Below, one piece after another: positions 1 through 64,000 of a stretch of DNA of 64,000 nucleotides (the first letter of the stretch is position 1; every line of letters begins with the position of its first letter). The notes below the pieces were generated by a model. The model was not told where the DNA came from and made no database searches. It was given only the letters and a program-made list of their open reading frames with translations. The stretch is taken from contig JBBRTD010000001.1 in assembly GCA_038244685.1 (NCBI GenBank), positions 67,009 to 131,008 of the forward strand. Reading direction: 5' to 3'. A program made the translations under genes and the position numbers. This DNA comes from Minisyncoccia bacterium. Its GTDB lineage: Bacteria; Patescibacteriota; Minisyncoccia; Phycocordibacterales; UBA9973.

Positions 1-2351
1 ATAACATTCTTATACGCCTTTCCTCTACCCATCAGAATCCCAACAGCATGAAGTGTATAGAACCATCCACGAGTCTGATCAATGGCCTCACAAATAAAGT
101 CAGCGGGATATCCTTTTCCCTCTACAAGTTCTTTGTTTTCAAAAGGATAATGATCTTGAGAAAATGGCATTGTTCCTGAATCAAGCCAAACATCCATAAC
201 CTCCTTAGATCGAACAAGGTTACCACCACAACTACAAACAAGATCTACTTCATCAATAAAAGGACGATGTAGGTCGAGCTCAAAATTTTCATCATGAGGT
301 ATTGGGGTAAAATCAATTTCTCTGGCCTCGGCATTATTAAGATAATTAAAATTCTTAATCATATCAAGTGACTCTTTTGCTGTGTAACCTAAAGTTCCTG
401 CTATCGCAAGCCAACACGGACCACCATGAGTCACAATCAGAATATTTTTTCCTGCATATGTTTTCTCTATGCTATACAAAAATCCCATTGTTCTTTTCTT
501 AACATCATTATATGATTCATTTTCATTTTCAGGATGATAGAAACTCTCGACTGTATTTGGGTAATCCTTATGATACTCCTGCCAAGTCTTACCTTCATAC
601 ATAGGCAGTGACATTTCGTGCAGACGATCATCTATAATTATAGAATCTTTATCGATACCAATTACATTCGCTACTATTTCAGCTGTTTCTCTTGTTCTCA
701 AAAATGGTGAGCATAAAATTAAATCGATTTTTTTATCCTTTAATTCTTCTGCTCCCTTTGCAGCTTGATCTCTGCCCTTTTCTGTTAATTTATCTTGATT
801 ATTATATGAAGAACTGACTAAATCAAGAACATTATTATCTGCTTCACCATGCCTCATCACAAAATATTTATTACCAGATTTTTTAACTTTTGATTTTAAG
901 TCAGCAATACTACCAATAACTTCTATTTTTTTACAATCTTCACAACTCCAAACCGGAAGTGGTGAACCCCAATAACGCTCACGAGATATAGCCCAATCTT
1001 TTATTTCTCGAAGCCAATCACCAAAACGCCCTTCTTTAATATTGGAAGGCTCCCAATTTATTCCTTCGTTCTCTTCTACAAGCTTATCTTTTAAAGCTGA
1101 CATCTTGATATACCAAGAATCACGAGCGTAATATATAAGTGCTGTTTTACAACGCCAACAATGTGGGTATGAGTGCTCAAACTTTTCTTTCTTAAAGAGT
1201 AATCCTCTGTGCGCTAAATCTTTTATAATATCAATAGTAACATCTTCATCTCTGACAAACCTTCCAGTTAAAAAATCAGTCTCTGCCAAAAACTTTCCAT
1301 CAAGACCAACCATGTGATGTTTTGGCAAACCTAATTCATTACCTAAATTAAAGTCTTCAATACCATACATTACAGCAGTATGTACAACCCCTGTTCCATC
1401 TTCTGTCGTCACAAAGCCTGCCCCGTATACCTTAAAAGCCTTTCCCATTTTAAGTTTTTCAGAGTCAGAAATAGTATTTGAAAGATAAGGATATAAAGGT
1501 TCGTATTCTAAACCTATTAATTCCTTGCCTTTAAATTCTTCAATAATTTTATATTCACCCTCCAGCACAGAGATACGAGATTTCGCAAGAATATAAAATT
1601 CATTTTCTTTTTGTATTTTTAAGTAATCAATCTTCTCTCCTATTGCTAAGGCTACATTACCAGGAAGAGTCCAAGGAGTAGTTGTCCAAGCTAATATATA
1701 AGTATTCTCTTGTCCTTTTATTTTAAATTTTGCAGTTACAGATAAATCTTTTACATCAAGGTAACCCTGTGCAAGCTCGTGAGAAGAAAGCCCAGTACCA
1801 CACCTTGGGCACCATGGCACAACTTTGTAATCTTTATAAAGTAAACCTTGATCATTAACCTTTTTAATAACATTCCAAACTGATTCAATGTAATTATTAT
1901 GATAAGTTACATACGGATTTTCACTATCTACCCAGTAGCCAGTACGTTCAGTAAACTTCTCCCAAAGGTCTGTATACTCCCAAACACTTTCCTTGCACTC
2001 TTTATTAAACGAAGCTATTCCGTACTCTTCAATCGCCTTCTTCGAAGATAGACCCAATTTTTTCTCAACTTGAAGTTCTACAGCTAGGCCTTGTGTATCC
2101 CAGCCTGCCTTGCGACGAACATGAAACCCCTGCATTGTTTTATAACGTGGGATTGCATCTTTAAATGCTCTAGCTTCCAAGTGGTGAATTCCAGGCTTAC
2201 CATTGGCAGTCGGCGGACCTTCATAGAAAACGTACTCACCTTTTGGTGAAACTTTGTCTAAACTTTTTTTGAAAGTATCATTCTCTTTCCAGAATTTTAA
2301 AACCTCTTCTTCTCGCAGAGCACTATTTGATTTTGGGTTTTTATCGTCCAT
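1..2351 (-). CDS. ileS: Isoleucyl-tRNA synthetase (type 2), 5' part only (runs off the window). It carries an in-frame histidine-phosphatase-domain insertion (~310-878)
   Basis: Translated by hand from the minus strand. ATG at 2351 gives MDDKNPKSN...FYEGPPTANGKPGIHH...HVRRKAGWDTQGL (HIGH-region). Downstream motifs: HSYPHCWRCKTALIYYARDSWYI, DWAISRERYWGSPLPVWSCEDC, DVWLDSGTMP and ADFICEAIDQTRGWFYTLH. No stop codon to position 1. The segment between the zinc knuckle and HRPFIDEVDLVCSCGG encodes RHGE...LCSPFLRTRETAEI...IIIDDRLHE...ILIVTHGGPCW. Not in the ORF track because it is truncated at the window edge. Confidence 0.9.
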   Translation of the reverse strand, partial: MDDKNPKSNSALREEEVLKFWKENDTFKKSLDKVSPKGEYVFYEGPPTANGKPGIHHLEARAFKDAIPRYKTMQGFHVRRKAGWDTQGLAVELQVEKKLGLSSKKAIEEYGIASFNKECKESVWEYTDLWEKFTERTGYWVDSENPYVTYHNNYIESVWNVIKKVNDQGLLYKDYKVVPWCPRCGTGLSSHELAQGYLDVKDLSVTAKFKIKGQENTYILAWTTTPWTLPGNVALAIGEKIDYLKIQKENEFYILAKSRISVLEGEYKIIEEFKGKELIGLEYEPLYPYLSNTISDSEKLKMGKAFKVYGAGFVTTEDGTGVVHTAVMYGIEDFNLGNELGLPKHHMVGLDGKFLAETDFLTGRFVRDEDVTIDIIKDLAHRGLLFKKEKFEHSYPHCWRCKTALIYYARDSWYIKMSALKDKLVEENEGINWEPSNIKEGRFGDWLREIKDWAISRERYWGSPLPVWSCEDCKKIEVIGSIADLKSKVKKSGNKYFVMRHGEADNNVLDLVSSSYNNQDKLTEKGRDQAAKGAEELKDKKIDLILCSPFLRTRETAEIVANVIGIDKDSIIIDDRLHEMSLPMYEGKTWQEYHKDYPNTVESFYHPENENESYNDVKKRTMGFLYSIEKTYAGKNILIVTHGGPCWLAIAGTLGYTAKESLDMIKNFNYLNNAEAREIDFTPIPHDENFELDLHRPFIDEVDLVCSCGGNLVRSKEVMDVWLDSGTMPFSQDHYPFENKELVEGKGYPADFICEAIDQTRGWFYTLHAVGILMGRGKAYKNV

Positions 2352-2489
2352 AATATTTTTACAATAATTAAATTAATAAATTTAAGTAAAAATTTTTCGA
2401 GTGAGCCACTGCGGAGGCTGCCGAGCCGAGCAATGAGGAAAATTTCAGTAGAAATTTATCCGTTGGCGAATCCGAAAATATTTTTACGT

Positions 2490-2690
2490 AAATGAAACAA
2501 AAAAACTCGTCCATATACAACAATCATAAAATTGTTATACAAGGACGAGCTTCTCTCGTGGTACCACCTCGTTTACTTCTCATTTATAGGGTTCTACTTA
2601 CCAATTAAGGATTTCTTCCCAAATGCTCCAAGGTGATGGCCTCTTCACTGCATATATTCAAATAATACCAATATAAACAAAAATTGCAAG
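2490..2690 (-). promoter_or_regulatory. T-box riboswitch leader of ileS (terminator/antiterminator pair plus upstream stem I region)
   Basis: On the minus strand there is AACGAGGUGGUACCACGAGAGAAGCUCGUCC, which matches the T-box core GGUGGNACC (coordinates 2543-2575). It overlaps an intrinsic terminator GCUCGUCC...GGACGAG followed by UUUUUUUG (2497-2550). The 340-nt untranslated gap lies between the argS stop and the ileS start. A GAAAUC segment upstream could be an Ile specifier. Confidence 0.6.
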
Positions 2691-2691
2691 A

Positions 2692-4458
2692 TTACATTCT
2701 CTCTGGGATTTCTATCCCCAATAGCCAAAGACCGTTTTTCATAGTCTGACAAAATGCTTTTATCAAATTTAAATGATAGGCCATGTAAGTATTTTCTTCT
2801 TTTAGAATGAGTGTGTTCCCGTAAAAAGTATTAAATGAACTCGCAAGCTCAGTTAGATACGTTGCTATATGGTGAGGTTCAAGTGACTCATATGAGTACT
2901 CAACAACTTCAGAAAATTTATATAATGATTTTTCTAAATCAGTTACAACTTCGGGAATTTCATTCTTATTATCCAAATTAAAACTTTCTGATTTTACAAG
3001 AATAGAATTAGCTCGAACAGCTGTGTATTGTAAGTATGGTCCTGAATCCCCTTCGAATGAAATAGACTTCTCAAAATCGTAAATTATATCACTACCTAGT
3101 GATGATCTTAATATTGAATACTTTAAAGCAGCGACTCCAATAATTTCAGAAATTTTTTTCTTTTCTTCTATCCCCATTTCTCTTTCTTTCATCTTCTCTA
3201 AAACTACATCCATAGAATCTCTAAGAAGTGATTCACCAGTAACAACGTTTCCTTTTCTTGAAGACATTTTCCCTGTGGAGAGTTTCATCATACCGTGTGT
3301 GATATGCTTCATTCTTGATTCTAAATCTGGATGCATCAGTGATATCGCTTTCTGAACAACCTTCATATACTCTGCCTGTTCTATGGCTGTTGTAATAATA
3401 GAAATATCTGGATTCTCTTTTTCAAATTTAGTGATAGTTAAACCAACTTCTTTTGTTTCATAAGTCGGCAAGCCTTGAGAGTTTATAAAAACTCTAGTAT
3501 GTAATTTCTTATCATAATTCTCACCATGGAAAACAATTGCTCCGTTTGATTCTTCAAAAACAGGGCCAACATTATCTCTAACAATTTTCTCTCCAATTGG
3601 AGCCATTTCACTTTCAAAGAAATAGTAATCAAATTTAGTTCCAAGTAATTTATATATTTCTTCGAAAGCTTCAAGGGTTATTTTTCTACCCCAATCATAA
3701 ATTTTATTTATTTCTTCATCGCTTCTTTCGTAAACTTTTTTATTTATATTTTCAATTTCTTTTTTTGCTTCTTCCTCTGTATCATAAAAATTACTTCCTT
3801 TTGAATAACAATCACCTATATATTGAGCTTGTTCTGTAATGGTTTTACTCTGGTCTGGAAGTCCTGCCTTCATAATCCCATATATAGCCTTTGCTACATG
3901 CGGTCCTACGTCACCCTGATAGTTAGCTCGGACAGTTTTTGCCCCTCCGAATTCCACTATTCGGGAAATAGATTCACCTATTGAGTTGGCCATTAAGTGC
4001 CCAATATGAAAAGGCTTAAAAGGGTTTGGATCGGTATATTCCACCATAACTTTTTTACCATCGAGAATTTTATTCTTTCCCCAATCATCTCCTTTATTTA
4101 AAATATCATTGATACTACCCGCAAAAAATTCTCGTGACAAATAAAAGTTTATAAATCCAGGACCAGCAACTTCTATTTTTGAAATTTCTTTAGTTAAATC
4201 TTTTTCTAATTCAGTTTTAATTTTTTCAGCTAAATCTCTTGGATTTTTAATATTATCCAAATTCGGACGTGACCAGATAATTGTTCCGACATGACTATCT
4301 ACGGCCTTTGCTAGTTCTCTCATTGATGACATTGCCACATTCGTTGAATAGTCTCCATTCTTAAAATCATCAGGATGTTCAACGGCAAAAGAAATATCAT
4401 CTGCAATGCCGATAATTCTGAGAACTTCTTTAATTTTATTTTCTATAATATTTTTCAT
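2692..4458 (-). CDS. argS: Arginyl-tRNA synthetase (likely start at MKNIIENK, 17 codons inside the tracked ORF)
   Basis: N-terminal MKNIIENKIKEVL... and class I motif FHIGHLMANSIGESISRI. Length ~588 aa. The stop lies immediately before the ileS leader. Confidence 0.9.
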   Translation of the reverse strand: MKNIIENKIKEVLRIIGIADDISFAVEHPDDFKNGDYSTNVAMSSMRELAKAVDSHVGTIIWSRPNLDNIKNPRDLAEKIKTELEKDLTKEISKIEVAGPGFINFYLSREFFAGSINDILNKGDDWGKNKILDGKKVMVEYTDPNPFKPFHIGHLMANSIGESISRIVEFGGAKTVRANYQGDVGPHVAKAIYGIMKAGLPDQSKTITEQAQYIGDCYSKGSNFYDTEEEAKKEIENINKKVYERSDEEINKIYDWGRKITLEAFEEIYKLLGTKFDYYFFESEMAPIGEKIVRDNVGPVFEESNGAIVFHGENYDKKLHTRVFINSQGLPTYETKEVGLTITKFEKENPDISIITTAIEQAEYMKVVQKAISLMHPDLESRMKHITHGMMKLSTGKMSSRKGNVVTGESLLRDSMDVVLEKMKEREMGIEEKKKISEIIGVAALKYSILRSSLGSDIIYDFEKSISFEGDSGPYLQYTAVRANSILVKSESFNLDNKNEIPEVVTDLEKSLYKFSEVVEYSYESLEPHHIATYLTELASSFNTFYGNTLILKEENTYMAYHLNLIKAFCQTMKNGLWLLGIEIPERM

Positions 4459-4459
4459 T

Positions 4460-4882
4460 CTATTTCTTACCAGTACTTCCAAATGCCCCTTGCCCCCGAG
4501 CTGATTCACTTAATGTATCAGAAACATCCAATTCTGCAATAGCTACGGGAAAAATAACTATCTGTGATACCTTATCTCCCTCTTCTATAGTATAAGGCTT
4601 ATCCGATAAATTTACTAAGTGAGTATTATATTCGCCTCTAAATCCTGCATCAAAAACTCCCCCCATAGAGTGCAACCCAGCTTTTGAAATACTACTTTTA
4701 TCTTTAACAATAGCAGCATAACCAATCGGAAACTCCAAAGAAAAACCATGCAAAAAGAAGTGGTGTTCTCCAGGATTAACAGTGTATGTTTCCATAGCAT
4801 ACATATCCATACCGACATCCCCCGGGTGAGAGTAAGTAGGCAGTTTGGCATTCTCTTTTAATTTTTTAATTTTGATTTTCAT
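4460..4882 (-). CDS. dut: dUTP diphosphatase
   Basis: GDVGMDMY, KSSISKAG, GVFDAGFRGE and RGQGAFGSTG (trimeric dUTPase motifs 1-5). Confidence 0.9.
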   Translation of the reverse strand: MKIKIKKLKENAKLPTYSHPGDVGMDMYAMETYTVNPGEHHFFLHGFSLEFPIGYAAIVKDKSSISKAGLHSMGGVFDAGFRGEYNTHLVNLSDKPYTIEEGDKVSQIVIFPVAIAELDVSDTLSESARGQGAFGSTGKK

Positions 4883-4884
4883 AA

Positions 4885-5361
4885 TTAATTAAATATTTCA
4901 GTGTGTTTACTAAAATTTTTGAGAAAAATTTCTGGTTTCTCTTCTAATAATTTTTCTAATTCATCTCTTAAAAACCATTTTATTTTTTCAACTTCCTCAT
5001 CTTGTTTTATAAATAAATAGTCACGACTAACAACAGCAGTAAACCATTGAACTATACAATTATAAGCACGAACCTTGGGTCCAATATTAAATATTAACCC
5101 AGTTAACCCTATCTCTTCCTCTGCTTCTTTTATAATGTTTGATTGGTATGTTTCACCTTCCTCAACAGTACCAGCAACCGCTGGACCCCACAATCCTGGA
5201 TCATGTTTTTTAACGAAAGCTCTCTGAGCAAGAAGAATATTGCCATCTTTATCTGTAAGCCATAGACCAGTTGCACGAATAAGATCTTTTTCAGTATTTA
5301 TATCATTCCTTTCCTTATAACCTATTATTTCATCTTGTTCATTTACAATTGGAATTCTCAT
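4885..5361 (-). CDS. Nudix hydrolase
   Basis: Nudix box GTVEEGETYQSNIIKEAEEEIGL. Confidence 0.7.
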   Translation of the reverse strand: MRIPIVNEQDEIIGYKERNDINTEKDLIRATGLWLTDKDGNILLAQRAFVKKHDPGLWGPAVAGTVEEGETYQSNIIKEAEEEIGLTGLIFNIGPKVRAYNCIVQWFTAVVSRDYLFIKQDEEVEKIKWFLRDELEKLLEEKPEIFLKNFSKHTEIFN

Positions 5362-5362
5362 A

Positions 5363-6073
5363 TTATTTTAATATTTTTAAAACATTATTATATACTTCTT
5401 CGTGAATATCTTCTCTTGTGCGAAGTTTATCTTTTTTTACACAATCAACCTTGCACCAATTAGCTTGATTTTTAGCTAACCACATAGCACTGTTGTAAGA
5501 ATTCATCATAAATTTTGCATCCTTTTCATGAACATCTTTCTTTTTTCCAAGATAGGCACGGTCTGCATTTTTATTTCTTTCTTTTAATAACTTCTTAACG
5601 AAAGGCATTGGAACACTTAAGTAAAATACAATATTGGGTCTTGGTATTCCGAAAACTCTATGTTCCATATCATCTAACCATCTTAGAAAATCTTGACGCT
5701 TTTTTAAGCTACTTATTTTACCTCCTTGATGTATCTGGTTTGCACTTACATACCTATTGGCAATAACCATGTATCCCTTTTTTAGCCAAAGTTCAATCTT
5801 TTCTTTCGATTCAAACCTATCTGCTGCATATAAAACTGAGGCAATCTTCGGATGAACATTTATAAAGTTAAAATATTGTTCAGATAAACAATGTCCAATA
5901 AAAGCCCCAAAGAAATTTTTATAGTATTCAGGGAAATCCACCATTCGAACCTCGTATCCTTCATTTTTGAGACGGTTAATAAGTAAATCTACTTGTGTCG
6001 CCTTTCCACTGCCGTCCGTCCCATCTATTACGATAAGCTTACCTTTTTTATTTCTTTTTTTATTCTTTATCAT
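5363..6073 (-). CDS. tmk: Thymidylate (dTMP) kinase
   Basis: P-loop LIVIDGTDGSGKATQ, LYAADRF and NRYVSANQIHQGG (DRY/AYQG-like). ~236 aa. Confidence 0.75.
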   Translation of the reverse strand: MIKNKKRNKKGKLIVIDGTDGSGKATQVDLLINRLKNEGYEVRMVDFPEYYKNFFGAFIGHCLSEQYFNFINVHPKIASVLYAADRFESKEKIELWLKKGYMVIANRYVSANQIHQGGKISSLKKRQDFLRWLDDMEHRVFGIPRPNIVFYLSVPMPFVKKLLKERNKNADRAYLGKKKDVHEKDAKFMMNSYNSAMWLAKNQANWCKVDCVKKDKLRTREDIHEEVYNNVLKILK

Positions 6074-6488
6074 AATAGTTTTTTCCTGTTTTGTATGAAT
6101 CTATTAAAACCTCCGACGGATAAAAAAGAGGTGAAGGAAGATTATCTAATTCATACCATCCCCATCCATCACATTTATCCTCCTCCATAATTCGAGCCTC
6201 CCCACTCTCCCATTCTGCTGATAAACCAATTAAAGTATCTTGCCTATTTTCGTGCCTGTCTATATTTGCTGCACATAAAAATTTAATATTTTTAATTATT
6301 ATTCCTGCTTCTTCTAAGGTCTCTCTCTTAGCACAAAATTCGAATGATTCCTTGAACTCTAAATGACCCCCGGTAAAAGAATACTCACCTCTCCCGTGAG
6401 AACCTTTTCTTTTGCCAAGTAATATTTTTCCATCTTTAAAAATCATTACACCAACACAAGATTTTGGTCTTTTTTCTTTATCAGACAT
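6060..6488 (-). CDS. Nudix hydrolase
   Basis: GGHLEFKESFEFCAKRETLEEAGI Nudix box. Confidence 0.75.
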   Translation of the reverse strand: MSDKEKRPKSCVGVMIFKDGKILLGKRKGSHGRGEYSFTGGHLEFKESFEFCAKRETLEEAGIIIKNIKFLCAANIDRHENRQDTLIGLSAEWESGEARIMEEDKCDGWGWYELDNLPSPLFYPSEVLIDSYKTGKNYYDKE

Positions 6489-6490
6489 AA

Positions 6491-7666
6491 TTATTTACCT
6501 CTTAAAACTTTATCCATTCTTATCGCTAGTTTAATCATATCTGCTTCTTTCTTGCCGCGAGTTGTCTCGGCGTAAGTTCCCAAACGAATTCCAGATGGAT
6601 CCATAACTCCACGAGGATCTCCTGGAATAGTATTCATATTTACAATAATTCCTGCCTTTTCAAGTTTAATACTTGCCTCTTTGCCGGGAAGACCTGTTCC
6701 ATCCATCCATGTATCCATTAAAATTAAATGTGAATCTGTCCCGCCAGAAATAATGTGCCATCCTAATTTTTGTAATTCCTTTGCTAAAACTTTTGCATTC
6801 TTTACAACTTGCTTAGCATAAGTCTTAAATTCAGGTTTAGAATCTTCAAGAAGGGCCACCGCTGTTGCGGCAATACTATTCTCATGTGGACCACCAAATA
6901 GTCCTGGTATTATCATTTTATCAATTTTCTTATCAAATTCTCTTGCGTCCTTTTTCACAAACAAAAGTGCATGTCTTGGACCACGTAGAGATTTGTGAAC
7001 TGTCATCATAACAGAATCAGCATATGGAAATGGTGATGGATATACTCCCCCAGCAACAAGTCCCGCGAAATGAGAAATGTCAGCATGTAGAAGTGCTCCA
7101 CAGCTATCTGCAATTTCTCTAAATTTTTTAAAATCAACAATCCTAGGGTATGCAGTAAAACCACAAACAATTATATCTGGCTTCTCTGCTATCGCTAAGT
7201 TTTTGAGTGCTTCATAATCTATAACTTCCGTCTCTTTATTAAGTTCAAACTGCAATGGCTTCCATAGCTTACCTGTCATTGAAGCTGGATGACCATGAGT
7301 TAAATGTCCTCCCGATGAAAGCTTCATGCCCATAATTTTTCCACCAATTGGAACAAGTGCGGAGTAGAGCGCAAAGTTTGCAGGAGAGCCTGAAAGAGGT
7401 TGAACATTTACATGCCATTCTTCTTTTTTTAATTTAAATAACTTTAAAGCCCTCTCCATACAAAGTAGCTCAACTTTATCAACAATCTCATTTCCACCAT
7501 AATATCTCTTACCTGGATAACCTTCTGCGTATTTATTTGTTAGCTTAGAACCAAGAGCTTTTAATACATCTGAAGATACAATGTTCTCTGATGCTATAAG
7601 ATTAGTAACACTCTTCTGCCTCTTTTCCTCCTCTTTTATTAGCTTCTCTATTTGTTTATCGTGCAT
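6491..7666 (-). CDS. glyA: Serine hydroxymethyltransferase
   Basis: LIASENIVSSDVLKALGSKLTNKYAEGYPGKRYYGG, VNVQPLSGSPANFALY and TTHKSLRGPR. Confidence 0.9.
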   Translation of the reverse strand: MHDKQIEKLIKEEEKRQKSVTNLIASENIVSSDVLKALGSKLTNKYAEGYPGKRYYGGNEIVDKVELLCMERALKLFKLKKEEWHVNVQPLSGSPANFALYSALVPIGGKIMGMKLSSGGHLTHGHPASMTGKLWKPLQFELNKETEVIDYEALKNLAIAEKPDIIVCGFTAYPRIVDFKKFREIADSCGALLHADISHFAGLVAGGVYPSPFPYADSVMMTVHKSLRGPRHALLFVKKDAREFDKKIDKMIIPGLFGGPHENSIAATAVALLEDSKPEFKTYAKQVVKNAKVLAKELQKLGWHIISGGTDSHLILMDTWMDGTGLPGKEASIKLEKAGIIVNMNTIPGDPRGVMDPSGIRLGTYAETTRGKKEADMIKLAIRMDKVLRGK

Positions 7667-7798
7667 AATATTGATGATAAATTAGATTTGTAATGTATTG
7701 ATTTTAACATAATTGGCGGAAAATATGAAAAGAGCCCTAATGGACTGCATTTTTAACATAAGGTTTACCGTATAAAAAAATGGTAGTATACTAAGCTT

Positions 7799-8740
7799 AT
7801 GCAAAATAATCACGTAGATCTTATTTATCTTGATCTTATTGAACGTATCAAAAGAGAAGGAGTAGAAAAAGGTGACCGTACAGGTACAGGAACAATTTCT
7901 ATTTTTGGACATCAGATGCGTTTTGATTTATCTAAGGGTTTCCCTTTATTAACAACTAAGAAAGTTCCTATCAAAGCTATTATCCATGAACTACTCTGGT
8001 TTATGCGAGGTGATACTAATTTAAAATATTTAGCAGATAACAATGTTCATATCTGGGATGAGTGGCCATTTAAAGCTTACTTAACACAGGAAGGTAAACC
8101 AATGCCAAAAGTTGGAAGTGAAGAGTGGAGTTCTGGAATAAAAGAATTCATCGAAAAAATAAAAACTGATCCAGAGTTTGCCAAAAAATATGGAGAACTC
8201 GGACCGATCTATGGCTCACAATGGCGATGCTGGAAGAATCAAGATAATACTTGTCTTGATCAACTTTCTAACGCTATAGAAACAATAAAAACAAATCCTA
8301 ATTCACGACGCATAATTGTTTCAGCATGGAATGTTGCTGATATAGATGAAATGGCCAAGGCTGGACTTCCCCCTTGTCATTTACTCTTTCAATTTTATGT
8401 TGCTAATGGAAAATTATCATGCCAACTTTATCAAAGAAGCTGTGATACATTTTTAGGTGTTCCTTTTAATATCGCTTCTTACGCATTACTAGTAATGATT
8501 GTGGCTCAAGTAACAGGATTAGAACCAGGAGAATTTGTTTGGACTGGTGGAGATGTTCATTTATATTTAAACCATCTTGAACAAGCTGATATTCAACTTT
8601 CCCGAAAAAATGATATAAGACCAATGCCAACTATGAAAATAAATCCTGATAAAAAAAATATTGCAGATTTTACAATTGATGATTTTGAACTAGTCGGTTA
8701 CAATCCTCATGATTCAATAAAAGCACCTATTGCTGTATAA
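7799..8740 (+). CDS. thyA: Thymidylate synthase (long, Lactobacillus-type with insert)
   Basis: [51 protein letters not shown]. 313 aa. Confidence 0.9.
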
Positions 8741-8745
8741 AATAT

Positions 8746-9270
8746 ATGATACTATCTATAATCTCAGCAATCGCTAATAACAATGAAATTGGAAGGAAGA
8801 ATGAACTTCTTTGGAATTTGCCGATTGATATGAAGCATTTCAAAGAGACTACTACTGGTCACCCTGTCATTATGGGTCAAAAAACTTTCGAATCTTTAGG
8901 TAAAACAAAAGAAGGATTACTTGGCCGCCCGCTTCCAAACAGAAGAAATATTGTAATAACCCTAGATAAAGATTTCAAAAGAGAAGATTGTGAAGTTGTT
9001 TACTCCACAGATGAACTAGATCAACTTTTAAAAACAACAATGGATGATACTGAGGAGGCCTTCATAATCGGTGGAGGGCAAATATATAAATTATTTATAG
9101 ACAAAGCAGATAGATTATATATCACACATGTAAATGCTGAATTCCCTGATGCTGATACTCTCTTCCCTACTATTGATTTAAATAAATGGAAAGTGAAGCA
9201 AGAGGACAAGCATGAAAAAAATGAGAATAATATATTTGATTGTAATTTTGTAATCTACGAGAAGAAATAA
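8746..9270 (+). CDS. folA: Dihydrofolate reductase
   Basis: MILSIISAIANNNEIGRKNELLWNLPIDMKHFKETTTGHPVIMGQKTFESLG and GGGQIYKLF. 5-nt gap after thyA. Confidence 0.85.
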   Translation: MILSIISAIANNNEIGRKNELLWNLPIDMKHFKETTTGHPVIMGQKTFESLGKTKEGLLGRPLPNRRNIVITLDKDFKREDCEVVYSTDELDQLLKTTMDDTEEAFIIGGGQIYKLFIDKADRLYITHVNAEFPDADTLFPTIDLNKWKVKQEDKHEKNENNIFDCNFVIYEKK

Positions 9271-9292
9271 TAAAGAAAGTAGTAGCAAATAA

Positions 9293-9340
9293 AAAACAGA
9301 GGGTGGACATCTTACGTAGATGTACACCCTCTGTTTTTTA
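9293..9340. terminator. Bidirectional intrinsic terminator (folA convergent with the MazG-like gene)
   Basis: AAACAGAGGGTGGACATCT-tacg-AGATGTACACCCTCTGTTTTTT long hairpin with flanking A and T tracts. Confidence 0.7.
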
Positions 9341-9346
9341 TTTGTT

Positions 9347-9676
9347 TTATGGATCTACTTCTGTTTTCTCTCTTATAAAAATATCCTTACCATCTGGGGT
9401 TTTTGATTTTATGTACTTACGATATTTATTTTTCTCTATTTTTTCAACTAATTCTTTTTCTAAGTCGTAGCCAAGTATTTCACAAATACCAAGTAAAAAA
9501 ATCGCAACATCGGCAAATTCTTCAGCTGTTCCATCTTGATTCTTATTAAATTTAGAAAATGCCTCAGAAAGTTCCTCATGAGCGCGACAAAACTCAATAG
9601 CTACGTCTGTAGTATTAAATCCCTTTTCTATTTTATTCCTCATTACTTCTTTTTGTAATTCTTTAAGATCTACCAT
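9347..9676 (-). CDS. MazG-like nucleoside triphosphate pyrophosphohydrolase (all-alpha NTP-PPase)
   Basis: EFCRAHEELSEAF...EEFADVAIFLLGICEILGYDLE pattern typical of MazG/HisE-type NTP-PPases. Confidence 0.6.
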   Translation of the reverse strand: MVDLKELQKEVMRNKIEKGFNTTDVAIEFCRAHEELSEAFSKFNKNQDGTAEEFADVAIFLLGICEILGYDLEKELVEKIEKNKYRKYIKSKTPDGKDIFIREKTEVDP

Positions 9677-9680
9677 ATAT

Positions 9681-10172
9681 TTACATGTCTTTATAAACTT
9701 CCATATCCCCTAATATTTTATAATCTATATTCGCTAATTTAAATATTTCTTTTGAACGCGCTGCACCGTGATAATCTTTCAATGCTACTACCCTGACAAT
9801 ACCTGCATTTATAATACTTTGAGCACATTTATAGCAAGGAATCATTTTACAATACATTGTAGCTCCTTCAATTGCAATTCCGATGCGAGCAGCATTATTT
9901 ATAGCATTTTGCTCAGCATGTGCAGTTCGAATGCAATGACGAGATTCTACACCATTCTCATCTTTTACTGTATGCATTTCATGTCCAACTTCATCACAGT
10001 GAGGTAGCCCGGCAGGAGAACCAACATAACCAGTAGAAAGAATTCTTTTATCTTTTGTAACAATACATCCAGCCCTTCCTCTATCACAAGTACCGCGAGA
10101 TCCAATCATATCTGCTAATTTAAGAAAATATTCATCCCAAGTAGGCCTATTAAAACTATTAAATTCTTCCAT
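9681..10172 (-). CDS. dCMP deaminase
   Basis: CIRTAHAEQNAINNAA (HAE zinc motif) and MIPCYKCAQSI (PCxxC). Confidence 0.85.
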   Translation of the reverse strand: MEEFNSFNRPTWDEYFLKLADMIGSRGTCDRGRAGCIVTKDKRILSTGYVGSPAGLPHCDEVGHEMHTVKDENGVESRHCIRTAHAEQNAINNAARIGIAIEGATMYCKMIPCYKCAQSIINAGIVRVVALKDYHGAARSKEIFKLANIDYKILGDMEVYKDM

Positions 10173-10200
10173 AAATAGATTATATTATTTTTAATTAATT

Positions 10201-10815
10201 TTACCTAATAACAAAAAACCCTAGTATCATCGCTGTAAAGTTAAGAATTGTATGCACTACTGATATAAGAGGTAAATTCTGGTACTGATAGTACATCCAA
10301 GCAAAACCAATACCTGCAATAAAGGTCATTGGCAGCACAAAAATAGAATTCAAGTAAATAACGTGCATCATAGCAAAGACAGCTGCGTTAAGAATTATGA
10401 TGAAGATAGGACTAGCAAATGTACGCTGTAGCATATTCATCAAAACACCCCGAAAAATAATTTCTTGTAAAATACTAATAGGAATGAAAAGTAAAAGAAA
10501 TTTTGCATTTTCCCACCATTCTAAAAAAGGACTATGCGGAACGATCTGGGCAAGCCAAACGAGAAAAAAGACTCCACCTAAAGTGAAAAGTGTATATGGA
10601 ATTATATCTTTCATGAAATCACGCCTTATGCCCATATCGGCAAAGGTCCAATGATCATGCTTCACTATTCCATACAATAGAATTGCTATACCAAAAAGCA
10701 TTATGAAACGAAAGTTACCAGGTAGAACTTTAAAATACAAAAGTAAAACTGGTACAACATACAAATACAATATCTGAACGAAAACTAACTCTCTTTGTCT
10801 CTTGGTATTATCCAT
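10201..10815 (-). CDS. CPBP family intramembrane metalloprotease (CAAX protease/Abi)
   Basis: Multi-TM protein with EIIFRGVLMN (EExxxR), FAMMHV (FxxxH) and HTILN. Confidence 0.7.
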   Translation of the reverse strand: MDNTKRQRELVFVQILYLYVVPVLLLYFKVLPGNFRFIMLFGIAILLYGIVKHDHWTFADMGIRRDFMKDIIPYTLFTLGGVFFLVWLAQIVPHSPFLEWWENAKFLLLFIPISILQEIIFRGVLMNMLQRTFASPIFIIILNAAVFAMMHVIYLNSIFVLPMTFIAGIGFAWMYYQYQNLPLISVVHTILNFTAMILGFFVIR

Positions 10816-10837
10816 GATTGTATTATACTATATAGAT

Positions 10838-12484
10838 ATGATTAAACTCAAATATTTCTTATTTTTATTATTATTTTCCATTTTTATTCCTCACGTTGAA
10901 GCTCTCGATATACAATACGGTAGCATTAAAGGATATACAACATCCCAGGTTTTAATTGAGTACTATGGTATTGGTAAGAAGAGTAGTTACTTGTGTAGCA
11001 TTACAAGTTTCAAATGTACTTCATCTAAAAAGACGACGATTGGCAAATCAAGTAGTCCTATTTTTAAAAAATCTATTAAAACAGAGCTCTCTGAAAAAGG
11101 GGCCAATCATGCCGTCCTTTCAAATTCTGGTAAATGGCTTGCTTATTTTATCCCAGCCAAAGAACCAGAAAGAACTCGTACCTACGTAATTAAAAATATT
11201 AAAGAAAATAAAAATTACACAATAACAGAAAATTTGCCTTACTGGGATTTGGTAAATGACCAAAAAAAGATTTTTGAATTCTCTCCCGACGAGAAGACTC
11301 TCGTATATATTAATGACAAAAATGATGCCTTATCCTTATATAAAGTAAATTTAGCTTCACTTCAAGGTACAAGTTTTGAAGGGGTTAAAATTGAAACTTC
11401 GGCCTATACAATAGGAACTTTCTTATATCTTGATTCACAGAATATTTATTATGTAGGTAATAGTAAGACAAATCCATACAACTGGACCCTTAATAGTATT
11501 AACCTAAAAACCAATGCAAATAAAACTATTACATCGAATGTTTCTTATTTAGATAAAATAACTAAAATAGGAAATTCGCTTGTTTTCATTCGCCTACAAG
11601 AAAAAGGTTATGGTCCAGAAGTCTACAATACAAAAACAAAAAAAATTGGATACTTTAAAATTCCAAACATAAAGACAACTAAAAATATTGTACACGAAGA
11701 ATATGTAAAAGTTGGTAATTCAAATGCCGTCGTTATGACTCCACTTTCTTATGATCCTAAAAAAACTTACCCCGTCTTAATCTGGCTACATGGTGGTCCA
11801 CTTAGACAAACGAGCTTAGGTTACCATCCTTATCACAGCTATGGTTTATATGATGCCATGTTAAAATTATTACAAAAAAATAATGTAATAATTCTTAAAT
11901 TAGATTATAGAGGGAGTTTGGGGGCTGGACGTACTTACTCAGAATCAATAAAAGAAAATGCTGGTAAGGGTGATATTGATGACGTTATAACGGCAGTTAA
12001 TTATGCAAAGAACCAATATAATATAAGTAATGTCTACTTAGCGGGTAATAGCTATGGAGGATATATGTCCCTAAAGGCTGTTGTAGAGCATCCAGATGCT
12101 TTTAAGGGTGTCTTCTCTATTAATGGAGTAACAGACTGGGAAAGTTTATTAGTTAAAATGAAGTATTCAATATTTAATACATATTTTAATGGATTACCTA
12201 ACGATACAAATAGAAGTCTTTACGACCAAGCTTCAATTATAAATAAAATAGGTAATCTTGGAAACCAGAATATTGAAATAATACAAGGAGAAGCAGATGG
12301 AACTATTCCCCCTTGGCAAGCAGATTTACTTTATGGAAAATTAAAAGATGCAAATAAAAATGTAAACTTAACTACATATAAAGGAGAAGATCATGTCTTT
12401 AAAGAAAAGAAAAATATTGGGGATGTGTGTGTTAGATTATTTGGATTAATAGGAATTACTAATACAAGTGAGTGCACAAAGTAA
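10838..12484 (+). CDS. Secreted S9-family serine peptidase (prolyl oligopeptidase-like) with N-terminal beta-propeller region
   Basis: Signal peptide MIKLKYFLFLLLFSIFIPHVEA. LIWLHGGP, AGNSYGGYMS (GxSxGG nucleophile elbow) and GEADGTIPP...GEDHVF. The tracked ORF starts at 10802, overlapping the upstream gene; ATG at 10838 preferred. Confidence 0.7.
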   Translation: MIKLKYFLFLLLFSIFIPHVEALDIQYGSIKGYTTSQVLIEYYGIGKKSSYLCSITSFKCTSSKKTTIGKSSSPIFKKSIKTELSEKGANHAVLSNSGKWLAYFIPAKEPERTRTYVIKNIKENKNYTITENLPYWDLVNDQKKIFEFSPDEKTLVYINDKNDALSLYKVNLASLQGTSFEGVKIETSAYTIGTFLYLDSQNIYYVGNSKTNPYNWTLNSINLKTNANKTITSNVSYLDKITKIGNSLVFIRLQEKGYGPEVYNTKTKKIGYFKIPNIKTTKNIVHEEYVKVGNSNAVVMTPLSYDPKKTYPVLIWLHGGPLRQTSLGYHPYHSYGLYDAMLKLLQKNNVIILKLDYRGSLGAGRTYSESIKENAGKGDIDDVITAVNYAKNQYNISNVYLAGNSYGGYMSLKAVVEHPDAFKGVFSINGVTDWESLLVKMKYSIFNTYFNGLPNDTNRSLYDQASIINKIGNLGNQNIEIIQGEADGTIPPWQADLLYGKLKDANKNVNLTTYKGEDHVFKEKKNIGDVCVRLFGLIGITNTSECTK

Positions 12485-12495
12485 TAAATAAAAAA

Positions 12496-12536
12496 AACAG
12501 ATGTTGTACGTCTACGGAAGACGTCCAACATCTGTT
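12496..12536. terminator. Bidirectional intrinsic terminator
   Basis: AACAGATGTTGTACGTC...GACGTCCAACATCTGTTTTTTT between convergent genes. Confidence 0.7.
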
Positions 12537-12551
12537 TTTTTATTGCTAACT

Positions 12552-13004
12552 TTAATTAGTTTTTACTTGAGGGATAGCAAGAGTTGGTCTCATTTGTATT
12601 GAGGTCGCACTAACACTTCCATCTGTATTTGTGGTACCTGTAATCATTACGGACTTACCTACTACGACATCTGCTACTGTGCCATCAACAGTTTTCTCAA
12701 CTTTTGATGCTGGAGAAAAGAGAACAATCTTTGACCCACCGTCTCGAAGTTTAATAGTCATACTAGTAGCATCTTTTGAAATAATTTCACCAGAAACTAC
12801 TCCTCCACCATTAACTACCCCTCGCATTCCTTGGCTCTTACTTCCAGTTGCATTTTGACCAAAACTATTTTGATTAAATTGACCCTGGCGATCAGCGAAT
12901 GAAGTCCCCTTATTATTTTGCCCATATTTCATTCCACCAAAAAAACTAATACCAGCAACAACTAAACATACAATAATACCTAAAACCATTTTTTTATTTT
13001 GCAT
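12552..13004 (-). CDS. Secreted/membrane-anchored DUF5666-like protein (Gly/Gln-rich linker plus C-terminal beta domain)
   Basis: N-terminal TM, low-complexity QG-rich segment, then GEIISKDATSMTIKLRDGGSKIVLF...GKSVMITGTTNTDGSVSATSI pattern. Confidence 0.4.
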   Translation of the reverse strand: MQNKKMVLGIIVCLVVAGISFFGGMKYGQNNKGTSFADRQGQFNQNSFGQNATGSKSQGMRGVVNGGGVVSGEIISKDATSMTIKLRDGGSKIVLFSPASKVEKTVDGTVADVVVGKSVMITGTTNTDGSVSATSIQMRPTLAIPQVKTN

Positions 13005-13028
13005 ATAATTTATTTTATTATTAATAAT

Positions 13029-14249
13029 TTATTCAAATCTTAGTGCTTCAATTGGATTAAGTTTTGAAGCACGCTGTGCTGGATAATATCCGAAGACTAT
13101 TCCAATACAAGCCGAAACACCAAAAGCTAAAAGAACTGAAGATAAAGATACCTGCGCCTGTAATATTCCTAAGGTTGTAACACCAAAGGATATTCCCCAG
13201 CCCAGCATGACACCAATCACACCACCAATAAATGTTAACATTACTGCTTCAATTAAAAATTGACGATTAATATCTCGACGCTTTGCTCCAATTGCTTTTC
13301 TTAATCCTATTTCACGAGTTCTCTCCGTTACGGTCGTTAGCATCATATTCATAATACCTATACCTCCAACAACAAGAGATATTCCAGCAACAGCAGCAAG
13401 TAAAGAAGTAAAAGTTCCTGTAACCGAAGAAGCCGTAGCTATAATATCTGCTTGGTTCATTGTAGAAAAATCAGCTAAGGTTGAATCAGAAATATGATGA
13501 TTCTCTAAAAGCTTTGCCGTAATATCTGCTTGCACCTGAGTTGTAACATCAGAACTTTCGGCTGAGACACTAATTGAATTTACATACTCATTCCCTGAGA
13601 AATAGCGCTGGGCAGTTTCTAGAGGAATATAAATCATGTCATCAGCATTTTGAAATCCAGAACCTCCTTTGGCCTTAGTTAAACCTATTATTTTAAATTG
13701 AATACTTTTAATACGAATTATTTGTCCAATGGCATCTCCACCTTCTCCAAAAAGATCAGTTTGTACTGTTGGTCCGATAACAGCAACTTTTTCACCAGAT
13801 AAATTTTGTGCGTCTGTTATGAAATTTCCTTGGTCTATTTCCAAATTACGAACATCTGGATAGTTAGAAGTTACGCCATCAACTGTTGTATTTGTATTGG
13901 TGCCCTTAGCTGTTACCTGATAACGACTAGAAACTTCTGCCGTTACTGCTTTAACCCCGCTAATAGTTTTTAGAGATTCAACATCTGACAAGGTGAGGGT
14001 TTTGGCTGATCCACGTTCCTGTCGAACTTGTTGACCTGCTCCACGTGGAGCCCCTGGTGAGACAACAATTAAATTAGCTCCGATTGATTGAATGGAAGAT
14101 GTAATAGAATTTTTAGCTCCAGTTCCAATTGCTGTCATAGCGATAACAGAAGCAATACCTATAATAATTCCAAGCATGGTAAGTCCAGATCGAACCTTAT
14201 TGCTCGACAGTGCCATAAATGTTTCTTGTAAAGTATCTTTTATTTTCAT
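13029..14249 (-). CDS. ABC transporter permease, MacB/FtsX-like
   Basis: N-terminal TM, large periplasmic domain, and C-terminal FtsX-type 3-TM bundle (GIGIMNMMLTTVTERTREIGLRKAIGA). Confidence 0.8.
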   Translation of the reverse strand: MKIKDTLQETFMALSSNKVRSGLTMLGIIIGIASVIAMTAIGTGAKNSITSSIQSIGANLIVVSPGAPRGAGQQVRQERGSAKTLTLSDVESLKTISGVKAVTAEVSSRYQVTAKGTNTNTTVDGVTSNYPDVRNLEIDQGNFITDAQNLSGEKVAVIGPTVQTDLFGEGGDAIGQIIRIKSIQFKIIGLTKAKGGSGFQNADDMIYIPLETAQRYFSGNEYVNSISVSAESSDVTTQVQADITAKLLENHHISDSTLADFSTMNQADIIATASSVTGTFTSLLAAVAGISLVVGGIGIMNMMLTTVTERTREIGLRKAIGAKRRDINRQFLIEAVMLTFIGGVIGVMLGWGISFGVTTLGILQAQVSLSSVLLAFGVSACIGIVFGYYPAQRASKLNPIEALRFE

Positions 14250-14950
14250 ATATTTTTAATTACTTTTTTTGTATGTAAATTATTGTCACTAACAATAAGG
14301 CCATCACGAATAGTAATAATTCTATCAGCATGCTCTGCCACATCAGGCTCGTGAGTAATTAATACAATTGTTCGGCCGAGTTCCCGATTTAACCTCTGAA
14401 AAGTTCCAAGAACAATCTCTCCTGTTTTTGTATCAAGGTTCCCCGTCGGCTCATCCGCTAAAATTAATGTTGGATTGTTTACAAGAGCACGGGCAATAGC
14501 AACACGCTGTATTTGACCTCCTGAAAGTTGATTCGATAAATGAAGAAAATGTGCTTCATCTAACCCTGCTGAGGTCAAGGCTTCTTTTGCTCTTTTTATT
14601 CTCTCTTCGTGAGGAATTCCATCATAAACTAATGGCAACATTACATTACGTAAAACTGTTGTTCTTGGAAGTAAATTAAAAGACTGAAAAACGAATCCAA
14701 TTTTATCCTTACGAATATCAGCAAGCTCATCATCTGTCAGTATTGAAACGTCTTTACCATCAAGAAAATAAGTACCAGAAGTTGGATTATCTAATGCTCC
14801 TAATATGTGCATTAGAGTTGATTTACCCGATCCAGAAGGCCCCATAATAGCGACGAATTCTCCATCCTCTATTTTAAAACTAACTCCTTTAACGGCCTGA
14901 AATGGTTCACCTCCAGAGTCATATGTTTTAACTATGTTATGTACTTCAAT
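14246..14950 (-). CDS. ABC transporter ATP-binding protein (MacB/LolD-type)
   Basis: [15 protein letters not shown] (Walker A), [15 protein letters not shown] and [11 protein letters not shown]. Likely start at [11 protein letters not shown]. Confidence 0.85.
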
Positions 14951-14954
14951 CATA

Positions 14955-16580
14955 TTAATTTCTTGGTCCCCCACCACTAACTGCATTTAAAATACTAGGT
15001 GTAGATGTTTTTTTGGTAGCAGCAGCTGAAGTTGTTGTTTTACTTGTAACTGTTTTTGTAACGATAATATCCCCAACTTTTAATCCGGATGTAACCTCAG
15101 TCGAAGTATCATCTGCTAGACCAACTTGAACCTCTACTTGAGTAGGTAAAGTAGAAGAAATGGAACCTTGTGTTCCAACAACAGCAACTGGAAGTGGTGC
15201 ACTAAATACTTCTACATAAGAAACTCCATTTTTGTTTTTAATAGCACTGCTTGGAACAACGACGACATCTTGAACTGAATTAGTAATGACAACAGCCGAA
15301 ACACTCATTCCTGGTTTAACTCTAGAATCATCTACATCAAGACTAATTGAAACATTATAAGTAACAACACCTTGACTCACCGTTCCAACAGAATCGATTC
15401 CATAGACAGAACCTGTAATTGTTAAACTATCTATAGCATCAAAAGTTAAGGTCGCTTTTTGTCCTAATTTAATTTTAGCAATATCAACTTCGTTCAAAGA
15501 TATTTTGACAATTTTTTGTTTGGCAATTAAAGTTCCAATACTTCCACTAGCAGATTGTCCAACCTTGGCGGTCAAAGCTGCAATAATACCATCGATTGGG
15601 GCCCTTATAGAATAGTCTGACAATGCATTCTTTTTTGTTTGAACATTTAATTCTGCTTGACGAAGATCCAGTGAGTCAGGGCCTGCAACTGTATCGCTCA
15701 AGGAAATTGTAGTCTCTTCAATATTATTTAAACTAGATGAAATACTATTCACATAACCATTAACGCTTGAAGTCCAAGAAGTTAAATTTTTCTGAACATC
15801 AGTTACCTTACTTGAAGTTCCTTCATCTAAATAATCAGAAGTATAATCAAGACTAGACTGAGCTAATTTTACGGCATTTGATATTTTACTTGCAGTATTA
15901 ATTGAGACATTAATCAAATTTTTTATATCTTCATTTGAACTTAAACTTGATAGTGACTTATACAAGGCAGATGTTGTCTCTAAACTTTTTTTAACATCCC
16001 AATATGCTTTTTCAGATGAAGTAATTTTATCTTTCCCGGACTGACTAAGCAGCATTTTATTTTGATACCCTAGATAACCACTACTGTGTAGATTCCCTAA
16101 TCCAACGACAACCTCATCCATATCAACAATGAAGGAAGATATATTATTCCAACTGTCTGTATATAACTTTTTTAATGAATTTTCTTTTTGAAGCAAAGTA
16201 AGAGAATCTGGTTTAACTAATTTGTCTAAGGTTAATTGTGCTGTTTCTAGGGCAATTCGTGCGTCTCGTGAATCAATACTTGCAATCAAAGTACCCTTAC
16301 TTACTTCTTGACCGACACGTACTGGAACAGAAGTTATATCTCCTGTCGTCTTTGCACTTATCTCTATTGAATCACTGGATTCTATTTGCCCACTTCCAGA
16401 AACAGTAACAATAATATTACCTTTCTCGACATTACTAGTTAAATACCTCGTCTCAGTTGTAGATCCTCCCTTAAAAATAAAGTACGAGGCAGTTATTATT
16501 ATCAATAATATAATGACACTCCGTATTTTATGATTCAAGACTAAAGATTTAATTTTTTGTATAAGGGTTAAATTATTCAT
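14955..16580 (-). CDS. HlyD/MacA-type efflux periplasmic adaptor (membrane fusion protein)
   Basis: N-terminal TM, long coiled-coil, beta-barrel/lipoyl-like segments, and C-terminal Thr/Ser-rich tail. Confidence 0.7.
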   Translation of the reverse strand: MNNLTLIQKIKSLVLNHKIRSVIILLIIITASYFIFKGGSTTETRYLTSNVEKGNIIVTVSGSGQIESSDSIEISAKTTGDITSVPVRVGQEVSKGTLIASIDSRDARIALETAQLTLDKLVKPDSLTLLQKENSLKKLYTDSWNNISSFIVDMDEVVVGLGNLHSSGYLGYQNKMLLSQSGKDKITSSEKAYWDVKKSLETTSALYKSLSSLSSNEDIKNLINVSINTASKISNAVKLAQSSLDYTSDYLDEGTSSKVTDVQKNLTSWTSSVNGYVNSISSSLNNIEETTISLSDTVAGPDSLDLRQAELNVQTKKNALSDYSIRAPIDGIIAALTAKVGQSASGSIGTLIAKQKIVKISLNEVDIAKIKLGQKATLTFDAIDSLTITGSVYGIDSVGTVSQGVVTYNVSISLDVDDSRVKPGMSVSAVVITNSVQDVVVVPSSAIKNKNGVSYVEVFSAPLPVAVVGTQGSISSTLPTQVEVQVGLADDTSTEVTSGLKVGDIIVTKTVTSKTTTSAAATKKTSTPSILNAVSGGGPRN

Positions 16581-16582
16581 AA

Positions 16583-17104
16583 TTATATATTATTATTATT
16601 TTTGTCCGACATATTTAGCTTAATCATTTCCTCAGGTGAAGGAATAATTCTTATTAATTTAGCCTCGATCTGGCCTGAGCCATTAGGATTGCCAATAACA
16701 ACTATATATTTATCAATGGCCAAGCTATCTTTTGTTACTCTATCTTTCCTTTCTAATATATTTGTATTTTCATCAATAATGATTACTTTCTCTGTTTGAT
16801 CTTTATCTAAAACAAAAACATTTGGGTATTCAATCTTGATTATCTTACCAATCGCTCCATGAGCATTGGGTAAATTTCCAAAATCATCTTTTATAAATTG
16901 AGGACCAGGACGCTTTGGACCAAAGTTTCTTTCGTAATTATCTCCCCAATCATGACCAAATGATGCCTTTCTAAAACCGGCAAACATTCCTAGTTGAAAA
17001 ATAAAAATTATAACGAACAACCCTCCTATAATATAAATAAACTTTTTATAATTTTGTGATTCTAAAAAGTTTTTAATTTTTTCTTTAATTTCTTTTTTAT
17101 CCAT
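16583..17104 (-). CDS. Membrane-anchored hypothetical protein (DUF5666-like C-terminus)
   Basis: N-terminal TM plus GAIGKIIKIEYPNVFVLDKD...VVIGNPNGSGQIEAKLIRI. Confidence 0.35.
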   Translation of the reverse strand: MDKKEIKEKIKNFLESQNYKKFIYIIGGLFVIIFIFQLGMFAGFRKASFGHDWGDNYERNFGPKRPGPQFIKDDFGNLPNAHGAIGKIIKIEYPNVFVLDKDQTEKVIIIDENTNILERKDRVTKDSLAIDKYIVVIGNPNGSGQIEAKLIRIIPSPEEMIKLNMSDKNNNNI

Positions 17105-17114
17105 ATATTTATAA

Positions 17115-17513
17115 TTAAATAGCTAATAATTTACTTCTATATTGATGAATAGCTTTTTTGAAAGAAATTAGCATTGAAGATAAAAGGAAGAATGAGGCAC
17201 CTAAGCTAGCCACTGGCAGTGAGTCCGCTAAAGATAACAAATACTCTTTCCAGTATGTTGCGAATAAATTCCCATCAGAAAATGCTAATGATACATACTG
17301 GAAAAAGCCCGATGAGGCGAACTGATTCTTTAAATAGAAAGACATGAACACAAAACCGCCTAGAGATAAAATCCCTAAAAAACTATACGATAGAGATTGT
17401 ATCCTTAGGCTTTTTGCTTGTTCTACTTGTATGGCACGCCAAACACCATCCGAAAGTCGACCTTCCGGATGATTATAAGCCTGCTTGAATAATTTTGATA
17501 AATCTTTATCCAT
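17115..17513 (-). CDS. Putative anti-sigma factor (membrane protein encoded directly downstream of the ECF sigma factor)
   Basis: Position plus a central and a C-terminal TM segment. No recognisable enzymatic motif. Confidence 0.35.
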   Translation of the reverse strand: MDKDLSKLFKQAYNHPEGRLSDGVWRAIQVEQAKSLRIQSLSYSFLGILSLGGFVFMSFYLKNQFASSGFFQYVSLAFSDGNLFATYWKEYLLSLADSLPVASLGASFFLLSSMLISFKKAIHQYRSKLLAI

Positions 17514-17536
17514 ACACTAGCGTATACGAGATATAA

Positions 17537-18085
17537 TTAACTTTTGGTGCAAAGTTTTTTTAATAAAATAATAGCCCGAAGATGATAACTTTTTACAGTA
17601 TTTAGGGGCTTATTAAGAACTTCTCCTATTTCTTTAAATGTCATATCTTCTTGGTAATACAAAGTAAGTACTGTTCTGTAATTTTCTGGAAGCTCATTTA
17701 ATACCTTATCTAGCATTTCTTTGTCTTGTAGCTTTTGATAAACAGCATCAGGAAGAATAGAATTATCTTCTATTTCTTCTTCTTTAAATTCATCCTCACC
17801 TAAATATGAAAATGGTACTGTTTTTTTCTTACGATAATAATCAGTTATTGAATTTCGTGCAATTATAAAAAGCCAAGTTTTAAATTGTGATCTATCTTCA
17901 TCAAAATTCTTTAAATTTTTCCAAACTTTTATGAAAATTTCTTGAACAATATCAGGAGTATAAATTGGGCCAATGAATCTCACCGTGAAGTTATATATAG
18001 ATGAAGTGTATCTATCTATAAGTACCCTTAAGCAGTCTTCTTCCCCTTTTAAGTACCTTTTTATTAGATTAACATCATCTTCCAT
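17537..18085 (-). CDS. ECF-family RNA polymerase sigma factor (#1)
   Basis: Region 2: FIKVWKNLKNFDEDRSQFKTWLFIIARNSITDYYRKKK. Region 4: YRTVLTLYYQEDMTFKEIGEVLNKPLNTVKSYHLRA. Confidence 0.85.
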   Translation of the reverse strand: MEDDVNLIKRYLKGEEDCLRVLIDRYTSSIYNFTVRFIGPIYTPDIVQEIFIKVWKNLKNFDEDRSQFKTWLFIIARNSITDYYRKKKTVPFSYLGEDEFKEEEIEDNSILPDAVYQKLQDKEMLDKVLNELPENYRTVLTLYYQEDMTFKEIGEVLNKPLNTVKSYHLRAIILLKKLCTKS

Positions 18086-18140
18086 TTATATACTATAGTA
18101 CTAAATTACGGTTCATCCAACAGGATTCCAACCGCTCTTA

Positions 18141-18740
18141 TTATTTATTATATTTAGGATGTTCTTCTGGTATCGATAATAGATAATTCGCATATCGTGA
18201 CATAGCAAAAAGAACAGACGACAAACGATTTAGATAAGAAATTGTAATAATTCCAACCTTACGATTCCCTTCTTCTACAACTGTAATTATCCTCCTCTCG
18301 CACCTACGGGCTAAAGTTCTACCAAAATCAAGTTCAGCACTTAAAATGCTTCCCCCAGAAATAGTAAATGATGTTATGGGTGGCAATACTTCACTTATAT
18401 AACTTATAATTGCTTCTATGTTTGTTAAATCCTTTTTCTTTACTGTCATATCAGAACCTGCGATTTCAGCTTGAATAATAAAAAGTGTTTGCTGTATGTC
18501 ATTTAAAATATCGCTAAATAATACTTTCTTTTTAGGGCTCAAAACTATCTTCATCTGTTCAATACCAGAGTAAACTTTTAAAATACCAATAAATGCATTT
18601 AGTTCATCTAAAACACCAAGAGCCTCTATGATATTTGCACTCTTTGAAATTCTCCCTTGATCACAATGAAAAAGGGTCGTGGTCCCATTGTCTCCCTTTC
18701 CAGTATATAAAGTGTGAGGTTTTTTAGTTATCTTTGTCAT
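18141..18740 (-). CDS. PduO-type ATP:cob(I)alamin adenosyltransferase
   Basis: YTGKGDNGTTTLF and ALGVLDELNAFIG. Likely start at MTKITKK. Confidence 0.7.
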   Translation of the reverse strand: MTKITKKPHTLYTGKGDNGTTTLFHCDQGRISKSANIIEALGVLDELNAFIGILKVYSGIEQMKIVLSPKKKVLFSDILNDIQQTLFIIQAEIAGSDMTVKKKDLTNIEAIISYISEVLPPITSFTISGGSILSAELDFGRTLARRCERRIITVVEEGNRKVGIITISYLNRLSSVLFAMSRYANYLLSIPEEHPKYNK

Positions 18741-18846
18741 ATAAATTATTATATCAATACAATAGATTAACCCCAACCATTGACTTTTCCCATAAATAGA
18801 GTATAATATAATTGAATTAAAAAACCTTAAAAAATACTTTTAAACC

Positions 18847-19149
18847 ATGAAGAGAGATAAATTTTTATTGTTAGTTACTAACTTAAACGCATTAGACGGA
18901 GCTGTTTCATACATAGAAAAAGAAACTTTACTTAAAAAAGATTTCAAAGACTATAGAGTAAGATTCTTCCACGGATTGTTCCAGAGTAAATCAGGAACTT
19001 TAAATAGAATCCTGAAAGAAGAAAAACACAATGAAATGAATGTCGTCTTTCAAAGAAATGTCCCCATCAAAAAAGTTATGAAGTTGATGGATCGAATTAA
19101 TGAAATATCAGAGGTAGAAAATATTATTTATTCTACTAGATGGATATAA
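18847..19149 (+). CDS. Small hypothetical protein (possible distant member of the tandem paralogue set)
   Basis: 100 aa with its own terminator downstream (19157-19186). Confidence 0.4.
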   Translation: MKRDKFLLLVTNLNALDGAVSYIEKETLLKKDFKDYRVRFFHGLFQSKSGTLNRILKEEKHNEMNVVFQRNVPIKKVMKLMDRINEISEVENIIYSTRWI

Positions 19150-19223
19150 AAGATTGAAGAGCAGAAAATTCTGCTCTTTCATTTTATTTAAATTTAAATT
19201 TTTTAACCTAAAATTTTTATTCC

Positions 19224-19571
19224 ATGAAAAACGTATTTATTTTGACTAACCAGTTCCCTAACATTAGGGAGAGACTCGCTTTTGAAAAGAAAGTAAGGGC
19301 TGAAAAGATCTTTCAAAACAGAGAGGAAATCTGTTTGGAAATCTGCCAAGTTACTGACTCTGTCGAATTTAAAAATTTGATAAAGAAAAAATCACCAAAT
19401 TTAGTACTATTTCATGAATGTTCTGATAGTATCATTAATGGAAGTGTTAAGACTATGGAAAAGATATTAAGAAATGATTTCTATGTTCTGTGTATGGAAA
19501 AAACAGGTGTAAATAACCATGCCTGTATGATCATTCTTGATTTCGAAGAAATTTCATTTTACTTAAATTAA
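19224..19571 (+). CDS. Small Cys-containing hypothetical protein, paralogue A
   Basis: REEICLEICQ...KKKSPNLVLFHECSD matches DREICLEFYN...KKRTPSSTLFYDCCEE in the next gene. Confidence 0.55.
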   Translation: MKNVFILTNQFPNIRERLAFEKKVRAEKIFQNREEICLEICQVTDSVEFKNLIKKKSPNLVLFHECSDSIINGSVKTMEKILRNDFYVLCMEKTGVNNHACMIILDFEEISFYLN

Positions 19572-19705
19572 AACTTTATCGAAACATGTTAGAATAATTT
19601 GAATTGAGCAATCTATCGGTTGCTCTTTCTTTTTATCCATATCTTGACTATTTTTAATAAAAGAATAAAATATTAACAAATTTGTAAACCTCTAATTTTG
19701 TAAAG

Positions 19706-20092
19706 ATGAAAAAGAACGTTGTTTTAGTTGTTTATTCATGTAACATTTCAGAAAGAGTTTTGATTTCTGAGATTGAAAAAAAGGTAAAAGATGCGGTATG
19801 GAAACAGGACCGAGAAATCTGCTTGGAGTTCTATAATTCCAAAAAGGAGTTTGATCCATTTCAGGAAAAGCTGAACAAACTCTTGAAAAAAAGGACTCCC
19901 TCAAGTACTTTGTTTTATGATTGTTGCGAGGAAACAATTACGAAAACAATTAAAATCATCGAAGAGAGAGTCGCAGAAGAGGTAAAATTCTTTTTCCAAA
20001 ACTTCCACATTGAATGGGTAAAAATCCCAAAAGCAAGAAAGGTTGAATCGGTCAAAGAAATGACGTCAATCATTACGTCAAAAGCCAACTAA
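19706..20092 (+). CDS. Small Cys-containing hypothetical protein, paralogue B
   Basis: Homologous to 19224..19571. Own promoter-like TTGACT-N16-TAAAAT upstream and a terminator at 20100-20130. Confidence 0.55.
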   Translation: MKKNVVLVVYSCNISERVLISEIEKKVKDAVWKQDREICLEFYNSKKEFDPFQEKLNKLLKKRTPSSTLFYDCCEETITKTIKIIEERVAEEVKFFFQNFHIEWVKIPKARKVESVKEMTSIITSKAN

Positions 20093-20142
20093 CAAAAAAA
20101 AGAGACAACCCCACAAAGGTTGCCTCTTTTATTTTTATCTAA

Positions 20143-21255
20143 TTAAATTTTCTTTGTACCGATAGCTTCACTTATATTTTTATATCCATCTTTCTTGAGC
20201 AACAGTGATAACTCTTTATTTATCTTACCAATAACATTTGGCCCTTCATATATCATTCCTGTAACCATCTGAACAAGAGTTGCTCCACGTCTGATTTTCT
20301 CATAAGCATCCTCCCCTGTAAAAATCCCTCCGCAGCCAATTATAATAAATCTATCCTTATATTTTTTATAAACTTCACTGATTAAATTATTTGAAAGTTT
20401 TTCAGTTGGCTTTCCACTGAAATTACCCCTGCCAGCAATTTTTATCTCTTCCTTATCAAAAGCAGGATTTGTCCTGTCTTTAACTAAGTTTGCAAATATA
20501 AAACCTTTTACCCATTTGTAATCATAAGCTACAGCACACAAAGCAAGTGTTTCTTCTGTTGTCTTTTCTGAATACATTTTAATAAATAAAGGTTTATTTA
20601 TATTTAAGTAAGACAATTTATTAAGCAACATCCCAAGCCCTAATGGCAGATCTAACTTATCTTTCAAATTTTCAACATTAATAAGATTTGGACATGAAAT
20701 ATTTAATTCAAAATAATCAAAATTATCTTGCTTTAAAACTTTTCCAAACGATATACATATATCTTCAATCATACTCTCAGTATTTTTATATGGCATATTA
20801 GTTGACCCTATACTTATTCCAAGAGGTATTCCACCTTTTTTCCCTGAAATTTTATTTAAAACATATTCAATGCCATTACTCTTAAAACCCTTATTTACAA
20901 GTAAGGATTTTGATTTAGGTAGCCTGCCCAACATTGGTCGAGGATTCCCTTCATATGGTAAATTTGTAACAGTTCCAAGGCTATGAAAACCAAATCCGAT
21001 TGTAGGCAAAACTTCTATTAAATCTGCATCGTAGTCAAAGCCAGCTGCAAGACCTACTGGATTCTTAAAATCTATATCTAATACTTTTTGGTTTAAGGTT
21101 AAATCTTCGTAATTGAATATCGATCGTAAAATATTTTTAGTAAAATCATGACGCCCCAAATAATCCCCTGATTTCAGGAAAAAATGATGAACATCATCAG
21201 CTGGAAATTTGAACAATATCGGCTTAACAATTTTTCGATAAATAAATCCAATCAT
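20143..21255 (-). CDS. pyrD: Dihydroorotate dehydrogenase (quinone), class 2
   Basis: GLAAGFDYDADL, GFGFHSLGTVT, IIGCGGIFTGEDAYEKIRRGATLVQMVTGMIYEGP, and an N-terminal membrane-association extension. Confidence 0.8.
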   Translation of the reverse strand: MIGFIYRKIVKPILFKFPADDVHHFFLKSGDYLGRHDFTKNILRSIFNYEDLTLNQKVLDIDFKNPVGLAAGFDYDADLIEVLPTIGFGFHSLGTVTNLPYEGNPRPMLGRLPKSKSLLVNKGFKSNGIEYVLNKISGKKGGIPLGISIGSTNMPYKNTESMIEDICISFGKVLKQDNFDYFELNISCPNLINVENLKDKLDLPLGLGMLLNKLSYLNINKPLFIKMYSEKTTEETLALCAVAYDYKWVKGFIFANLVKDRTNPAFDKEEIKIAGRGNFSGKPTEKLSNNLISEVYKKYKDRFIIIGCGGIFTGEDAYEKIRRGATLVQMVTGMIYEGPNVIGKINKELSLLLKKDGYKNISEAIGTKKI

Positions 21256-21258
21256 ATT

Positions 21259-21654
21259 TTACTCTGTTGTAATGCCATCAAATTCTTCTTCATTACTTTC
21301 TGCTTCTGCTTTGGTTGTACGGATAATTCCATCTTTGTGATGAGCTGGAGAATAAATTGTGTAAAGTTTAAGACCACTATCTCCGGCTATAACGTTATGA
21401 TTTGCCCCACAAGGAACAACAACAGCATCTCCATCCTTTACGTTATACTCTGTCTCATTAATAATAACCTTGCCCTCTCCCCCTTCAAAGCGGAAAAATT
21501 GGTCATTATCTTTATGTACCTCCATACCAATATCTTCTCCGGCAAGTAAACTCATAAGTACAAGCTGGCAATGCTCACCTGTATATAAAACCTTACGAAA
21601 ATTTCCGTTTGATAATGTTAATTCTTCAATATTTTGTTTAAATCCTTTTTTCAT
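21259..21654 (-). CDS. Cupin-domain protein
   Basis: Size and the two-motif pattern G..HCQLVLMSL...GMEVH... and VVVPCGANHNVIAG are cupin-like. Confidence 0.45.
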   Translation of the reverse strand: MKKGFKQNIEELTLSNGNFRKVLYTGEHCQLVLMSLLAGEDIGMEVHKDNDQFFRFEGGEGKVIINETEYNVKDGDAVVVPCGANHNVIAGDSGLKLYTIYSPAHHKDGIIRTTKAEAESNEEEFDGITTE

Positions 21655-21698
21655 ATTTTTATAGTTAATTACTAATAATATAATCTCATTATAACATC

Positions 21699-22313
21699 TT
21701 ATTTAAAAATCATTGAACCAGAATCGAAATCAAAATTAAGGACTAATTCTTCATCACCGTTAAACATAAAGCCTTTTACTTGATTTAAATATGTTGTAAA
21801 TTTAACTTCCTCTGATCCTTCACAAAACATCATAGTTTGACCAATTGAAGTTAAAGTCATAACACTCCCCTTAGTCGTATATTTTCCAAAAATACCATTA
21901 CAATCTGTTGTTCCACTGAAAGTCCCATCTTTCTTAAAAGTTAAACTAAAAGCAATGGCCTTCTTGGGGGTGAAAACTGAGTCATCGTAATTAATGGCAC
22001 TAACCCACTGCCACTTTTTATCAATAATTTTACTAACAGGAATTTCATAGGTAAATTTACTTTTTAAAGCTTCGGCATCTTTAGCGGGAACAGTAACTTT
22101 TGTGACGGGATTAACAATAGGATTATCTACATTTTTGCCATCGACTGTATTTTCTGTTTTATTTTGTAGATAATTTGTTGGAACGGTTGAAGTTGTCGTT
22201 TTAGGTATATCAACTTCTTTAGTTTTAGAATTATTTTTATATTGCCAAAAAATAATTCCGATAAGGATAACAATTATAACTATAAATAGTGGAACAAATT
22301 TATTATTTTTCAT
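21699..22313 (-). CDS. Membrane-anchored META/HslJ-like domain protein
   Basis: N-terminal TM. C-terminal FSGTTDCNGIFGKYTTKGSVMTLTSIGQTMMFCEGSEEV...YLNQV resembles the DUF306/META signature. Confidence 0.4.
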   Translation of the reverse strand: MKNNKFVPLFIVIIVILIGIIFWQYKNNSKTKEVDIPKTTTSTVPTNYLQNKTENTVDGKNVDNPIVNPVTKVTVPAKDAEALKSKFTYEIPVSKIIDKKWQWVSAINYDDSVFTPKKAIAFSLTFKKDGTFSGTTDCNGIFGKYTTKGSVMTLTSIGQTMMFCEGSEEVKFTTYLNQVKGFMFNGDEELVLNFDFDSGSMIFK

Positions 22314-22371
22314 AAAATTAAATTATGCAAAGACACAAATTACTAATTTGGTTCTTTGCTAATACAAATAA

Positions 22372-23703
22372 CTAATTAATAATCTCTTCAATGGTACTAC
22401 CCTTCTTATAAATGATTAAATCATAAGTTGAAGTAGCCCAAGCTTTCTGTAGAGAATCTAAGATTCGCCAAGTCTCAAGAACCTCTTCGCTTGAAGAAAA
22501 CAAGCTATGGTCTCCGTTTATGGCATTAAAAAGCACTTGCTCATATGCCTCTGGTAGTGCGGTATAGTGGTCCTTAAAAGAAAAGTTTAAAGCATGACGA
22601 CTTACTTGATGTTCATAGCCTGGACGCTTAGCCCAAACAGAAAAAGATATCCCTTCATCAGGCTGAAGCATCAAAAGTAATTCATTTGATTCATGATCGT
22701 GATCTTTCTTGTAATAAATTTTAATAAAAGTTTTTTTATCCTTAAGAGCTTTACCTGTTGTTAATTTAATCTTTACTCCTTTCCATCTTTCATCGCTTGA
22801 TTCCAAATCAATAGAAGCAAAAGTCTCTGTCATACTATCTTGATTATTAACTTCATCTCGATAACCCTTATACTGACCACGTTTAACATAAGTCGAAAGT
22901 GAAGAAGTAATCGGAATACTAATTTGCTTTAATGCTTCATATCGCAAATGAGGAACTTCATCGATATGTCCATCTTTGGGTATATCCATTAGAGTTAAAG
23001 CAAGCAATTGCAGAAGATGACTTTGGATAAGATCTCGCAAGGCCCCCGTCTGTTCATAAAAATTAGCCCTTCCTTCTATACCTATTTCTTCACTAACAGT
23101 TACTTCTATTTTATCTATAAAATCTTTATTCCACGTCTTTTTAAAAAGTGAATTTCCATCTCGAAAAACGATAATATTCTGAGCAGTCTCTTTTGCAAGA
23201 TAATGATCTATTCGATAAACCTGTTCTGGTTTAAAATATTGATCTATATGGGCTACTAGTTCTTTAGCACTATTTAAATCAATACCAAATGGTTTTTCAA
23301 GTAGAAGCTTTGTCTTTTCATTCCCTGCTAAGCCCACTTGTCCAATTAATTTTATAATTGATTTTGAGATATTTGGTGGAACCGAAAGATAAAAAAGATA
23401 CTGAGCTGAAGTTCCAAATTCTTTTTCAATTTCTTCTAAGTGATTAACTAATCTTTTGTAATCATCAACATCATCCAAATCCATCTCAAACAATTCTGTA
23501 TTTTTAATTAAATAATCTTTATTTTTTGTATGTTGCAATAGACTATCAAGCTTTATCCCGGACTGCCTTGTAACTCCAATAATTCTAAATTTTTCTGGGG
23601 TCATTCCAGTCATAGCAATCTGCCCAATAGCAGGCAAAAGTTTTCTTTTTGATAAGTCTCCAGAAACACCAATAATAATAAGAATCGTCGGTTTATTGTT
23701 CAT
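22372..23703 (-). CDS. zwf: Glucose-6-phosphate 1-dehydrogenase
   Basis: IIIGVSGDLSKRKLLPA, RIDHYLAKE and LRDLIQSHLLQLL. Confidence 0.85.
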   Translation of the reverse strand: MNNKPTILIIIGVSGDLSKRKLLPAIGQIAMTGMTPEKFRIIGVTRQSGIKLDSLLQHTKNKDYLIKNTELFEMDLDDVDDYKRLVNHLEEIEKEFGTSAQYLFYLSVPPNISKSIIKLIGQVGLAGNEKTKLLLEKPFGIDLNSAKELVAHIDQYFKPEQVYRIDHYLAKETAQNIIVFRDGNSLFKKTWNKDFIDKIEVTVSEEIGIEGRANFYEQTGALRDLIQSHLLQLLALTLMDIPKDGHIDEVPHLRYEALKQISIPITSSLSTYVKRGQYKGYRDEVNNQDSMTETFASIDLESSDERWKGVKIKLTTGKALKDKKTFIKIYYKKDHDHESNELLLMLQPDEGISFSVWAKRPGYEHQVSRHALNFSFKDHYTALPEAYEQVLFNAINGDHSLFSSSEEVLETWRILDSLQKAWATSTYDLIIYKKGSTIEEIIN

Positions 23704-24363
23704 TTATTTAAAATCAGTAAAAATTGTTAATAATGGGACCTTTTTCAAAATTTGAGCGGGTTCATCTTCAACCGGTAAATCTTTTTTCATATCATTTATT
23801 ATTGGCCATTTAAGTTCACCCATTGCATAGATAATTGCTTCGTCTAATTGCAAAATAGTTTTAGGCGTAATTGTAATCCGGTCATATAATTCTGTTTCAT
23901 AAGCACAAGCAAGCTCATTTATCTTAATTGCTTCACTATGAGGCAAGATGCCTGCCGTATGACCATCAATGCCAATACCAAATATTCCAATTTTATAATC
24001 CGCTTTATTAAGTTCTTGTTTGAGCATCTTTCTTACTTCTTTTACGGTAGTTGAAAAATCTGCTCCCGTAATAAAAGGAATAAGTTTGGCTTCTTTAATC
24101 GTAAAATCACCTTCTTTTAATTTAAACCAATTTGAATCCAAATGATCAACCAAACCATATCTTTCGTCTACTAGGGTTACAACTAAATTCCCAGATAATT
24201 TTTCTTTTATCCTTTTAGATATTTCTACTTCAAGAGGAATGGCTGAACCACCGGATATAAAGAATAGAACATTGCGACCCTTTTGCAATTCTCTATTAAT
24301 AGAGAAAGACACGAAGTCAGCGATTTCAAAGATATTTTTTGTTGTCTTTATATTAAGATCCAT
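23704..24363 (-). CDS. pgl: 6-phosphogluconolactonase
   Basis: LFFISGGSAIPL, LVDERY and the adjacent zwf. Confidence 0.7.
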   Translation of the reverse strand: MDLNIKTTKNIFEIADFVSFSINRELQKGRNVLFFISGGSAIPLEVEISKRIKEKLSGNLVVTLVDERYGLVDHLDSNWFKLKEGDFTIKEAKLIPFITGADFSTTVKEVRKMLKQELNKADYKIGIFGIGIDGHTAGILPHSEAIKINELACAYETELYDRITITPKTILQLDEAIIYAMGELKWPIINDMKKDLPVEDEPAQILKKVPLLTIFTDFK

Positions 24364-24389
24364 AAAATATCGTATTTAAAATTAAAAAA

Positions 24390-25025
24390 TTAATTAATTT
24401 CTATGAATACTTCTTCCTTGGGAAATCGAATTTTTTTAGACAAAGCAGAACTATCGTCTTCTGACCTATAGCCCATGGCAACAATGACCTTAGATTCTAA
24501 ACCTAAAGCTGATAAACCTAGTATTTCATCAATTTTAGATCTATCAAATCCTTCCATTGGACAAGCATCAACACCCAAAACAGCACAACTAGTTAGTAAA
24601 TTACCGACGGCTAAATATAATTGGCAAGATGCCCAGCTCTTTAAGTCTTCATTTGATCTACCCGAAAAACTACCCTTTATCATATCTCCAAAACCTTGCA
24701 ACTTTTCTATATCAATATTTTTTTCTTTTGAAACAAATTGCAAATATTCATCCACAAGATTAGTGTCAATATTCTTTTTATTAGCAAAAACTATTATTTC
24801 CGAGGCGTCAGTTATTTGCGACTGGTCATAAGCACCAGCGCGAATCTTTGTTCGAACGTCATTATTATTAACAAGTATAAACTTCCAAGGCTGTAACCCA
24901 TAAGAAGACGGAGACAAGCGCAAAGCTTCTAGAATTGTCTCTAATTCATCTTTGCTAATTTTTTTATTTGAATCAAATTTTTTTGTAGCATATCTCCAGT
25001 TTAAGGCTTCTATTATGTTTTTCAT
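24390..25025 (-). CDS. NAD(P)H nitroreductase family protein
   Basis: MKNIIEALNWRYATKKFD...SPSSYGLQPWKFILV. Confidence 0.7.
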   Translation of the reverse strand: MKNIIEALNWRYATKKFDSNKKISKDELETILEALRLSPSSYGLQPWKFILVNNNDVRTKIRAGAYDQSQITDASEIIVFANKKNIDTNLVDEYLQFVSKEKNIDIEKLQGFGDMIKGSFSGRSNEDLKSWASCQLYLAVGNLLTSCAVLGVDACPMEGFDRSKIDEILGLSALGLESKVIVAMGYRSEDDSSALSKKIRFPKEEVFIEIN

Positions 25026-25176
25026 GTATTTCTTAAAATTTAATTGCAAATTATACACATCGCACAATCTACAAAGTAATTCTCATTAATTAGTAATGTC
25101 TTTATTATAGCACCATAGTATTAAAATTTAATGAAATTTAAAATAAGGCCGCAAAACGGCCTTATTTTAAATTTAT

Positions 25177-25590
25177 CTATTGTTTAATTGTTGTTTTTTG
25201 CTTATTTTGTATTTTATTACTGGCAGTGCTTATATGACTCTTTTTTACGGCTTTCTTTACTACCTCTGAAGTCTTTAATCCTAATTCCTTTCTAATAACG
25301 TTAGCCTCTTTAATCTTACCCTCTTTTGCAAGCTTCCAAGCTTCTGCAAATTTAGTAAAATTATCTTTAGTTATTAGAGGATCAACCTTTCCTGTTTTAC
25401 TTAAAACAAGTTGTTTCCATCCTTCATAATCATTATCCATCATAACCTTAGTCATCTGTGTATCAAAAACTTGGCTATATCCTGGACTTTTCTTTGAAAA
25501 ATCTTGTGCTGCAAAAGCGGTGCCTGATAAACCTAATCCTAATGTTAAAGCTAAAAGACCACTCATTATCAACGTATTTCTATTTTTCAT
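25177..25590 (-). CDS. Small secreted hypothetical protein
   Basis: Signal peptide MKNRNTLIMSGLLALTLGLGLSGTAFA. Confidence 0.5.
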   Translation of the reverse strand: MKNRNTLIMSGLLALTLGLGLSGTAFAAQDFSKKSPGYSQVFDTQMTKVMMDNDYEGWKQLVLSKTGKVDPLITKDNFTKFAEAWKLAKEGKIKEANVIRKELGLKTSEVVKKAVKKSHISTASNKIQNKQKTTIKQ

Positions 25591-25764
25591 ATTTAGTTTA
25601 ATATTTATCTTGTTTTACACGACAAAATAATTTTAGATTTAATTTTGTAATATGCTATAAGCAATCGTCATCACTTACACTTATAGTACGCAAGGGTTTA
25701 CAATTTTATCTCATTAAATAACAGTAAATAACATTTTTTGTCTTTTTGTCTAGAGAAGTGAGCC

Positions 25765-26448
25765 TTACATCCATGGACGTATTTCTTCGGCATTAAAAAT
25801 ATCAATATCTACCTTGTCCCCAATCATATTTATCCTCTCTCCAACTCCCATATCAAATGAACCATGAATAACTGTATTGTTCAGATTAACAGTCCAAATA
25901 AAATTATTTGGATCTAAAACTTTTATTTGATTTTCTCCAATTGAAATAATCACTCCAGATAAAAGTCCCTCTTCTGGATGAGACCAAACACCATGCCGAT
26001 TAAGAATATAGTTACTGTAGTTTGGAGCTCTCTCAAATAAAGACTGCTCAATCGAACTACCGACTCCGACTAAATAAAAGACTGTACCAAATGCAATAGA
26101 AGAAACCATATAAACTCCCATAATCACAATAAATTGGCGTCTGTGACCTAAAAGAGTTTTTCTGTAATAATATTCCCCTAATATGGTAAAGATAATTAAT
26201 GAAACAAACCAAAAATATGGTAGAGTTTTCAGAATAAAATTAAAACCGAATCGATTATATAAATCCCAATCATTATTAAACAAAGCAGATAAGATAAGAG
26301 AAAAGGTAAAAGCTCCAACAATCAGAGAAGAAATAACAACTACCCAAAATAATACACGTTTAACGCTAAAAACCTTTCTAGAAATTGGCTTAATTCCTTC
26401 CCCTTTTATTCTTTCAAATGCTATTTGGCTTATATTTTTATTTTCCAT
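25765..26448 (-). CDS. Membrane protein, putative anti-sigma factor for ECF sigma #2
   Basis: Encoded immediately downstream of the sigma factor. Cytoplasmic N-terminus, 4 TM segments, extracytoplasmic C-terminus. Confidence 0.4.
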   Translation of the reverse strand: MENKNISQIAFERIKGEGIKPISRKVFSVKRVLFWVVVISSLIVGAFTFSLILSALFNNDWDLYNRFGFNFILKTLPYFWFVSLIIFTILGEYYYRKTLLGHRRQFIVIMGVYMVSSIAFGTVFYLVGVGSSIEQSLFERAPNYSNYILNRHGVWSHPEEGLLSGVIISIGENQIKVLDPNNFIWTVNLNNTVIHGSFDMGVGERINMIGDKVDIDIFNAEEIRPWM

Positions 26449-26476
26449 ATATTTTTAGTTAGTAATACTATTTTAG

Positions 26477-27064
26477 TTAAATCAGATTATGTTTATTAAT
26501 TATTAATTTTTCATATTCTTCTTTAAAAAGTTTTTTTCCTCTTAAAATAAGATTACCGACCGTACTTACAGGCTTCTTTAAAATATCGGCAATCTCAACA
26601 TATTCCTTTTCATCCAAAAATCGCAGAACTAATACCTCGCGATACTTTTCATCAAGCTTTGAAAGGGCTTCATCAATCAAAACTCTATCAAATGAACTAT
26701 CAAGATCTTTTGTCATATCAAAAGCGTCTCCAAATTTTTCCAAGTTTTCAACCTCAAGGGGGACGGTTGGTCTTGATACTTTCTTTCGAATTGCACTTAC
26801 CGCTTCATTGTGAGCTATTCGATATATCCAAGAAGAAAACTGAAGTTCGGGATCAAAACCATTTAAATTGTAATAAGTCTTTATAAAAACTTCTTGCAAA
26901 ACATCTTCAGCATCTTCTCGACTAAATTTCGAAATTCTTATTATGTATCTCAAAAGTTTTTCTTCGTATCTTTTAGACAAACATAAAAATTGGTCGGGGT
27001 CTAACAAGGACAATCCGACTAACTCTATATCCGTTTTATTTTCACAAGAATGATGGTCTATCAT
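26477..27064 (-). CDS. ECF-family RNA polymerase sigma factor (#2)
   Basis: QEVFIKTYYNLNGFDPELQFSSWIYRIAHNEAVSAIRKK and YREVLVLRFLDEKEYVEIADILKKPVSTVGNLILRGKK. Confidence 0.85.
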   Translation of the reverse strand: MIDHHSCENKTDIELVGLSLLDPDQFLCLSKRYEEKLLRYIIRISKFSREDAEDVLQEVFIKTYYNLNGFDPELQFSSWIYRIAHNEAVSAIRKKVSRPTVPLEVENLEKFGDAFDMTKDLDSSFDRVLIDEALSKLDEKYREVLVLRFLDEKEYVEIADILKKPVSTVGNLILRGKKLFKEEYEKLIINKHNLI

Positions 27065-27144
27065 ATTCTTTTATTATACCCTTAATACGCGAAAGGAAGG
27101 AAATTTATCTCAAAAGTATATCAACCTTCACTATATTGACTTAT

Positions 27145-27178
27145 ATTACTAAATAATGTATAATATAAGAATATAGGT
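27145..27178 (+). promoter_or_regulatory. Sigma-70-type promoter (TTGACT-N17-TATAAT)
   Basis: Canonical -35/-10 hexamers with 17-nt spacing, read directly. Upstream of the 44-aa ORF and 27416..27847. Confidence 0.5.
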
Positions 27179-27257
27179 AAGGATTCATGCTTTTTAAAGT
27201 AAAGAAAATAGAGTATAATAATAAAGTCGCTTTATAAATTAGAAATTTATTTTACAT

Positions 27258-27392
27258 ATGGATGAAAAAACAATGTTAGTTATTGCAGATAAAATTAAAA
27301 ATAAAACTGCAACAAAAGAAGAGATCACTGCTTTCTTAGAAGAATATAATAAAACTCTTAAAGAAATCAAGGAAGATTTAGAGGCAAAATAA
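27258..27392 (+). CDS. Small protein (44 aa) MDEKTMLVIADKIKNKTATKEEITAFLEEYNKTLKEIKEDLEAK
   Basis: Not in the ORF track (too short). ATG to TAA found by hand. Charged helical composition. Co-oriented with the next gene. Confidence 0.3.
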   Translation: MDEKTMLVIADKIKNKTATKEEITAFLEEYNKTLKEIKEDLEAK

Positions 27393-27415
27393 TTATTAAT
27401 TAATATAAAAATACT

Positions 27416-27847
27416 ATGAATTTTAATAACCCATTTAGTAAAGCACCAGCAGCAAAGGTTGGTCCAGAGAATACAGAAGTAAATAATGTTAATGAATTAA
27501 GTCCTGATATGATAGCAAAGATAGAATCATCAAAAGTTTTAATAGATGAAGTTGGAGCTAGTGCTGAAGCGATAGCAAATGATCCTTCTAAGAATTCCGA
27601 GAAAGATAATAGAATCAGACTTAATTGGAGTAAAGTTAAGAATTGGTCACTAGTAGCTCTAGGCGCTATTGCTGCCGGTGCTGCTTTTGCAACAATAAAA
27701 GATCAAGGAGCCCTAACTAATGCTATGGAGCTTGCAACACACCTACCAGCTGGATTTTTAGCACTCGGAGCAATGTTTAAAGGAATTGCTGAAATCATTT
27801 TACAAAGTGACAGAGAAAGCAAAAACCCAGAAGTATCATTAGGTTAA
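27416..27847 (+). CDS. Hypothetical protein with C-terminal Gly/Ala-rich amphipathic/TM segment
   Basis: 143-aa ORF ending at a strong terminator. Confidence 0.5.
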   Translation: MNFNNPFSKAPAAKVGPENTEVNNVNELSPDMIAKIESSKVLIDEVGASAEAIANDPSKNSEKDNRIRLNWSKVKNWSLVALGAIAAGAAFATIKDQGALTNAMELATHLPAGFLALGAMFKGIAEIILQSDRESKNPEVSLG

Positions 27848-27856
27848 AATATAATC

Positions 27857-27911
27857 ATATTTAAACACAATAAAAACCGGCATTGCCGGTTTTTATTGTG
27901 TTTAAATATTT
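27857..27911. terminator. 55-nt perfect palindrome, bidirectional terminator
   Basis: AATATTTAAACACAATAAAAACCGGCA-T-TGCCGGTTTTTATTGTGTTTAAATATT. Confidence 0.7.
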
Positions 27912-27922
27912 ATAATTAAATA

Positions 27923-28747
27923 TTACTTAATACTCTCCTCTTTTACTTCTTGCTCTTCTTTCGTTTTTTCTTCTGCTTTTATTTCAACTTTAATTTCGGC
28001 TTTCGGTATTTCGGGAATATCTACCATAATAGGACTTATCGGTGTATTTTTAAACTTCACAAGTTCACGATACATCATAACAAGAACAATCATACCAATT
28101 GGATATGTAATAATAGCTCCGACAAAGAAAGCCATAAATCCAAGAATGATGAACAGACCAATCAAAATACTTTTACCTAAAATTATCCAAGCATTCCCTC
28201 TCGTCATTCCCCAAGCTTCACTGATATTTTTTCTTGACCCTTGGCTCTTTTCTACAGATAAATAAACAGCTGGAAATAGACGACCCATCAGATAAAGAGC
28301 TGGAACAATCAATAGTACAGTAGCAACTGCTGCTATGATAATAACAATGGAACTAATGGCTGACACAAAGTATGAACTTATTACTGTGAATAAAATTATT
28401 AGTCCAATAATTGCAAACAGAGGAACAACACATAATGAAATTAAAATATTTGTTTTCAAGAAATCCCAGAACTGCGAGAAGCTAGGTAATGATTCACCAG
28501 AGAAAGGTCTAAATCCTTTTCCGTCTAATAAATTCATTATTGATTTAATCCAAACATATGAAACCAAAATACTAGCTACTAGTAATAATAATGTTACAGG
28601 AAAATAACCATCTTGTTTTGAAATATTTTGACTGATAGCTTGCAAAACTCCTGATACTAAAATAATCAGAATCATGGCACCAAAATGCTCTTTGTATAAA
28701 ACCCAAGCTTCTTTTATTTTTGCACCAACTTTAAATGTAAATGGCAT
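27923..28747 (-). CDS. Polytopic membrane protein (DUF975-like) with charged KE-repeat C-terminus
   Basis: 5-6 TM segments and a C-terminal EIKVEIKAEEKTKEEQEVKEESIK tail. Confidence 0.45.
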   Translation of the reverse strand: MPFTFKVGAKIKEAWVLYKEHFGAMILIILVSGVLQAISQNISKQDGYFPVTLLLLVASILVSYVWIKSIMNLLDGKGFRPFSGESLPSFSQFWDFLKTNILISLCVVPLFAIIGLIILFTVISSYFVSAISSIVIIIAAVATVLLIVPALYLMGRLFPAVYLSVEKSQGSRKNISEAWGMTRGNAWIILGKSILIGLFIILGFMAFFVGAIITYPIGMIVLVMMYRELVKFKNTPISPIMVDIPEIPKAEIKVEIKAEEKTKEEQEVKEESIK

Positions 28748-28811
28748 AAAATGAATGAATAAATATTAATGACTATATTATATCATAATATATATGTTAT
28801 AATCTATTACT

Positions 28812-29819
28812 ATGTCACACAAGACGGAAGGTAACAGATCAGTAATTGCAGCCCTTTTTGGCAACACTTTTGTAACCATAATAAAGACAATCGTAGCTAT
28901 TTCTTCAGGTTCAGCTAGTATGTTTGCTGAGAGTGTCCACAGTTTCGCTGACACCTTAAACCAATCTCTCCTTCTAATTGGCCTTAAACGATCGAGAAGA
29001 CCAGCTGATGATTCTCGAGGGTATGGATATGGAATTGAAAGATTTTTCTGGTCACTTATTTCGGCCTGTGGTATTTTATTTATTGGTGCCGGCGTAACTG
29101 TCTACCATTCAATTGATTCGCTTCTGAAGCATGACATAAATGCTATTCACGATTATAATTATTTCACTATCTTAGTTTTATGTATTGCTTTCTTTGTCGA
29201 AGGCATCACACTTATTATTGCCATAAGAGAATTAAAAGGTAAAAATAAACTTTCAAAGAAAATTTTTACTGAAGCAGACCCAGTAACCTTAGCTGTCGTC
29301 TATGAAGATAGCGCTGCTGTTGTTGGTGTTTTAGTTGCACTGACAGCCCAAGTTTTAATGCATTTTACGGGTAATAATATTTACGATGGAATTGGAGGAA
29401 TAATTGTTGGTTTAATTCTTGGATTTTTAGCAATAATTCTAATTATAAAAAATCATCATTATATAATTGGTAAATCACTAGACGATGATACAACAGAAGA
29501 AATAACAGAGCTATTATTAGAAGACCCATGTATAGAAAATATATCAGAATTTAAATCTGTAGCTGTTGATATAAATAAATATAGAATATACACAACTGTC
29601 GAATGGAACGGTTCTCCTCTTTATGAAGAGATATATGAAGCGGGAGATTTAAAAGAAGAGTTTGATAATATTAAAGATGATTTTCAAGAATTTACAAAAC
29701 TTATGTTTAAGACAACAGACAGAATCCCCCGTCTTGTTGGAAGTCGCATTGACGAAATAGAAAAAAGAATAAAAGAAAAATTTCCTCAGATAGCGTACGT
29801 TGATATCGAAATTAATTAA
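28812..29819 (+). CDS. Cation diffusion facilitator (CDF) family transporter
   Basis: ALFGNTFVTIIKTIVAISSGSASMFAESVHSFADTLNQ (HSxxD metal site), RPADDSRGYGYGIERF and a C-terminal cytoplasmic domain. Confidence 0.75.
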   Translation: MSHKTEGNRSVIAALFGNTFVTIIKTIVAISSGSASMFAESVHSFADTLNQSLLLIGLKRSRRPADDSRGYGYGIERFFWSLISACGILFIGAGVTVYHSIDSLLKHDINAIHDYNYFTILVLCIAFFVEGITLIIAIRELKGKNKLSKKIFTEADPVTLAVVYEDSAAVVGVLVALTAQVLMHFTGNNIYDGIGGIIVGLILGFLAIILIIKNHHYIIGKSLDDDTTEEITELLLEDPCIENISEFKSVAVDINKYRIYTTVEWNGSPLYEEIYEAGDLKEEFDNIKDDFQEFTKLMFKTTDRIPRLVGSRIDEIEKRIKEKFPQIAYVDIEIN

Positions 29820-29839
29820 AATAAATAAATTACGATAAT

Positions 29840-30427
29840 ATGGAATTAATTTTTCACAATATAATTCTTTGGCTTGAATCTTCAAAGTATTTTTTGCTTT
29901 TTCTTGGGACTCTATTCGAAGGACCTGTTGTTATGATGGCGAGTGGCTTCTTGTATAAACTAGGTCAATTCGACCTTTTGCCAATGTATCTTGTTTTAGT
30001 ATTTGGTGACTTCACGGCTGATATAGGCTGGTATTGCGTAGGTAGATATGCGACACGCAAGGCTATTTTTAAATATGGACATTTCATAGGGATAAGACCG
30101 GAAATAATTGAAAAGGTGGAAAAACGTTTCAAAAAATACCACCAACGAATTTTAATTATTTCTAAACTTACTATGGGACTTGGTTTTGCTTTTATCGTTC
30201 TTATTGTCGCAGGCATCTTCAAAGTTCCCTTTAAGAATTATGTTATTCTTAATCTAATAGGTGGTTTTATCTGGACAGCTCTTATTATTACAATTGGATA
30301 TTTTTTAGGTAATATTTATCTAATGATACCTCCTTCAATAAAGATTATTTTTATCATATTTATATTTATTGCATTTATATTTGGCATAAGATATGCTAAT
30401 CAGTATCTAAAGAAAATAGAAATCTAA
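29840..30427 (+). CDS. DedA/VTT-domain membrane protein
   Basis: LVFGDFTADIGWYCVGRYATRKAI...KYHQRILIISKLTMGLGF...LNLIGGFIWTALII. Confidence 0.7.
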   Translation: MELIFHNIILWLESSKYFLLFLGTLFEGPVVMMASGFLYKLGQFDLLPMYLVLVFGDFTADIGWYCVGRYATRKAIFKYGHFIGIRPEIIEKVEKRFKKYHQRILIISKLTMGLGFAFIVLIVAGIFKVPFKNYVILNLIGGFIWTALIITIGYFLGNIYLMIPPSIKIIFIIFIFIAFIFGIRYANQYLKKIEI

Positions 30428-30444
30428 TTAAATAGAGTAATACA

Positions 30445-31626
30445 ATGGAAGAAAAAAAAGATAAAAGAATAAGCATTGCTATGATTTGTGACCCAATCGG
30501 TAACAATAAATCTGGTGTGGTTGTTTCAACTCTACGCTTTGCCAAACTGCTTAAAGAGCGAGGCCACAATGTTATCTTTATAGGAGCTCGTTCTCTTGAA
30601 AATAAGGATCACAGTTATCACGATGGAATAAAGGCATACAGATTCAGAAGTCTCCCTGTTCCAAAATCTTGTGGATGGAATTTAGCCTTCCCTACAATTT
30701 CTGAACTTAAGCGTATATTCAAAGAAGAGAATATTGATATTGTTCATATTATTTTACCAATGTCAGGATCGATCATGGCCATAAAAGCAGCCAAATCGCT
30801 TAACATTAAAATTGTTGCGCACTCTCATTCTCAGCCTGAAAATTTATTCATGGATATGCCAAAGATAATTCAGCCAACTCTTAACCGTATGTGGAACTCT
30901 TACCTTATGTGGACATATAGCAAGGCAAGCTCTTTAATTTATCCATCTGAAATGGCAAAGACATTGCTAGATAAATTAAGTAAGAGAAACCAAATGTCTC
31001 ATGTCATCAGTAATGGCATAAATACCAAAGAATTTAAACCAATTTTAATTGGAGATTTTTATAATAAATATAATATTCCGAAAGATACAATTAAATTACT
31101 TTTTGTCGGACGTTTATTCCCTGAAAAATCAATTGATACCATTATAAAAGCAATACCACACATCCTTCTTAAACATCAAAATATTCATATTATGATTGTC
31201 GGTGGTGGATATTTAAAATCAAAATTAGAGAAGCTTACCCATGATCTTAAGGCAGACAAATTTGTTACTTTCTTGGGTCTAGTTAGCGAAGAAGATAAAA
31301 TCTTGGCATATAATGCAAGCGACATATTCATTCTTCCCTCTTTAGCAGAGCTTGAGGGCATGGTAGTTCTTGAAGCGATGGCTTGCGGTAAACCGATAAT
31401 TATTTCAGATTCTATTATGAGTGCTTCCCGTTTCTTTGTTGATAATAATGGTTTTTTATTCGAGACAAAGAATGCAAAAGATTTAGCTGAAAAGGTTATT
31501 AGTTTAATTAAAGATAAAGATCTTCGAGAGAAAATGGGAAAAGTTAGCCTTGAAAAAAGTAAAAATTATGATATAGAAAAAAGTGTAGATAGACTTGAAG
31601 AAGCTTATTATTCAGCCTTAAAATAA
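30445..31626 (+). CDS. Glycosyltransferase family 4 (retaining; diacylglycerol/lipid glycosyltransferase-like)
   Basis: LLFVGRLFPEKSID, EGMVVLEAMACGKPIIISD (EX7E) and an N-terminal GT4 domain. Confidence 0.75.
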   Translation: MEEKKDKRISIAMICDPIGNNKSGVVVSTLRFAKLLKERGHNVIFIGARSLENKDHSYHDGIKAYRFRSLPVPKSCGWNLAFPTISELKRIFKEENIDIVHIILPMSGSIMAIKAAKSLNIKIVAHSHSQPENLFMDMPKIIQPTLNRMWNSYLMWTYSKASSLIYPSEMAKTLLDKLSKRNQMSHVISNGINTKEFKPILIGDFYNKYNIPKDTIKLLFVGRLFPEKSIDTIIKAIPHILLKHQNIHIMIVGGGYLKSKLEKLTHDLKADKFVTFLGLVSEEDKILAYNASDIFILPSLAELEGMVVLEAMACGKPIIISDSIMSASRFFVDNNGFLFETKNAKDLAEKVISLIKDKDLREKMGKVSLEKSKNYDIEKSVDRLEEAYYSALK

Positions 31627-32439
31627 ATGAAAGAATCTCTATTTGAGAATAAAATATATTATCGGACGAATGAATTTAAGCAAGATAAATTAACCTTAAT
31701 CCTTGTTCATGGAGTTTGTGGCAGTTCATCGGCATGGTGGGAATACGAAAAGAGATTAAACGATAAATATAATATTGTTTCTTTTGATATACGTGGTCAT
31801 GGAAAATCAAAACGTTTTCTAAATTATGATGATTATAAAATAGAAAATTTCTCAAACGATCTTTTCGAATTAGTTAATCATTTAGGAATTAAAAAATTTG
31901 TTTTAATCTCCCACTCATTTGGATCATTTATCTCTCTTGATTTTATAGATAAATATAGAGAATATATTCTAGCTGGAATATTTTTAAGTCCCAATTTTAA
32001 TGCAAATTTAATGCCAGAATCCCATATTGCAAAACCATTCCTTGATCTATTGTCCAAAATAAACTTTCCAATCTCTTCCTCCAAAGAAAGAAAACATTTA
32101 GACTATTTAACTAAATATCCAAATTCTGGAGATTTTAATATCAGAAGAACTGTTGCCGATGTCTCAAATACAGGACTACGTGTTTATTTATATTGCATGA
32201 GGCAAGCATATTTATTTAACGGAGAAAATATATTAGAGAAAATAAAATTCCCAGTTTTAATTATTCACGGCAAAAAAGATTCTATCTTCCCTGTTAAGTA
32301 TGGCATTATGATGGCGGATAAAATTGCCAATTCTAAAATAGTTGCTCTTGATAATGTCTGTCATGAAATAAAAGATTCTACGATTACAATTGACAAAATA
32401 TCGCACGAAATAGAAAAGTTTCTAGAAAATATATCATAA
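31627..32439 (+). CDS. Alpha/beta-fold hydrolase
   Basis: LILVHGVCGSSSAWW, FDIRGHGKS, LISHSFGSF (GxSxG) and IIHGKKDSIFP...CHE. ATG directly abuts the upstream stop. Confidence 0.7.
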   Translation: MKESLFENKIYYRTNEFKQDKLTLILVHGVCGSSSAWWEYEKRLNDKYNIVSFDIRGHGKSKRFLNYDDYKIENFSNDLFELVNHLGIKKFVLISHSFGSFISLDFIDKYREYILAGIFLSPNFNANLMPESHIAKPFLDLLSKINFPISSSKERKHLDYLTKYPNSGDFNIRRTVADVSNTGLRVYLYCMRQAYLFNGENILEKIKFPVLIIHGKKDSIFPVKYGIMMADKIANSKIVALDNVCHEIKDSTITIDKISHEIEKFLENIS

Positions 32440-32479
32440 TTGATTATATAAGACCACAGTAGTAATATATAAATATAAT

Positions 32480-33124
32480 ATGAAAATATGGACACAGAGA
32501 TGGAAAGAGGTATTTAAAAGTAATGATTTTATTAAATCCTTTATTGTATCTTTTTTATTCCTTCTAATAAGTCTTTATGTAAACTTTATAGCTGGCAACT
32601 ACGCAACAGAGAGTGCCAGTCTTCCTGTAACAGATATAATACTAAGCAATATACGCCGATTTGATGTAGATGGATTCTTTATCTATGGACCAATCATTCT
32701 TTTTACAATTGTTTCAATAATCTGTATATATAATCCAAAAAAAATTCCTTTTATTTTAAAGAATATTGCTCTCTTCACTGTCATAAGGTCTATTTTTATT
32801 AGCCTTACCCATCTAGGACCATTCCCAATGCAAGCAATTGTCGAAAGTACAAACTTAATTAACAAATTTACCTTTGGAGGAGATTTATTTTTCTCAGGGC
32901 ATACAGGTATTCCTTTTCTTATGGCTTTAATTTTTTGGCAAAATAAAAAGTTACGATACTTCTTCCTACTTTATTCAATATTTATGGGAACAATAGTTTT
33001 ACTTGGGCATTATCACTATTCAATAGACGTCCTTGCTGCCTTCTTTATTACCTACACTATATTTGATATATCTTTGTATTTATTTAAAAAAGAAAGAAAA
33101 ATGTTTTTCCAGATTAATTCTTAG
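32480..33124 (+). CDS. PAP2-superfamily membrane phosphatase-like protein
   Basis: FFSGHTGIPF (PSGH-like) and GHYHYSIDVLAAF (SRx5Hx3D-like) on a 5-6 TM scaffold. Confidence 0.5.
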   Translation: MKIWTQRWKEVFKSNDFIKSFIVSFLFLLISLYVNFIAGNYATESASLPVTDIILSNIRRFDVDGFFIYGPIILFTIVSIICIYNPKKIPFILKNIALFTVIRSIFISLTHLGPFPMQAIVESTNLINKFTFGGDLFFSGHTGIPFLMALIFWQNKKLRYFFLLYSIFMGTIVLLGHYHYSIDVLAAFFITYTIFDISLYLFKKERKMFFQINS

Positions 33125-33215
33125 GTTGTTTTACTTAAAATTGATAAAAATAAAAACATATAATATTAAATTAAATGTTATATAATATATAGTATTAATG
33201 CTAATATAAAAAATT

Positions 33216-33386
33216 ATGTCAAAATATGTATGTTTAGACTGTGGTTGGATCTATGATGAAGCTAAAGGGTTTCCAGAAAGAGGCATAGCTCCTGGAACAA
33301 AATGGGAAAGTCTTCCTATGGACTTTAAGTGTGCAGAATGCTCGACTAGAAAAAGAGACACTCATATGTGGAGAAAATTAGACTAA
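33216..33386 (+). CDS. Rubredoxin (56 aa)
   Basis: Hand-translated: MSKYVCLDCGWIYDEAKGFPERGIAPGTKWESLPMDFKCAECSTRKRDTHMWRKLD. Classic CxxC...GIAPGT...CxxC rubredoxin pattern. Missed by the ORF track (<60 aa). Confidence 0.7.
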   Translation: MSKYVCLDCGWIYDEAKGFPERGIAPGTKWESLPMDFKCAECSTRKRDTHMWRKLD

Positions 33387-33482
33387 GAATGTAATATTAA
33401 GTTTTATATTAATTAACCTTCTTTTTCTGAAGGTTTTTAAATTAAAAAACCCGCAGAAAAGGAAGTATACAATAAAAACTAT

Positions 33483-34505
33483 TTAGTCTTCTTTATGATT
33501 TCCCTTCCATCCATTATTTGAATCTTTAAATTTTAAACCTGTTTTAAGAAAAATATTAGCCTCCTTTATGGAGCTTTCGGAATCAAGCAATGAAGAATAT
33601 GCATCTTTTGAATTTCCTTCTTTTACCTTGACATCAGCTTCATTTAAATAATTTTTTGCTTCATCGAGAGTTTTATTAGTATCATCTATAATCTTTTGCT
33701 TCACAGGAGAATCAACACTAGAAGTATGTCCTATCTCATCGGCAGTTTTTGTGATAAGAGACTGAATTGCATCTTTTCTTTTGGTATATTTATCTGATTC
33801 ACTATTACCCTTATTTCCTTTATTAAATTCCTTATTTTTTGAATTAATTCTAATATTTCCGGCACTAACTCTGGCCGTATTTGATATCTGATTGTTTTCA
33901 TTTGAAATAACAGCCTTATCTTCTTTAACTACAATATAATCTAAAACTCTTGCATGGGCATTCATTCCAGCTTGAAAGTTTGTAATTATTTCATCAACAT
34001 TTTCATTTGATTTTGTTTTTCTGGTTTCATTAATGGCCTTATTCAAAGCCAATGTATGCTTTTCTAAAAGATCATTAATCTTCTTTTCATTTGTTTTGTT
34101 AAGATTCCCTTGATTGGCCAATGTTTCAGCTTCAAGCATGCGCTTGGTCGCTAAGTTACTCTCAAATTTTGCCTTTGATTCAGGAGAAAATGATAAGACT
34201 GCTTCTATTGGCTCAACGATATTTACCTTAATCGGATATAACGGACTATTCGGCAGACTCTCTTGTGAGGCAAAAACGACACCTCCACTAGTAAGAACAA
34301 GAATCAATGGAACGATTATAAAATACACTAATTGTTTTTGTTTTAAAATAGATACAAATGAATAAGTCATCCAAGGACTATAGACAGGCTTTTTATCTGG
34401 AAGCGAAAAATTCAAAACGTTTTCTAGGATACGTCCTTTTTCAAGAGAGGTCATTTTGATCTTCTTTATCTCTGCTATTCCGTCATGTAATTTTTTGTTT
34501 TCCAT
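33483..34505 (-). CDS. DUF5667-type putative anti-sigma factor (membrane-anchored, coiled-coil ectodomain)
   Basis: Directly downstream of ECF sigma #3. One TM. PNSPLYPIKV motif typical of DUF5667, followed by a long helical region. Confidence 0.5.
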   Translation of the reverse strand: MENKKLHDGIAEIKKIKMTSLEKGRILENVLNFSLPDKKPVYSPWMTYSFVSILKQKQLVYFIIVPLILVLTSGGVVFASQESLPNSPLYPIKVNIVEPIEAVLSFSPESKAKFESNLATKRMLEAETLANQGNLNKTNEKKINDLLEKHTLALNKAINETRKTKSNENVDEIITNFQAGMNAHARVLDYIVVKEDKAVISNENNQISNTARVSAGNIRINSKNKEFNKGNKGNSESDKYTKRKDAIQSLITKTADEIGHTSSVDSPVKQKIIDDTNKTLDEAKNYLNEADVKVKEGNSKDAYSSLLDSESSIKEANIFLKTGLKFKDSNNGWKGNHKED

Positions 34506-34510
34506 ATTAA

Positions 34511-35038
34511 TTATTTATTATCATCATTATAACCTGCTTTTTTTCTTAATTCCAAAAGCCCTCTATTTATCCGAACCGAAGCTGCGTTAGTCGAGATTCC
34601 TAATATCTTACCGATTTCTACTGGAGATAAGTCTTCAACGTAACGAAGATAAACAGGGTGACGATTCGATGGACTTAATTCATTTATTTTATCGAGTAGA
34701 TATCTTCCTTCTGCTACTAATTCTAGACGGGATGTAGTCATTTCGTCGGATGGATCATATCCATCTTCTTCCCCATGATTTAACATACTATCCAAAGAAA
34801 AACTTTTCTTTTTACGATACCAATCTATAACAAGACGATGGGCTATTGTAAAGAGAAAAGCCCTATTATTAAGAATTTCTTTGTTTTGAAGCATGCTCTG
34901 CCATAATCTTAAAAAAGTTTCCTGTGTGATGTCCAGGGCTTGTTCGCGATTAGATACACGTACTAAACAGAACCTAAATATAGCATCTGATTCACTTTCA
35001 TATATTTCCTCAAATGTTTGTTTAATTTCTGCTTTCAT
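34511..35038 (-). CDS. ECF-family RNA polymerase sigma factor (#3)
   Basis: QETFLRLWQSM...FLFTIAHRLVIDWYRKKK and VYLRYVEDLSPVEIGKILGISTNAASVRINRGL. Confidence 0.85.
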   Translation of the reverse strand: MKAEIKQTFEEIYESESDAIFRFCLVRVSNREQALDITQETFLRLWQSMLQNKEILNNRAFLFTIAHRLVIDWYRKKKSFSLDSMLNHGEEDGYDPSDEMTTSRLELVAEGRYLLDKINELSPSNRHPVYLRYVEDLSPVEIGKILGISTNAASVRINRGLLELRKKAGYNDDNK

Positions 35039-35220
35039 ATACTAAGACGTACGAACTCTAGTTTTCTTACATTAGCCATATACTCAAAATACAACAAATA
35101 AACATTAATGTCCATGTAAGAAAAGTGCACCCTAAGACGTCTACTTCAATGTGAGGTCGCATGTTTGGTATATACAAACTACTAAACATACATTATTAAT
35201 TTAATAGAAATTTATTATAT

Positions 35221-36663
35221 ATGAAAAAATACAAATCAATAATTACAGGTTCATTAATAGCCGCTTTTATTATCAGTACTCCAGTTGCAATATTTGCAGA
35301 AGGTAATGATAAGAATGGCAATGATAACAATAGAAACAAAGCTAAGGTAGAACAAAAAAGTAATATAGACTTTAGTAAAAACTCCAAAAGCAATTCTTTA
35401 TTCAATAGAGTAACGCATTGGCTTGAAGGTAAAAAGATAAACGCATCAACAGCTAATATTAACCTTAAGCCATCTATCGATGGTATTACAGCTCCAACAG
35501 TTCTAAAGACTGGAGAAGTAGGAACTTGGATAATAAAAGCTTCAGATCCTCAGAATGGAACTCTAAGTTACGGAGTCGACTGGGGTGATGCAAACTTAAT
35601 CGCAAGATCAATGTCAATGTTAAGCGAACCGGTATTTGTGCAAACAAGTACCTTTACACACTCTTATGCAAATAAAGGTGAGTATAAAATAACCTTTACC
35701 GTTACTAATAATGCTGGAATAAAGACAACCTCGACAGTTACTGTTCACATAACAGAAACCGTAAATGTTACTGCTCCAGTTATAAGCAACTTAACAACAG
35801 TATCAACTAAAACAAATAAGGCTAGAATAAATTGGACAACTGATGTCCGTTCAAATAGTGTTGTTTGGTATAGTACTACTTCCCCTGTTGATACAACAAT
35901 AAACAAAAATGTATCACGCCGTGGTCAAGTTCTAAAGCACAATATTGAATTAAAGAATTTAGAAGCAAACACAAAATACTATGTAGTTGTTGCATCAACA
36001 AATGACGCAGGAACAACAAAGTCAGCGGAGATTTCATTCACAACTCCAGCTGTTATAGATAACAATGCTCCTGTTATAACCAGTCTATCTGGGGCCACAA
36101 CTATCAATGTTGGTCAAACAGAAGTAGTCACAATCAATGCTACAAACCACAACAATGGAGCTCTCAGTTATACAGCTGATTGGGGTGATACAACAATTGT
36201 AGCAAAAAGTTTACTTGCAGTTACAGAACAGCCAGTATATGTACAGAGTGCAACATTAAGCCATGTATATAATACTGCTGGAACTTACAACGCAACCTTC
36301 ACAGTAGAAAATAGTAATGGTATAAAAACTTCTTCTTCTATGAAAATTACAGTATTAGCAGTTATTGCCGATACAACAGCCCCAATTATTAGTAATGTGA
36401 TAACAACAGTAAATGCTTCTAATGTTACTGTAGCATGGACTACAAACGAACCAGCAACATCTAGTATCTTCTATTCTATCAACACTCCTGTTGATACAAA
36501 TCTAAGTACTACTGCTTCAATCGTTGATAAAACACTAGCAACAAGTCACTCAATTGTTATTCCAGGTTTAACATCAAGCACTCTCTATCACTTCATTTTG
36601 AAGTCTGCTGATGCATTAAACAACGTAGTTTCGTCTAGTGAATCTCTATTCACAACAAACTAA
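35221..36663 (+). CDS. Secreted modular surface protein: signal peptide, then (PKD domain + FN3-like domain) x2
   Basis: Signal peptide MKKYKSIITGSLIAAFIISTPVAIFA. Two PKD signatures: DWGDANLIA...HSYANKGEYKITFTVTNNAGI and DWGDTTIVA...HVYNTAGTYNATFTVENSNGI. Each is followed by an FN3-like unit (RINWTTDVRSNSVVWY...TKYYVVVAST and VTVAWTTNEPATSSIFY...TLYHFILKSAD). Confidence 0.65.
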   Translation: MKKYKSIITGSLIAAFIISTPVAIFAEGNDKNGNDNNRNKAKVEQKSNIDFSKNSKSNSLFNRVTHWLEGKKINASTANINLKPSIDGITAPTVLKTGEVGTWIIKASDPQNGTLSYGVDWGDANLIARSMSMLSEPVFVQTSTFTHSYANKGEYKITFTVTNNAGIKTTSTVTVHITETVNVTAPVISNLTTVSTKTNKARINWTTDVRSNSVVWYSTTSPVDTTINKNVSRRGQVLKHNIELKNLEANTKYYVVVASTNDAGTTKSAEISFTTPAVIDNNAPVITSLSGATTINVGQTEVVTINATNHNNGALSYTADWGDTTIVAKSLLAVTEQPVYVQSATLSHVYNTAGTYNATFTVENSNGIKTSSSMKITVLAVIADTTAPIISNVITTVNASNVTVAWTTNEPATSSIFYSINTPVDTNLSTTASIVDKTLATSHSIVIPGLTSSTLYHFILKSADALNNVVSSSESLFTTN

Positions 36664-36681
36664 GTGTTATAAAATAGACAA

Positions 36682-36729
36682 GGCCAATATCATAAAACCA
36701 CCCATATGGGTGGTTTTATGATATTGGCC
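36682..36729. terminator. 48-nt perfect palindrome, bidirectional terminator
   Basis: GGCCAATATCATAAAACCACCC-atat-GGGTGGTTTTATGATATTGGCC. Confidence 0.65.
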
Positions 36730-36941
36730 CTCACCTAATTTATCCCCCAATAAGTGGATAAATACTTTCGCAAAATTTTACTAGTGATATAATTAAAGTA
36801 CAGATGGATTAAGGTGGTCGATTTTAATACTAATTAATCTCAATCAAATTTATGCCTACAAAGAAAAAAGCAAAGAAAGTATCAAAGAAAAAGAAATAAC
36901 TCCTATAAAATAAAAACCGACTCGTCGGTTTTTATTTTAAT

Positions 36942-37712
36942 TTATATCTTAATAGAAATTTCTTCTAATAATTTTTTATATGGGTGTGCAGTTAAATGCC
37001 ATCCACCTGGAATTAAAGGGTGATCCAAATCATCAATAACAAGATAAATAACATAAGAAAGCATGGCTACACTTATAGTAAAGAAATAATCTAGCCAAAT
37101 ATTCTTTACTCCTATAAATAAAGAAAGACAAATCATAAGGGCGGTGGCAAAGAACATAACTCCCTTAATGAATTTCGGCACATGGTGGGAGCTATATCGT
37201 ATTCTTTGATTCCGCTGTTCTATTAATTTTGTAAAGAAATTAAGGGCATTTTTAGCAAGAATAGGTTGTTCTTTGAACATATCAAATATGAGCTTATTCA
37301 TCGTTGAAATAGATATTTCAATTCGATTACTTGTAATATTTTGTTCACTTTTATATAAACCATTATCAGACATTTCCTCTAAGTATGATTTTATTGAAAC
37401 GCTGAAAACGTTACCAATATCTTCAGGTAAATATCTAGACCATGACCACAATTCTTTAAGAATATGAACTTCGCTACTTACCGCATCTAAAAGATTATTC
37501 CAATTATCCCACTCTTTTTGAATAATGAAACCGGCAAGAATACTGAATAAAGTTCCAATTGAAGCATATAACCAAGGAATACCACCCACATCAGCTAAAA
37601 GTATTTTAGTACTATAAAAGTCACTTTCGTGAATAAAATAAAAAAATAGGCTAAAAAAGCCGAGGAATACAACTATTTTTAATATGAGTCTCATACTAAA
37701 AATATACAGCAT
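36942..37712 (-). CDS. Hypothetical membrane protein (2 N-terminal + 2 C-terminal TM segments)
   Basis: ORF with hydrophobic ends. No motif identified. Confidence 0.4.
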   Translation of the reverse strand: MLYIFSMRLILKIVVFLGFFSLFFYFIHESDFYSTKILLADVGGIPWLYASIGTLFSILAGFIIQKEWDNWNNLLDAVSSEVHILKELWSWSRYLPEDIGNVFSVSIKSYLEEMSDNGLYKSEQNITSNRIEISISTMNKLIFDMFKEQPILAKNALNFFTKLIEQRNQRIRYSSHHVPKFIKGVMFFATALMICLSLFIGVKNIWLDYFFTISVAMLSYVIYLVIDDLDHPLIPGGWHLTAHPYKKLLEEISIKI

Positions 37713-37737
37713 ATTATTTATTTAATCAATTGAATAC

Positions 37738-37980
37738 TTAGTCTTCTATTCTTTTTCCCCACTGCCAACGGGGCTTTTCTCCTTTTTTATAACAAATATA
37801 AATAAGTAATCCTGTCGAAAAAATGATGAAAATTAAATTTTTCAGCCATTCATGGTCATCTATTTTTGAAACCAGTGAAACAAAAAATATTGACCAAAAC
37901 AAGACAGTAACCCAACCTTGCCATGACGAAGGGGTCCACCCCCATCCATATAACTTTCTTTTAAACCAGATTTTATTCAT
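37738..37980 (-). CDS. Small Trp-rich membrane protein
   Basis: 80-aa ORF, two TM segments, WGW/WQGW/WQW motifs. Confidence 0.4.
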   Translation of the reverse strand: MNKIWFKRKLYGWGWTPSSWQGWVTVLFWSIFFVSLVSKIDDHEWLKNLIFIIFSTGLLIYICYKKGEKPRWQWGKRIED

Positions 37981-37984
37981 ATAA

Positions 37985-38830
37985 TTATTTTTTATATATT
38001 AATAATTCGATATATTTAAGTCCATACATAATTTCAGTTCTTATTGGCCCCTTAAAGCCTGGATCAATTAAGCATGAGTGACCATGACTTTCCCCACCTG
38101 GATATCCTCCCGTATTTATGACCGCCATAATATTTTCGCTTAATTCGACTTTTGCTGTTTCCCCTATTTTAAAATCAGTATCAAAATCTTTTGGTATTTC
38201 TTTTAAAATATTTGGTAGATCATCTTTGCTATTAACCCTTAATATATCATTAGATTGAGGAATATAAAATTTCTCTATTAGGGGGAGTTTCAAACAAAGG
38301 CATTCTTTATCATTATATTTCTCATCTAAAAACCAATCAACACCTTCTACCCCTTCTACCTTTATGCCCTTATTTATTATTTCGCGTAAGTTATCATTTC
38401 TTAATCGGTTAGCATCATTAGCAAAGAAAAAACGGATTATGTCACCTTCTAACATTATCGGTCTATCAACATTATTTATAATATCAATTGGAACTGAAAC
38501 ATCCCTACCTTCATTTATCTCATTAAGCATTGTGTCTGTTAGAGAAAGACTGTTAAATTTAACTTCTACTCCTGATTGAGCCAAACAACTTCGAACTGAC
38601 CAATTTAGAAAAGAAAGAGAATCTCGATTAATATCAACATTCGGAAAATCTTTTTTATTTACTATAACCTTTACTCCTGTTGCTAAACACAAAGGAGGAA
38701 TAGTCATCCTTTCTTCTAGCGCTACATCATGTCCAACCCAATAGTTCTCAAGCGTTTTAAATTGTTCCATTGCTATCTGATGTTGCTTCATATTTATTAA
38801 ATCTTCAAGTTTTGGGAATTTATTTTCCAT
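37985..38830 (-). CDS. Hypothetical protein (C-terminal G-x-IDPGF-x-G resembles the dUTPase/dCTP-deaminase beta-clip motif)
   Basis: HGHSCLIDPGFKGPIRTEI near the C-terminus. The rest is unassigned. Confidence 0.3.
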   Translation of the reverse strand: MENKFPKLEDLINMKQHQIAMEQFKTLENYWVGHDVALEERMTIPPLCLATGVKVIVNKKDFPNVDINRDSLSFLNWSVRSCLAQSGVEVKFNSLSLTDTMLNEINEGRDVSVPIDIINNVDRPIMLEGDIIRFFFANDANRLRNDNLREIINKGIKVEGVEGVDWFLDEKYNDKECLCLKLPLIEKFYIPQSNDILRVNSKDDLPNILKEIPKDFDTDFKIGETAKVELSENIMAVINTGGYPGGESHGHSCLIDPGFKGPIRTEIMYGLKYIELLIYKK

Positions 38831-38978
38831 ATATTATTAGTTTTTGATATTAATTAGACATCTGAATATGATTATATATTCTTATATTGTACCAGAATTC
38901 GATTAAAATTACAGATTATTTATAATAAACAAAAATACAACGCATTGCGTTGTATTTTTGTTTACATATTAATTACAA

Positions 38979-40121
38979 CTATGGAAGAATTGATTTAAAG
39001 GCAGCCAAAGAAGCAGAATCAGAATCAACAAGCCAATTCCCATCACCTCCATTTTGATTAAACCAGACCCAACCTACAATGCTTGGATAGTTTTTTATAT
39101 GAGCTCCCATATCTTTTATCCACTGGGCTTTTTGTACTCCAGGAACAGAAGCTGTTGAGAGAATATAAACTGGCTTATTATAAGATGAGAGTAAATTCAT
39201 TAAGGAAGAAGGAAATACTTGATCCCAAGTTTGAGTATCAAAATTAAATCCATCGACAGCTACATAATCAACATAATTATCTCCTGGATAATATGAACTA
39301 ATTGAATTGGCTGTAGTATTTGGAACTGAAACATTATTTACATCCCAAGCAAATTTAACATTTGTTGCGCCATTAAAAGCATCATGAATATGCTTCCAAG
39401 TAGCAATTACTTTTGATGGTGTATTATTCCCTACTGTCCCATCCCACGTATCCCAATTACCATTCATCTCATGAAGTGGAGCTAGTATGACAGAAGCCCC
39501 ACTTGCTTTGGCAGCTGAAGCAAAATTATTTATATATGCGTCAGAATTACCAGCATTGATTTGGTCAAGACTTGTCCCTGTATTCTCCCAGAAAATTACA
39601 AGTGTTTTTCCTGATGACTTCAAACTATTTGCCATGGATGTTGGGAAACTTTCATTCCAACCTACAAAAATTGCTTGCATATCTGCCTGTTGACCAACAG
39701 TTCCCTCAAAGGAAGACAATGAATCTGAAGGTAGAAAAACGCCCCACTTAAGAGAGGGTGTTTGTGTTTGAATAGGCGCAGCAGGAGCAGGAACTACAGG
39801 CACAGCTGGCACTTGTGCAGGCACAACAGGCGTTGGGACTACAGGTACAACAGGTGCTGGTGTAGGGGTGCTTACATAACCATTATACCTACTCCATCCA
39901 TGTTTCGATCCATGATAAGAATTAGTATTTTGCGCTAATAATTTATTTGAATAATTTAAGTTAGATGAATAATTTGAATTAAAATGTGAATAATTTTGTG
40001 TTTTAGCTAAAGCAATAGGTGTACTAAACACTATTGGAGCTACGACTAACGATAACATTAAAATAATAACTTTTAGATTAAGGAATCTACTAACCATTAA
40101 AACTAATTTGTATTTCTTCAT
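38979..40121 (-). CDS. Secreted glycoside hydrolase, GH26-like (mannanase family), with Pro/Val-rich linker
   Basis: N-terminal anchor, PTPAPVVPVVPTPVVPAQVPAVPVVPAP linker, LAPLHEMNGNW (GH26 catalytic-acid motif HEMN) and a W-rich TIM-barrel-like region. Confidence 0.5.
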   Translation of the reverse strand: MKKYKLVLMVSRFLNLKVIILMLSLVVAPIVFSTPIALAKTQNYSHFNSNYSSNLNYSNKLLAQNTNSYHGSKHGWSRYNGYVSTPTPAPVVPVVPTPVVPAQVPAVPVVPAPAAPIQTQTPSLKWGVFLPSDSLSSFEGTVGQQADMQAIFVGWNESFPTSMANSLKSSGKTLVIFWENTGTSLDQINAGNSDAYINNFASAAKASGASVILAPLHEMNGNWDTWDGTVGNNTPSKVIATWKHIHDAFNGATNVKFAWDVNNVSVPNTTANSISSYYPGDNYVDYVAVDGFNFDTQTWDQVFPSSLMNLLSSYNKPVYILSTASVPGVQKAQWIKDMGAHIKNYPSIVGWVWFNQNGGDGNWLVDSDSASLAAFKSILP

Positions 40122-40374
40122 ACAATTTCAAGCCTAACAAATACAAATTGGATGTAAATACTTTGCTCAAATTCCACCATTTTTAGAAAATAAAACAACT
40201 TTTTTGCAAAAAAGTTGTTTTATTATAAGTATATTTTAAAAACCAGTTATTCATCTTAAATTAATGTTTGTATTATAAGCCCCATAAACAATAAAACTGT
40301 CAAACGCTATATTTAAAGTCTTTTCTGTAATTCATATAAATAACTTTTTTATAAAAAAAATAAATTTTTTAAAA

Positions 40375-40872
40375 TTACAAACAAGTTAAATCTGAATCTT
40401 GATATTTAGGATAATAGACAACGGCACCATTTGATTCACGAGTATAACCTAAGGCAAGTCCTGAACCAGGATAACAATAATATTTATAACCATATGTTCC
40501 GGCGGGAGAACTATCCCCTGTCATATTATTTAATGGATCTACTGGGACCTTAGCGGCAATACCACTTAATACTAAGAAATTCATAAAAGAAGGAGAAACT
40601 GTAGGCTGAGAACTATAGTCCCAGCCTCCAGAATTTGCGTCCACCCATGCCTGACCATTACGGGAAGGATTATAAGTAACAGGAATTCCACCATACTGCA
40701 TATTGTACTGCACTAACATTGTATAAATTGTCTGCATATCTTTTTGTCTAACAGCATCTCTAGATTTCTTTCGGGCTGCACTTAAAGAAGCAAGAACTAC
40801 AGAAGAAAGAATGCCGATGATTGCAATAACAATGAGAAGTTCAATTAGGGTAAAACCCTTTTTATATTTCAT
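40375..40872 (-). CDS. Type IV pilin/pseudopilin (prepilin with class III signal)
   Basis: MKYKKGFTLIELLIVIAIIGILSSV: G|FTLIEL cleavage/methylation motif. Start likely at MKYKKG, 6 codons inside the tracked ORF. Confidence 0.85.
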   Translation of the reverse strand: MKYKKGFTLIELLIVIAIIGILSSVVLASLSAARKKSRDAVRQKDMQTIYTMLVQYNMQYGGIPVTYNPSRNGQAWVDANSGGWDYSSQPTVSPSFMNFLVLSGIAAKVPVDPLNNMTGDSSPAGTYGYKYYCYPGSGLALGYTRESNGAVVYYPKYQDSDLTCL

Positions 40873-40975
40873 ACTCTGATTGTACTCCAATTTAAAGTAA
40901 TTGAAAGAAATTAAAACTAATATAAATAAAAAAACAGCAAAGATAACTTTGCTGTTTTTTTATTTAAGGTTAAAT

Positions 40976-41662
40976 CTATTTCAATAAAAATCTAAGAGTT
41001 GAGACTAAACGAATTTTCTTGAATTCAGGAGAGCCAGGATCTTTCTCTGTAATATCAAAAACTCCTTGATTACCTCTTGTAACGCTTCCAACTACTGAAC
41101 CTGAATTTTTAGCAAATTGAGAAGCGGTATCACGAGCATTTTTAATTCCATCGGCTAGCATTTCAGGCTTTATACTATTAATATCTGAAAATTCAAATGA
41201 TATATTGTTTTGATTTAAGACAACACCTCTTTTAACCAAAAGCAGTGTTTCATTTGAAGTTGATTTTGCTAAATCAACCTTTTTTGTATAGACAGATATT
41301 TGATTAGTTGAATTATATCTAAATGCCGCATCTTTATATGTATCTTGATAAATATTTACTGGTGCAATATTTATTTCTGAAGCCTCAAAACCTTTTTCTG
41401 TTAAAAATGCTTTAATAGTTGTAATATTCTTTTCTATATCAGAATACAAACTATCAACATTATTTGATTTTACTTCAAAACTTAATGCCCAGATAGCTGT
41501 ATCAGCTTTAACAATTTTCTCAGAAAGACCTTTTACTTCAACGTAAGATCCCTGCTTCGAGAAATCTTGAGCAGAGAAAAATAATGCCGCAGATATAATT
41601 ATTGAAAATATAATAAGGGCAGCGCTAATAAAGAAGAATTTGTTGTTTTTTATTGTTTCCAT
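40976..41662 (-). CDS. SIMPL/DUF541-like periplasmic protein
   Basis: N-terminal TM plus ~200-aa domain. Size and composition fit the YggE/SIMPL family. Confidence 0.35.
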   Translation of the reverse strand: METIKNNKFFFISAALIIFSIIISAALFFSAQDFSKQGSYVEVKGLSEKIVKADTAIWALSFEVKSNNVDSLYSDIEKNITTIKAFLTEKGFEASEINIAPVNIYQDTYKDAAFRYNSTNQISVYTKKVDLAKSTSNETLLLVKRGVVLNQNNISFEFSDINSIKPEMLADGIKNARDTASQFAKNSGSVVGSVTRGNQGVFDITEKDPGSPEFKKIRLVSTLRFLLK

Positions 41663-41721
41663 GGTTTAAGTTTACCACCGTTTATTAAAAATGCCTAAAT
41701 TTAATTATTATTAATAAATAA

Positions 41722-42516
41722 TTATGTACCAATTCTGCGAAACAAATAACCAGAAAGAGGAAGAGCAATTACTATTGCAACTAAGCACCAAATAACAGCA
41801 AGAATTGCATGATTACCAATAGGAGTCCCTACCATATAACCCCTTATGGCTTCAATTACATGTGTTACTGGTTGATTTTCTGCAAATAATTTTAGAATTT
41901 TCGGCATATCATTAGTTGGCACAAAAGCACTACTCGCAAAAGTAAGAGGAAAAACAAACATAAAAGTCATCCACTGAACAGCTTCAACTGATTTAGCCAA
42001 TAATCCCAAAATAGCAGACGTCCAAGATACAGCCAAGGTAAATAAAAGTAATATACCTAATATTATAAACCATTCTTTAATTGTAGCTGTTGGACGGAAA
42101 CCAATTAATAATCCAACTGATATCATTACGATTGATGATATTATGTTTCGAAATAAATCAGCCACAACATGACCTATTAAAACAGTTGAACTTGCCATCG
42201 GTAAAGATTTGAATCTATCGACAATTCCCCTTTTTAAATCAGTCGCTACATTAATCGAAGTAGTAGTAGCACCAAAAGCAGCCATTTGAATTAAAATTCC
42301 AGCAACTAGGTAATTAACATAACTAGTCCCTCCGGTATTTATAGCTCCTCCAAATACATAACGAAATAACAATAAAAACATGATTGGCTGTAAAGCTAAA
42401 GACATTAATTGATCTAGATTTTTAAAAATATGCTTTAAACTTCTAACAATCAAAACATAGCAATCACTAAAAATCCAATATAATGACGATTTATTTTTAG
42501 ATATATAATTAATCAT
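41722..42516 (-). CDS. ABC-2 type transporter permease
   Basis: 6-TM ABC-2 topology, encoded immediately downstream of the ATPase. Confidence 0.7.
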   Translation of the reverse strand: MINYISKNKSSLYWIFSDCYVLIVRSLKHIFKNLDQLMSLALQPIMFLLLFRYVFGGAINTGGTSYVNYLVAGILIQMAAFGATTTSINVATDLKRGIVDRFKSLPMASSTVLIGHVVADLFRNIISSIVMISVGLLIGFRPTATIKEWFIILGILLLFTLAVSWTSAILGLLAKSVEAVQWMTFMFVFPLTFASSAFVPTNDMPKILKLFAENQPVTHVIEAIRGYMVGTPIGNHAILAVIWCLVAIVIALPLSGYLFRRIGT

Positions 42517-42519
42517 ATT

Positions 42520-43473
42520 TTATTCTTTTCTTACTGTTTCAGTTTCATGACCAGTGAGACTGAGAAAAACATCATCAAGAGTAGGTTTATGCAGAGACAT
42601 ACTTTCTATTTCTATTGAGGCCTTCTCCATTTTATCTAAAATATCCTTAACTTCTTTTACTCCTTTTTCAATCTGTATCATTATGCTATTTTGCATTTCA
42701 TCTACTGATAAATTCGTGCCAAAAATTAATTGCTGAGCTTTATTAAAATCAATTGATTTAGCAAAAAATAATTCAAGCCGATTATTTCCAGCCCTATTTT
42801 TTAATTCATCGGGAGTTCCTTCTGCTATAACCCTACCTTGATCAATAACAACAACACGATCCGCTAACTTGTCAGCTTCTTCTAAATATTGAGTTGTGAG
42901 TAAAATAGTTATTCCATCATTTTTTAAATCTTCAATTATTCTCCACATAGATATACGGCTTCTTGGATCAAGGCCAGTTGTCGGCTCATCAAGAAAAATG
43001 ATAGGAGGAGTCGCAACTAAACTAACTGCCAAATCAAGCTTTCTGCGCATACCACCAGAATAATTTTTGGCCTGTCTTTCAGAGGACTCAACTAATCCAA
43101 ACTGCTCAAGTAACTCTCTGGCTCTTTTTTTGCTTTCAGCTTTACTTAAATGATAAAGTCTCCCCATCATTTCTAAATTTTCCCTACCTGTTAAATATTC
43201 ATCAATTGCAGCATACTGGCCCGTTAGACCAATAATCTTTCTAATTTCACCGGCGTCTTCTACGACATCAAAACCATTAATTTTAATTTCGCCTTTATCT
43301 GGCGGTAATAAAGTACTTAAAACTTTAATAATTGTAGTTTTTCCTGCCCCGTTTGGACCTAGCAAAGCAAGAATTGTGCCTCTTTTAACTTCAAAACTAA
43401 CACCCTTCAAAACCTCAAGATTCTTAAATGATTTTTTAAGATTATTAATTTTTATTGAAATATCGCTAGTCAT
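42520..43473 (-). CDS. ABC transporter ATP-binding protein (DrrA-like)
   Basis: GPNGAGKTTIIKVL, YSGGMRRKLDLAVSL, IIFLDEPTTGLD. Confidence 0.85.
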   Translation of the reverse strand: MTSDISIKINNLKKSFKNLEVLKGVSFEVKRGTILALLGPNGAGKTTIIKVLSTLLPPDKGEIKINGFDVVEDAGEIRKIIGLTGQYAAIDEYLTGRENLEMMGRLYHLSKAESKKRARELLEQFGLVESSERQAKNYSGGMRRKLDLAVSLVATPPIIFLDEPTTGLDPRSRISMWRIIEDLKNDGITILLTTQYLEEADKLADRVVVIDQGRVIAEGTPDELKNRAGNNRLELFFAKSIDFNKAQQLIFGTNLSVDEMQNSIMIQIEKGVKEVKDILDKMEKASIEIESMSLHKPTLDDVFLSLTGHETETVRKE

Positions 43474-43596
43474 ATAAATACTATAACTTATTTAAATTAA
43501 TATTAGATTAACAAACAATCATTAAAAAACACACCCGACATTAGTGTCGGGTGTGGACTAAAAAATAATATATCAAATATCTATTAAAATATCAGA

Positions 43597-44214
43597 TTAT
43601 TTTTTAACATCTTCTTTAATCATTTTGACAATTTCGGGGAATTTGGGTATTTTAAAGTGTCCATTTTTACTCTTATAAATTACGATCTTTGCTTCTTTTA
43701 ATTTATTCCTATATTTCTCAGCATGGGATATAGGCACACTATCGTCATCCATTGAAAACATAAGGGTTACATCTTTGCAATTTTTCTCTATCAAGGTAAG
43801 ATCTGACTTTAATTTAAAACCTCCCACTAAATCTTCTTCAAAGCAAGTATCATCAAATGGCGGACAAATTAAATAAACAGAAAGAATCTTTTTCGGAAAC
43901 TTATTTTCTGATAAATATTTAGCAAGGAATATTCCACCAAGTGATCCACCAATTAAAATAATATTATTTCTTAAAAATGGAATATACTTCTCAAAATATA
44001 TTTTCCAATCTTCGTATTTTGCATTTTCTTTTAATGGCATCTGGGGTCTAATTATCTCAAAATTTTTACCAAGCTCCTTGTCTAAATACTCTTTAGCCCA
44101 ACGAGGCTTATTCTCAATAGAAATAGGTCTATTTTTTAAAAAAGCTAAATAATCTTTTTGATTTTTAAAAGTCTCTCCTCCGTGAATATACAATATTTGT
44201 TTTTTGTTTTTCAT
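43597..44214 (-). CDS. Serine hydrolase, YdeN/RBBP9-like alpha/beta hydrolase
   Basis: ILYIHGGETF, LIGGSLGG (GxSxG) and C-terminal ...NGHF. Confidence 0.45.
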   Translation of the reverse strand: MKNKKQILYIHGGETFKNQKDYLAFLKNRPISIENKPRWAKEYLDKELGKNFEIIRPQMPLKENAKYEDWKIYFEKYIPFLRNNIILIGGSLGGIFLAKYLSENKFPKKILSVYLICPPFDDTCFEEDLVGGFKLKSDLTLIEKNCKDVTLMFSMDDDSVPISHAEKYRNKLKEAKIVIYKSKNGHFKIPKFPEIVKMIKEDVKK

Positions 44215-44771
44215 AAATTAAATTTATTTTTAATAATTTTAGCAACTTCAACGGGATTTATTACTGTGTTATTTATCCTTATATAATTAGCTTCTTTTAT
44301 CTCTCCTTCCTTGGAATTCAATCGATGAGTCAACATACTATCCTTGAGTTCATTCTCTGACCATTCAATATTTCTTTTTGTTGGCTTATGTTCCAGTCGA
44401 TGTTCAGTTTTATTCCTTCGTATTCTTTCATCTGTATCAGCTTCAAGTTCTACATAACAAATTTCGGCTCCTTTGTCTTTGAAGATTTTAGTTAAATTAT
44501 CAAGATAATCCCAGTCTTTTTGATCATCAAAATACCAGACATAAGTAAAAATTAGCCCTTCTAAATCACTAGAAACTACCTCTTGGAAAATTTCTTCACG
44601 AAACAGATTTACAAGTCTTTTACCAGAAGGAGTACTGTAACTAAAAAATTTAGATACTAATTCAATGGTCATGTGATTATGAAAAAGTTTTAATTTAGTT
44701 ATTTTCTCAAGCTCCTGACCAACAGTCATTTTACCAACAGCTTGGGGCCCGAATATTACAATTAATTTCAT
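44211..44771 (-). CDS. P-loop NTPase, small-molecule/nucleotide kinase-like (AAA_33-type)
   Basis: IVIFGPQAVGKMTVG Walker A. 4-nt overlap with the downstream hydrolase gene. Confidence 0.45.
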   Translation of the reverse strand: MKLIVIFGPQAVGKMTVGQELEKITKLKLFHNHMTIELVSKFFSYSTPSGKRLVNLFREEIFQEVVSSDLEGLIFTYVWYFDDQKDWDYLDNLTKIFKDKGAEICYVELEADTDERIRRNKTEHRLEHKPTKRNIEWSENELKDSMLTHRLNSKEGEIKEANYIRINNTVINPVEVAKIIKNKFNL

Positions 44772-44864
44772 CCTTATATTATATCAAAGTTTTTAAACAA
44801 CAAATAGGCATAAGAATCAACCCCTAATTGGCGAGTACTTTATTCCATGATAAAATAACTACAT

Positions 44865-45626
44865 ATGAAAAATTATATTAATTGGAAGTCATTTTTTATC
44901 TTACTAAGTTTAAGTTTAATAAGTATAGTTTGTGTATTCCCTTATGTTCTTACTCTTCAAGGAGAACTATTAAAACAATTAGGGCAACCAATTTGGCTCA
45001 TATTCATATTCCAATTTGTTCAAAGTTTAATTCTTTTTTCTGTCGCTATATTTTTTGGATTATTTTTTACAAAAAAAGTAAATTTTCAACTTCCTCTTAT
45101 TGAGGCAATAATAGAAAAAAGAGACTACAAAAATATTATAAAAGATATTTTAGGAAAATCTATTCTTATAGGAGCTGTTACTTCTTTAATTATTTATGGA
45201 GTAGATACTCTCTTTACGATTGGCGGTGCTGTTATCAGTACACATCAAAACTATGCGCCAATTTGGCAAAAACTTTTAGCTGCCGTATATGGAGGTACAA
45301 CAGAAGAGATATTATTAAGATTGTTTCTGATGACATTTTTTATTTGGATTAGCATGAAAATATTTAAAAAAGATCAACCAACCAAAATAGGTATCATATT
45401 ATCCATTTTTCTTGCTGCAATTATATTTGGTCTAGGACACTTACCTCTTACTGCATCATTAACAGAGTTAAATCCACTTATAGTTTCTCGTGCAATTGTT
45501 TTGAATGGAATAGGGGGAATTATCTTTGGATGGCTTTTCTGGAAAAAGGGATTTGAGTCAGCAATGATAGCTCACTTTACTGCTGATATATTCTTACTCA
45601 CTATCTTACCTTTATTAATTAAATAA
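44865..45626 (+). CDS. CPBP family intramembrane metalloprotease (second copy)
   Basis: TEEILLRLFLM (EExxxR), IIFGLGHLP (FxxxH) and HFTADIF. Confidence 0.7.
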   Translation: MKNYINWKSFFILLSLSLISIVCVFPYVLTLQGELLKQLGQPIWLIFIFQFVQSLILFSVAIFFGLFFTKKVNFQLPLIEAIIEKRDYKNIIKDILGKSILIGAVTSLIIYGVDTLFTIGGAVISTHQNYAPIWQKLLAAVYGGTTEEILLRLFLMTFFIWISMKIFKKDQPTKIGIILSIFLAAIIFGLGHLPLTASLTELNPLIVSRAIVLNGIGGIIFGWLFWKKGFESAMIAHFTADIFLLTILPLLIK

Positions 45627-45662
45627 GTCCCCTTTTAAAATACAGTAGCGCTTATTCATGTC

Positions 45663-45687
45663 ACTACCTTGCATTGCAAGGTAGTGG
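45663..45687. promoter_or_regulatory. Perfect inverted repeat overlapping the padR promoter (candidate PadR operator)
   Basis: CACTACCTTGC-att-GCAAGGTAGTG (11-bp arms). It sits 5 nt upstream of a TATAAT (45692-45697) and 16 nt upstream of the padR ATG. No T-tract follows, so it is not terminator-like. Confidence 0.45.
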
Positions 45688-45703
45688 GTGATATAATGGA
45701 CCT

Positions 45704-46039
45704 ATGCAAGAAGAAAATATTATTGAAAATACTAAAGCACAAATGAGAAAAGGCAGTTTAGAATTCTGCATCATGCTTATTATTTCTAAGGGAGAAATAT
45801 ATGCTTCCGACATTTTAAAAGAACTCAAAAAGGCTGACCTAATTGTTGTCGAAGGAACACTCTATCCCCTACTTTCTAGACTGAAAGGTTCTCAACTTCT
45901 ACAGTACAAATGGAAAGAATCCGAATCTGGACCTCCTCGAAAATACTACACAATCACAGATAAAGGAGAGAAAAATTTAGAACAATTAAAAATAACGTGG
46001 TCGAAATTAACAAAGTCTATTAATTCACTAATTAAATAA
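45704..46039 (+). CDS. PadR-family transcriptional regulator
   Basis: LEFCIMLIISKGEIYASDILKEL...GTLYPLLSRLKGSQLL...PRKYYTITDKGEKNLEQL. Confidence 0.85.
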   Translation: MQEENIIENTKAQMRKGSLEFCIMLIISKGEIYASDILKELKKADLIVVEGTLYPLLSRLKGSQLLQYKWKESESGPPRKYYTITDKGEKNLEQLKITWSKLTKSINSLIK

Positions 46040-46040
46040 T

Positions 46041-47696
46041 ATGAAAAAAACTATACCAATTACTATATCAAAAATTCTTTTTTACATAGAAGAGGATGCC
46101 TATGATCGCTTGTCAAAATATCTTAATGCTGTCAAAGCTCATTTTTCTAGCTATAAAGATAGCGGTGAAATAATAAATGATATTGAGAACAGAATAACAG
46201 AACAATTCCTAGATAACCATAATCAAAACAATATCGTTACATTAGAGAATGTTGAAGCCCTAATCTCTTCCATGGGTAACGTTGAAGATTTCGATGAAAC
46301 AGATGCACCTAAAATAGAAACTGAAACAACTAATAAAGAAAACAAACAGAAGAAATTATTCAGAGATCCCGATGATGTCGTCATTGGCGGGGTTGCCAGT
46401 GGACTAGCCGCATACTTTGGAATAGATACAAGTATCATGAGACTTATCTTTGTCATTGTCACCCTCATCGGAGGATCCGGTATACTTATTTATATAATTT
46501 TATTCTTAGTTATTCCTGAAGCCAAAACTTCCACAGAAAAGCTTCAAATGCGTGGTGAACCTGTCACTCTTGAGTCGGTCAGCGATTTACTGAAAGAGAA
46601 AGTAAATGAAGTAAAAAAAAATAAAGGAGGCATCCAAAAAATAATTAATTCCTTTTTACTGGTGATTGTTAAAATTATAAGAATAATTTGGAGTATTATC
46701 ATTAAATTAATTGGTGCTCTATTTATCTTCCTCTTTAGTTTTAGTATATTCGCTCTATTATTTATATTTACTATTGTTATCTTTAACATTCAAGCTCCAT
46801 ATATAGACTTCCCCATTATGGCGACTGGTAGTCCATTCTTAATCTACTTCGGTTTAATTGCTGGCTTCTTTGCTTTTCTCATTCCATTTATTTTTCTCTT
46901 ATTTTTAGGGATTAAAATAATAAATAGAAAGAAAAAGATTCACTCAGTTTTTATCCTTTCCCTCTTTGGAGTTTGGTGCTTAGCTATTATCGCTGTTGGA
47001 GTTATTGGAACAAAGCTTATTCCAGAATATCGAAATTCCATGACTAATAATCCAATGTATGTAGAGTCAACAGTGGAATTCCCTCTATCTGACTTTACTG
47101 GTATTCATATTTCAAATAATAATAATGTCACCATTGAAGAAGGTGAAGTTTATAAAATTACAGCCAAAGGTATGACGAAAGATATTGATAATCTATCTAT
47201 GATAGTAGAAGATGGGATCTTAAAAATTGGTAAAAAGGATGATTTTAAAATTTGTATTTTCTGTATAAATAAGAATCCAGAAATTAGCATTGTCATGCCT
47301 GAAGTTACAAATATATCTTCGGCTAATGCTTCAAGAGTCTCGACTGGTTTAATCAAAGCTGATCAATTCTCTGTTAAAGCTTCTAATGCATCAAGTCTCA
47401 GGCTTAATATCATTGCAAATACTCTAGATGTTGATCTATCAAATGCATCTTGGGCTACCCTCTCAGGCAGTACTAATAAGGCTTCATTTAATCTGACAAA
47501 TTCATCTCGAATTGATGCAACTGCATTAATAACAAAAGATACCACAATCAAAGCCAAAAATAGTTCTTCAATTAAAATATCCGTTAGTGATAAATTAAAT
47601 ACGGACTTAATAAATAGTAGCCGAGTATCTTATTTTGGTGACCCAATTATCATAGAGAAAAATAGTAATGGTTCAAAATTACTAAAAATAAATTAG
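46041..47696 (+). CDS. PspC-domain membrane protein with N-terminal DUF1700-like and C-terminal DUF4097/DUF2807 (GIN adhesin-like beta) region
   Basis: DDVVIGGVASGLAAYFGIDTSIMRLIFVIVTLIGGSGILIYIILFLVIPEA (PspC). C-terminal repeated-strand region KASNASSLRLNIIANTLDVDLSNASWATLSG. Translationally coupled to padR. Confidence 0.65.
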   Translation: MKKTIPITISKILFYIEEDAYDRLSKYLNAVKAHFSSYKDSGEIINDIENRITEQFLDNHNQNNIVTLENVEALISSMGNVEDFDETDAPKIETETTNKENKQKKLFRDPDDVVIGGVASGLAAYFGIDTSIMRLIFVIVTLIGGSGILIYIILFLVIPEAKTSTEKLQMRGEPVTLESVSDLLKEKVNEVKKNKGGIQKIINSFLLVIVKIIRIIWSIIIKLIGALFIFLFSFSIFALLFIFTIVIFNIQAPYIDFPIMATGSPFLIYFGLIAGFFAFLIPFIFLLFLGIKIINRKKKIHSVFILSLFGVWCLAIIAVGVIGTKLIPEYRNSMTNNPMYVESTVEFPLSDFTGIHISNNNNVTIEEGEVYKITAKGMTKDIDNLSMIVEDGILKIGKKDDFKICIFCINKNPEISIVMPEVTNISSANASRVSTGLIKADQFSVKASNASSLRLNIIANTLDVDLSNASWATLSGSTNKASFNLTNSSRIDATALITKDTTIKAKNSSSIKISVSDKLNTDLINSSRVSYFGDPIIIEKNSNGSKLLKIN

Positions 47697-47707
47697 CGTC
47701 TAGAACA

Positions 47708-47745
47708 AAACAAATGAGCAAGGCTTTTGGCCTTGCTCATTTGTT
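47708..47745. terminator. Bidirectional intrinsic terminator
   Basis: AAACAAATGAGCAAGGC-tttt-GGCCTTGCTCATTTGTTT. Confidence 0.7.
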
Positions 47746-47748
47746 TAA

Positions 47749-48309
47749 CTAGTTTGAAGTTTCGCATCCAACACGAGAATACAATAACGTTTTAAATTCT
47801 TTGCTTATATCAGGAATAAGTATACCTCCCTCTTCAATTAGTGGATAGCGTAACTTTTCAATGCCCGTCTTATTTGCTTGATATATTTCCTTCTCTTTGT
47901 TTTTCGAACCTTCAACCATATAGGAATATATAGCTGTAATTTTATTCTGACTTAAAGTACCAATTATCGAACCAATATAGCCATTAATCATATCAGGTCC
48001 AGACTGTGTCCCTCTTTTTGTCCCAGTAACACTCTTTCCACTTATTGTTATATCTATAAATTCATCTACCTTATATGGAGCCTCATTTGTTGCTTCCTGA
48101 TTATAGGTATAACATTGCCGGCCATCAACTAAAGTAATGTTGGGTTGGGTTTTTGGCAAGACGACAGCAGAGTTATCTATTATTGCTATAGGAGTATTTT
48201 CTAATAAAAGAATTTGATTAACTAATTTAGGAACCCAATTTTTTTGGGTAAATAAAGCCCCGAAGCCAATGATGATTAAAATTAAAAGTATTATTCTTAT
48301 TGTTTTCAT
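47749..48309 (-). CDS. Membrane-anchored extracytoplasmic hypothetical protein
   Basis: N-terminal TM MKTIRIILLILIIIGFGALF, then ~160-aa domain with two Cys. Confidence 0.45.
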   Translation of the reverse strand: MKTIRIILLILIIIGFGALFTQKNWVPKLVNQILLLENTPIAIIDNSAVVLPKTQPNITLVDGRQCYTYNQEATNEAPYKVDEFIDITISGKSVTGTKRGTQSGPDMINGYIGSIIGTLSQNKITAIYSYMVEGSKNKEKEIYQANKTGIEKLRYPLIEEGGILIPDISKEFKTLLYSRVGCETSN

Positions 48310-48366
48310 GGGTTAAGTATAACAAAATTAAAGACCCTTGTTACAAGAGTAACAAGGGTCTTTAAT

Positions 48367-48546
48367 TTAAATGTTTAAAAATTTTAATAAGTGATAAACA
48401 AGAACCCCTGGCCAAACGATTGATTTTCCAATCGCAAGCATGATGGCACCAAAAGTTACTGCTCCTTTTAAGAAGTAAACAAGCGAACCTATGAGGGCTA
48501 GCCCATAAATACAACCTCCGCTGCCGTGTGATATATTGTTTTTCAT
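48367..48546 (-). CDS. Small hydrophobic protein (59 aa) MKNNISHGSGGCIYGLALIGSLVYFLKGAVTFGAIMLAIGKSIVWPGVLVYHLLKFLNI
   Basis: Hand-found ORF below the track cutoff. Two predicted TM helices. A terminator hairpin lies immediately 3' (48330-48364). Confidence 0.35.
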   Translation of the reverse strand: MKNNISHGSGGCIYGLALIGSLVYFLKGAVTFGAIMLAIGKSIVWPGVLVYHLLKFLNI

Positions 48547-48561
48547 AATATTATTATAATA

Positions 48562-48617
48562 CCGTTTTCTTAAATTGTAATCAATCTGTTGAAAAAGTAA
48601 TCTGATTAAGTCACGGC
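48562..48617 (+). repeat. Copy a of the ~55-nt hairpin repeat family (diverged)
   Basis: CCGTTTTCTTAAATTGTAATCAATCTGTTGAAAAAGTAATCTGATTAAGTCACGGC. Shares the core CCGTTTTCTTAnATTGTAATCAATCTGyTrAAAA with copies at 50463, 50522 and 63832. Confidence 0.7.
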
Positions 48618-48687
48618 TAATATTTTTTATATCTTACTAAAGTTCTTAATTCCCCAAATATGGTAAATTTATATAAAGAAATTATTA

Positions 48688-48993
48688 CTAATTCTTCTCC
48701 CCTTTAAGTATTATCTTATTCTCGAAACCTCCCTTATCTTTCAGTTTCTGAATTCTAAGTTCTTCAACATTTTCATATTCAGGCAATACCTTCAAAGCTT
48801 CAATCACTTCTATAATATCGGCTAGTTCTTCTGGGTCATTTGCCTCCATAAATTCCTTCATCTCTTCCTCGAGTTTTTTAATTAATTCTATTTTATATTC
48901 TTCTGGTGAAGCAATCCTTTTTTCATATACAATCCCCTTTTTATCAAGAATCTCTGGAATGTTGTCTCTAACTAATTTATTATATTTTTCCAT
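48688..48993 (-). CDS. MazG/HisE-like all-alpha nucleotide pyrophosphohydrolase
   Basis: LVRDNIPEIL...EELADIIEVIEAL pattern. ~101 aa. Confidence 0.5.
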   Translation of the reverse strand: MEKYNKLVRDNIPEILDKKGIVYEKRIASPEEYKIELIKKLEEEMKEFMEANDPEELADIIEVIEALKVLPEYENVEELRIQKLKDKGGFENKIILKGEKN

Positions 48994-49144
48994 AATTTTA
49001 ATTATATCAAAATTCTAAGGTGATAAATAGATATTAAAAAGAAAAAATCACTTGGATTTTTTCTTTTTAATAAAGATAAATCCAAATGATTTAAATAATG
49101 GGTCGGAGCTGCCTTAATGGTACACTCAAACCCGATGTTCGCTC

Positions 49145-49330
49145 CTACTTCTTCTGGTTTTTATTGTTATCCCAGCCTTCTTTGTAGGACTCTTCATGAC
49201 CCTTGGGTGGATTGTAGGAACCACCAAAAATTTGATCCGCAATTATGTCTGCAGTGGAGCTACGTTCACTACTTTTGCTGGAATCTTTCTGGCCCTGATT
49301 ATGGGCTTCTTGATCATAGTTTTTTGACAT
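49145..49330 (-). CDS. Small hydrophilic protein (61 aa), stress-protein-like composition
   Basis: MSKNYDQEAHNQGQKDSSKSSERSSTADIIADQIFGGSYNPPKGHEESYKEGWDNNKNQKK. Preferred over the overlapping plus-strand Cys/Trp-rich ORF. A terminator hairpin lies 3' at 49036-49072. Confidence 0.4.
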   Translation of the reverse strand: MSKNYDQEAHNQGQKDSSKSSERSSTADIIADQIFGGSYNPPKGHEESYKEGWDNNKNQKK

Positions 49331-49526
49331 GACTATCGTTTTTTACTTTACCGAAATCGTTCCGGCTAACGTCTCGCCCTTAATTGAAACAAGAATACTA
49401 AATATAAAATTGATTATTATACCCACTATTCTTGCTTCAATATTCTCTAAGGTACTTATGTTATTCGCAATATACCATACATTTTGCTATTCATCAAGGG
49501 GTGATAGATTGGGGTAAAATTAGAAT

Positions 49527-49883
49527 TTATTTCCTTAAAACTGAAGATTGGAACCATCGCTCTTGGAAGAAAACCTTAGTCATTATTTCTTCATCAGATA
49601 AATTAATTCCTTCTGGCACAACCACCAGTTTATCATCATCATTATCAGACCTATGGATTATTGCAATTACTTTACCTTTAGCTTTTTCTAATGGTTGATT
49701 AATACCCAAATAATAAGCATCTAGCTCTTCCCCATCAGGAGATAACACACCTTTTATATAGCCATAATTTACCTCGTATATAAAATTGTGTTTGGGATGC
49801 TTTGTACCCAAAGGTCTATCCATAATAACTTCCACTTCTTTTCCAAGAAAAAATTTTGCGAGTTTTAAAGATTCTGATTCCAT
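49527..49883 (-). CDS. Short inorganic-pyrophosphatase-like protein
   Basis: NYGYIKGVLSPDGEELDAYYLG...AIIHRSDNDDDKLVVV resembles the Ppa motifs NYGFIPQT..DGDPLDVLV and DEGExDDKIIAV, but the protein is only 118 aa. Confidence 0.35.
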   Translation of the reverse strand: MESESLKLAKFFLGKEVEVIMDRPLGTKHPKHNFIYEVNYGYIKGVLSPDGEELDAYYLGINQPLEKAKGKVIAIIHRSDNDDDKLVVVPEGINLSDEEIMTKVFFQERWFQSSVLRK

Positions 49884-49916
49884 TTTTTAAATATCGTTTT
49901 AAAAGTAAATAACTAA

Positions 49917-50450
49917 TTATTTAATCCAATCAATTTTTGTTACAGACCCATTCTCATATCCAGGAATATCATAAAAATATTTAGGTTCCCCTCCTTCTTT
50001 AAGCGTCTCAAGAATTCTACCAACTCCAGCATGGCTGACTAATAAAATATTATCAGATGAATCATTTAATTCTTTAATACAAGAAATTACTCTCTCACTA
50101 AATAGTTTGGGGTTTTCGGCACCAGGAGCATTTACTAAATCAGTTGACGTAGCTTCATGGATAGGAGTGCCAGAAAGATCTCCCATATCATATTCTGTAA
50201 TGCGGTCATCAATAATAATTTGAGATATATCAAAGCCTAATTCTACGGCTATAATTTGTGCTGTTTTCAATGCTCTCTTAAGTGGAGAAGAAATTATTCT
50301 ATTAATTTTTAAATTTTCTTTTTTAATTTCGATTGCTGTGGATAAAGCCTGTTCTTCGCCTTTTTTAGTTAGGATAGAATCATCTCTTTGCCCTGCAAAA
50401 GTATGTCGTATATTAGCTTCGCTCTCCCCGTGTCTTACAAAATATATCAT
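49917..50450 (-). CDS. Histidine phosphatase (PGAM/SixA branch), free-standing paralogue of the IleRS-inserted domain
   Basis: MIYFVRHGESEANI (RHG), IISSPLKRALKTAQI, IIIDDRITEYDMGDLSG and ILLVSHAGVGR. Confidence 0.8.
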   Translation of the reverse strand: MIYFVRHGESEANIRHTFAGQRDDSILTKKGEEQALSTAIEIKKENLKINRIISSPLKRALKTAQIIAVELGFDISQIIIDDRITEYDMGDLSGTPIHEATSTDLVNAPGAENPKLFSERVISCIKELNDSSDNILLVSHAGVGRILETLKEGGEPKYFYDIPGYENGSVTKIDWIK

Positions 50451-50462
50451 TTTTCTATTATA

Positions 50463-50521
50463 CTCCCGTTTTCTTAGATTGTAATCAATCTGTTGAAAAC
50501 GCAGTCCAGCGAAGTCGTGGC
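50463..50521 (+). repeat. Copy b of the ~55-nt hairpin repeat (near-identical to copy d)
   Basis: CTCCCGTTTTCTTAGATTGTAATCAATCTGTTGAAAACGCAGTCCAGCGAAGTCGTGGC. Confidence 0.8.
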
Positions 50522-50580
50522 GCCCGTTTTCTTAGGTTGTAATCAATCTGCTAAAATGCAATCCGGGAAGGGCCAAAATA
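50522..50580 (+). repeat. Copy c of the hairpin repeat (tandem to b, tail diverged)
   Basis: GCCCGTTTTCTTAGGTTGTAATCAATCTGCTAAAATGCAATCCGGGAAGGGCC... Confidence 0.75.
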
Positions 50581-50626
50581 GGCTATAAAAGTCGTTACAG
50601 TGAGTTTGGTTATGTTGTAACTTATT

Positions 50627-51133
50627 TTAAAATTTATTAATATCTATATATTTTTCTACAGCATTAACATCATCTAATTGGTAAAGATGATTTCTATCAG
50701 CTAATTCATTTTTATACGCAACTAAATCATAAGGGTTGATTAATGATATTTCTATACCATCAACTACTTTCATTATATTGGGAAATTTACAATAATTATC
50801 TTTTGTTTGAAACCATTTAGTTTGTTCTTTATTACTCATCATAAGGGTATCGATATCAGTTATATCTATCTCCTGACTATTATAGTTAATTGAGAGAGTA
50901 TTACAGTCCCATTTAGCATTTGAATAATGTTTTGGACCAGCAGTTATATAATCAGAAACTTCTGAAACAATAACCGGAAAATACTTCCCTGAAAGAGAAA
51001 TATCTATATCGTTAACTGATCTAGTTGAGCCATATACATGAGCTGCAAATCCGCCACCTATTCTATAGGGTATATTATTTTTATTTAAAATTGAAACTAT
51101 CCATTTTAGAGCATTTATAGTTTTTTCTTCCAT
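50627..51133 (-). CDS. Nucleotidyltransferase, ANT(2'')-like (aminoglycoside 2''-adenylyltransferase family fold)
   Basis: NIPYRIGGGFAAHVYGSTRSVNDIDISL parallels WIGGGWAIDARLGRVTRKHDDIDL of ANT(2'')-Ia. ~168 aa. Confidence 0.5.
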   Translation of the reverse strand: MEEKTINALKWIVSILNKNNIPYRIGGGFAAHVYGSTRSVNDIDISLSGKYFPVIVSEVSDYITAGPKHYSNAKWDCNTLSINYNSQEIDITDIDTLMMSNKEQTKWFQTKDNYCKFPNIMKVVDGIEISLINPYDLVAYKNELADRNHLYQLDDVNAVEKYIDINKF

Positions 51134-51209
51134 AAATTTTATTATATCAAAGTTACAAAGTGATAGACAATTATTAAAAACTAGTTATATAAAATATAGT
51201 TTAATAGTT

Positions 51210-51275
51210 GCTGCCAGACCTGGATTGTGAGTACAATTCTAGAAGTTTACATATTCAGTAAAGCTTTGCTATTCT
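51210..51275 (+). repeat. Direct repeat DR1 related to the tRNA-Gln 3' end (distal boundary of the candidate islet)
   Basis: GCTGCCAGACCTGGATTGTGAGTACAATTCTAGAAGTTTACATATTCAGTAAAGCTTTGC is ~80% identical over ~60 nt to 57413-57474. Its first 16 nt are identical to the complement of the tRNA-Gln 3' end. Confidence 0.6.
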
Positions 51276-51292
51276 TTGTTTAACTTTAAAAA

Positions 51293-51733
51293 TTAAAATT
51301 CTATTTCTCCTACATCGACTGAAGGATATGACTCCTTGTAGCATTCACCACGAGATCCATAATAAGAAACAATGCGTGCAGAAAAATCTACATCATAACC
51401 AATGACACCAGCATCCCAAGAAGTAGAGAGAAACTCTGCAAAAGTGCTCTGTCCTGCTTGGTCATTACGAATAGCTATAATAACTGCTTCTTCATTAAAA
51501 TCAGGAACATTGCTCATGCCACTTATTAATGGAGTACCTTGCTGTACGACTACACCATCTTTCATTACATAAATACTCTGTAACCCTGGCAATGACCATA
51601 GATTGTGTTCTACACCCGCAAGCCTCAAACATTCAGCAAGATATGCGAAACCTCCAATTTTTGGGCGGTGTGCCATTGCGTGCTTCATTGCTATTTGTAG
51701 TTTTTCTTGAGATGAATTCATAAATACAAGCAT
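51293..51733 (-). CDS. DUF1398-like (YbcV-like, prophage-associated) protein; visibly GC-richer than neighbours
   Basis: HRPKIGGFAYLAECLRLAGVEHNLWSLPG...QQGTPL...VPDF...DQAGQSTFAEFL...WDAGVIGYDVDF pattern. Codon usage departs from the local AT-rich norm. Confidence 0.3.
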   Translation of the reverse strand: MLVFMNSSQEKLQIAMKHAMAHRPKIGGFAYLAECLRLAGVEHNLWSLPGLQSIYVMKDGVVVQQGTPLISGMSNVPDFNEEAVIIAIRNDQAGQSTFAEFLSTSWDAGVIGYDVDFSARIVSYYGSRGECYKESYPSVDVGEIEF

Positions 51734-51803
51734 AACATTTTTCTCTTTTAGAGAAAAATCTACATAACTTTTCTATTTAAACCTTACTTAGTTTTAATAA
51801 AAG

Positions 51804-52379
51804 CTAAATTATTTTAATTAACTTAGGTCGTGCTTTTTTCCAATCTTCTTTTAGTAATCCATACATATAAGAATCATGAATTTTACCAGACGCTCTACAT
51901 TTAGTATTCTTTCTTTGCATTCCTTCTAATTTATATCCAACTTTTATTTGAGTAGCATTCGAAGCTTTATTTTCTCTATACACAGAAGATCTTATTTTTC
52001 TTAATTTAAGTTTATTAAATACAAAATCATTAAAAGCTATTTTAGCCTCAGTCATATAACCATTCCTCCAATATTTTCTATTTACCCAAGAACCACTATC
52101 CCCTGTCCCAGAAAATCGATTTATTTTATGGATACCAATAACTCCGATTACTTTCTTTTCAGATTTTAACTCAATAAAAAAAACATATTCATCTGAATTT
52201 TTTGTTTCCCATTTTTTTATCATTCCTTTGATAAAATCCTCGGCATCTTTTCTTTTATAAGGATATGGAACTCTAGATAACCATCTTGAAATTTCAAAAT
52301 CACTAATACCATCAAAAATATCTTTCCAATCGCTCGTCTTAGGCTCTCGAAGTATTAATCTTTTGGTTTCAAGTTTCAT
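51804..52379 (-). CDS. GNAT family N-acetyltransferase (RimL/RimJ-like)
   Basis: LETKRLILREPKTSDWKDIF...VIGVIGI...RKYWRNGYMTEA. Confidence 0.65.
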   Translation of the reverse strand: MKLETKRLILREPKTSDWKDIFDGISDFEISRWLSRVPYPYKRKDAEDFIKGMIKKWETKNSDEYVFFIELKSEKKVIGVIGIHKINRFSGTGDSGSWVNRKYWRNGYMTEAKIAFNDFVFNKLKLRKIRSSVYRENKASNATQIKVGYKLEGMQRKNTKCRASGKIHDSYMYGLLKEDWKKARPKLIKII

Positions 52380-52394
52380 AATTATATTATACTC

Positions 52395-52751
52395 CTATTT
52401 TTTAGTCTTTTTCAAATTTTCAATAACTCTAAATTTAGTAATTCTGTATATTAAATCAAAAGGAATAGGTTCTTCAAACGAAAATTGAACACTCCCTTTT
52501 GACATCTTGTATTTAGATAACTCTTTTTTGAATTTAATAATACTTGAGGGTGCAGGGAAAAATCCGACATGTTTTTTGAACCCACCGAAGTGAACCAAAT
52601 TACCATTCAACCTAAAGGTGGGAATACCATAGCTAATCACCTCATCTGCATTAGGTGCAGCTTTTTTAATTGTGTTTCTTACTTTATTTAAAATATGCTG
52701 AATATCTTTAGGAAAATTTTTTATATAATTATCGATATCGCTACTTTTTTT
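52395..52751 (-). CDS. DUF1801 (YdhG-like) domain protein
   Basis: NYIKNFPKDIQHILNKVRNTIKKAAPNADEVISYGIPTFRLNGNLVHFGGFKKHVGFFP. Likely start at MKKSSDIDNY. Confidence 0.4.
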   Translation of the reverse strand, partial: KKSSDIDNYIKNFPKDIQHILNKVRNTIKKAAPNADEVISYGIPTFRLNGNLVHFGGFKKHVGFFPAPSSIIKFKKELSKYKMSKGSVQFSFEEPIPFDLIYRITKFRVIENLKKTKK

Positions 52752-52832
52752 CATAAATATAATTATACCAAAACAATAGTTAGAACGCTTGCTGGCAGTT
52801 TGGGTCAACGTCGGAACTTATTTAATAGAAAA

Positions 52833-53543
52833 TTAATACTTTTTACTTGAACGTAATTTTCTTATTTCACTAGAAGTTATGAATATTGAGCTGGCACATA
52901 ATGGAAGCATCGCCATTAAAGCCCTTATTCTACTTGTTGTATATTTATAATCTTTATTATTTTCAGTTAAAGTTTCACTCATGTCTAGGCAATGTATATT
53001 TTGTGAATATTGTCTGTATACATTGTTGTACCACCTAGAATTTTTTGTTAATCTTGCTCTCTCATCGATTTTACAACCAAACAAACCATTAGTCTTTATT
53101 TTTTTATATTCTTCTTTAGTAAAATGACTTTTTATTTCTTCCATACCCTTATCCCAATTGGGAAACTTTTTTGAATATTCCTTATCCCAATCAACGGTTA
53201 CAACTAATTTATTTTTATGAGCTATTTGGGCTGCTAAAATTCTAAAAAAAGCATTATCTTTTTCTTTACTTATTAAGAGTAATAAGTAGTCTAAATTTAT
53301 TTTGATTTCCACTAACACTCTCATTAATATTTGAGCATCGGAGACTTGTCCTACATATGCTAATCCCAAGATTGATTCAGTAAGGCTACTTGTCCTAAGG
53401 ATAATACTTTTTAAATACATATCTGGTAAAGGATTTTTGTTCTGTGGGATTTCAATTTCATTAGCAAATTCTAATCCAGATTTTATAATATTCTTTATTA
53501 GAGTTAATTCTTTGATTTTAACGGCATCATTTATTTTTTTCAT
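52833..53543 (-). CDS. Hypothetical protein (236 aa; soluble, helical)
   Basis: ORF only. No motif assigned. Confidence 0.4.
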   Translation of the reverse strand: MKKINDAVKIKELTLIKNIIKSGLEFANEIEIPQNKNPLPDMYLKSIILRTSSLTESILGLAYVGQVSDAQILMRVLVEIKINLDYLLLLISKEKDNAFFRILAAQIAHKNKLVVTVDWDKEYSKKFPNWDKGMEEIKSHFTKEEYKKIKTNGLFGCKIDERARLTKNSRWYNNVYRQYSQNIHCLDMSETLTENNKDYKYTTSRIRALMAMLPLCASSIFITSSEIRKLRSSKKY

Positions 53544-53582
53544 AAATATTTAATTTAAATGGATATATTACACACCGTTGTC

Positions 53583-54335
53583 TTATTTATTTTTTTTAGA
53601 AAATAAATTTTTGACAGCCTTCTTGCAAGTAGAAATTAATTTTTTGCCGTTAGTTTCAAGATAATCTATCCAAGAAAAGATTGCTCTATCTATAAATAAT
53701 CCACCAATTACAAGACAAATAAGAACAGTATATATATAGGATAAATTATTATAATTTATACTGCTTTCATATGCCCACTTCAGGTTTATATATGTAAATA
53801 CAGCTAAAGAAATTGCATGTAATAAAACATCAGAGTTTATATTTTCATTAGTGCTTTCTACTCCTTCTTCTTCCCACTGACTACTCATTCCATTTCCATT
53901 ATCTTCTCTTTTTGAAATAGCCTTTTTGTACCAATCATTATTTATTGGTAGATAATTATAGTGCCAGTCTCTTCTTCGTTTATAGCCACGTTTGTCATAA
54001 GACCATATTATTCTGTCTACAACTAAGCTTAATAATGCAATTATCACTACTAACGTACATAAAACATAAAACCATTTATATTGTTGTAAAAATGGTAAAT
54101 ATTTTTCGATTTCTTTTAGACACATGATTAATACTATAAGGATAGAAATAGTAAGAAAAGTTCGATTAATTTTTGATGAATGTTCTTGTGGTTTAAAATA
54201 TATATAACGACCAAATGCTTTGTAAATCACATACATTAAAATGTAAATAACAGCCAGGTGAAACATAGTTGCTTCATGAAGTAACACATTTTTTAATTCA
54301 TCAAAAGATAGTAGAAATAAATTTTCATTTAACAT
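53583..54335 (-). CDS. Hypothetical polytopic membrane protein
   Basis: ORF with 5-6 hydrophobic segments. Confidence 0.4.
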   Translation of the reverse strand: MLNENLFLLSFDELKNVLLHEATMFHLAVIYILMYVIYKAFGRYIYFKPQEHSSKINRTFLTISILIVLIMCLKEIEKYLPFLQQYKWFYVLCTLVVIIALLSLVVDRIIWSYDKRGYKRRRDWHYNYLPINNDWYKKAISKREDNGNGMSSQWEEEGVESTNENINSDVLLHAISLAVFTYINLKWAYESSINYNNLSYIYTVLICLVIGGLFIDRAIFSWIDYLETNGKKLISTCKKAVKNLFSKKNK

Positions 54336-54348
54336 TTTTTATAATTTA

Positions 54349-54873
54349 TTAATTATTAATTAAAATACCACTAAGAGCATTTAGTAGAGAAGCAACTATT
54401 CCTATAATTGCAACTGTTTTATATTTTTTACTTTCTTTTGGAAAATTATTAGAAAACTCCAATGTAGCAAAACTTGTTAGAATTCCAAGAGGTGGAAGCA
54501 GCCATGTTAAAATGTTTGACCAAACAATCCATTGTATCAGTGTTATATTTATATTTTTTCTTTTTAAGTACCATTTACCAAACCATTGTCCAATATAGTA
54601 AGCACCGAAGAACATTAAAAGAACAAGTAAGCCAAGATATTTACCGATGAGCATACCACCTATTATACTTACAAAAGAAACTACATAACCAATTATTGTT
54701 TTAAAAGTATTGGTCATTTTTTTTGATTCCTTTTTTTCTGCCACTGATGGTGTTTTTTCTTGTTCTTGTTCTTTATTAATTATCTTTATTCCATTTCCAC
54801 ACGATGAACAAAAGTTAGCTTCTCCTTGAATTTTATTTCCACAATTTTGACAAAACATATTTATTATAAGCAA
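54349..54873 (-). CDS. Zinc-ribbon (N-terminal CxxC-x10-CxxC) membrane protein, paralogue 1 (4 TM)
   Basis: MFCQNCGNKIQGEANFCSSCG, then 4 TM segments. Confidence 0.55.
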   Translation of the reverse strand: MLIINMFCQNCGNKIQGEANFCSSCGNGIKIINKEQEQEKTPSVAEKKESKKMTNTFKTIIGYVVSFVSIIGGMLIGKYLGLLVLLMFFGAYYIGQWFGKWYLKRKNINITLIQWIVWSNILTWLLPPLGILTSFATLEFSNNFPKESKKYKTVAIIGIVASLLNALSGILINN

Positions 54874-55418
54874 TCTGCTTTATTAAATGATACAAAATAG
54901 CTTTGTGCTATATTTTCGACTGTATATGAATATTCCATATTAATATCACGATTAAGTAAATTTTTTGTTGCGTCATTGCCACAAACACTTTTTTTTAAAT
55001 AAACTTTAATTGTTTCATCTGTCACACCTGTTGTATCAACATTTGTAAGAACAGCATGATAACGAATTGCATTTGTTTCTGCTGTGATATCTGTCAACAT
55101 TGTTGAATCATCTAATTTAGTAGGTAATACCATACTTGATTTTGTTTCTTTAACGGCTTGAATAATTAATTCTTCTTTTGACTGAGAACTACTACTTATA
55201 GAGGAATCTCCTTGAATTAAATATTTACCAACCCCTATAGCTAATAAAAAAACAACCACAGAGACTACACTCATTAAAGTAGATTTAATTCCTTTTTTGG
55301 GTTCTTCTGAGATTATTTTTGCCTCTTCCTTTTTTGATTCTTCTTCTACTTTTTGACCACACTTAGAACAAAACTTAGTATTACTATCAAGTTCAGTATT
55401 ACAATTTTTACAAAACAT
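54864..55418 (-). CDS. Zinc-ribbon membrane protein, paralogue 2 (1 TM + ectodomain)
   Basis: MFCKNCNTELDSNTKFCSKCG, then one TM and a Ser-rich ectodomain. Its 5' leader is near-identical to that of paralogue 3. Confidence 0.55.
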   Translation of the reverse strand: MFCKNCNTELDSNTKFCSKCGQKVEEESKKEEAKIISEEPKKGIKSTLMSVVSVVVFLLAIGVGKYLIQGDSSISSSSQSKEELIIQAVKETKSSMVLPTKLDDSTMLTDITAETNAIRYHAVLTNVDTTGVTDETIKVYLKKSVCGNDATKNLLNRDINMEYSYTVENIAQSYFVSFNKADCL

Positions 55419-55468
55419 ATAATTATTTCTTATGATAAAAATTTAAATGACTAATTCAAATTAAAATA

Positions 55469-55978
55469 CTATAAACCATTCTGCCTTAAGCACATTTCAT
55501 ATTCTTTCTCTGTGGCTTCTGTAACATTTGTTTTTTCGGATTGTGGAAGTCTCTCTTTTGTATCCTTTTCTAATAAAAAACATTTAACTGACTGTAACCT
55601 ACCATTCCCTTGATACTCACCTCCAGTTCCGCATTTTTCATCGTATACTTTTTTATTTATATCGGCTTGCTCTTTTATAATACCTAAATCAGCAGGAATT
55701 ACTTCTGTAAACCAAGAACACCCTTTTTTTATATTAGATGGTCTTATTTGAACCCAATAAAAAGTAAATCCAATTATTAAAATAATAGCTACTATTACTA
55801 ACCCCAAAATTGAATGTTTATTTTTTATAAATTGTTCTTCTAAACTAGATTCTGGAATTTGAGATAATTTTCCTTCTTTAACTATATTAACATCAGCAAT
55901 AATTTTAATTTCTTTTCCGCAACTTCTACAAAATTTTGCCTTTTCTTCATTTTCAGTTCCACAATTTTTACAAAACAT
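55469..55978 (-). CDS. Zinc-ribbon membrane protein, paralogue 3 (1 TM + Cys-containing ectodomain)
   Basis: MFCKNCGTENEEKAKFCRSCG, then one TM and an ectodomain with 4 Cys. Confidence 0.55.
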   Translation of the reverse strand: MFCKNCGTENEEKAKFCRSCGKEIKIIADVNIVKEGKLSQIPESSLEEQFIKNKHSILGLVIVAIILIIGFTFYWVQIRPSNIKKGCSWFTEVIPADLGIIKEQADINKKVYDEKCGTGGEYQGNGRLQSVKCFLLEKDTKERLPQSEKTNVTEATEKEYEMCLRQNGL

Positions 55979-56011
55979 AGAATTATTATTTATGATAAAT
56001 ACTTTGAATGA

Positions 56012-56815
56012 CTAATTCAAATGAACATATATTTTCCTTTCTCTTATTTTAGAGGCCTCAGCTAATGCATCTGAAATTTCTTTTAAGTGTGAATGTATCA
56101 TTTCGTTAGAAATATGCATAGTATTAAAACCATTTTTGTGAGAATAATAACCTCTATTTAAATCAGCTACGATTTGATGGGGATTCGTTAGATGTTGAAT
56201 TCCATCAACTTCAACATTTAATTTTGCTCTAGGGATTGCTAAATCTATATGCTTATGTCCATCATCTAATTCTAGATATACCCTAATGCCAAGTCTTTCT
56301 AGTGCATCTTTTAAATTATAAGCTTCTTTTGTTGGGCTTGGCTTCTTATGAAAAATTCTTAATGTATTATTTTTATCTAAATAATTTTTTATTAATTCAA
56401 TATCTTTAAAATCTTTTTCCCTTCCTAGTGCTTTTTTAAATTTGCAAAGCTCTTCAAGATTCATAAAAGGAATATCTTCTATTATTTTAGCTGATAAAAT
56501 CGCTTCTTCAACTGTTGTATTATATTTATCCCAATTTAATTTAGGGATAATCTCAAAAATATCTTTTTTTAAATGAATATTTCCATATCTTAATTCCTCT
56601 TCCCAATCTCCTGTACTCTTTAATATTGTATGTAATTTTGCAGTAATGGCTATATCGATATCAATAGCATCTCGAATATTAAGAACATCTAATATGCCGC
56701 TTCCAACAACGACATATTCTCCATATGGAAAATTTAATGATTTAATTTTTTCTATTATGTTCATTTTTATAAAAACACAATTAAGCAAAGAATATCGACT
56801 TTCTCCTAAATTCAA
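56012..56815 (-). CDS. Fusion protein: N-terminal nucleotidyltransferase-fold domain + C-terminal DUF559 (Vsr-like endonuclease fold) domain
   Basis: YVVVGSGILDVLNIRDAIDIDIAI (NTase GS...D.D). C-terminal HIDLAIPRAKLNVEVDGIQH (DUF559-like ...E.DG.QH). Alternative start MNIIEKIKSL at 56764. Confidence 0.4.
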   Translation of the reverse strand: MNLGESRYSLLNCVFIKMNIIEKIKSLNFPYGEYVVVGSGILDVLNIRDAIDIDIAITAKLHTILKSTGDWEEELRYGNIHLKKDIFEIIPKLNWDKYNTTVEEAILSAKIIEDIPFMNLEELCKFKKALGREKDFKDIELIKNYLDKNNTLRIFHKKPSPTKEAYNLKDALERLGIRVYLELDDGHKHIDLAIPRAKLNVEVDGIQHLTNPHQIVADLNRGYYSHKNGFNTMHISNEMIHSHLKEISDALAEASKIRERKIYVHLN

Positions 56816-56833
56816 TTTTTCATTATCATGAAA

Positions 56834-57340
56834 TTATTTATCCTTGGTATTATCAATAATAATATTTGCCTCAGTTAGCAAAGATTTTGTTATTCCAATA
56901 TTCCATGCCCTCATAACACCATGCCATTTCCTAAACTTAAGAAATTGTTCCCAAGTTAATTCAATTATTCTCTTTAATCTATAGTTCTTAAATATCTGAA
57001 CAATAATTACATATTCAAATTTCTTATCTGGTATTGAAGTGCTTCCCTTCTCATCTATATTATGAAAAACACCTGTTGTGTTTCCAGGTTCAGAAATTGT
57101 CTTAATACTATATCTCTCTCCTTTTCTACTTACTGCATCTATATTTTTAGTTCCTTCTGGCGCAGCCTGTAAATTAGGTAGACCACTTATTGAATTATAT
57201 GTTTCTATTACTAAGAATTCCCCTCTCTCTCCAACTATATTGTTTGTCCTAACAAGATTACGTTTTTTAAGTTCTTGTTGGATATCTGCATATCCCGTCC
57301 ACAACTCTTCATTGTTAAATTCTTGTAATTCTATTTTCAT
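56834..57340 (-). CDS. Hypothetical protein (168 aa), operonic with the NTase-DUF559 gene
   Basis: 18-nt gap to the downstream gene. No confident motif (VGERGEFLV...NIDAV...). Confidence 0.4.
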   Translation of the reverse strand: MKIELQEFNNEELWTGYADIQQELKKRNLVRTNNIVGERGEFLVIETYNSISGLPNLQAAPEGTKNIDAVSRKGERYSIKTISEPGNTTGVFHNIDEKGSTSIPDKKFEYVIIVQIFKNYRLKRIIELTWEQFLKFRKWHGVMRAWNIGITKSLLTEANIIIDNTKDK

Positions 57341-57412
57341 ATAATTTAATTTATAAGTGATTAAATATTTTTATATTGTATATTTTAACATTATATTTAA
57401 TTTTAATATATA

Positions 57413-57549
57413 GCTGCCAGACCTGGACCGTGAGTACACTTCTCGAACCTTACAGGTTCAGTACAGCTTTTCCGTTCGTGAGTATACTCACAAGGAAAAG
57501 CGTTTCTCGTCCAGGGCGCAAATGAAGAAATTCATTTGCTTCTGGCAGC
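57413..57549 (-). ncRNA. Degenerate tRNA-Gln-like structured element (~135 nt): tRNA acceptor/T-arm ends enclosing nested hairpins; also carries direct repeat DR2
   Basis: Minus-strand reading: UGCCAGA-AGCAAAUGAAuuucUUCAUUUGC...CUUUUCCuuGUGAGUAUACUCACgaacGGAAAAG...GGUUCGAG-aaguguacucacgg-UCCAGGUCUGGCAGC. The 5' 7 nt and 3' 16 nt are identical to tRNA-Gln. Function unknown. Confidence 0.4.
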
Positions 57550-57590
57550 AATTTAAAAAACCTGCACACAAAGTGAGGTTTTTTAAATTG

Positions 57591-57661
57591 CTGCCAGACC
57601 TGGACTCGAACCAAGATAACCTCCTCCAGAGGGAGGTGTCCTACCATTAGACGATCTGGCA
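57591..57661 (-). tRNA. tRNA-Gln (anticodon CUG)
   Basis: Hand-folded: acceptor UGCCAGA/UCUGGCA (U1-A72, G73 as in bacterial tRNA-Gln), D-arm GUCU/GGAC, anticodon stem CCUCC/GGAGG with loop CUCUGGA, T-arm CUUGG-UUCGAGU-CCAGG. 71 nt with no encoded CCA, followed by a terminator hairpin. Confidence 0.8.
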
Positions 57662-57739
57662 ATAATATTTCATTAACTCAAACATATTACCATAAAACAC
57701 CAAAAAATACAGTTGGAATCATTAAAATTTTAATGTAGA

Positions 57740-58474
57740 ATGGTAGCTATGAATACAGAAATAAAATATGAGCCTAGACATATAACGACAGATGATATTA
57801 AAAATGGTTGTATGACTTTGACAGGTGGAGATGGAGAAGAGACAAAGTTATGTATGATACAAGAAGAATTCCGCCAAGGAATAGATACAGTTACAGATAT
57901 GGGGCCTTCAGTTACTTTTTATGGTTCAGCAAGACTTAAAGAAGATCACCCTGAATATATTAAAGCTCATAAACTTTCTTATAGAATTGCCAAAGAGCTA
58001 GGTTACATTATTATGTCAGGAGGTGGAGCTGGAATTATGGAAGCTGCTAATCGTGGAGCATATGATGCAGGGATTCCCTCAATAGGACTAACAATCAGAC
58101 TACCAAAAGAGCAAGCTACTAATCCTTATGTGACCAAAGAAATACCTTTTCATTTTTTCTTTGCTAGACAAGTCTCAATGTCTTATACAACTGAAGCTTG
58201 TGTCTTCTGTGCTGGTGGCTTCGGAACCTTCGATGAATTATTTGAAATACTAACACACTTACAAACAGGAAAAATAGGTAAAATTCCAGTAATATTATAT
58301 GGCTCAGAATTCTGGAATCCTATTCAAGGTATCATTAAAGAAGTTTTAATTGAAAAGTATAAAACAGTTAACCCAAATGATGTAAATTTATACACAATCA
58401 CAGATGACGAAGATGTAGTTCTAGACATCATCAAGAAAAGTAAAATACGAAACGGTGAAGACGAATTAAATTAA
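57740..58474 (+). CDS. LOG-family protein (cytokinin riboside 5'-monophosphate phosphoribohydrolase / TIGR00730 Rossmann protein)
   Basis: VTFYGSARLKEDHPEY, IIMSGGGAGIMEAANRGA and FCAGGFGTFDELFEILTHLQTGKI. A TTGGAA-N17-TAGAAT promoter lies upstream. Confidence 0.75.
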   Translation: MVAMNTEIKYEPRHITTDDIKNGCMTLTGGDGEETKLCMIQEEFRQGIDTVTDMGPSVTFYGSARLKEDHPEYIKAHKLSYRIAKELGYIIMSGGGAGIMEAANRGAYDAGIPSIGLTIRLPKEQATNPYVTKEIPFHFFFARQVSMSYTTEACVFCAGGFGTFDELFEILTHLQTGKIGKIPVILYGSEFWNPIQGIIKEVLIEKYKTVNPNDVNLYTITDDEDVVLDIIKKSKIRNGEDELN

Positions 58475-58476
58475 TA

Positions 58477-58508
58477 TAAAAGCCCCCGACTATAGTCGGG
58501 GGCTTTTA
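58477..58508. terminator. Bidirectional intrinsic terminator
   Basis: AAAAGCCCCCGAC-tata-GTCGGGGGCTTTT. Confidence 0.75.
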
Positions 58509-58516
58509 TATTAGAA

Positions 58517-60199
58517 TTATTTCTTCTTATTTTTCTGACAAGCTTTTATGAATGCAGTAAAAAGTGGGTGTGGATTTAAAGGTCTTGCTTTGAACTCTGG
58601 GTGGAATTGTGTTCCCAAAAAGAATGGATGTACACTTCCTGGCAATTCAGCTATTTCACATAGACTACCATCAGGTGAAAGACCAGAGAATACTAGCCCA
58701 GATGCCTCCAGGGCTCCCCTGTAGTCATTATTAACCTCATATCGATGTCTGTGACGCTCTGAAATTGAAGTAGTCTTGTAGGCTCTTTCAGCTACACTTC
58801 CCTTCTTGAGAGTAGCCGAGTATGCACCTAAACGCATACTTCCACCTAAGTCTTTCTTCTCCACTTTAGCTTTCTGATCTTCCATAATATCTATGACTAA
58901 ATCTTTGGCATTCGGATTTACTTCACGAGTATTAGCATCTTTTAATTTCAAAACATTGCGAGCATATTCTATGACAAGAAGCTGCATTCCATAACACAAT
59001 CCGAAGTAAGGAATATTATTCTTTCTAGTGTATTCTATTGTTTTTAGAATTCCCTCTATGCCTCTTGACCCAAAGCCTCCGGGGACAATGACTCCATCAA
59101 ATTTCGAAAGATTTTTAATTGCTTTTGGATTTTTTTCAAATTCCATTGATGAAATCCAAGTAAGGACAGGCTTACTACCTGAAGCATAAGCAGAATATTT
59201 TATAGCTTCAATAACTGACAAGTATGAATCCGAAAGTGTGAAGTCACCAGTATTAAAATATTTACCAACGATAGCGATATGGACTTCTTTATTTTTTGTA
59301 TGAGAGGAAGTCGCAAATTTCTTCCACTTGGTTGAGCCTTCATTAACCGCCGGGCCACAAACAATACCAATCGTTTCGCAAATCATATCCCCTAGTCCCT
59401 CCTTCTCAAAGTTTACTGGTATATCATAAATACTCTTTTCGTCTGGAGCAGAAATTATATGATCGATTGGCACATTACAGAATAAAGATAACTTCTCTTT
59501 TCTTTTACTATCAAGTGGCATTTTACTGCGGGCGACAATTATGTCCGGTTGTATACCAGATGAATTTAAAGTTCGAACAGCATGCTGAGTAGGCTTTGTT
59601 TTCATTTCTCCAACGTTACTTGGTACTGGCAAATAAGAAACCATAACGAAAAATACACTATTGTGTTTACGAAGTTTCATTATACGAGCCGCTTCCAAGA
59701 AAAGAATATTTTCATATTCACCCACGGTGCCGCCGATTTCAATAATAACAATATCTGCATTAGCTTTATTTCGAGCTGTTTCAATACGGTTTATAACTTC
59801 AAGTGGGATATGCGGAACGACTTGGACACAAGCCCCAGCATATTCTAGATTTCTTTCGCGTTCAATCACACTTTGGTAGACACGCCCTGTCGTCATATAG
59901 TTTGCACGAGAAAGGTCTACGCCTAAAAATCTTTCATAGTTCCCCATGTCTTGATCGGTCTCGTCTCCATCATCAAGAACAAAAACCTCGCCATGTTCGG
60001 TTGGGTTCATAGTTCCAGCATCAATATTTATATATGGATCAATTTTAATTGCAGTTACCTTGCGTCCACGATCAGAGAGTATACGGGCAATAGATGAGGC
60101 CGTGACCCCCTTACCAACACCAGAGATAACTCCACCGACAACGAAAATATACTTACAGTTAGATAAACTCTCCAGCTTTTCCCCTGGTATTTTTTCCAT
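58517..60199 (-). CDS. pyrG: CTP synthase
   Basis: KYIFVVGGVISGVGKG, and a GATase domain with GLCYGMQLLVIEYARNV (Cys nucleophile) and HPEF. Confidence 0.9.
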   Translation of the reverse strand: MEKIPGEKLESLSNCKYIFVVGGVISGVGKGVTASSIARILSDRGRKVTAIKIDPYINIDAGTMNPTEHGEVFVLDDGDETDQDMGNYERFLGVDLSRANYMTTGRVYQSVIERERNLEYAGACVQVVPHIPLEVINRIETARNKANADIVIIEIGGTVGEYENILFLEAARIMKLRKHNSVFFVMVSYLPVPSNVGEMKTKPTQHAVRTLNSSGIQPDIIVARSKMPLDSKRKEKLSLFCNVPIDHIISAPDEKSIYDIPVNFEKEGLGDMICETIGIVCGPAVNEGSTKWKKFATSSHTKNKEVHIAIVGKYFNTGDFTLSDSYLSVIEAIKYSAYASGSKPVLTWISSMEFEKNPKAIKNLSKFDGVIVPGGFGSRGIEGILKTIEYTRKNNIPYFGLCYGMQLLVIEYARNVLKLKDANTREVNPNAKDLVIDIMEDQKAKVEKKDLGGSMRLGAYSATLKKGSVAERAYKTTSISERHRHRYEVNNDYRGALEASGLVFSGLSPDGSLCEIAELPGSVHPFFLGTQFHPEFKARPLNPHPLFTAFIKACQKNKKK

Positions 60200-60202
60200 A
60201 TT

Positions 60203-61123
60203 TTATTTTCTTAAGTATCGGCTAATAGCAAAGAAACTTGAAATACCTCCAAGTAAAATGCCAGAGCCAAGCATAATAATGAATAATTGTAAGAAATTTG
60301 ATTTGTAGTAATTATATAAATTTATTCCAATGAAATCTGTCATGTGATTCCCTAACCAAATAGAAATAGGGATAAAGAGAAGAACCGTCAGAACGGCAGA
60401 AGCAACTCCAACTAAAATACCAGAGACGATGAATGGACCTTGGACATATTTAGATCCAGCTCCAACTAATCTCATAACACTAATCTCTTCACGAGACATA
60501 TAAATAATAAGACGAATTGTATTAAAGGTTATTATTATAGAAATAATGATAAGAACGAATGACACAATAAAGCCAAGACTCTTAGCTCCATTTATAATAG
60601 AAGTAAGTCTATCTATAACTAATTTATTCTGACTGTAGTCAATTTTATCGATAATAGTTAAAGCCCCTTTGGATAAAGCATTGTCATTCTCAAAATATTT
60701 AGAAATACTTTCATATTGAGATGGATCGTTGGCTTTTATATTTAAAGATGCTCCAAGAGGATTATCATTAAGCTCATCTAAGGCTTGCAGAGTTAGATAA
60801 TCATTTGAATGCTTATCTTTAAAATTTGAAAGGGCTTCGCTTGAAGAAGTATAAGAAATGTCTTTAATTTCAGGTAATTTACTCAAGGACTCCTCGACTT
60901 TCTTTATAGAAGATTCATCGGCTCCAGGAATAAAGTAAACAGTTACATCAACTTTTTCCCTAATATCATTTAGAGATGAATTAAGTGCGGCTTGAACAAA
61001 GATAAGAGATGTTACAACAAAAAGAGTTATAGTCATGATGAGAATACTCGACAAAGAAGTAAACCCGCTACGTACGAAACTTTTCCATCCTGACTTTATT
61101 ATTCTTTTTGCGTGAATTAACAT
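60203..61123 (-). CDS. ftsX: Cell division ABC transporter permease FtsX
   Basis: FtsX topology: N-terminal cytoplasmic, TM, periplasmic domain, 3 TM. Located after ftsE. Confidence 0.75.
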   Translation of the reverse strand: MLIHAKRIIKSGWKSFVRSGFTSLSSILIMTITLFVVTSLIFVQAALNSSLNDIREKVDVTVYFIPGADESSIKKVEESLSKLPEIKDISYTSSSEALSNFKDKHSNDYLTLQALDELNDNPLGASLNIKANDPSQYESISKYFENDNALSKGALTIIDKIDYSQNKLVIDRLTSIINGAKSLGFIVSFVLIIISIIITFNTIRLIIYMSREEISVMRLVGAGSKYVQGPFIVSGILVGVASAVLTVLLFIPISIWLGNHMTDFIGINLYNYYKSNFLQLFIIMLGSGILLGGISSFFAISRYLRK

Positions 61124-61130
61124 ATATTTA

Positions 61131-61808
61131 TTATATCATATACTTACCCTCTTTATCATCTCGAATAATGCGACCATTTTCGAGAGTTATTACACGCTTT
61201 TTAATTCCATCAACTAATCCTTTATTGTGAGTCGTTAAGATTACAGTCGTTCCTAAGTCATTAATCTTCTTAAGTATATTTATAACTTCCATGGCATTCG
61301 CTGGATCAAGATTCCCCGTTGGTTCATCGGCAATTATCAAATCTGGCTGAGTAATAATGGCACGAGCAATAGCTAATCTTTGCTTTTCTCCACCGGAAAG
61401 CTGATATGGGAAATGAAAAGCTCTATTTGTAAGATCAACAAGCTCTAATACATTAGGGACATACTCTTTAATCTCTTCATCGCTCTTACCTGTTGCTTCC
61501 ATAGCAAAAGCTATATTTTCATAGGCGGTGCGGCCTGGCAAAAGACGAAAATCCTGAAAAACAATACCCACCTTACGACGAAAATTCATAAGGTCTCTCT
61601 TGGACAACTTATGAATATCAGTAGATTCATAAAAAACAGTTCCAGAGGTAGGGTATTCTTCTGCTAAAATAAGTTTTGTAAGAGTAGTCTTACCGGCACC
61701 TGAATGTCCAACGATAGAAACAAATTCTCCTGGGGCGATAGAAAGCGTCACATCTTCTAATGAAGAATTATCTTTGTATTTTTTTGTAACATTGTCGAAG
61801 TAAATCAT
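61131..61808 (-). CDS. ftsE: Cell division ATP-binding protein FtsE
   Basis: GHSGAGKTTLTKLI, LSGGEKQRLAIARAI and [11 protein letters not shown]. 225 aa. Confidence 0.85.
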   Translation of the reverse strand: MIYFDNVTKKYKDNSSLEDVTLSIAPGEFVSIVGHSGAGKTTLTKLILAEEYPTSGTVFYESTDIHKLSKRDLMNFRRKVGIVFQDFRLLPGRTAYENIAFAMEATGKSDEEIKEYVPNVLELVDLTNRAFHFPYQLSGGEKQRLAIARAIITQPDLIIADEPTGNLDPANAMEVINILKKINDLGTTVILTTHNKGLVDGIKKRVITLENGRIIRDDKEGKYMI

Positions 61809-61824
61809 TAATTGGTTAATTTTA

Positions 61825-62712
61825 TCACAAATTCACTTCGGCAACAATAAATTCATCTATCATGCCACTTTCAAGCACTCCGTCAACATCATGAATCTCT
61901 ATTCCCGTTCGATGATCCTTAACCATCTTGTAAGGATGAAGCACATATGAACGAATCTGGCTTCCCCATTCTATCTCTGTTGACTTAGTCGAAGAGAGTC
62001 CAGCTTTTTCTTTTGCCTTATCAACTTCTCTTTTCTTATAAAGCTTGCCTTTTAGCATTTCCATAGCTTTTTCACGGTTTTGTTCCTGGGAACGTTCCGT
62101 CGTCACGTGAACAGAAAAGTTAGTCGGCAAGTGAATTATCCGAACTGCCGTTTCCCTTTTATTCACATTTTGCCCCCCGGGGCCGCCTGACTTTGAAAAT
62201 TCAATTTTGATATCGTCTGCTGGAATTTCTATGGCTGTATCATTTTTTAATAATTTGGGGATGACTTCAACTAATGAAAATGAGGTGTGCCTGAGAGCCT
62301 TAGCATTAAAAGGAGAAATGCGGACAAGACGATGAACTCCTGATTCATTCTTAAGAGTGCCATAAGCTCCCTTGCCTGAGACTTCCAGAGAAATATTTCT
62401 ATATCCGCCTAAATCATTCTTATTCTCATGAAGTAAAGTAACTTGCCAGCCTTTCCTTTCTATATATTTTAAATACATATGTAAAAGCATAGAAGAGAAA
62501 TCTTCAGCATCATCACCTCCAGCCCCTGAAAGAATTGATAAAATAGCCTCCCCTTTGTCGTATTTCTCACCGCCTGATATTTCATCTTTAAGCTCCCCTA
62601 TCTTTTTAATCGTGGCCTGTGCTTTCGCTTTATCTTGCCAAAAATCCCCTTGGCTCATTTGTCCTTCTAAAATTTCTATTTCTTTTTTTAATTCTTCAAT
62701 CTCTTTGGCCAT
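61825..62712 (-). CDS. prfB: Peptide chain release factor 2 (short N-terminus, no programmed frameshift detectable)
   Basis: SGAGGDDAEDFSSMLLHMYLKY, RISPFNAKALRHTSF (SPF = RF2) and SGGPGGQNVNKRETAVRIIHLPT (GGQ). Confidence 0.85.
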   Translation of the reverse strand: MAKEIEELKKEIEILEGQMSQGDFWQDKAKAQATIKKIGELKDEISGGEKYDKGEAILSILSGAGGDDAEDFSSMLLHMYLKYIERKGWQVTLLHENKNDLGGYRNISLEVSGKGAYGTLKNESGVHRLVRISPFNAKALRHTSFSLVEVIPKLLKNDTAIEIPADDIKIEFSKSGGPGGQNVNKRETAVRIIHLPTNFSVHVTTERSQEQNREKAMEMLKGKLYKKREVDKAKEKAGLSSTKSTEIEWGSQIRSYVLHPYKMVKDHRTGIEIHDVDGVLESGMIDEFIVAEVNL

Positions 62713-62775
62713 TCTAGTATCATACCAGAAATATCCCGATTCGGTCTACGGAAGTTTCAGAGGTCTATTAATTTT

Positions 62776-63804
62776 TTATTTTTCTAAATTGTGTTCAGCT
62801 TTAAAATATTTCTTCGGTAAAATAGAGAAGTAATCATCTATATAGGGGTGCATCATATCACAAGCCACAAAAGCAATAACAACTTCTTTATTTTTATTCC
62901 TGTATTTATTTAATGTTTTATTTTTCTTCATATCTTTTAACATTTTCTCTATCATTGCAAGTTGCATACCAGTCGAAGGACCAACAAAAAGCCCAAGTCT
63001 AATAAGAGCTAAACTTCTTTCATAAGCAGAAACTGCATCGATTGGAATTACGGTATCAACAATGTCATACCAAGGAATACCAAGTTTAAGTATAGCTTCA
63101 TCAACTCGAGGTCCTGGAATTGAAGAACCCTTTTTGATTGAAGAGCCAGCAACGTATATATCTTTATTCTTACTTTTTAGATAACAACCCGATCCATAGA
63201 TAGTACCAGCTGTTCCAATCGTTGAAGCAAAAATGGTAAGCTTATCCCCAAGTTGAGACCAGAGTTCTTTGGCAACATATTCTTCTGAGGCTCCGGCATT
63301 GCCTGGATTTATATACTGATTAAGATTATGCCATCCTTTCTTTTTACCTAATTGCTTCGCTTCATAAACTCCACCTTTATTACTATGAACATCAGGGCTG
63401 CGTGGTCCATGAGAAATAAGCAAATCTGCACCAACTAATTTAAGTAAACGTTTTTTATGTTCAGGCACATCAGGGGTAATAATGGCATGCAAGTTTGGTA
63501 TACCAAAATGTCGAGAAAGAATAGCAAGAGATAGAACTGTATTCCCTGAAGAATATTCTACTAAATGTTTTGTAGCGGAAAGAACTTTTTTATCCATACC
63601 ATTAAGCATCTGCCAAGAAGGCATAGACTTTATATTTCCAAGAGGAACAAACTGCATAAGCTTTACAAATATTCTCACTCCGTCTTTAGCAAATTTATTA
63701 AGAGCTGGAGGAAGTTCTACTACGGGAGTCATACCTAGAGCGCCTGGAGTAAGGAATTCGGTCACGGCACACTTCCCCTCAAAAACTTTTTTGCTATTGA
63801 TCAT
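62776..63804 (-). CDS. PLP-dependent beta-substitution enzyme, cysteine synthase/CBS family (divergent)
   Basis: KLMQFVPLGNIKSMPSWQMLNGM (PLP-lysine region), YSSGNTVLSLAIL and the Gly-rich loop GTAGTIYGSG. Confidence 0.6.
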   Translation of the reverse strand: MINSKKVFEGKCAVTEFLTPGALGMTPVVELPPALNKFAKDGVRIFVKLMQFVPLGNIKSMPSWQMLNGMDKKVLSATKHLVEYSSGNTVLSLAILSRHFGIPNLHAIITPDVPEHKKRLLKLVGADLLISHGPRSPDVHSNKGGVYEAKQLGKKKGWHNLNQYINPGNAGASEEYVAKELWSQLGDKLTIFASTIGTAGTIYGSGCYLKSKNKDIYVAGSSIKKGSSIPGPRVDEAILKLGIPWYDIVDTVIPIDAVSAYERSLALIRLGLFVGPSTGMQLAMIEKMLKDMKKNKTLNKYRNKNKEVVIAFVACDMMHPYIDDYFSILPKKYFKAEHNLEK

Positions 63805-63831
63805 TTTATTTGTAATAAATTAATAATATGA

Positions 63832-63890
63832 GCCACGACTTCGCTGGACTGCGTTTTCAACAGATTGATTACAATCTAAGAAAACGGGAG
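63832..63890 (-). repeat. Copy d of the ~55-nt hairpin repeat (minus orientation), abutting the tRNA-Thr 3' end and 27 nt upstream of the CysK-like ATG
   Basis: Reverse complement = CTCCCGTTTTCTTAGATTGTAATCAATCTGTTGAAAACGCAGTCCAGCGAAGTCGTGGC, identical to copy b over 59 nt. Confidence 0.8.
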
Positions 63891-63961
63891 CCGAGGGTCA
63901 GAATCGAACTGACGACCTTTCCCTTACGAAGGGACTGCTCTACCAACTGAGCTACATCGGC
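63889..63961 (-). tRNA. tRNA-Thr (anticodon CGU)
   Basis: Hand-folded: GCCGAUG-UA-GCUC-AGUUGGUA-GAGC-A-GUCCC-UUCGUAA-GGGAA-AGGUC-GUCAG-UUCGAUU-CUGAC-CCUCGGC-U. One U6/C67 acceptor mismatch and one G27/A43 mismatch. No encoded CCA. Confidence 0.65.
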
Positions 63962-64000
63962 ACAAAAGCTACACCTGCAAATAGAACACTAAATTCTAAA

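Follow-up and report, generated by a model that had tools for sequence, protein, structure and literature searches.

A nested-hairpin repeat from a large undescribed Patescibacteria family, a candidate very small non-autonomous mobile element

Introduction

Why does a hairpin of less than 60 nucleotides recur at scattered intergenic sites in a small candidate-phyla-radiation genome, in one case directly behind a tRNA gene? The question arises from a 64-kb stretch of DNA from a Minisyncoccia bacterium (the window). A preliminary description of the window had reported four copies of the repeat and had offered three interpretations: a miniature (MITE-like) mobile element, recombination sites of a small cassette system, or a family of cis-regulatory or small RNAs. 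We find that the repeat is a member of a large undescribed family across Patescibacteria, and that the element has copied into at least five places in this genome. We think it somewhat more probable than not (about 55%) that the repeat represents a family of very small non-autonomous hairpin mobile DNA elements, similar to REPs and PATEs and mobilised in trans.

Results

The window contains five copies of the repeat. The positions of the four copies already described (a to d) are borne out by a pattern search (three matches at no more than three mismatches, with none expected from 100 shuffles), a repeat finder and a covariance model built from relatives. Copies b (50463..50521, plus strand) and d (63832..63890, minus strand) are intact, and the repeat finder confirms that they are 100% complementary over 59 of 59 nt. 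They lie 13 kb apart in opposite orientation, in unrelated surroundings, and score 70.7 bits each with the covariance model (model R1). Copy c (50521..50580, plus strand; 34.7 bits) is arranged head to tail with b, with a period of 58-59 nt, and is more diverged than its tandem partner. Copy a (48559..48617, plus strand; 34.9 bits) has AUACC in place of CUCCC, and mismatches in the stem. Copies a and c are decayed. The previously proposed nested hairpin is the minimum-free-energy fold of b and d, both as RNA (z = -3.1) and as DNA (z = -4.0), but is lost as such from a and c (z = +0.45 and -1.6). The total of four was incomplete. The covariance model also finds copy e (7733..7786, minus strand), in which the segment 7744-7786 is matched at 47 bits (E = 3e-14). 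All five copies are intergenic and both strands are represented.

The unit consists of CUCCC, a 13-bp nested hairpin (P1), GCAGU and a short hairpin (P2), in that order. It is 54-59 nt long in the window and 54-66 nt across the family. In copy d, P2 is formed by CCA..UGG and followed by C. The 54-nt copy e reads CUACC, P1, GCAGUCC, AUUA, GGGCU; its inner stem (AUACGG/CCUUAU) differs in sequence from those of the other copies, yet is complementary. Within P1, a small internal loop and a T.G pair are invariant, and the middle base of the GTNGAAA motif is variable and unpaired, opposite UU. P1 and P2 are separated by a conserved G(C/U)AGU; before P2, most copies have GCAG, L010 has GTAG, copy a GTAA and copy c GCAA. 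P2 often finishes in GGGCU. P2 is closed in 31 copies, of which 13 have CT and 18 have TT at the 3' end. Nearly every unit starts with CU, which the metagenome search pattern itself required; CTCCC is also present in 10 of the 12 loci of the first scan, which made no such requirement. Distant Patescibacteria lineages share the nucleotides of the loop and the internal loop.

Compensatory changes keep the stems paired across many genomes, and the structure is under selection. In 52 distinct inner stems, 421 of 445 pairs are Watson-Crick, and the non-Watson-Crick pairs in P1 include 11 G.U and 6 A.C. In 41 distinct sequences, 98.3% of stem positions are paired, with 75 double-sided changes; none of 500 shuffles reached this level of pairing, and slid controls collapse. 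RNAalifold independently gives the identical nested hairpin, with 9 of 13 pairs compensated.

The window copies have unrelated neighbors. Copy d lies next to the gene for tRNA-Thr(CGU) (63889..63961, minus strand; called by ARAGORN and by Rfam RF00005 at 61.4 bits). Its CCC directly follows the discriminator base U73, rather than starting 1 nt after it as first described, and the 59-nt identity between b and d reaches 2 nt into the tRNA gene (C72 and U73). The other end of copy d is 27 nt upstream of the ATG of a PALP/CysK-like gene, in agreement with the earlier coordinates. The CUCCC end of copy b adjoins, on the opposite strand, the TATAAT-N6-ATG of a His_Phos_1 gene (49917..50450, minus strand). 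Copy a lies between genes for proteins of 101 aa (48688..48993, minus strand) and 59 aa (48367..48546, minus strand) and adjoins the TATAAT-N6-ATG of the latter. Copy e is between the divergent genes for SHMT (6491..7666, minus strand) and thyA (7799..8740, plus strand), where its position coincides exactly with the upstream edge of the thyA -10 box. As had been noted, copies a and b/c bracket a 1.9-kb segment in direct orientation. According to Pfam, it contains the 101-aa ORF, a small ORF, a pyrophosphatase-like gene and the His_Phos_1 gene. These three copies are at rearrangement junctions of a variable interval between PspC and tRNA-Gln. A search of Pfam and the annotations found no transposase or recombinase domain in the 64-kb window.

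A variant of the hairpin also occurs in the window. A half copy of the variant at 51210-51274 stops at the internal loop of the hairpin. A distant P1-like nested hairpin, GCUUUUCC-UU-GUGAGUAUACUCAC-GAAC-GGAAAAGC (57466..57501, minus strand), which model R1 does not detect, is located downstream of tRNA-Gln, inside a structure flanked by tRNA-Gln. That structure is conserved in another genome (L096), where its arms match that genome's own tRNA-Gln. Judging from its architecture, the 57466..57501 hairpin may be related to the repeat family.

Comparison of site occupancy, which the preliminary description had proposed across strains, reveals collinear empty sites for copies d and e in relatives. 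In L097/L099, the CysK protein is 90% identical and the order tRNA-Thr, cysK, prfB, ftsE, ftsX, pyrG is kept. The site in these relatives reads ...CATCGGCT|CATAATATT..., and the filled site in the window reads ...CCTCGGCT|CCCG...GTGGCT|CATATTATT.... Copy d, which had been taken as fused to the 3' end of tRNA-Thr, is an insertion directly behind the discriminator base and outside the tRNA gene. The empty site for copy e, in L103 (with a ThyA 98% identical to that of the window) and in L104/105, is GAAAAG|GT|TATAATAAGCTTATG, and the filled site is GAAAAGAG|CCCTAATGG...ATGGTAG|TATACTAAGCTTATG. The SHMT-thyA intergenic region is 132 nt in the window versus 78-79 nt in these relatives. At both sites the indel comprises nothing but the unit and carries no cargo. 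If there is a target duplication, it spans no more than 2-4 nt and is ambiguous, with GGCT (d) and CT (e) shared between empty and filled sites. In another relative (L108), the two genes that flank copy a are adjacent in reversed order without the element, and homology ends at 48561. Altogether, relatives contain no full copies in 122.8 + 56.7 + 31.5 kb (~200 kb), versus five in the 64-kb window. Sites that are otherwise collinear either contain the unit as a discrete block or lack it, and it has been copied unchanged to unrelated loci in either orientation, forming head-to-tail tandems.

The unit is found at 12 loci in nine Patescibacteria species genomes and in 83 metagenome contigs, and the covariance model gives 105 copies in 95 loci. 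Rfam has no family, riboswitches and ribozymes included, that matches it at gathering or permissive thresholds; the only passing matches in the window are two tRNAs, and the best permissive match to b-c reaches 17.7 bits, where the cut-off is 52.7. ARAGORN does not call a tRNA at any unit, and the unit has no phage or plasmid matches. Its neighbors are unrelated housekeeping genes (polA, tsaE, IscS-like, clpB, hisS, infB, Nudix), with no protein family common to the loci. Placement between co-directional genes is the commonest arrangement. Both orientations occur, antisense to the neighbors by about 2:1, and about two thirds of the copies are antisense to both neighbors and without a visible promoter. 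The left flank before CU varies (ATA 21, ATG 21, AGG 17, GGG 7, others). GGGAG-TATAAT-N6-ATG occurs in exact register in 21 of 83 contexts, including those of a, b and e. A Shine-Dalgarno sequence precedes 3 of 78 genes, and TAnnnT is found 5-8 nt before the ATG in 36 of 78. T-runs after P2 (29 of 83) are not enriched over background (21-25).

Two contigs of one genome (L003 and L004) carry an identical core, and units are repeated head to tail in exact 53-nt tandems in L051, L054 and L089. In L087, a clean 66-nt insertion is located between G17 and G18 of a tRNA-Gln copy, and in seven genomes the unit lies behind a duplicated tRNA-Gln promoter and the first 10-22 nt of the tRNA. The tsaE-polA junction holds a unit in L060 and L085, and polA is a neighbor in L004; the stems of these units differ. 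Closing helices of differing sequence surround the unit in L043, L055, L056/61, L063/65/67, L084 and L029. An extra 5' hairpin is present in only about 15 of 60 non-promoter copies, and some units (L059, L088) lie between T-runs. There are no half-sites of the canonical unit among the 95 loci.

Discussion

The repeat shares features with several known systems. Like REPs and REPINs, it is a short imperfect palindrome with conserved stem mismatches or a bulge. Both are intergenic, often in 3' UTR positions, are found in either orientation and clustered or in tandem, and are non-autonomous and variable within a lineage. The REP transposase RAYT (TnpAREP) cuts single-stranded DNA at CT on either side of the hairpin, with GTAG 5' of the hairpin foot as its guide (PMC8266576, PMC3479197). 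The unit has a possible counterpart of that tetranucleotide, G(C/U)AG, before P2, and CT at its 5' end and often at its 3' end. The CT/RAYT analogy is loose because fewer than half of the closed-P2 copies (13 of 31) end in CT, the other 18 ending in TT. There are other differences. The unit has two hairpins plus the conserved CUCCC; its main hairpin, P1, is preceded by CUCC(C) and not by GTAG; its copy number is modest (five per 64 kb); and it is conserved across distant Patescibacteria, whereas REPs are species-specific. We found no report of REPs in this phylum in the searchable literature.

Members of the IS200/IS605 family and the derived PATEs have subterminal hairpins that are recognized as folded single strands, and covarying stems are tolerated. 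They lack terminal inverted repeats and a real target duplication, and they insert beside a short sequence, much like the unit. However, PATEs are longer than 100 nt, have one hairpin at the left end and another at the right, and use a single fixed tetra- or pentanucleotide, inserting on its 3' side. Unlike in the IS200/IS605 PATEs, the left flank of the unit is variable, and neither tnpA nor tnpB lies near the units. Classical bacterial MITEs (Correia/NEMIS, RPE of Rickettsia, ERIC, BOX) are also small pieces of non-coding DNA that multiply within a genome by insertion, sometimes into RNA genes, and may contribute parts of promoters. These elements, in contrast, are derived from known insertion sequences, are 100-150 nt or longer, and have terminal inverted repeats and defined target duplications (e.g., TA). 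The unit is only 54-59 nt and its ends (CUCCC... and ...GGGCU/GUGGC) are not inverted repeats. Of the earlier MITE-like interpretation, then, the miniature mobile element is retained and the classical MITE is not.

It is possible, though on the whole unlikely, that the family consists of small structured RNAs of about 60-85 nt transcribed from the CUCCC strand. In longer members, an additional 5' hairpin (GGAG-loop-CUCC) and a helix that closes the structure would make a four-way junction, with connectors of 2, 1, 5 and 0 nt, that mimics a tRNA cloverleaf. Possible roles of the single-stranded CUCCC would be pairing with G-rich targets or protein binding. Such RNAs might have spread by duplication, as a tRNA-derived SINE-like retro-element, or as an ssDNA element. 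The strong covariation is consistent with this, as are the invariant unpaired CUCCC, U/UN and GCAGU, the invariant U.G in P1 and P2 of the CUCCC strand, the tandem G.U pairs in P2 of subfamily B and the varied closing helices. The units between T-runs resemble independent genes, others lie behind duplicated tRNA-Gln promoters and tRNA starts, copy d would be expected to be co-transcribed with tRNA-Thr, and the tsaE-polA position is conserved. On the other hand, the family is patchy, being absent from the same sites in close relatives and from ~200 kb of their sequence. Copies a and c are decayed, G.U pairs are rare in P1 (11, versus 6 A.C, in 445), and most copies are antisense to both neighbors. 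Copy e sits between two divergent leaderless promoters, the extra 5' hairpin is infrequent, T-runs are not enriched, and neither ARAGORN nor Rfam sees a tRNA-like gene. Of the two RNA roles first suggested, the small RNA stands as the main rival to a mobile element. The cis-regulatory role is not supported, with no consistent adjacent gene family and both orientations in use.

We consider it improbable that the unit is a cis-acting element of another kind, such as an intrinsic terminator, 3'-UTR stabiliser, operator or promoter module. Its frequent placement between co-directional genes and its exact register with -10 boxes might suggest such a function, and the hairpin loop may provide a -35-like hexamer (TTTACC/ATTACA) 17 nt upstream of the -10 box. 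But gene family and orientation are inconsistent, a U-tract is absent, most intergenic regions lack the element, and a freely varying inner stem is ill-suited to a protein operator. The thyA promoter of close relatives works without the unit and has its own TTGGCA -35 hexamer, and GGGAG is not a Shine-Dalgarno sequence. Still less probable are gene-cassette recombination sites, in which a folded, attC-like hairpin would be the recombinase substrate and the a-to-b block a cassette. The unit does resemble integron attC sites, which are recognized by structure instead of sequence. These are folded hairpins whose outer helix is semi-conserved, whose spacer is asymmetric and unpaired and whose inner helix varies, and their size range (57-141 nt) overlaps that of the unit. 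GTTGAAA resembles the attC R' box (GTTRRRY), and the junctions at a, b and c and the half copy ending at the internal loop fit cassette exchange. However, the pairing of R'' and R' boxes (RYYYAAC/GTTRRRY) fails, since the middle base of GTNGAAA is variable and unpaired and cannot form AAC/GTT. There is no IntI or other integrase or recombinase in the window or near more than 100 copies, no attI and no cassette array, and canonical half-sites are absent from the 95 loci. Cassettes with attC are promoterless, whereas genes flanking the unit carry their own -10 boxes. Many copies are single and lie between housekeeping genes, and the indels at d and e contain no cargo. This part of the preliminary description is not supported. 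Its exclusion of a CRISPR array holds: a degenerate array or solitary CRISPR repeats are hardly conceivable. The GUUUUC...GAAAAC termini and the 36-nt palindromic core are reminiscent of CRISPR repeats, but copies are solitary or abut in tandem without spacers or repeat-spacer periodicity, none of the neighbors is a cas gene, and the unit has additional conserved flanks and a second hairpin.

We favor the interpretation of the repeat as a mobile element because b and d are identical at unrelated loci, the empty sites are clean and the family is patchy. We take the element to be non-autonomous because its neighbors share no protein family and the window contains no transposase or recombinase domain. 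We suggest that a trans-encoded enzyme recognizes the single strand in its folded form and that mobilisation probably occurs as single-stranded DNA. By analogy with REP/RAYT and IS200/IS605, the most plausible enzyme would be an HUH/Y1-type single-strand DNA nuclease-transposase. New copies may be pasted next to purine-rich or CT-ending sequences. Surviving insertions would be those that do little harm in a compact genome with leaderless mRNAs. Such positions are immediately upstream of a -10 box, behind the 3' end of a tRNA, within the loop of another hairpin or in the D-loop of a duplicated tRNA-Gln gene. Neighboring genes may be affected secondarily, for example by hairpins at mRNA 3' ends or through the -35-like hexamer.

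Several observations count against a mobile element. No mobilising enzyme was identified: the window has no RAYT (Y1 HUH) gene, and motif and phmmer searches, both weak tests, found no RAYT gene, HUH motif or IS200-like match in 730 kb of loci. Terminal inverted repeats are lacking, target duplication is minimal and ambiguous, and there is no clear orientation bias toward the lagging-strand template. The conserved tsaE-polA position could reflect vertical retention under functional selection instead of recurrent insertion. The loop is conserved across distant lineages, whereas classical REPs are species-specific. The two invariant T.G (U.G) positions, like the tandem G.U pairs in P2 of one subfamily, are more in keeping with an RNA than with a DNA hairpin.

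A more specific proposal, which we regard as quite unlikely, is that the family is a previously unrecognized, Patescibacteria-specific class of tRNA-derived structured RNAs that spreads in a SINE-like manner and recombines with tRNA-Gln and tRNA-Thr genes. If this were true, full-length members would be cloverleaf-like four-way junctions with an elongated 'anticodon' arm, and they would propagate through an RNA or single-strand intermediate. The 59-nt copies in the window would then be the truncated, mobile 3' two-thirds of such molecules, and CUCCC and GCAGU would serve a role at the RNA level, for example in protein binding or in pairing with G-rich sequences.

Copies in the window

The element is a repeated two-hairpin unit made up of CUCCC, a nested hairpin (P1), GCAGU and a short hairpin (P2). 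The preliminary description placed four copies in the window, and those positions were borne out by a pattern search, a repeat finder and R1, a covariance model of the unit built from its relatives. A degenerate 36-nt core matches the window at 48562 (copy a), at 50466 and, on the minus strand, at 63852, with 0 matches expected by chance. The repeat finder aligned 50463-50521 (copy b) and 63832-63890 (copy d) as perfectly complementary over 59 nt, so that the reported identity of these two copies holds, and returned copy c as a third, more diverged copy in tandem with b. R1 recovered all four and added a fifth, copy e (minus strand; match 7744-7786, full unit 7733-7786; 47 bits), in which the inner stem differs (AUACGG/CCUUAU). 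When each copy was folded, the nested hairpin attributed to the repeat formed in b and d (z = -3.1 as RNA, -4.0 as DNA), whereas accumulated changes abolish it in a and c.

Copy d lies at the 3' end of tRNA-Thr(CGU) (63889-63961, minus strand), as had been described, but it does not begin 1 nt after the discriminator base. That base runs into the CCC of copy d with no gap, and the 59-nt identity of b and d takes in C72 and U73 of the tRNA.

Fold and spread of the family

A 23-nt core pattern was found at 12 loci in the genomes of 9 different Patescibacteria species, a pattern with a free inner stem matched 83 metagenome contigs, and R1 detected 105 copies among the retrieved loci. In the consensus, CUCCC is followed by an outer helix of 6-7 bp (variants CGAUUUC/GAAAUCG, CAAUUUC/GAAAUUG, CGUUUUC/GAAAACG and CUUUUUC/GAAAAAG), an internal loop (U opposite UN, beside an invariant U.G pair), an inner helix of 5-6 bp with a loop of 3-5 nt, GCAGU and P2, which is typically (AG)UCC-loop-GGG(CU). 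The inner helix occurs as 52 different sequences and is Watson-Crick at 421 of 445 pairs. For 41 distinct sequences, the paired fraction of cells was 98.3% and double-sided changes numbered 75; this level of pairing was reached by 0 of 500 shuffles, and slid controls collapsed. RNAalifold, run independently, gave the same nested structure. The AG...CT closure of P2 showed no excess in a lenient test (37% vs 40% in the shuffled control).

A second unit type is present in two of the retrieved loci from other genomes or metagenomes (L018, ~3250-3330; L066, 116-170). Its CUCCC, outer helix (UGUUUG/CAAACA) and GCAGU agree with the canonical unit, its interior (UUCAAGAGCACAGCGAUUGACUA) differs, and the two types occur in tandem. 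Because this type escapes R1, the family is broader than the present count. Several contigs end in or beside the element (L005, 3907-3946; L089, 1137-1153; L004, 7932-8000; L026; L039), which suggests that it may interrupt assembly from short reads and that MAGs probably carry more copies than are counted in them.

Empty sites

Site occupancy, whose comparison across strains had been suggested as a check, differs between the window and its relatives at collinear sites: copy d is missing from L097, and copy e from L103 and L104/105. Genomes with 90-91% identical CysK keep the order tRNA-Thr(CGU), cysK, prfB, ftsE, ftsX, pyrG, LOG, tRNA-Gln, and 122.8 kb of these relatives contained no unit. The empty site of copy d in L097 reads ...CATCGGCT|CATAATATTATT...ATG and the filled site in the window ...CCTCGGCT|CCCGUUUUC...GUCGUGGCT|CATATTATTAAT...ATG, a difference of one 57-nt block with GGCT at either side.

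For copy e, the comparison is with a strain whose ThyA is 98% identical and whose DNA is 77-90% identical (L103) and with a second species (L104/105). The SHMT-thyA spacer is 78-79 nt in both and 132 nt in the window. The empty site in L103, GAAAAG|GT|TATAATAAGCTTATG, set against the filled site, GAAAAGAG|...54 nt...|TATACTAAGCTTATG, puts copy e precisely against the upstream side of the thyA -10 box, where it displaces the native TTGGCA -35 hexamer. In a species with 83% identical PspC, the genes that flank copy a are adjacent, in reversed order and without the element.

In another lineage (L096, 9869-10000) 130 nt are inserted in the tRNA-Thr(CGU)-cysK spacer, and the insert terminates in a duplicate of the tRNA T-loop and acceptor 3' end (...UCCGAUUCCGACCUUUGGCU), so that this tRNA 3' end seems to be a hot spot of integration outside the window's lineage as well.

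Host genome and leaderless genes

The window is ~31% G+C and encodes FtsEX, a release factor, CTP synthase, ThyA, SHMT and similar housekeeping proteins, whose closest relatives carry the labels Candidatus Nomurabacteria or Paceibacterota. TAnnnT stands 5-8 nt before the ATG in 36 of 78 ORFs, vs 13.5% at random ATGs (for example at 48994-49020, 51134-51160 and 57341-57360), and Shine-Dalgarno-like sequences in the window ORFs are no higher than background (3 of 78 genes). Leaderless mRNAs appear to be used almost throughout the genome. The release-factor gene (61825-62712, minus strand) is short, at 295 aa; its PCRF match begins at profile position 87, no CUUUGA frameshift site lies upstream, and its orthologues in relatives are just as short.

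The interval from a PspC-domain gene to tRNA-Gln (47700-57600) is variable. Compared with 11700-17800 of L108 (PspC 83% identical), it holds different and differently ordered small genes, sharing only a 59-aa, a 101-aa and a DUF1398 gene, with no integrase in the interval in either. A 63-nt promoter-plus-start region (TTGATATAAT-N7-ATGGAA) occurs at 48978-49040 and 51118-51180 with 78% identity before unrelated genes, a 101-aa MazG-like ORF and a nucleotidyltransferase-like ORF, which suggests that it may be a duplicated or portable module of the variable region. Three tandem paralogues (169-184 aa, all with a zinc ribbon at the N-terminus) occupy 54349-55978 (minus strand) at a spacing of exactly 560 nt (repeat family D1).

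At the end of this region, tRNA-Gln(CUG) (57590-57661) is followed by a terminator and then by a ~135-nt structure (57413-57548, minus strand). The tRNA-Gln 5' acceptor strand (UGCCAGA) opens the structure, the T-stem and acceptor 3' strand of the same tRNA (UCCAGGUCUGGCAGC) close it, and a variant of the nested hairpin lies between. The last 65 nt of the structure recur at 51210-51274 with 82% identity, so the repeats enclose 6.2 kb of small accessory genes much as att sites flank an integrated island. The structure is also present in L096, where its arms match that genome's own tRNA-Gln (UGCGGGA...UCCCGCAGC), and is absent from L097 and L100.

Genomic context of the units

An all-against-all comparison of 575 neighbouring ORFs revealed no family common to more than 5 loci. 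The neighbours are ordinary genes (polA, tsaE, an IscS-like gene, clpB, hisS, infB and Nudix genes), and 46 contexts have the CUCCC end directed at the start of a gene on the opposite strand, 26 at a gene end. Two loci, L060 and L085, carry units with different stems at one junction, tsaE-polA, and in L004 a unit adjoins polA; in L009 and L031/57/78 a unit of either orientation comes after an IscS-like gene. These recurrences suggest hot spots or retention.

Of 83 distinct contexts, 21 (copies a, b and e included) have the unit abutting a -10 box in exact register, and the other strand reads GGGAG-TATAAT-N6-ATG. GGGAG can be ruled out as a Shine-Dalgarno sequence, since genes in this genome are largely leaderless. 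Judged from its sequence, the loop of the unit would place a -35-like hexamer (TTTACC or ATTACA) 17 nt upstream of the -10 box. The exact register is best explained by survival, because a compact leaderless genome offers few places where an insertion of 55 nt would be tolerated. The remaining left junctions end in ATG (21), AGG (17) or GGG (7), the last including exact 53-nt head-to-tail tandems (L051, L054 and L089). Seven genomes carry a duplicated tRNA-Gln of which the first 10-22 nt precede the unit, with an intact tRNA-Gln downstream of it; in L087 a clean insertion of 66 nt separates G17 from G18 in a tRNA-Gln remnant.

Discussion

Taken together, the identity of copies b and d, the decay of a and c and the patchiness of the family point to a selfish element of the copy-and-paste kind that was recently active. 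Single sites might instead reflect precise loss between short flanking repeats, and insertion in the window's lineage is more parsimonious. No transposase, integrase or HUH protein is encoded in the window or linked, among neighbouring ORFs, to the 100+ copies, and the element is thus non-autonomous. Among 2,459 ORFs, an HUH regular expression and phmmer with an approximate IS200 TnpA query found no match, both weak negatives.

We suspect that the element would be recognised as a folded single strand, as in REP/RAYT and IS200/IS605. Such recognition, rather than the double-stranded cut-and-paste of a MITE, is suggested by a length of 54-59 nt, the lack of inverted termini, and free stems combined with conserved mismatches and flanks. 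RAYT nucleases cut CT on either side of a hairpin, guided by a GTAG 5' of the hairpin foot (PMC8266576, PMC3479197). Here, similarly, G(C/U)AG lies 5' of P2, and CU stands at the start of the unit and often at its end as well. However, TT is commoner than CT as the 3' dinucleotide, and the parallel is therefore incomplete. The element resembles REPs in structure, no enzyme of the RAYT type was found in the window or the retrieved loci, and it fails the defining tests for a classical MITE and an IS200/605 PATE. The earlier MITE-like proposal is thus supported in modified form: mobility is supported by the identity of b and d, the empty sites and the patchy family, but an element without inverted termini is REP/PATE-like rather than a classical MITE. 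The literature searched contained nothing on REPs or MITEs in Patescibacteria.

The other proposals of the preliminary description fared less well. Cassette recombination sites are not supported, as the attC-like boxes do not pair, no integrase was found in the window or near the copies, and the canonical unit left no half-sites as recombination footprints in the loci searched. A cis-regulatory role, as riboswitch or leader, does not fit unrelated housekeeping neighbours in both orientations, nor does an intrinsic terminator fit T-runs that are not enriched after the unit and a copy e that lies between divergent promoters. CRISPR, already rejected there, is likewise rejected here, as spacers and cas genes are absent. 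No Rfam family matched at gathering or permissive thresholds, the core pattern had 0 matches in IMG/VR and 0 in phage and plasmid collections, and, compared by eye, k-turn, loop E, hammerhead core and BHB intron motifs did not fit the conserved internal loop or tails. An origin in, or identity with, a structured tRNA-like RNA is unlikely in our view, although several features favour it. Both invariant U.G pairs lie on the CUCCC strand; G.U vs A.C counts over the inner helix (11 vs 6 among 445 pairs) are not decisive for either strand. Subfamily B (GCUCCGAACC...GGAG-GAUG-CUCC...GGGGUUCGAAC) has tandem G.U in P2 and a closing helix and sits between T-runs, and several loci have the unit enclosed by closing helices that are unrelated in sequence. 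With the GGAG-loop-CUCC hairpin, a closing helix gives a four-way junction whose connector lengths resemble those of tRNA. A stronger version, a tRNA-derived SINE-like RNA element, seems slightly less probable again.

Patescibacteria (the candidate phyla radiation) have tiny, streamlined genomes, believed to be poor in repeats, so that an element of 54-59 nt still spreading in them is unexpected. It inserts with precision, next to the -10 boxes in front of leaderless genes and at the ends of tRNAs, and its shape is maintained by compensatory evolution across the phylum. In practice, the element can mislead the annotation of tRNA genes and promoters. If it is an RNA instead, it would represent a new and widespread class of structured RNA absent from Rfam. 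If the mobile reading is true, the unit would be among the smallest mobile units known, would imply a trans-acting enzyme, either an HUH/Y1 nuclease or a new type, and would be a marker of strain-level variation and rearrangement in these uncultured lineages.

Follow-up and report, generated by a model that had tools for sequence, protein, structure and literature searches.

Gene content and layout of the tRNA-Gln locus

The window, a stretch of 64,000 nucleotides from a member of the Paceibacteria (Patescibacteria), carries on its minus strand a tRNA-Gln(CUG) gene, which we regard as the anchor of an array. ARAGORN places it at 57590-57661 and the Rfam tRNA model at 57591-57661 (58.3 bits), in agreement with the position given in an earlier note on this DNA; we use X for its 3' end, GGUCCAGGUCUGGCAGC. 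The gene is followed on the same strand by a terminator-like hairpin, with stem, loop and U6, extended by a 23-bp inverted repeat (57541-57598; repeat search and composite fold). The arms of this repeat (57541-57563 and 57576-57598) are 100% complementary around a 12-nt loop and pair the tRNA 3' end and trailer with the leader and 5' arm of the element that comes next, a connection that had been overlooked.

This element, a 137-nt tRNA-end mimic (57413-57549, minus strand), was delimited by sequence, fold, covariance model and family covariation. It begins with UGCCAGA and ends with GUCCAGGUCUGGCAGC, as the tRNA does, such that its final 16-17 nt are the tRNA-Gln 3' end; it also keeps GGUUCGAG and contains the hairpins GCAAAUGAA/UUCAUUUGC, GUGAGUAUACUCAC and CUUUUCC..GGAAAAG, all as originally described. 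Its multi-branched architecture comprises a closing stem P1 (GCUGCCAGA / UCUGGCAGC), a variable hairpin P2, the P3 stem CCUGGAC / GUCCAGG and a conserved P4 (CUUUUCC / GGAAAAG) with a variable hairpin on top. Two more hairpins, one with a GUA loop and one small, complete the fold. The predicted fold has an energy of -65.6 kcal/mol, compared with -34.8 +/- 3.8 in shuffles (z = -8.1), GC content is 0.48 against 0.32 for the genome, and the element scores 160.2 bits with covariance model R1. It matched no Rfam family, and the Rfam models of the tmRNA tRNA-like domain, YrlA and mascRNA were unmatched even at E <= 10.

Beyond the element lie blocks of minus-strand genes that we call cassettes. Cassette 1 (52833-57412), defined from ORFs, Pfam, PADLOC and the genes called on Logan contig L187, which is identical, holds seven genes. 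Those for a methyl-directed restriction enzyme (56834-57340) and for a 267-aa protein to which Pfam assigns a C-terminal DUF559 domain (56012-56815) are followed by genes for three paralogous membrane proteins with zinc ribbons (55469-55978, 54864-55418 and 54349-54858), an unknown membrane protein of 250 aa (53583-54335) and DUF5677 (52833-53543). The restriction enzyme is the first gene of the cargo; previously an "operonic partner", it is now identified by a full-length match to PADLOC mREase_II (E = 5.6e-54). The supposed NTase-DUF559 fusion beside it retains its DUF559 domain, but its NTase half lacks a profile match and is suggested by a G-S...D-x-D motif only, and one of the two genes formerly called unknown is the DUF5677 gene. 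None of the cassette 1 genes has a homologue at this locus in relatives.

Directly after the DUF5677 stop codon begins an internal cassette-end site, preT (52789-52832, minus strand; nhmmer and sequence), which reads AAAUAAGUUCCGACGUUGACCCAAAC-UGCCAGC, resembles a pseudo T-arm with an acceptor-3'-like end, and leads into the following gene through TGGTATAAT-N7-ATG. With an nhmmer profile built from 17 copies in relatives, it scores E = 2.3e-11 in a 13.7-kb sub-window and E = 3.2e-9 across all loci. Among 17 isotypes, its last 16 nt are closest to tRNA-Gln 3' ends (10.4/16 versus at most 7.8/16 for the others). The site had escaped the earlier note, and it splits into two cassettes the 6.2 kb taken there as one cargo. 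Cassette 2 (51276-52788, minus strand; Pfam, gene calls on L187/L188 and intergenic sequences) contains, by Pfam, DUF1801 (52395-52754), GNAT acetyltransferase (51804-52379) and DUF1398 (51293-51721) genes. The DUF1398, GNAT, DUF1801, zinc-ribbon and DUF559 assignments first reported were broadly borne out, and none of the ten ORFs of the islet is a phage gene, a mobility gene or an integrase pseudogene.

Cassette 2 is followed by a decayed copy of the element's 3' module (51210-51275, minus strand; repeat search and identity count), the last 16 nt of which, X, remained perfect. The repeat search paired 51210-51274 with 57413-57477 at 82% identity over 65 nt, the distal and proximal copies agree at 53/66 positions without gaps, and 38 of the 50 nt upstream of the common 16-mer are identical (binomial P = 2e-13), a formal test that the proposed 60-nt direct repeat withstands. 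It does end in tRNA 3' sequence, as its reading as a tRNA duplication had it, but its partner is the 3' module of the element and not the tRNA itself. The 15-mer GCTGCCAGACCTGGA, within X, occurs three times in the window versus 0.02 times in shuffles. Ten of the 12 differences in the distal copy are GC to AT, its hairpins are lost, its diverged part has drifted to the AT content of the islet, and its covariance-model match is weak (29 bits). Identity is 76% upstream of X versus 16/16 within X (P ~0.012 under equal decay), which suggests the signature of a crossover; judged from sequence, this copy would act as the end site of cassette 2.

Cassette 3 (50595-51209, minus strand) consists of a leaderless-type promoter (TTTGATATAAT-N7-ATG), an NTase168 gene (50627-51133) and, directly 3' of its stop codon, a decayed preT-like site (~50595-50630; weak nhmmer match at 50630-50612). 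The rest of the variable stretch (49000-50594, minus strand; tblastn synteny) holds REP-like repeats (50465-50556), genes for a histidine phosphatase (49917-50450) and a 118-aa protein resembling pyrophosphatases (49527-49883), as well as 533 nt poor in genes. Since TATAAT-N7-ATG also precedes the conserved flank genes, such promoters say nothing special about cassettes.

A structured element family downstream of tRNA genes

The element had been read as a degenerate tRNA-like sequence or the scar of a single att site; instead, it belongs to a conserved structured family, apparently undescribed, that follows many tRNAs. The covariance model recovered 73 copies from Paceibacteria genomes and metagenomes, always on the tRNA strand and, among copies with flanking sequence, mostly 12-50 nt downstream of a tRNA gene, with about ten isotypes represented. 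The typical copy has a 3' end that copies the adjacent tRNA's 3' end and a 5' strand complementary to it. The fold is conserved family-wide: 35 of 39 base pairs show compensatory change, and 91.7% of cells in the family alignment are paired (shuffles, 68.9%; slid controls, 38-48%), although the covariation counts may be biased because they come from an alignment fitted to the covariance model. Differences between orthologous copies are stepwise compensatory changes, and the junction nucleotides GAGAAAG, UAC and a GUA loop are conserved. Among 285 tRNAs, 44 have their own 3' 13-mer repeated downstream, and none upstream.

Hairpins equivalent to that of the window, terminator-like and with a U-tract, precede every element copy inspected, including those within tandem arrays of three. 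Gene-less tandem arrays of two to three units occur after tRNA-Val, tRNA-Ala and tRNA-Ile (L116, L128, L180); the units of one such array share their tRNA-specific arms but not their cores. The position of the element is retained among relatives whose PyrG is 82-86% identical, and five (L001, L003, L043, L109, L172) have it at the same position without the cargo of the window; presence is patchy, the element being missing at tRNA-Gln of L005-L007. Many elements have ordinary housekeeping genes next to them, and in 21 of 59 cases the gene that follows is convergent, so that the family has no fixed link to cargo. L003 has four elements with genes in between, all on the tRNA strand, and the X variants of this locus match tRNA-Gln alleles of other genomes (L018 and L007 types), which argues for import from other genomes. 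Its elements el2/2b and el3 are chimeric, with breakpoints inside the conserved core, and fit homologous recombination between repeated elements equally well as site-specific exchange. Neither the element nor preT sites had a match among the phages and plasmids of IMG/VR, INPHARED and PLSDB, and we found no circular form, phage or plasmid bearing either.

Accessory DNA and cassette-end sites in related genomes

Relatives keep the upstream side of the locus syntenic (tRNA cluster, pyrG, the divergent LOG-family gene and tRNA-Gln, with the order pyrG, LOG, tRNA-Gln), whereas downstream gene content differs in every relative examined (L001, L002, L003, L043, L109). No other 6.1-kb stretch of the window has a GC content as low as that of the islet (0.281; mean 0.319, sd 0.016). 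Both comparisons, proposed in the earlier note, favour accessory DNA that sits at a tRNA-associated hot spot between direct repeats terminating in tRNA 3' sequence. The variable segment does not stop at 51210, where the islet had been delimited, but continues to about 49 kb; flank genes common to relatives start at 48993 (48688-48993) and 48309 (47749-48309). By tblastn these two genes match L001 at 18713-19012 and 20891-21388, respectively, and the genes between them and the tRNA have no tblastn match in L001. The homologue of the 47749-48309 gene lies 4.5 kb past the element in L109, and in L050 and L054 cargo is placed between tRNA and element. The stretch contains no integrase, as had been observed; a motif scan of all loci yielded only two tyrosine-recombinase-like ORFs, neither in the window, and for 145 ORFs downstream of elements no recombinase appeared among the families listed (25 of 132).

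At least ten related loci also carry the preT site downstream of tRNA-Gln, oriented as here and lying between unrelated genes, with one to three copies per locus (L001, L003, L043, L054, L158, L172, L121, L146, L079). All copies lie on the tRNA-Gln strand, downstream of the tRNA or a Gln-type element, the genes preceding them are unrelated to each other, and nothing else in the ~1.8 Mb of loci scanned gave a significant score. The NTase168 cassette has tblastn counterparts in L003 (14005-14487, 69% identity) and L043 (19508-19996, 82%). Aligned across the three genomes, these cassettes are homologous from the promoter up to the preT-like site and no further, and their neighbours differ each time; one cassette has been re-used in three contexts. 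Related loci, at least ten of them, show this modular organization bounded by sites, and "decayed islet" is too weak a term for it.

Interpretation and comparison with known systems

We favour, with some reserve, the view that the locus is an integrase-less, tRNA-Gln-anchored array of modular cassettes that arose by serial recombination at tRNA-end-like sites. On the tRNA strand, the layout would be tRNA-Gln, terminator hairpin, 137-nt element and then cassettes. Each cassette would start with a leaderless-type promoter, carry one to seven genes and close with an end site like the tRNA-Gln 3' end, either preT (pseudo T-arm plus ...NGCCAGC) or an element-type 3' module with X; the 6.2 kb first described are cassettes 1 and 2. 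Cassettes would enter where a tRNA-like site ends in ...CAGC, through an enzyme whose gene presumably lies at another place in the genome or on a transient element, and older cassettes would be pushed outward with each insertion. The element, usually first after the tRNA, may be a resident structured landing pad, in which case insertions would hit its X and not that of the tRNA; it might also travel as a gene-less cassette, and could act either as folded single-stranded DNA or as a read-through tRNA-like RNA trimmed by tRNA-end enzymes. Since none of the relatives examined shows an exact empty site for the cassettes of the window, we infer insertion at X rather than observe it.

A possible but doubtful alternative is that the element is a tRNA-like non-coding RNA and that cassette variability is a by-product of ordinary homologous recombination. 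A stable RNA of ~130 nt would arise by terminator read-through and be trimmed by RNase P, a 3'-end nuclease and the CCA-adding enzyme, with P1 stacked on P3 as acceptor/T-stem mimic, while repeats and tRNA would serve as homology anchors for taken-up DNA without a dedicated recombinase. The GC-rich, multi-branched fold, its strong covariation with stepwise substitutions between orthologues, the conserved junction nucleotides, the constant strand and retained position, the frequent housekeeping neighbours, the chimeric L003 elements, and the lack of an associated protein partner or recombinase (motif scan; among the families listed, 25 of 132) all suit this explanation. In support of it, G-U exceeds A-C by 27:11 in the inner helices P4 and P5, similar to 53:17 in tRNA acceptor stems of the same loci; however, the ratio is 34:32 in P1 and P3, and P2 is nearly all Watson-Crick. 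Moreover, because a terminator-like hairpin stands before each element, even in triple arrays, and own promoters lack room, distal copies would barely be transcribed. Processing needs shape only, which leaves unexplained why the arms match the sequence of the neighbouring tRNA; nor does this reading account for preT between unrelated genes or for cassette homology that ends at sites.

We consider it improbable that a single classical integrative element, a prophage or island whose integrase was later lost, left the 60-nt repeats as attL and attR. Repeats ending in tRNA 3' sequence, low GC, a defence gene in the cargo and gene content that differs among relatives are what such an element would leave, and other Paceibacteria (L010, L037, L075) do have short partial-tRNA duplications, starting from the anticodon stem, at their tRNA-Gln. 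The family distribution largely refutes this model: the proximal repeat is a conserved element that stands in relatives without this cargo, and is therefore not the att scar of this insertion. The internal site dividing the 6.2 kb, the ORFs devoid of phage, mobility or integrase remnants, and the absence of element and sites from the phage and plasmid databases point the same way. Very unlikely, too, is a selfish non-autonomous element (MITE-like or satellite), in which terminator and element form a unit that copies itself to tRNA 3' ends, its structure serving its own transposition and the cassettes being unrelated hitch-hikers. Such a unit would account for the gene-less arrays with differing cores and constant arms, for occurrence after about ten isotypes and for patchy presence. 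Yet its terminal inverted repeats vary by locus, tracking the tRNA, and would thus be unusable by a transposase with fixed end specificity; no transposase was found nearby (motif scan; among the families listed, 25 of 132), and the gradual compensatory divergence at orthologous positions is expected of vertical inheritance under selection. Foreign arms were retained after transfer in L003, so arms are not regenerated on insertion.

The cassette array that we favour resembles the tycheposon islands of Prochlorococcus, which are described as successive integrations at tRNAs with scattered partial tRNAs and rare complete integrase-bearing elements (bioRxiv 10.1101/2020.12.28.424599). By that account, both have a tRNA gene of a streamlined genome as their anchor, carry adaptive or defensive cargo in blocks of one orientation between partial tRNA 3'-end copies, lack an integrase in most of their content, and have newer insertions that are thought to displace older ones outward. 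In contrast, the arrays here are without a hallmark integrase or replication gene, their units, with 1-7 genes in 0.6-4.6 kb, are far smaller, their commonest end site is the preT pseudo-T-arm motif common to genomes and not a host-tRNA fragment, and a structured element with one strand complementary to the tRNA end lies between tRNA and cargo. We know of no such tRNA-complementary structured element in tycheposons.

Integrons combine an IntI integrase, an attI site and arrays of cassettes that each end in a folded attC site. Shared with them are a unidirectional array of small modular cassettes with unrelated genes, a recombination-site-like sequence at the 3' end of each cassette, gene-less units, and the same cassette in different array contexts. 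The P1 arms around P2 and core are comparable to R''/R' around the variable attC centre, site ends being conserved and the centre variable but structure-conserving. Unlike integrons, the array here is anchored at a tRNA gene with no intI beside it, the divergent neighbour being the LOG-family gene; cassettes have their own promoters, sites end in tRNA-derived ...CAGC instead of GTTRRRY, and the element is a branched fold, not a simple bulged hairpin.

CTX-phi and other XerCD-exploiting elements use a folded single-stranded attP that targets dif. There, two inverted target copies lie ~100 nt apart, and by analogy a folded stem could recreate the target duplex here, with P1 and P3 restoring that of the last ~16 bp of the tRNA gene; tandem arrays at one site are a further likeness. 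The target at this locus is a tRNA gene end and not dif, phage genes are absent, and an involvement of single-stranded DNA would be pure inference from the analogy. Among tRNA-like RNAs, the tmRNA tRNA-like domain, YrlA (a bacterial Y RNA) and mascRNA differ from the element in that none is known to track a neighbouring tRNA gene's sequence or to have a terminator ahead, and the element is without a D-arm or anticodon-arm equivalent. As in those RNAs, an acceptor-stem and T-stem mimic closes a larger structure, which would make the element a plausible substrate of tRNA end-processing enzymes.

A cassette array behind tRNA-Gln

The locus is a tRNA-anchored island organised as a cassette array. 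The array begins 39 nt past tRNA-Gln(CUG) (57590/57591-57661, minus strand, by ARAGORN and Rfam) and on the same strand, that is, on the 3' side of a tRNA gene. The order upstream (tRNA cluster, several shared genes, pyrG, LOG, tRNA-Gln) is kept in four Ca. Nomurabacteria / Paceibacteria genomes (L001, L002, L003 and L043), to which the CTP synthase beside tRNA-Gln is 82-86% identical. At this locus, homologues were found for none of the ten genes (0/10) of the islet, the 6.2-kb cargo region delimited in an earlier note, in any relative examined. Genes common with relatives restart only at 48993 and 48309 (L001 18713-19012 and 20891-21388; L109 4839-5384), so the variable stretch runs from 57412 to ~49000, beyond the 51210 end of the islet. 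The earlier note had proposed examining relatives for an empty tRNA-Gln site; downstream content does differ in each relative, but none has the window flanks joined across X, the 3' end of tRNA-Gln. At strain level, exact-protein look-ups for an empty site matched only the same strain, with the islet present, and identical contigs from two sequencing runs (SRR19962012/14) show the same arrangement. Composition, also proposed there as a check, sets the islet apart: no other 6.1-kb stretch of the window has so low a GC content (0.281; mean 0.319, sd 0.016).

In L003 and L043, a conserved ~35-nt motif stands after unrelated genes and before internal copies of the structured element discussed below. 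This cassette-end site, preT, has the consensus AAATAAGTTCCAACATCGACCCAGAC-NGCCAGC and seems to consist of a T-arm-like hairpin with an acceptor-3'-like tail behind it; over the final 16 nt it matches tRNA-Gln ends best (10.4/16, with any other isotype at ≤7.8/16). One to three copies per locus are present in L001, L003, L043, L054, L158, L172, L121, L146 and L079, each on the strand of tRNA-Gln with the tRNA or a Gln-type element upstream, and there was no other significant profile match elsewhere in ~1.8 Mb of loci. The copy in the window (52789-52832, E = 2e-11 to 3e-9 in the profile search) starts right after the stop codon of the DUF5677 gene, with the DUF1801 promoter just beyond. Since the genes that precede preT are unrelated to each other, we rejected the idea that it is the 3' UTR of one gene family.

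Among the preT copies of the window, L001, L003, L043, L054, L158 and L172, five of six variable core positions are third-codon positions in a reverse-strand frame, which reads LLAVW[VD][DE]VGT[YF]L.ENK*. In SSV-type integrative elements the att site lies in the integrase gene, and we considered preT as a reverse-strand gene remnant, for example of a split integrase of this type. This was rejected, as the reverse ORFs span only 10-40 codons; a 5.8-billion-protein collection held no carrier of the motif, and array ends held no full-length reverse gene.

NTase168, a gene just outside the islet (50627-51133), has counterparts in L003 (69% identity) and L043 (82%). In a three-way alignment, homology takes in the promoter, the gene and a preT-like site after the stop codon and ends there, and each of the three genomes has its own neighbours on either side. 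The region is therefore an array of modules, each with a promoter, one or more genes and a tRNA-Gln-like end site. The islet comprises two of these cassettes, one (57412-52789) ending in preT and the other (52788-51210) in a decayed element-type 3' module plus X, at 51210. Oriented, repeated tRNA-end-like sites bound unrelated gene blocks, the blocks differ between relatives, and at least one of them has been used again in different contexts.

Arrays occur in at least ten related loci. Variants of the layout obey the same rules: in L050 (with a Fic-domain gene) and L054 the cargo lies between the tRNA and the element, and in L002 an element-type 3' module comes after a GIY-YIG gene. Some X sequences in L003 match alleles of tRNA-Gln from other genomes (L018 and L007 types), and one element there is chimeric, its 5' arm matching the end site of the preceding cassette; judged by its allele sequences, L003 is shown to hold material imported from genomes with other tRNA-Gln alleles.

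Cassette 1 opens with a methyl-directed type II restriction enzyme (full-length PADLOC mREase_II match, E = 5.6e-54), continues with a 267-aa protein whose C-terminus has a DUF559 endonuclease fold and with three tandem zinc-ribbon membrane paralogues (54349-55978), and ends with a membrane protein without assignment and DUF5677. Cassette 2 carries DUF1801, a GNAT acetyltransferase and DUF1398 (Pfam). The zinc-ribbon genes are spaced exactly 560 nt from start to start, with 5' ends 62-74% identical. In L054, the Rfam LOOT RNA motif scores above gathering at 14291-14399 and 1005-1121 (66 and 59 bits), and one of these matches lies within the cargo between tRNA-Gln(UUG) and elements, beside a DUF559 homologue of the 267-aa protein. 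Many genes, cassette and flank alike, have an extended -10 box (TGNTATAAT-N7-ATG) with starts 6-9 nt on and without a Shine-Dalgarno sequence; promoter regions with this box are 57341-57412, 52755-52788, 51134-51209, 50451-50470 and 48994-49020. This layout suggests that leaderless or near-leaderless mRNAs may be the rule in this genome.

A structured element whose ends follow the adjacent tRNA

What the earlier note had taken for a 135-nt degenerate tRNA-like element is of another nature, a member of a structured family with a conserved fold that is found after many tRNAs. The description itself was accurate: the element (137 nt, 57413-57549, minus strand) begins with UGCCAGA and contains three perfect hairpins. 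Its 3' end, GUCCAGGUCUGGCAGC, is the same sequence as the tRNA-Gln 3' end, GGUUCGAG is kept, and its arms are GCUGCCAGA / UCUGGCAGC. Its folding energy is -65.6 kcal/mol, where dinucleotide shuffles reach -34.8 ± 3.8 (z = -8.1), and a perfect 23-bp inverted repeat (57541-57563 / 57576-57598) lengthens the terminator hairpin, so that the tRNA 3' end pairs with the element 5' end. ARAGORN and the Rfam tRNA model (E ≤ 10) call only 57590-57661, with no anticodon arm inside the element, which was therefore rejected as a tRNA or tRNA pseudogene. Rfam 15 gave no match over the element at the gathering score or at E ≤ 10 in the window, and none to elements at E ≤ 0.1 in five element-rich loci; a known RNA family was rejected as well, the search having returned only tRNA and noise (miRNA-like matches on the long hairpin).

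The direct repeat reported to bound the islet held up in formal alignment (51210-51274 / 57413-57477, 65 nt, 82% identity). In ungapped comparison with the element, the distal copy (51210-51275) matches at 38 of 50 positions upstream of a shared 16-mer (P = 2e-13), and the window contains the 15-mer GCTGCCAGACCTGGA three times, where 0.02 occurrences are expected. Ten of the 12 differences in the distal copy are GC to AT changes and its hairpins are lost, with the final 16 nt unchanged; this distal site thus bears a crossover-like signature, a perfect X joined to a diverged, AT-drifted arm.

BLAST revealed more copies of the element in L003, among which hairpin P2 varies in sequence and keeps its pairing. 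An RNAalifold consensus of seven copies has 39 pairs, 16 of them with compensatory changes, and from these copies we built a covariance model, R1. It detected the element in many of 80 Paceibacteria loci; one metagenome pattern scan added 94 loci, and R1 matches at E ≤ 1e-5 came to 73 in all, 120-200 nt long. Across 68 distinct sequences, standard pairs fill 91.7% of cells, column shuffles reaching 68.9% and slid controls, with partners moved 1-3 columns, 38-48%, and changes on both sides are seen in 35 of the 39 pairs, although this alignment (A4) was fitted to the R1 model and its pairing is somewhat inflated. Orthologous copies beside tRNA-Gln, which are independent of that caveat, stand single compensatory steps apart: for P2, the window has GCAAAUGAA/UUCAUUUGC, L109 has GCAAGUGAA/UUCACUUGC and L097 has GUAUGUGAA/UUCACAUAC, and there are like steps in the GUA-loop hairpin and the small 3' hairpin. 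Membership of the element in a new structured family is, on this comparative evidence, well supported. The family in the array appears to be undescribed; our literature search found no described equivalent, and we know of no parallel for an element whose ends track the neighbouring tRNA. In L043, the elements at 12867-12945 and 13835-13990 hold four occurrences of a ~27-nt insert, either CGAATGAGTACATTCGCCTACTGGGTA or a form that ends in CCTACTGGGT, hairpin P2 being among the places affected; it resembles a miniature insertion tolerating or targeting these elements.

Most copies with upstream sequence lie 12-50 nt 3' of a tRNA gene, on the same strand and after a terminator-like hairpin, and the tRNAs concerned are those for Gln, Ala, Val, Leu, Lys, Ile, Asp, Thr, Met and His. 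In intact copies the final ~17-24 nt are that tRNA's 3' end (3' strands of the T-loop/T-stem and acceptor, discriminator plus one), and the 5' strands of P1 and P3 are complementary to it. The 5' arm complements X by Watson-Crick pairing and does not copy the tRNA 5' strand: in L001 the element has C-G where the tRNA has U.G. Among the 285 tRNAs of the loci, 44 have their own 3' 13-mer repeated downstream and none upstream. Gene-less tandem arrays also occur, with three units of three different cores and tRNA-Val arms throughout in L116, and three units after a tRNA-Ala-type end in L128. Of 59 next genes, 38 share the strand of the element and 21 are convergent, and we therefore rejected the element as a 5' leader for the gene that follows. 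The commonest families listed for 145 downstream ORFs (Pfam) are NUDIX, release factors and FtsEX. A MITE or IS does not fit either, because the arms vary with the adjacent tRNA and the families listed near copies include no transposase.

In L096, an element (999-1119) follows a tRNA-Ala 3' exon (880-960) where ARAGORN calls no tRNA; this tRNA-Ala gene probably contains a group I intron, and the ORF of an Xer-like tyrosine recombinase ends 270 nt upstream. Group I introns have been reported in Patescibacteria tRNA genes (PMC13011429). The element itself was rejected as such an intron-containing tRNA, being too short and without tRNA exons.

Possible routes of cassette gain and possible roles of the element

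Cassettes were probably added by serial recombination at the ...CAGC end of tRNA-like sites, the mode of growth of tRNA-targeted islands. As the earlier note had it, no integrase was found among the islet and flank proteins (Pfam, PADLOC, NCBIfam), and its picture of a tRNA-associated, integrase-less accessory region bounded by tRNA-end repeats survives, with the nature of the element mistaken and the architecture incomplete. A recombinase motif scan found none in the window and two Xer-like ORFs in ~1.8 Mb of loci, one of them that upstream of the intron-containing tRNA-Ala, with no obvious link to the element. The families listed for the 145 downstream ORFs include no integrase, and no integron-type intI adjoins the array, its divergent neighbour being a LOG-family (Lysine_decarbox) protein with pyrG beyond it. 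When IMG/VR was scanned with patterns of the element as a phage attP, the outcome was nothing or chance matches in unrelated GC-rich contigs; a degenerate preT pattern had >120 matches there, those examined lying in Dcm-type methyltransferase genes of high-GC phages, a coincidence. By blastn, INPHARED phages matched tRNA-Gln genes only and PLSDB plasmids had no match. Given that no recombinase lies near the arrays and no free form appeared in the viral, phage or plasmid collections, homologous recombination between conserved repeats after DNA uptake is a serious alternative, and it accounts equally well for the chimeric elements.

Our working view of the element is that it would be the array's resident structured landing pad, mobile also as a gene-less unit. 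The main alternative is that it acts as a tRNA-like processed RNA. Covariation, conserved junction nucleotides, GC richness, fixed strand and retention of the same position across diverged relatives all speak for a folded functional molecule. RNA specifically is favoured by the inner helices, whose excess of G-U (27:11) is like that of tRNA acceptor stems (53:17); for the element overall, G-U against A-C is 71:49, a ratio that does not separate RNA from DNA. A role as RNA alone is disfavoured by the arm helices, which have no G-U bias (34:32), and by the match of the arms to the neighbouring tRNA sequence, which processing enzymes would not need; the terminator-like hairpin before every copy inspected, tandem arrays included, argues against efficient transcription. 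A bolder reading, which we consider improbable, is that the element is a programmable attachment site defined by nucleic acid, its conserved core read by a trans-acting Patescibacteria enzyme and its arms directing insertion beside any tRNA. The 5' arms, with P2 between them, would pair with the element's own copy of the tRNA 3' strand, folded ssDNA or RNA would recreate the duplex of the tRNA gene's last ~16 bp, and the inserts would be promoter-bearing cassettes or the bare element. If true, this would be a tRNA-anchored counterpart of the integron with target choice in the element and not in a protein.

Patescibacteria have among the smallest bacterial genomes and few recognisable mobile elements, and their exchange of accessory and defence genes is poorly understood. 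This locus and its relatives present a recurrent, compact design: small cassettes are lined up after a tRNA gene, at sites that resemble tRNA ends, and no integrase is seen. If a dedicated enzyme exists, this would be a new cassette-capture system; if there is none, the arrays would illustrate how a hot spot can be organised by conserved repeats alone. R1 and the preT profile could serve to find arrays and delimit accessory regions in metagenome-assembled genomes. The arrays resemble integrons in their modular cassettes, which carry unrelated genes and turn up in different contexts, and, in logic only, in a 3' site with conserved paired ends. They differ from integrons in having no adjoining integrase, promoters on the cassettes themselves and tRNA-derived sites, with ...CAGC ends and a branched element fold in place of the RYYYAAC / GTTRRRY ends and bulged hairpin of attC. 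With tRNA-targeting or tycheposon islands they share the tRNA 3' side and cargo bounded by partial tRNA 3' direct repeats; unlike those, no integrase was found in or beside the array. In an account of Prochlorococcus tycheposon islands, successive integrations push older elements into the island, where partial tRNAs are scattered and complete elements rare (bioRxiv 10.1101/2020.12.28.424599).

Other repeats and tRNA fragments

A second repeat family, CAGATTGATTACAAYCTAAGAAAACGGG, with inner hairpin AGAUUG-AUUA-CAAUCU, occurs at 48561-48588(-), 50465-50492(-), 50523-50550(-) and 63861-63888(+), and one copy adjoins the 3' end of tRNA-Thr(CGU). Over 57 nt, 50465-50521(+) and 63888-63832(-) have the same sequence. 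A pair of copies with 58-nt spacing lies between NTase168 and a histidine phosphatase, and same-strain short-read contigs break there. The family resembles REP or MITE repeats; the spacing recalls a CRISPR, but only two units are present. Between the convergent LOG and pyrG genes, 58472-58513 is a perfect 21-bp palindrome without spacer (TAATATAAAAGCCCCCGACTA / TAGTCGGGGGCTTTTATATTA), probably a bidirectional terminator.

In other Paceibacteria, classical partial tRNA-Gln duplications lie only ~25 nt after the gene, as in L010 (14896-14967), L037 (11802-11873) and L075 (11983-12054), and span the anticodon stem or variable region to the tRNA 3' end within the following ~60 nt. They look like ordinary integrase att scars, separate from the structured element. 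At L003 12066-12160, an 18-nt copy of the tRNA-Gln 5' end (TGCCAGATCGTCTAATGG) closely precedes the intact tRNA-Gln. Behind this copy come a GC-rich hairpin and TAGGA, which gives the impression of an insertion that moved a tRNA 5' fragment aside.

What the first reader, a model, noticed from the sequence alone, without database searches (positions are those of the whole stretch)
56012..57340. Two-gene module: unknown 168-aa protein + nucleotidyltransferase-DUF559(Vsr-like nuclease fold) fusion; candidate defence/toxin system
The two genes are separated by 18 nt. They sit at the tRNA-proximal end of the islet behind an AT-rich promoter region.

The downstream protein has an N-terminal minimal nucleotidyltransferase signature (GSG...DIDIDIAI), like abortive-infection/CBASS-like and toxin-antitoxin NTases and GrpB/KNTase folds. 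Its C-terminus resembles DUF559 (LAIPRAKLNVEVDGIQH), a Vsr/restriction-endonuclease-like fold.

NTase + nuclease-fold fusions next to an uncharacterised partner, inside a tRNA-linked islet, are the kind of context in which novel anti-phage systems are found.

A second, ANT(2'')-like NTase (50627..51133) lies just outside the islet.
Basis: inference. Interest (0 to 1): 0.5.

Follow-up and report, generated by a model that had tools for sequence, protein, structure and literature searches.

The report
Known-type restriction gene beside one-off fusion
The "unknown" 168-aa gene is an ordinary member of the BisI family of restriction enzymes that cut methylated foreign DNA, and its neighbour is a one-off fusion of two small genes that are never found next to it in other genomes, so this is not a new two-gene defence system.

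Summary
Both ORFs exist on the minus strand next to tRNA-Gln.

Gene A (56834..57340, 168 aa) is not unknown. It matches PADLOC "Type II methyl-directed restriction enzyme" at E=5.6e-54 over its full length. It carries the published BisI/Bce95I/BceYI signature and weakly hits the Eco15I structure. It is most likely a self-sufficient BisI-family restriction enzyme.

Gene B really starts at the ATG at 56764 (250 aa), so the gap to A is 69 nt, not 18. It joins two modules:
- An N-terminal minimal nucleotidyltransferase (AlphaFold pLDDT 95.8; fold matches LnuA, TM1012, ANT(2'')-Ia and MenT1).
- A C-terminal DUF559 domain (Pfam score above its cut-off, conserved acidic and His residues present).

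In other Patescibacteria both modules are common as separate small genes or in other fusions. Only this genome's protein has both. That held in a 5.8-billion-protein search and among the 150 best-scoring proteins listed by an exhaustive search of 1.84 billion representatives.

A, the N module and the C module never co-occur in 44, 82 and 9 other loci.

The genes do lie in a 6.1-kb low-GC islet bracketed by about 65-nt direct repeats. Verdict: new member of a known kind, low interest.

The parts
56834..57340 (-). Gene A: 168-aa BisI-family (Type IIM, methyl-directed) restriction endonuclease. Putative catalytic residues are E41, D68 and S78-I79-K80.
   Evidence: - PADLOC mREase_II PDLC03205, E=5.6e-54, residues 2-164 of 168.
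- Eco15I structure 8q5m, E=0.015 with the single sequence and 8.5e-4 with the profile.
- The published BisI-group signature is present...GE, IDA, RYSIKxT, TGVF, FEYxIIV.
- 554 homologues, mostly 165-175 aa.
56012..56764 (-). Gene B: 250-aa fusion protein (stop codon included). The ATG start at 56764 is supported by homologues.
   Evidence: - Exact protein P0001 is called as 250 aa on two other assemblies of the same organism.
- It is the only protein in the searches that carries both halves.
56360..56764 (-). B N-domain (residues 1-135): minimal Pol-beta-type nucleotidyltransferase fold. Motif G21-S22-G23...D35-x-D37. Other invariant residues are K110, K117 and D121.
   Evidence: - AlphaFold2 mean pLDDT 95.8.
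- Foldseek against PDB: LnuA 4fo1, TM1012 2fcl (TMq 0.70), ANT(2'')-Ia 5cfu and MenT1 8an4, with probabilities 0.96-1.0.
- 59 homologues, either standalone proteins of about 137 aa or fused to NUDIX or a pyrophosphatase-like domain.
56015..56359 (-). B C-domain (residues 136-250): DUF559-family PD-(D/E)XK-type endonuclease-like module. Conserved residues, in domain numbering, are E12, D39, E50-x-D52 and H56.
   Evidence: - Pfam DUF559, 25.2 bits against a 20.6 cut-off. 33 of 34 homologues match DUF559.
- 280 homologues, mostly standalone proteins of 117-124 aa that begin MLKII/MLRII.
- The fold is not confirmed: pLDDT 62.8 and no significant fold match.
57341..57412 (-). AT-rich (5.6% GC) spacer upstream of A. 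It contains a TATAAT hexamer at 57395..57390.
   Evidence: Sequence and GC content. The consensus scan finds no full sigma-70 match on the - strand.
57413..57477 (-). Left direct repeat of the islet. It is the 3' part of a 141-nt strongly folding RNA-like element (57410..57550) and ends in the same 16 nt as the 3' end of tRNA-Gln.
   Evidence: - repeat finder family D4: 65 nt, 82% identity.
- Pairwise alignment of the two copies.
- 16-mer search: 3 hits against 0.02 expected.
- Fold z-score -8.4.
51210..51274 (-). Right direct repeat of the islet. It starts just after the stop codon of the DUF1398 gene. The ANT(2'')-like NTase (50627..51133) lies just outside it.
57590..57661 (-). tRNA-Gln(CTG), flanking the islet.
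   Evidence: ARAGORN. Rfam tRNA model, 58.3 bits.

Best explanation
The locus holds two unrelated accessory genes that sit side by side in a small genomic islet. It is not a two-component system.

Gene A:
- It is a solitary BisI-family modification-dependent (Type IIM) restriction endonuclease.
- By homology, it should act as a small homodimeric PD-(D/E)XK enzyme (E41, D68, S78-x-K80).
- By homology, it should bind short GCNGC-like sites that carry several 5-methyl- or 5-hydroxymethyl-cytosines and cut within the site.
- It would therefore destroy incoming phage or foreign DNA with modified cytosines.
- The host's unmodified DNA is not a substrate, so no methyltransferase partner is needed.

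Gene B:
- It is a lineage-specific in-frame fusion of two small genes that circulate independently in variable regions of Patescibacteria.
- One is a roughly 137-aa minimal nucleotidyltransferase of the LnuA/ANT(2'')/TM1012/MenT structural group.
- The other is a roughly 117-aa DUF559 endonuclease-like protein.
- Both halves keep their family-invariant catalytic-type residues, so B is probably an active enzyme.
- My inference, at low confidence, is that B acts on nucleic acid independently of A. The DUF559 half would bind or nick DNA and the NTase half would perform a nucleotidyl transfer.

Shown here: family and fold assignments, uniqueness of the fusion, lack of co-occurrence, and the islet boundaries.

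Inferred: methyl-dependence and site specificity of A, and any activity of B.
For: Gene A:
- Full-length PADLOC mREase_II hit at E=5.6e-54, plus four further mREase_II models.
- Hits to Eco15I structure 8q5m.
- The signature quoted in the legend of Xu et al. 2016, Supplementary Fig. [quoted passage not shown] That signature is E/D-LGE, IDAI, RYSIKxT, TG/SVF, FE/DY-IIV.
- Bacillus and Planococcus homologues, 48-51% identical to A, carry the signature exactly.
- The spacing E...D-X9-SxK lines up without gaps with Eco15I's AD...QIK.
- No ORF in the 64-kb window has DNA methyltransferase motifs.
- A's homologues share no neighbour with this window in 44 genomes, so A moves alone.

Gene B:
- Only P0001, which is this genome's own protein, has both halves among 76 hits.
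- All 150 best-scoring proteins listed by the exhaustive phmmer search of 1.84 billion representatives match one half only.
- The few alignments in that search that cross the junction are zinc-ribbon or ASCH fusions to DUF559, not NTases.
- N-domain fold. C-domain family.
- Standalone C-domain genes start MLKII where B reads TLRIF, which shows a seamless fusion junction.
- The same fusion appears in two further independent read-set assemblies.

No co-occurrence of A, N and C in any locus other than this genome's own.

Islet: about 65-nt direct repeats at 51210 and 57413, and 28% GC.
Against: - Methyl-dependence of A is inferred from family membership only.
- In 5 of 44 genomes, homologues 56-62% identical to A sit inside C5-methylase -> A-homologue -> Vsr cassettes. 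These look like classical restriction-modification units. A sixth locus (L015, homologue 67% identical) has the order homologue, methylase, Vsr. 15 of 44 loci have a C5 methylase within 6 kb. Some family members may therefore not be methyl-dependent, or the family may have an unexplained tie to m5C methylases and Vsr-type nucleases.
- That tie makes A's adjacency to a Vsr-superfamily (DUF559) domain less obviously accidental.
- A and B are co-directional, 69 nt apart, with no predicted terminator between them, so they are probably co-transcribed.
- The C-domain fold could not be confirmed.
- The (H/R)(V/I/T/M) methyl-pocket motif could not be mapped onto A.
Confidence: 0.7

Rival explanations
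1. A and B cooperate. The BisI-type enzyme works with an accessory Vsr-superfamily nuclease. This would parallel the REase-Vsr cassettes found in other Patescibacteria and the extra C-terminal domain of Eco15I. B would process or repair the nicks, ends or mismatches produced at methylated sites.
For: - Same strand, 69-nt gap, no terminator predicted between them.
- In L024, L025, L027, L028 and L029 a true Vsr gene (PF03852) abuts or overlaps the 3' end of the A homologue.
- DUF559 and Vsr are placed in one PD-(D/E)XK clade in the superfamily survey (PMC3424549).
- A DUF559 protein acts as a Vsr-like factor in Caulobacter (PMC12907096).
- Eco15I carries an additional C-terminal domain of unknown role.
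Against: - None of 44 A-homologue loci carries this DUF559 module or the NTase.
- None of 9 DUF559 loci and none of 82 NTase loci carries an A homologue.
- The profile comparison of the C-domain with the true Vsr proteins is not significant: probability 1.2%, E=0.046.
- BisI-family enzymes, including truncated Eco15I, are active alone.
Confidence: 0.1
2. B on its own is a toxin or abortive-infection effector. It would be a MenT/AbiEii-like nucleotidyltransferase toxin joined to a nuclease. A, or another neighbour, would act as its antidote or sensor.
For: - MenT1 toxin (8an4, 8an5) is among the fold matches of the N-domain, with probability 0.96-1.0.
- Standalone DUF559 modules sit beside a Shedu SduA_C domain protein, a HEPN_AbiU2 protein, a restriction-modification cluster and serine recombinases.
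Against: - PADLOC has no hit for the NTase half, and only a 12-bit DpdF match for the C half.
- No neighbour of unknown function recurs next to the N-domain gene. The only recurrent real neighbour cluster (12 of 82 loci) has a sequence that reads like a NUDIX hydrolase, judged by eye.
- The N-domain is most often standalone or fused to NUDIX or pyrophosphatase-like domains. That looks like nucleotide metabolism rather than a toxin-antitoxin pair.
- The best fold matches are antibiotic or small-molecule NTases: LnuA, ANT(2'') and TM1012.
- At 135 aa the domain is far too small for a CD-NTase.
Confidence: 0.12
3. A is a conventional, methylation-sensitive Type II restriction endonuclease whose cognate C5 methyltransferase lies elsewhere in the genome.
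For: - Methylase-REase-Vsr cassettes with A homologues 56-62% identical resemble classical systems. L015 (homologue 67% identical) has the same three genes in the order homologue, methylase, Vsr.
- Two characterised BisI homologues cut unmodified DNA.
- Only 64 kb of a contig of at least 327 kb is visible.
Against: - No methyltransferase motif in the window.
- 29 of 44 homologue loci have no C5 methylase within 6 kb.
- The BisI-group signature is shared with enzymes shown to need 2-4 m5C.
- PADLOC classes the family as methyl-directed.
- BisI itself sits beside an inactive C5 methylase.
Confidence: 0.08
4. B is a recent accidental read-through fusion with no joint function. Either both halves still work separately, or the gene is on its way to decay.
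For: - The architecture is a singleton.
- Both modules are prone to many different fusions: NUDIX, pyrophosphatase-like, ASCH, Imm_superinfect, zinc ribbons.
- The junction simply replaces the start Met of the DUF559 gene.
Against: - All family-invariant residues of both halves are intact, and the ORF is uninterrupted.
- This rival overlaps with the best explanation and differs only in whether the fusion itself is adaptive.
Confidence: 0.3

Closest known systems
BisI / Bce95I / BceYI group of the BisI family (Type IIM modification-dependent restriction endonucleases; Xu et al. 2016, PMC4926085; Szafran et al. 2024, PMC11347163)
   Same: - Gene A has the same size. BisI is 168 aa from its TTG start.
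- It has the same single-domain architecture.
- It carries the same signature blocks: ...GE, IDA, RYSIKxT, TGVF, FEYxIIV.
- It has the same E...D-X9-(S/Q)xK catalytic layout.
- It has the same solitary, horizontally mobile gene habit.
   Different: - It comes from a Patescibacteria (CPR) genome, not a Firmicute or Proteobacterium.
- It is 48-51% identical to the Bacillus and Planococcus members seen here.
- Its specificity and its requirement for modification are untested.
- The methyl-pocket (H/R)(V/I/T/M) motif is not mapped.
Eco15I (PDB 8q5m/8q5o)
   Same: It is the only solved structure that A hits by sequence. The N-terminal dimerisation helix and the first catalytic blocks align.
   Different: - Similarity is weak (E about 1e-2 to 1e-3).
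- Eco15I has QIK where A has SIK.
- Eco15I carries an extra C-terminal domain that A lacks.
Small single-domain nucleotidyltransferases: LnuA (4fo1), TM1012 (2fcl/2ewr), ANT(2'')-Ia (5cfu), MenT1 (8an4)
   Same: B's N-domain has the same fold (TMq 0.5-0.7, probability 0.96-1.0) and the same G-S...D-x-D motif.
   Different: - It is shorter (135 aa against 155-195).
- Sequence identity is only 14-21%.
- It has no Pfam assignment.
- Its substrate is unknown.
- Its usual partners are NUDIX and pyrophosphatase-like domains, not an antitoxin.
DUF559 (PF04480) / Vsr-like PD-(D/E)XK endonucleases (3hrl; Caulobacter VsrA)
   Same: - B's C-domain scores above the DUF559 gathering threshold.
- It keeps the hD...ExDG..H core.
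- Standalone relatives are annotated as COG2852 'very-short-patch-repair endonuclease'.
   Different: - Only the C-terminal 60% of the Pfam model is matched.
- It is not a true Vsr: no PF03852 hit, and hhalign against Vsr proteins is not significant.
- It is a compact Patescibacteria-specific module of about 105 aa that fuses promiscuously.
- Its activity is unknown.

Membership tests
BisI family Type IIM restriction endonuclease (gene A) | Sequence homology to family members or models over the full length | tested here: met
   - PADLOC mREase_II PDLC03205, E=5.6e-54, residues 2-164. Four more mREase_II models also hit.
- Eco15I structure 8q5m, E=0.015 and 8.5e-4.
- Pfam DUF6998 is just below its cut-off, 25.5 against 27.
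BisI family Type IIM restriction endonuclease (gene A) | Published signature of the BisI/Bce95I/BceYI group: E/D-LGE, IDAI, RYSIKxT, TG/SVF, FE/DY-IIV | tested here: met
   - The signature text comes from the legend of Supplementary Fig. S3 of PMC4926085.
- A has ERGEF, NIDAV, RYSIKTI, TGVF and KFEYVIIV.
- These blocks are invariant or nearly so in 20 and in 14 homologues.
BisI family Type IIM restriction endonuclease (gene A) | PD-(D/E)XK catalytic set: Glu in helix alpha1, Asp, then (Q/D/E/S)xK 9-12 residues later | tested here: met
   - E41, D68 and K80 are invariant, and S78 is nearly invariant.
- An ungapped register aligns NIDAVSRKGERYSIK with Eco15I GADAIDADGLKVQIK. The residue roles are by analogy only.
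BisI family Type IIM restriction endonuclease (gene A) | Internal-methyl pocket motif (H/R)(V/I/T/M) near the C-terminus | tested here: inconclusive
   - The motif is described in PMC11347163.
- A has an invariant W139-H140 followed by G/S/T/K.
- The alignment to Eco15I does not reliably reach this region.
BisI family Type IIM restriction endonuclease (gene A) | Cleaves GCNGC only when it carries several m5C or 5hmC | not testable with these tools
   This needs enzyme assays on Xp12 DNA, M.Fnu4HI-modified DNA and unmodified DNA.
BisI family Type IIM restriction endonuclease (gene A) | Solitary gene with no cognate protective methyltransferase | tested here: met
   - No ORF of at least 120 aa in the 64-kb window has C5 motifs I+IV or the (D/N/S)PP(Y/F/W) motif.
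- The rest of the genome is not visible.
Pol-beta-type minimal nucleotidyltransferase (B N-domain) | hG[GS]-x(9-13)-D-x-[DE] motif | tested here: met
   The motif reads VVGSGILDVLNIRDAIDIDI. D35 and D37 are invariant, and G21, S22 and G23 are at least 90% conserved in 35 sequences.
Pol-beta-type minimal nucleotidyltransferase (B N-domain) | NTase alpha/beta fold | tested here: met
   - AlphaFold2 pLDDT 95.8, pTM 0.89.
- Foldseek top hits are LnuA, TM1012 (TMq 0.70), ANT(2'')-Ia and MenT1.
Pol-beta-type minimal nucleotidyltransferase (B N-domain) | Membership of a curated NTase sequence family | tested here: not met
   - B has no Pfam or NCBIfam NTase hit at E<=1.
- Homologues give only weak DUF6036 (11 of 35) and NTP_transf_5 (9 of 35) matches.
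MenT/AbiEii-type NTase toxin-antitoxin or CBASS CD-NTase (B N-domain) | Conserved adjacent antitoxin or effector gene, or a match to defence-system models | tested here: not met
   - PADLOC has no NTase-half hit.
- Clustering neighbours in 82 loci gives no recurrent partner of unknown function. The only recurrent real cluster (12 loci) has a sequence that reads like a NUDIX hydrolase, judged by eye.
DUF559 (PF04480) PD-(D/E)XK endonuclease-like (B C-domain) | Pfam DUF559 score above the gathering cut-off | tested here: met
   - 22.9 bits in the full protein and 25.2 bits for the domain alone, against a cut-off of 20.6.
- 33 of 34 homologues match DUF559 at E<=0.01. 30 of 34 also match REase_MTES_1575 at E<=0.01, where the window domain scores 20.1 bits against that family's 38.2 cut-off.
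DUF559 (PF04480) PD-(D/E)XK endonuclease-like (B C-domain) | Conserved core residues (Glu in helix 1; hD; ExDG..H) | tested here: met
   - E12, D39, E50, D52, G53 and H56 are invariant in 24 and in 34 sequences.
- They are also kept in distant zinc-ribbon fusions.
DUF559 (PF04480) PD-(D/E)XK endonuclease-like (B C-domain) | Restriction-endonuclease-like fold | tested here: inconclusive
   - AlphaFold2 pLDDT is 62.8, and the catalytic hairpin region is below 50.
- Foldseek gives no significant match; I-Bth0305I 3r3p has E=0.56.
- 3hrl by sequence gives only E=0.22-0.26.
Vsr very-short-patch repair endonuclease (PF03852) | Sequence membership (GKPD...F.DGCFWHG core) | tested here: not met
   - No PF03852 hit.
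- hhalign against six true Vsr proteins gives probability 1.2%.
Conserved two-gene defence module (A+B) | Co-occurrence of the two genes in other genomes | tested here: not met
   0 of 44 A loci, 0 of 82 N-domain loci and 0 of 9 C-domain loci carry a second component. Only this genome's own contigs L001 and L002 do.

The most novel reading that the evidence does not exclude
The adjacency is not an accident. BisI-type enzymes may have a recurring functional tie to Vsr-superfamily nucleases:
- True Vsr follows the BisI homologue in methylase-REase-Vsr cassettes of other Patescibacteria.
- A DUF559 domain follows it here.

On this reading the unique NTase-DUF559 fusion is a Rosetta-stone link. 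It would connect a family of promiscuous mini-domains (NTase, NUDIX, pyrophosphatase-like, ASCH, DUF559) into an uncharacterised DNA-damage or defence pathway of Patescibacteria that acts downstream of cleavage of modified DNA.
Probability: 0.08. Interest if true: 0.55.

Novelty: new member of a known kind. Interest (0 to 1): 0.22.

Why it matters
- It removes a false lead. The candidate novel defence pair resolves into a known single-gene defence enzyme plus an unrelated one-off fusion.
- It shows that BisI-type methyl-directed restriction enzymes are widespread and highly conserved (70-80% identity) in Patescibacteria. That implies these tiny-genome bacteria meet phages or foreign DNA with modified cytosines.
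- The side observations could interest restriction-modification specialists, but they lie outside the finding itself. They are the methylase-BisI-like-Vsr cassettes and the promiscuous DUF559 and NTase mini-modules.

Tried and rejected
- A joint alignment of B with homologues of both halves (A2) misaligned the C-domain sequences onto the N-domain. I discarded it and modelled the two halves separately.
- The C-domain AlphaFold model was poor (pLDDT 62.8), and its Foldseek search gave nothing significant. I do not use it as fold evidence.
- Profile searches of PDB with the C-domain (A4, A7) and the N-domain (A3) gave no significant sequence hits.
- NCBIfam gave only spurious S18 and ANT matches.
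- PHROGs gave only weak hits of unknown function.
- IMG/VR viral contigs held no relatives of A or of the C-domain.
- Rfam found nothing but the tRNA in 57300..57800.
- A 20-locus 'RadC' neighbour cluster around A homologues was an artefact of single-linkage clustering. A RadC-C5-methylase fusion (L018) had chained RadC and methylase genes together.
- Representative-search hits whose alignments crossed the N/C junction of B (P0415, P0347, P0376 and others) looked like further NTase-DUF559 fusions. On reading the sequences they were zinc-ribbon, ASCH or transmembrane fusions to DUF559.
- I considered and rejected CBASS-like CD-NTase and GrpB/KNTase readings for the N-domain. There is no model hit, the domain is only 135 aa, and the best fold matches are LnuA, TM1012 and ANT(2'').
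Full report
**What is in the sequence**

On the minus strand, tRNA-Gln(CTG) lies at 57590..57661. It is followed by a terminator-like hairpin and then a 141-nt strongly folding element at 57410..57550. Next comes a 72-nt spacer of 5.6% GC (57341..57412), then ORF A (56834..57340, 168 aa), then ORF B.

Every homologue of the N-terminal half begins MNIIxKIK. The identical protein is called as 250 aa on two other assemblies of the same organism. The real start is therefore the ATG at 56764, and the A-B gap is 69 nt, not 18.

No terminator-like site is predicted between A and B. No full sigma-70-type promoter is found on the minus strand in the AT-rich spacer. Only a TATAAT hexamer at 57395..57390 is visible.

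**Gene A is a BisI-family methyl-directed restriction endonuclease, not an unknown protein**

- PADLOC's model PDLC03205, "Type II methyl-directed restriction enzyme", matches residues 2-164 at E=5.6e-54. Four sister models also hit.
- The only solved structure it hits is Eco15I (8q5m), at E=0.015 with the single sequence and 8.5e-4 with a 20-sequence profile.
- Xu et al. 2016 give a signature for the BisI/Bce95I/BceYI group in the legend of their Supplementary Fig. S3: E/D-LGE, IDAI, RYSIKxT, TG/SVF, FE/DY-IIV.
- A reads ERGEF, NIDAV, RYSIKTI, TGVF and KFEYVIIV. These blocks are invariant in its homologues.
- Bacillus and Planococcus homologues, 48-51% identical to A, carry the published signature exactly.
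- An ungapped register puts A's D68...S78-I79-K80 on Eco15I's AD...QIK. E41 falls on the helix-alpha1 glutamate whose mutation abolishes Eco15I activity.
- The family is reported to be made of small proteins (150-190 aa) that are usually acquired alone, and its characterised members mostly cut GCNGC carrying two to four m5C. The two solved members are dimers.
- A has 554 homologues at E<=0.001, most of them 165-175 aa. They are 70-80% identical across Parcubacteria/Paceibacterota.
- No ORF in the 64-kb window carries DNA methyltransferase motifs.

**Gene B is a fusion of two independent modules**

*N-terminal half (residues 1-135)*
- The model is very confident: pLDDT 95.8, pTM 0.89.
- Its best PDB fold matches are the small nucleotidyltransferases LnuA, TM1012 (TMq 0.70), ANT(2'')-Ia and the toxin MenT1.
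- The motif G21-S22-G23...D35-x-D37 is conserved. D35 and D37 are invariant, as are K110, K117 and D121.
- It has no Pfam family. Only weak DUF6036 and NTP_transf_5 matches appear in some homologues.

*C-terminal half (residues 136-250)*
- It matches Pfam DUF559 above the gathering score, and so do 33 of 34 homologues.
- E12, D39, E50-x-D52, G53 and H56 (domain numbering) are invariant. They are kept even in distant relatives.
- Its fold could not be confirmed. The model has pLDDT 62.8 and gives no significant fold match.
- It is not a true Vsr. There is no PF03852 hit, and hhalign against six genuine Vsr proteins gives a probability of 1.2%.

**The fusion is a singleton**

- In the 5.8-billion-protein search, 76 proteins matched B. 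59 others carry only the N-domain, 16 others carry only the C-domain, and only P0001, this genome's own protein, has both.
- The N-domain is usually a standalone protein of about 137 aa, or is fused to NUDIX or to a pyrophosphatase-like domain.
- The C-domain has 280 homologues. Most are standalone proteins of 117-124 aa that begin MLKII or MLRII.
- In B the junction reads ...KNYLDKNN-T-LRIFHKK. The DUF559 gene's start methionine has simply been replaced, and the tail and stop codon of the NTase gene have been lost.
- An exhaustive phmmer search of 1.84 billion representatives found 1355 proteins at E<=0.001. All of the 150 best-scoring proteins that it lists match one half only.
- A few alignments in that search ran across the junction. 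On inspection they were zinc-ribbon, ASCH or transmembrane fusions to DUF559, not NTases.

**The pair is not co-conserved**

- 44 genome loci with A homologues (36-79% identical, +-6 kb) contain neither half of B nor any other gene of this window's islet.
- 80 metagenome loci and 2 genome loci with the N-domain contain neither the C-domain nor A.
- 9 loci with standalone C-domain genes contain neither the N-domain nor A.
- Neighbour clustering found no recurrent partner of unknown function for the N-domain.

Standalone DUF559 genes do tend to lie in variable, mobile or defence-type surroundings. Examples are a Shedu SduA_C domain protein with a serine recombinase (L129), a HEPN_AbiU2 protein with a serine recombinase (L131), and a C5-methylase/NgoFVII/Z1 cluster beside prophage genes (L134). 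The defence-island flavour of the region is therefore real.

**The islet**

- A repeat of about 65 nt (82% identity) occurs at 57413..57477 and 51210..51274. Both copies end in the 16 nt that also end tRNA-Gln. That 16-mer has 3 hits in the window against 0.02 expected.
- The repeats bracket 6.1 kb of 28% GC, against 31-36% in the flanks.
- The bracketed segment holds, all on the minus strand: A, B, three paralogous zinc-ribbon membrane proteins, a 250-aa membrane protein, and DUF5677, DUF1801, GNAT and DUF1398 genes.
- No integrase is present.
Its Pfam matches are sub-threshold, and it shows no detectable sequence similarity to B's N-domain.

**A caveat and a lead**

- Among the 44 A-homologue loci, 15 have a C5 cytosine methylase within 6 kb (14 by a motif search plus L015 by Pfam).
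- In L024, L025, L027, L028 and L029 the order is C5-methylase, A-homologue, Vsr. All three are on the same strand and abut or overlap. L015 has A-homologue, methylase, Vsr.
- The homologues in the five cassettes are 56-62% identical to A, and the L015 homologue is 67%. All six keep every signature block.
- Xu et al. noted an inactive C5 methylase beside BisI itself, but said that most homologues lack a companion methylase.
- These cassettes look like classical restriction-modification-Vsr units. Methyl-dependence should therefore not be assumed for every member of the family.
- The cassettes also show a Vsr-type nuclease immediately downstream of a BisI-type gene. That is the one observation that keeps a functional A-B link alive. 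I rate that link at about 0.1, because the specific DUF559 module never accompanies A elsewhere.

**Verdict**

The interpretation as a novel two-gene system is not supported.

- A is a new member of a known family.
- B is a one-off architecture of unknown function, built from two common Patescibacteria mini-genes.
- Overall this is a new member of a known kind, and interest is low.

Noticed in passing
window 57410..57550 (-): A 141-nt element lies directly downstream of tRNA-Gln and its terminator-like hairpin. It folds very stably: -65.6 kcal/mol, z=-8.4 against shuffles. It could be a tRNA-derived structured RNA or an attachment site.
   Followed up: partly
window 51210..51274 and 57413..57477: Direct repeats of about 65 nt (82% identical) bracket a 6.1-kb, 28%-GC islet with no integrase. 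Each repeat ends in the 3'-terminal 16 nt of tRNA-Gln. The left copy is the 3' part of the structured element above. The pattern looks like integration into the 3' end of an RNA gene followed by loss of the recombinase.
   Followed up: partly
L024 2796-4845; L025 1104-3019; L027 4752-6882; L028 4843-6871; L029 4979-6916; L015 6001-8007: In six other Patescibacteria genomes the BisI-like gene sits in a tight same-strand cassette with a C5 cytosine methylase (PF00145) and a true Vsr (PF03852). Five have the order methylase, BisI-like, Vsr, and L015 has BisI-like, methylase, Vsr. 15 of 44 BisI-like loci have a C5 methylase within 6 kb. This is odd for a supposedly m5C-dependent enzyme. The BisI papers read here describe only an adjacent, inactive C5 methylase next to BisI and its identical Bacillus copies, and do not mention Vsr.
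   Followed up: partly
L018 574-2238: A 555-aa protein fuses a RadC-like JAB domain (PF04002 plus UPF0758_N) to a C5 cytosine DNA methylase. It lies about 1.1 kb upstream of a BisI-like gene.
   Followed up: no
window 49527..49883 (-): A 118-aa pyrophosphatase-like ORF (PF00719) is 79% identical to the C-terminal half of P0027. In another organism P0027 is fused to the same NTase module that forms B's N-terminus. In this genome the NTase's alternative fusion partner is a separate gene 6 kb away. It sits beside a histidine phosphatase (49917..50450) and an ORF that looks MazG-like by eye but has no Pfam hit (48688..48993).
   Followed up: partly
proteins P0045, P0034, P0048, P0025, P0415, P0347 and others: The roughly 105-aa DUF559 module is highly promiscuous. 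It is found standalone and also fused to NUDIX, ASCH, the Imm_superinfect transmembrane domain, double zinc ribbons and unknown N-terminal domains. 567 cluster representatives match one or other half of B at E<=1e-10. Standalone copies sit beside a Shedu SduA_C domain protein, a HEPN_AbiU2 protein, a restriction-modification cluster and large serine recombinases (L129, L131, L134).
   Followed up: partly
window 54349..55978 (-): Three tandem paralogous genes lie immediately downstream of B. Each encodes an N-terminal zinc ribbon (PF13240) followed by a membrane or extracytoplasmic region (174, 184 and 169 aa). Their 5' ends recur at exactly 560-nt spacing (repeat family D1).
   Followed up: no
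window 48524..48617, 50428..50521 and 50523..50556: A repeated intergenic element of about 94 nt (73% identical), with a 34-nt core present three times (CCCGTTTTCTTAGATTGTAATCAATCTGTTGAAA), lies upstream of several small minus-strand genes. It may be a shared regulatory or promoter region.
   Followed up: no
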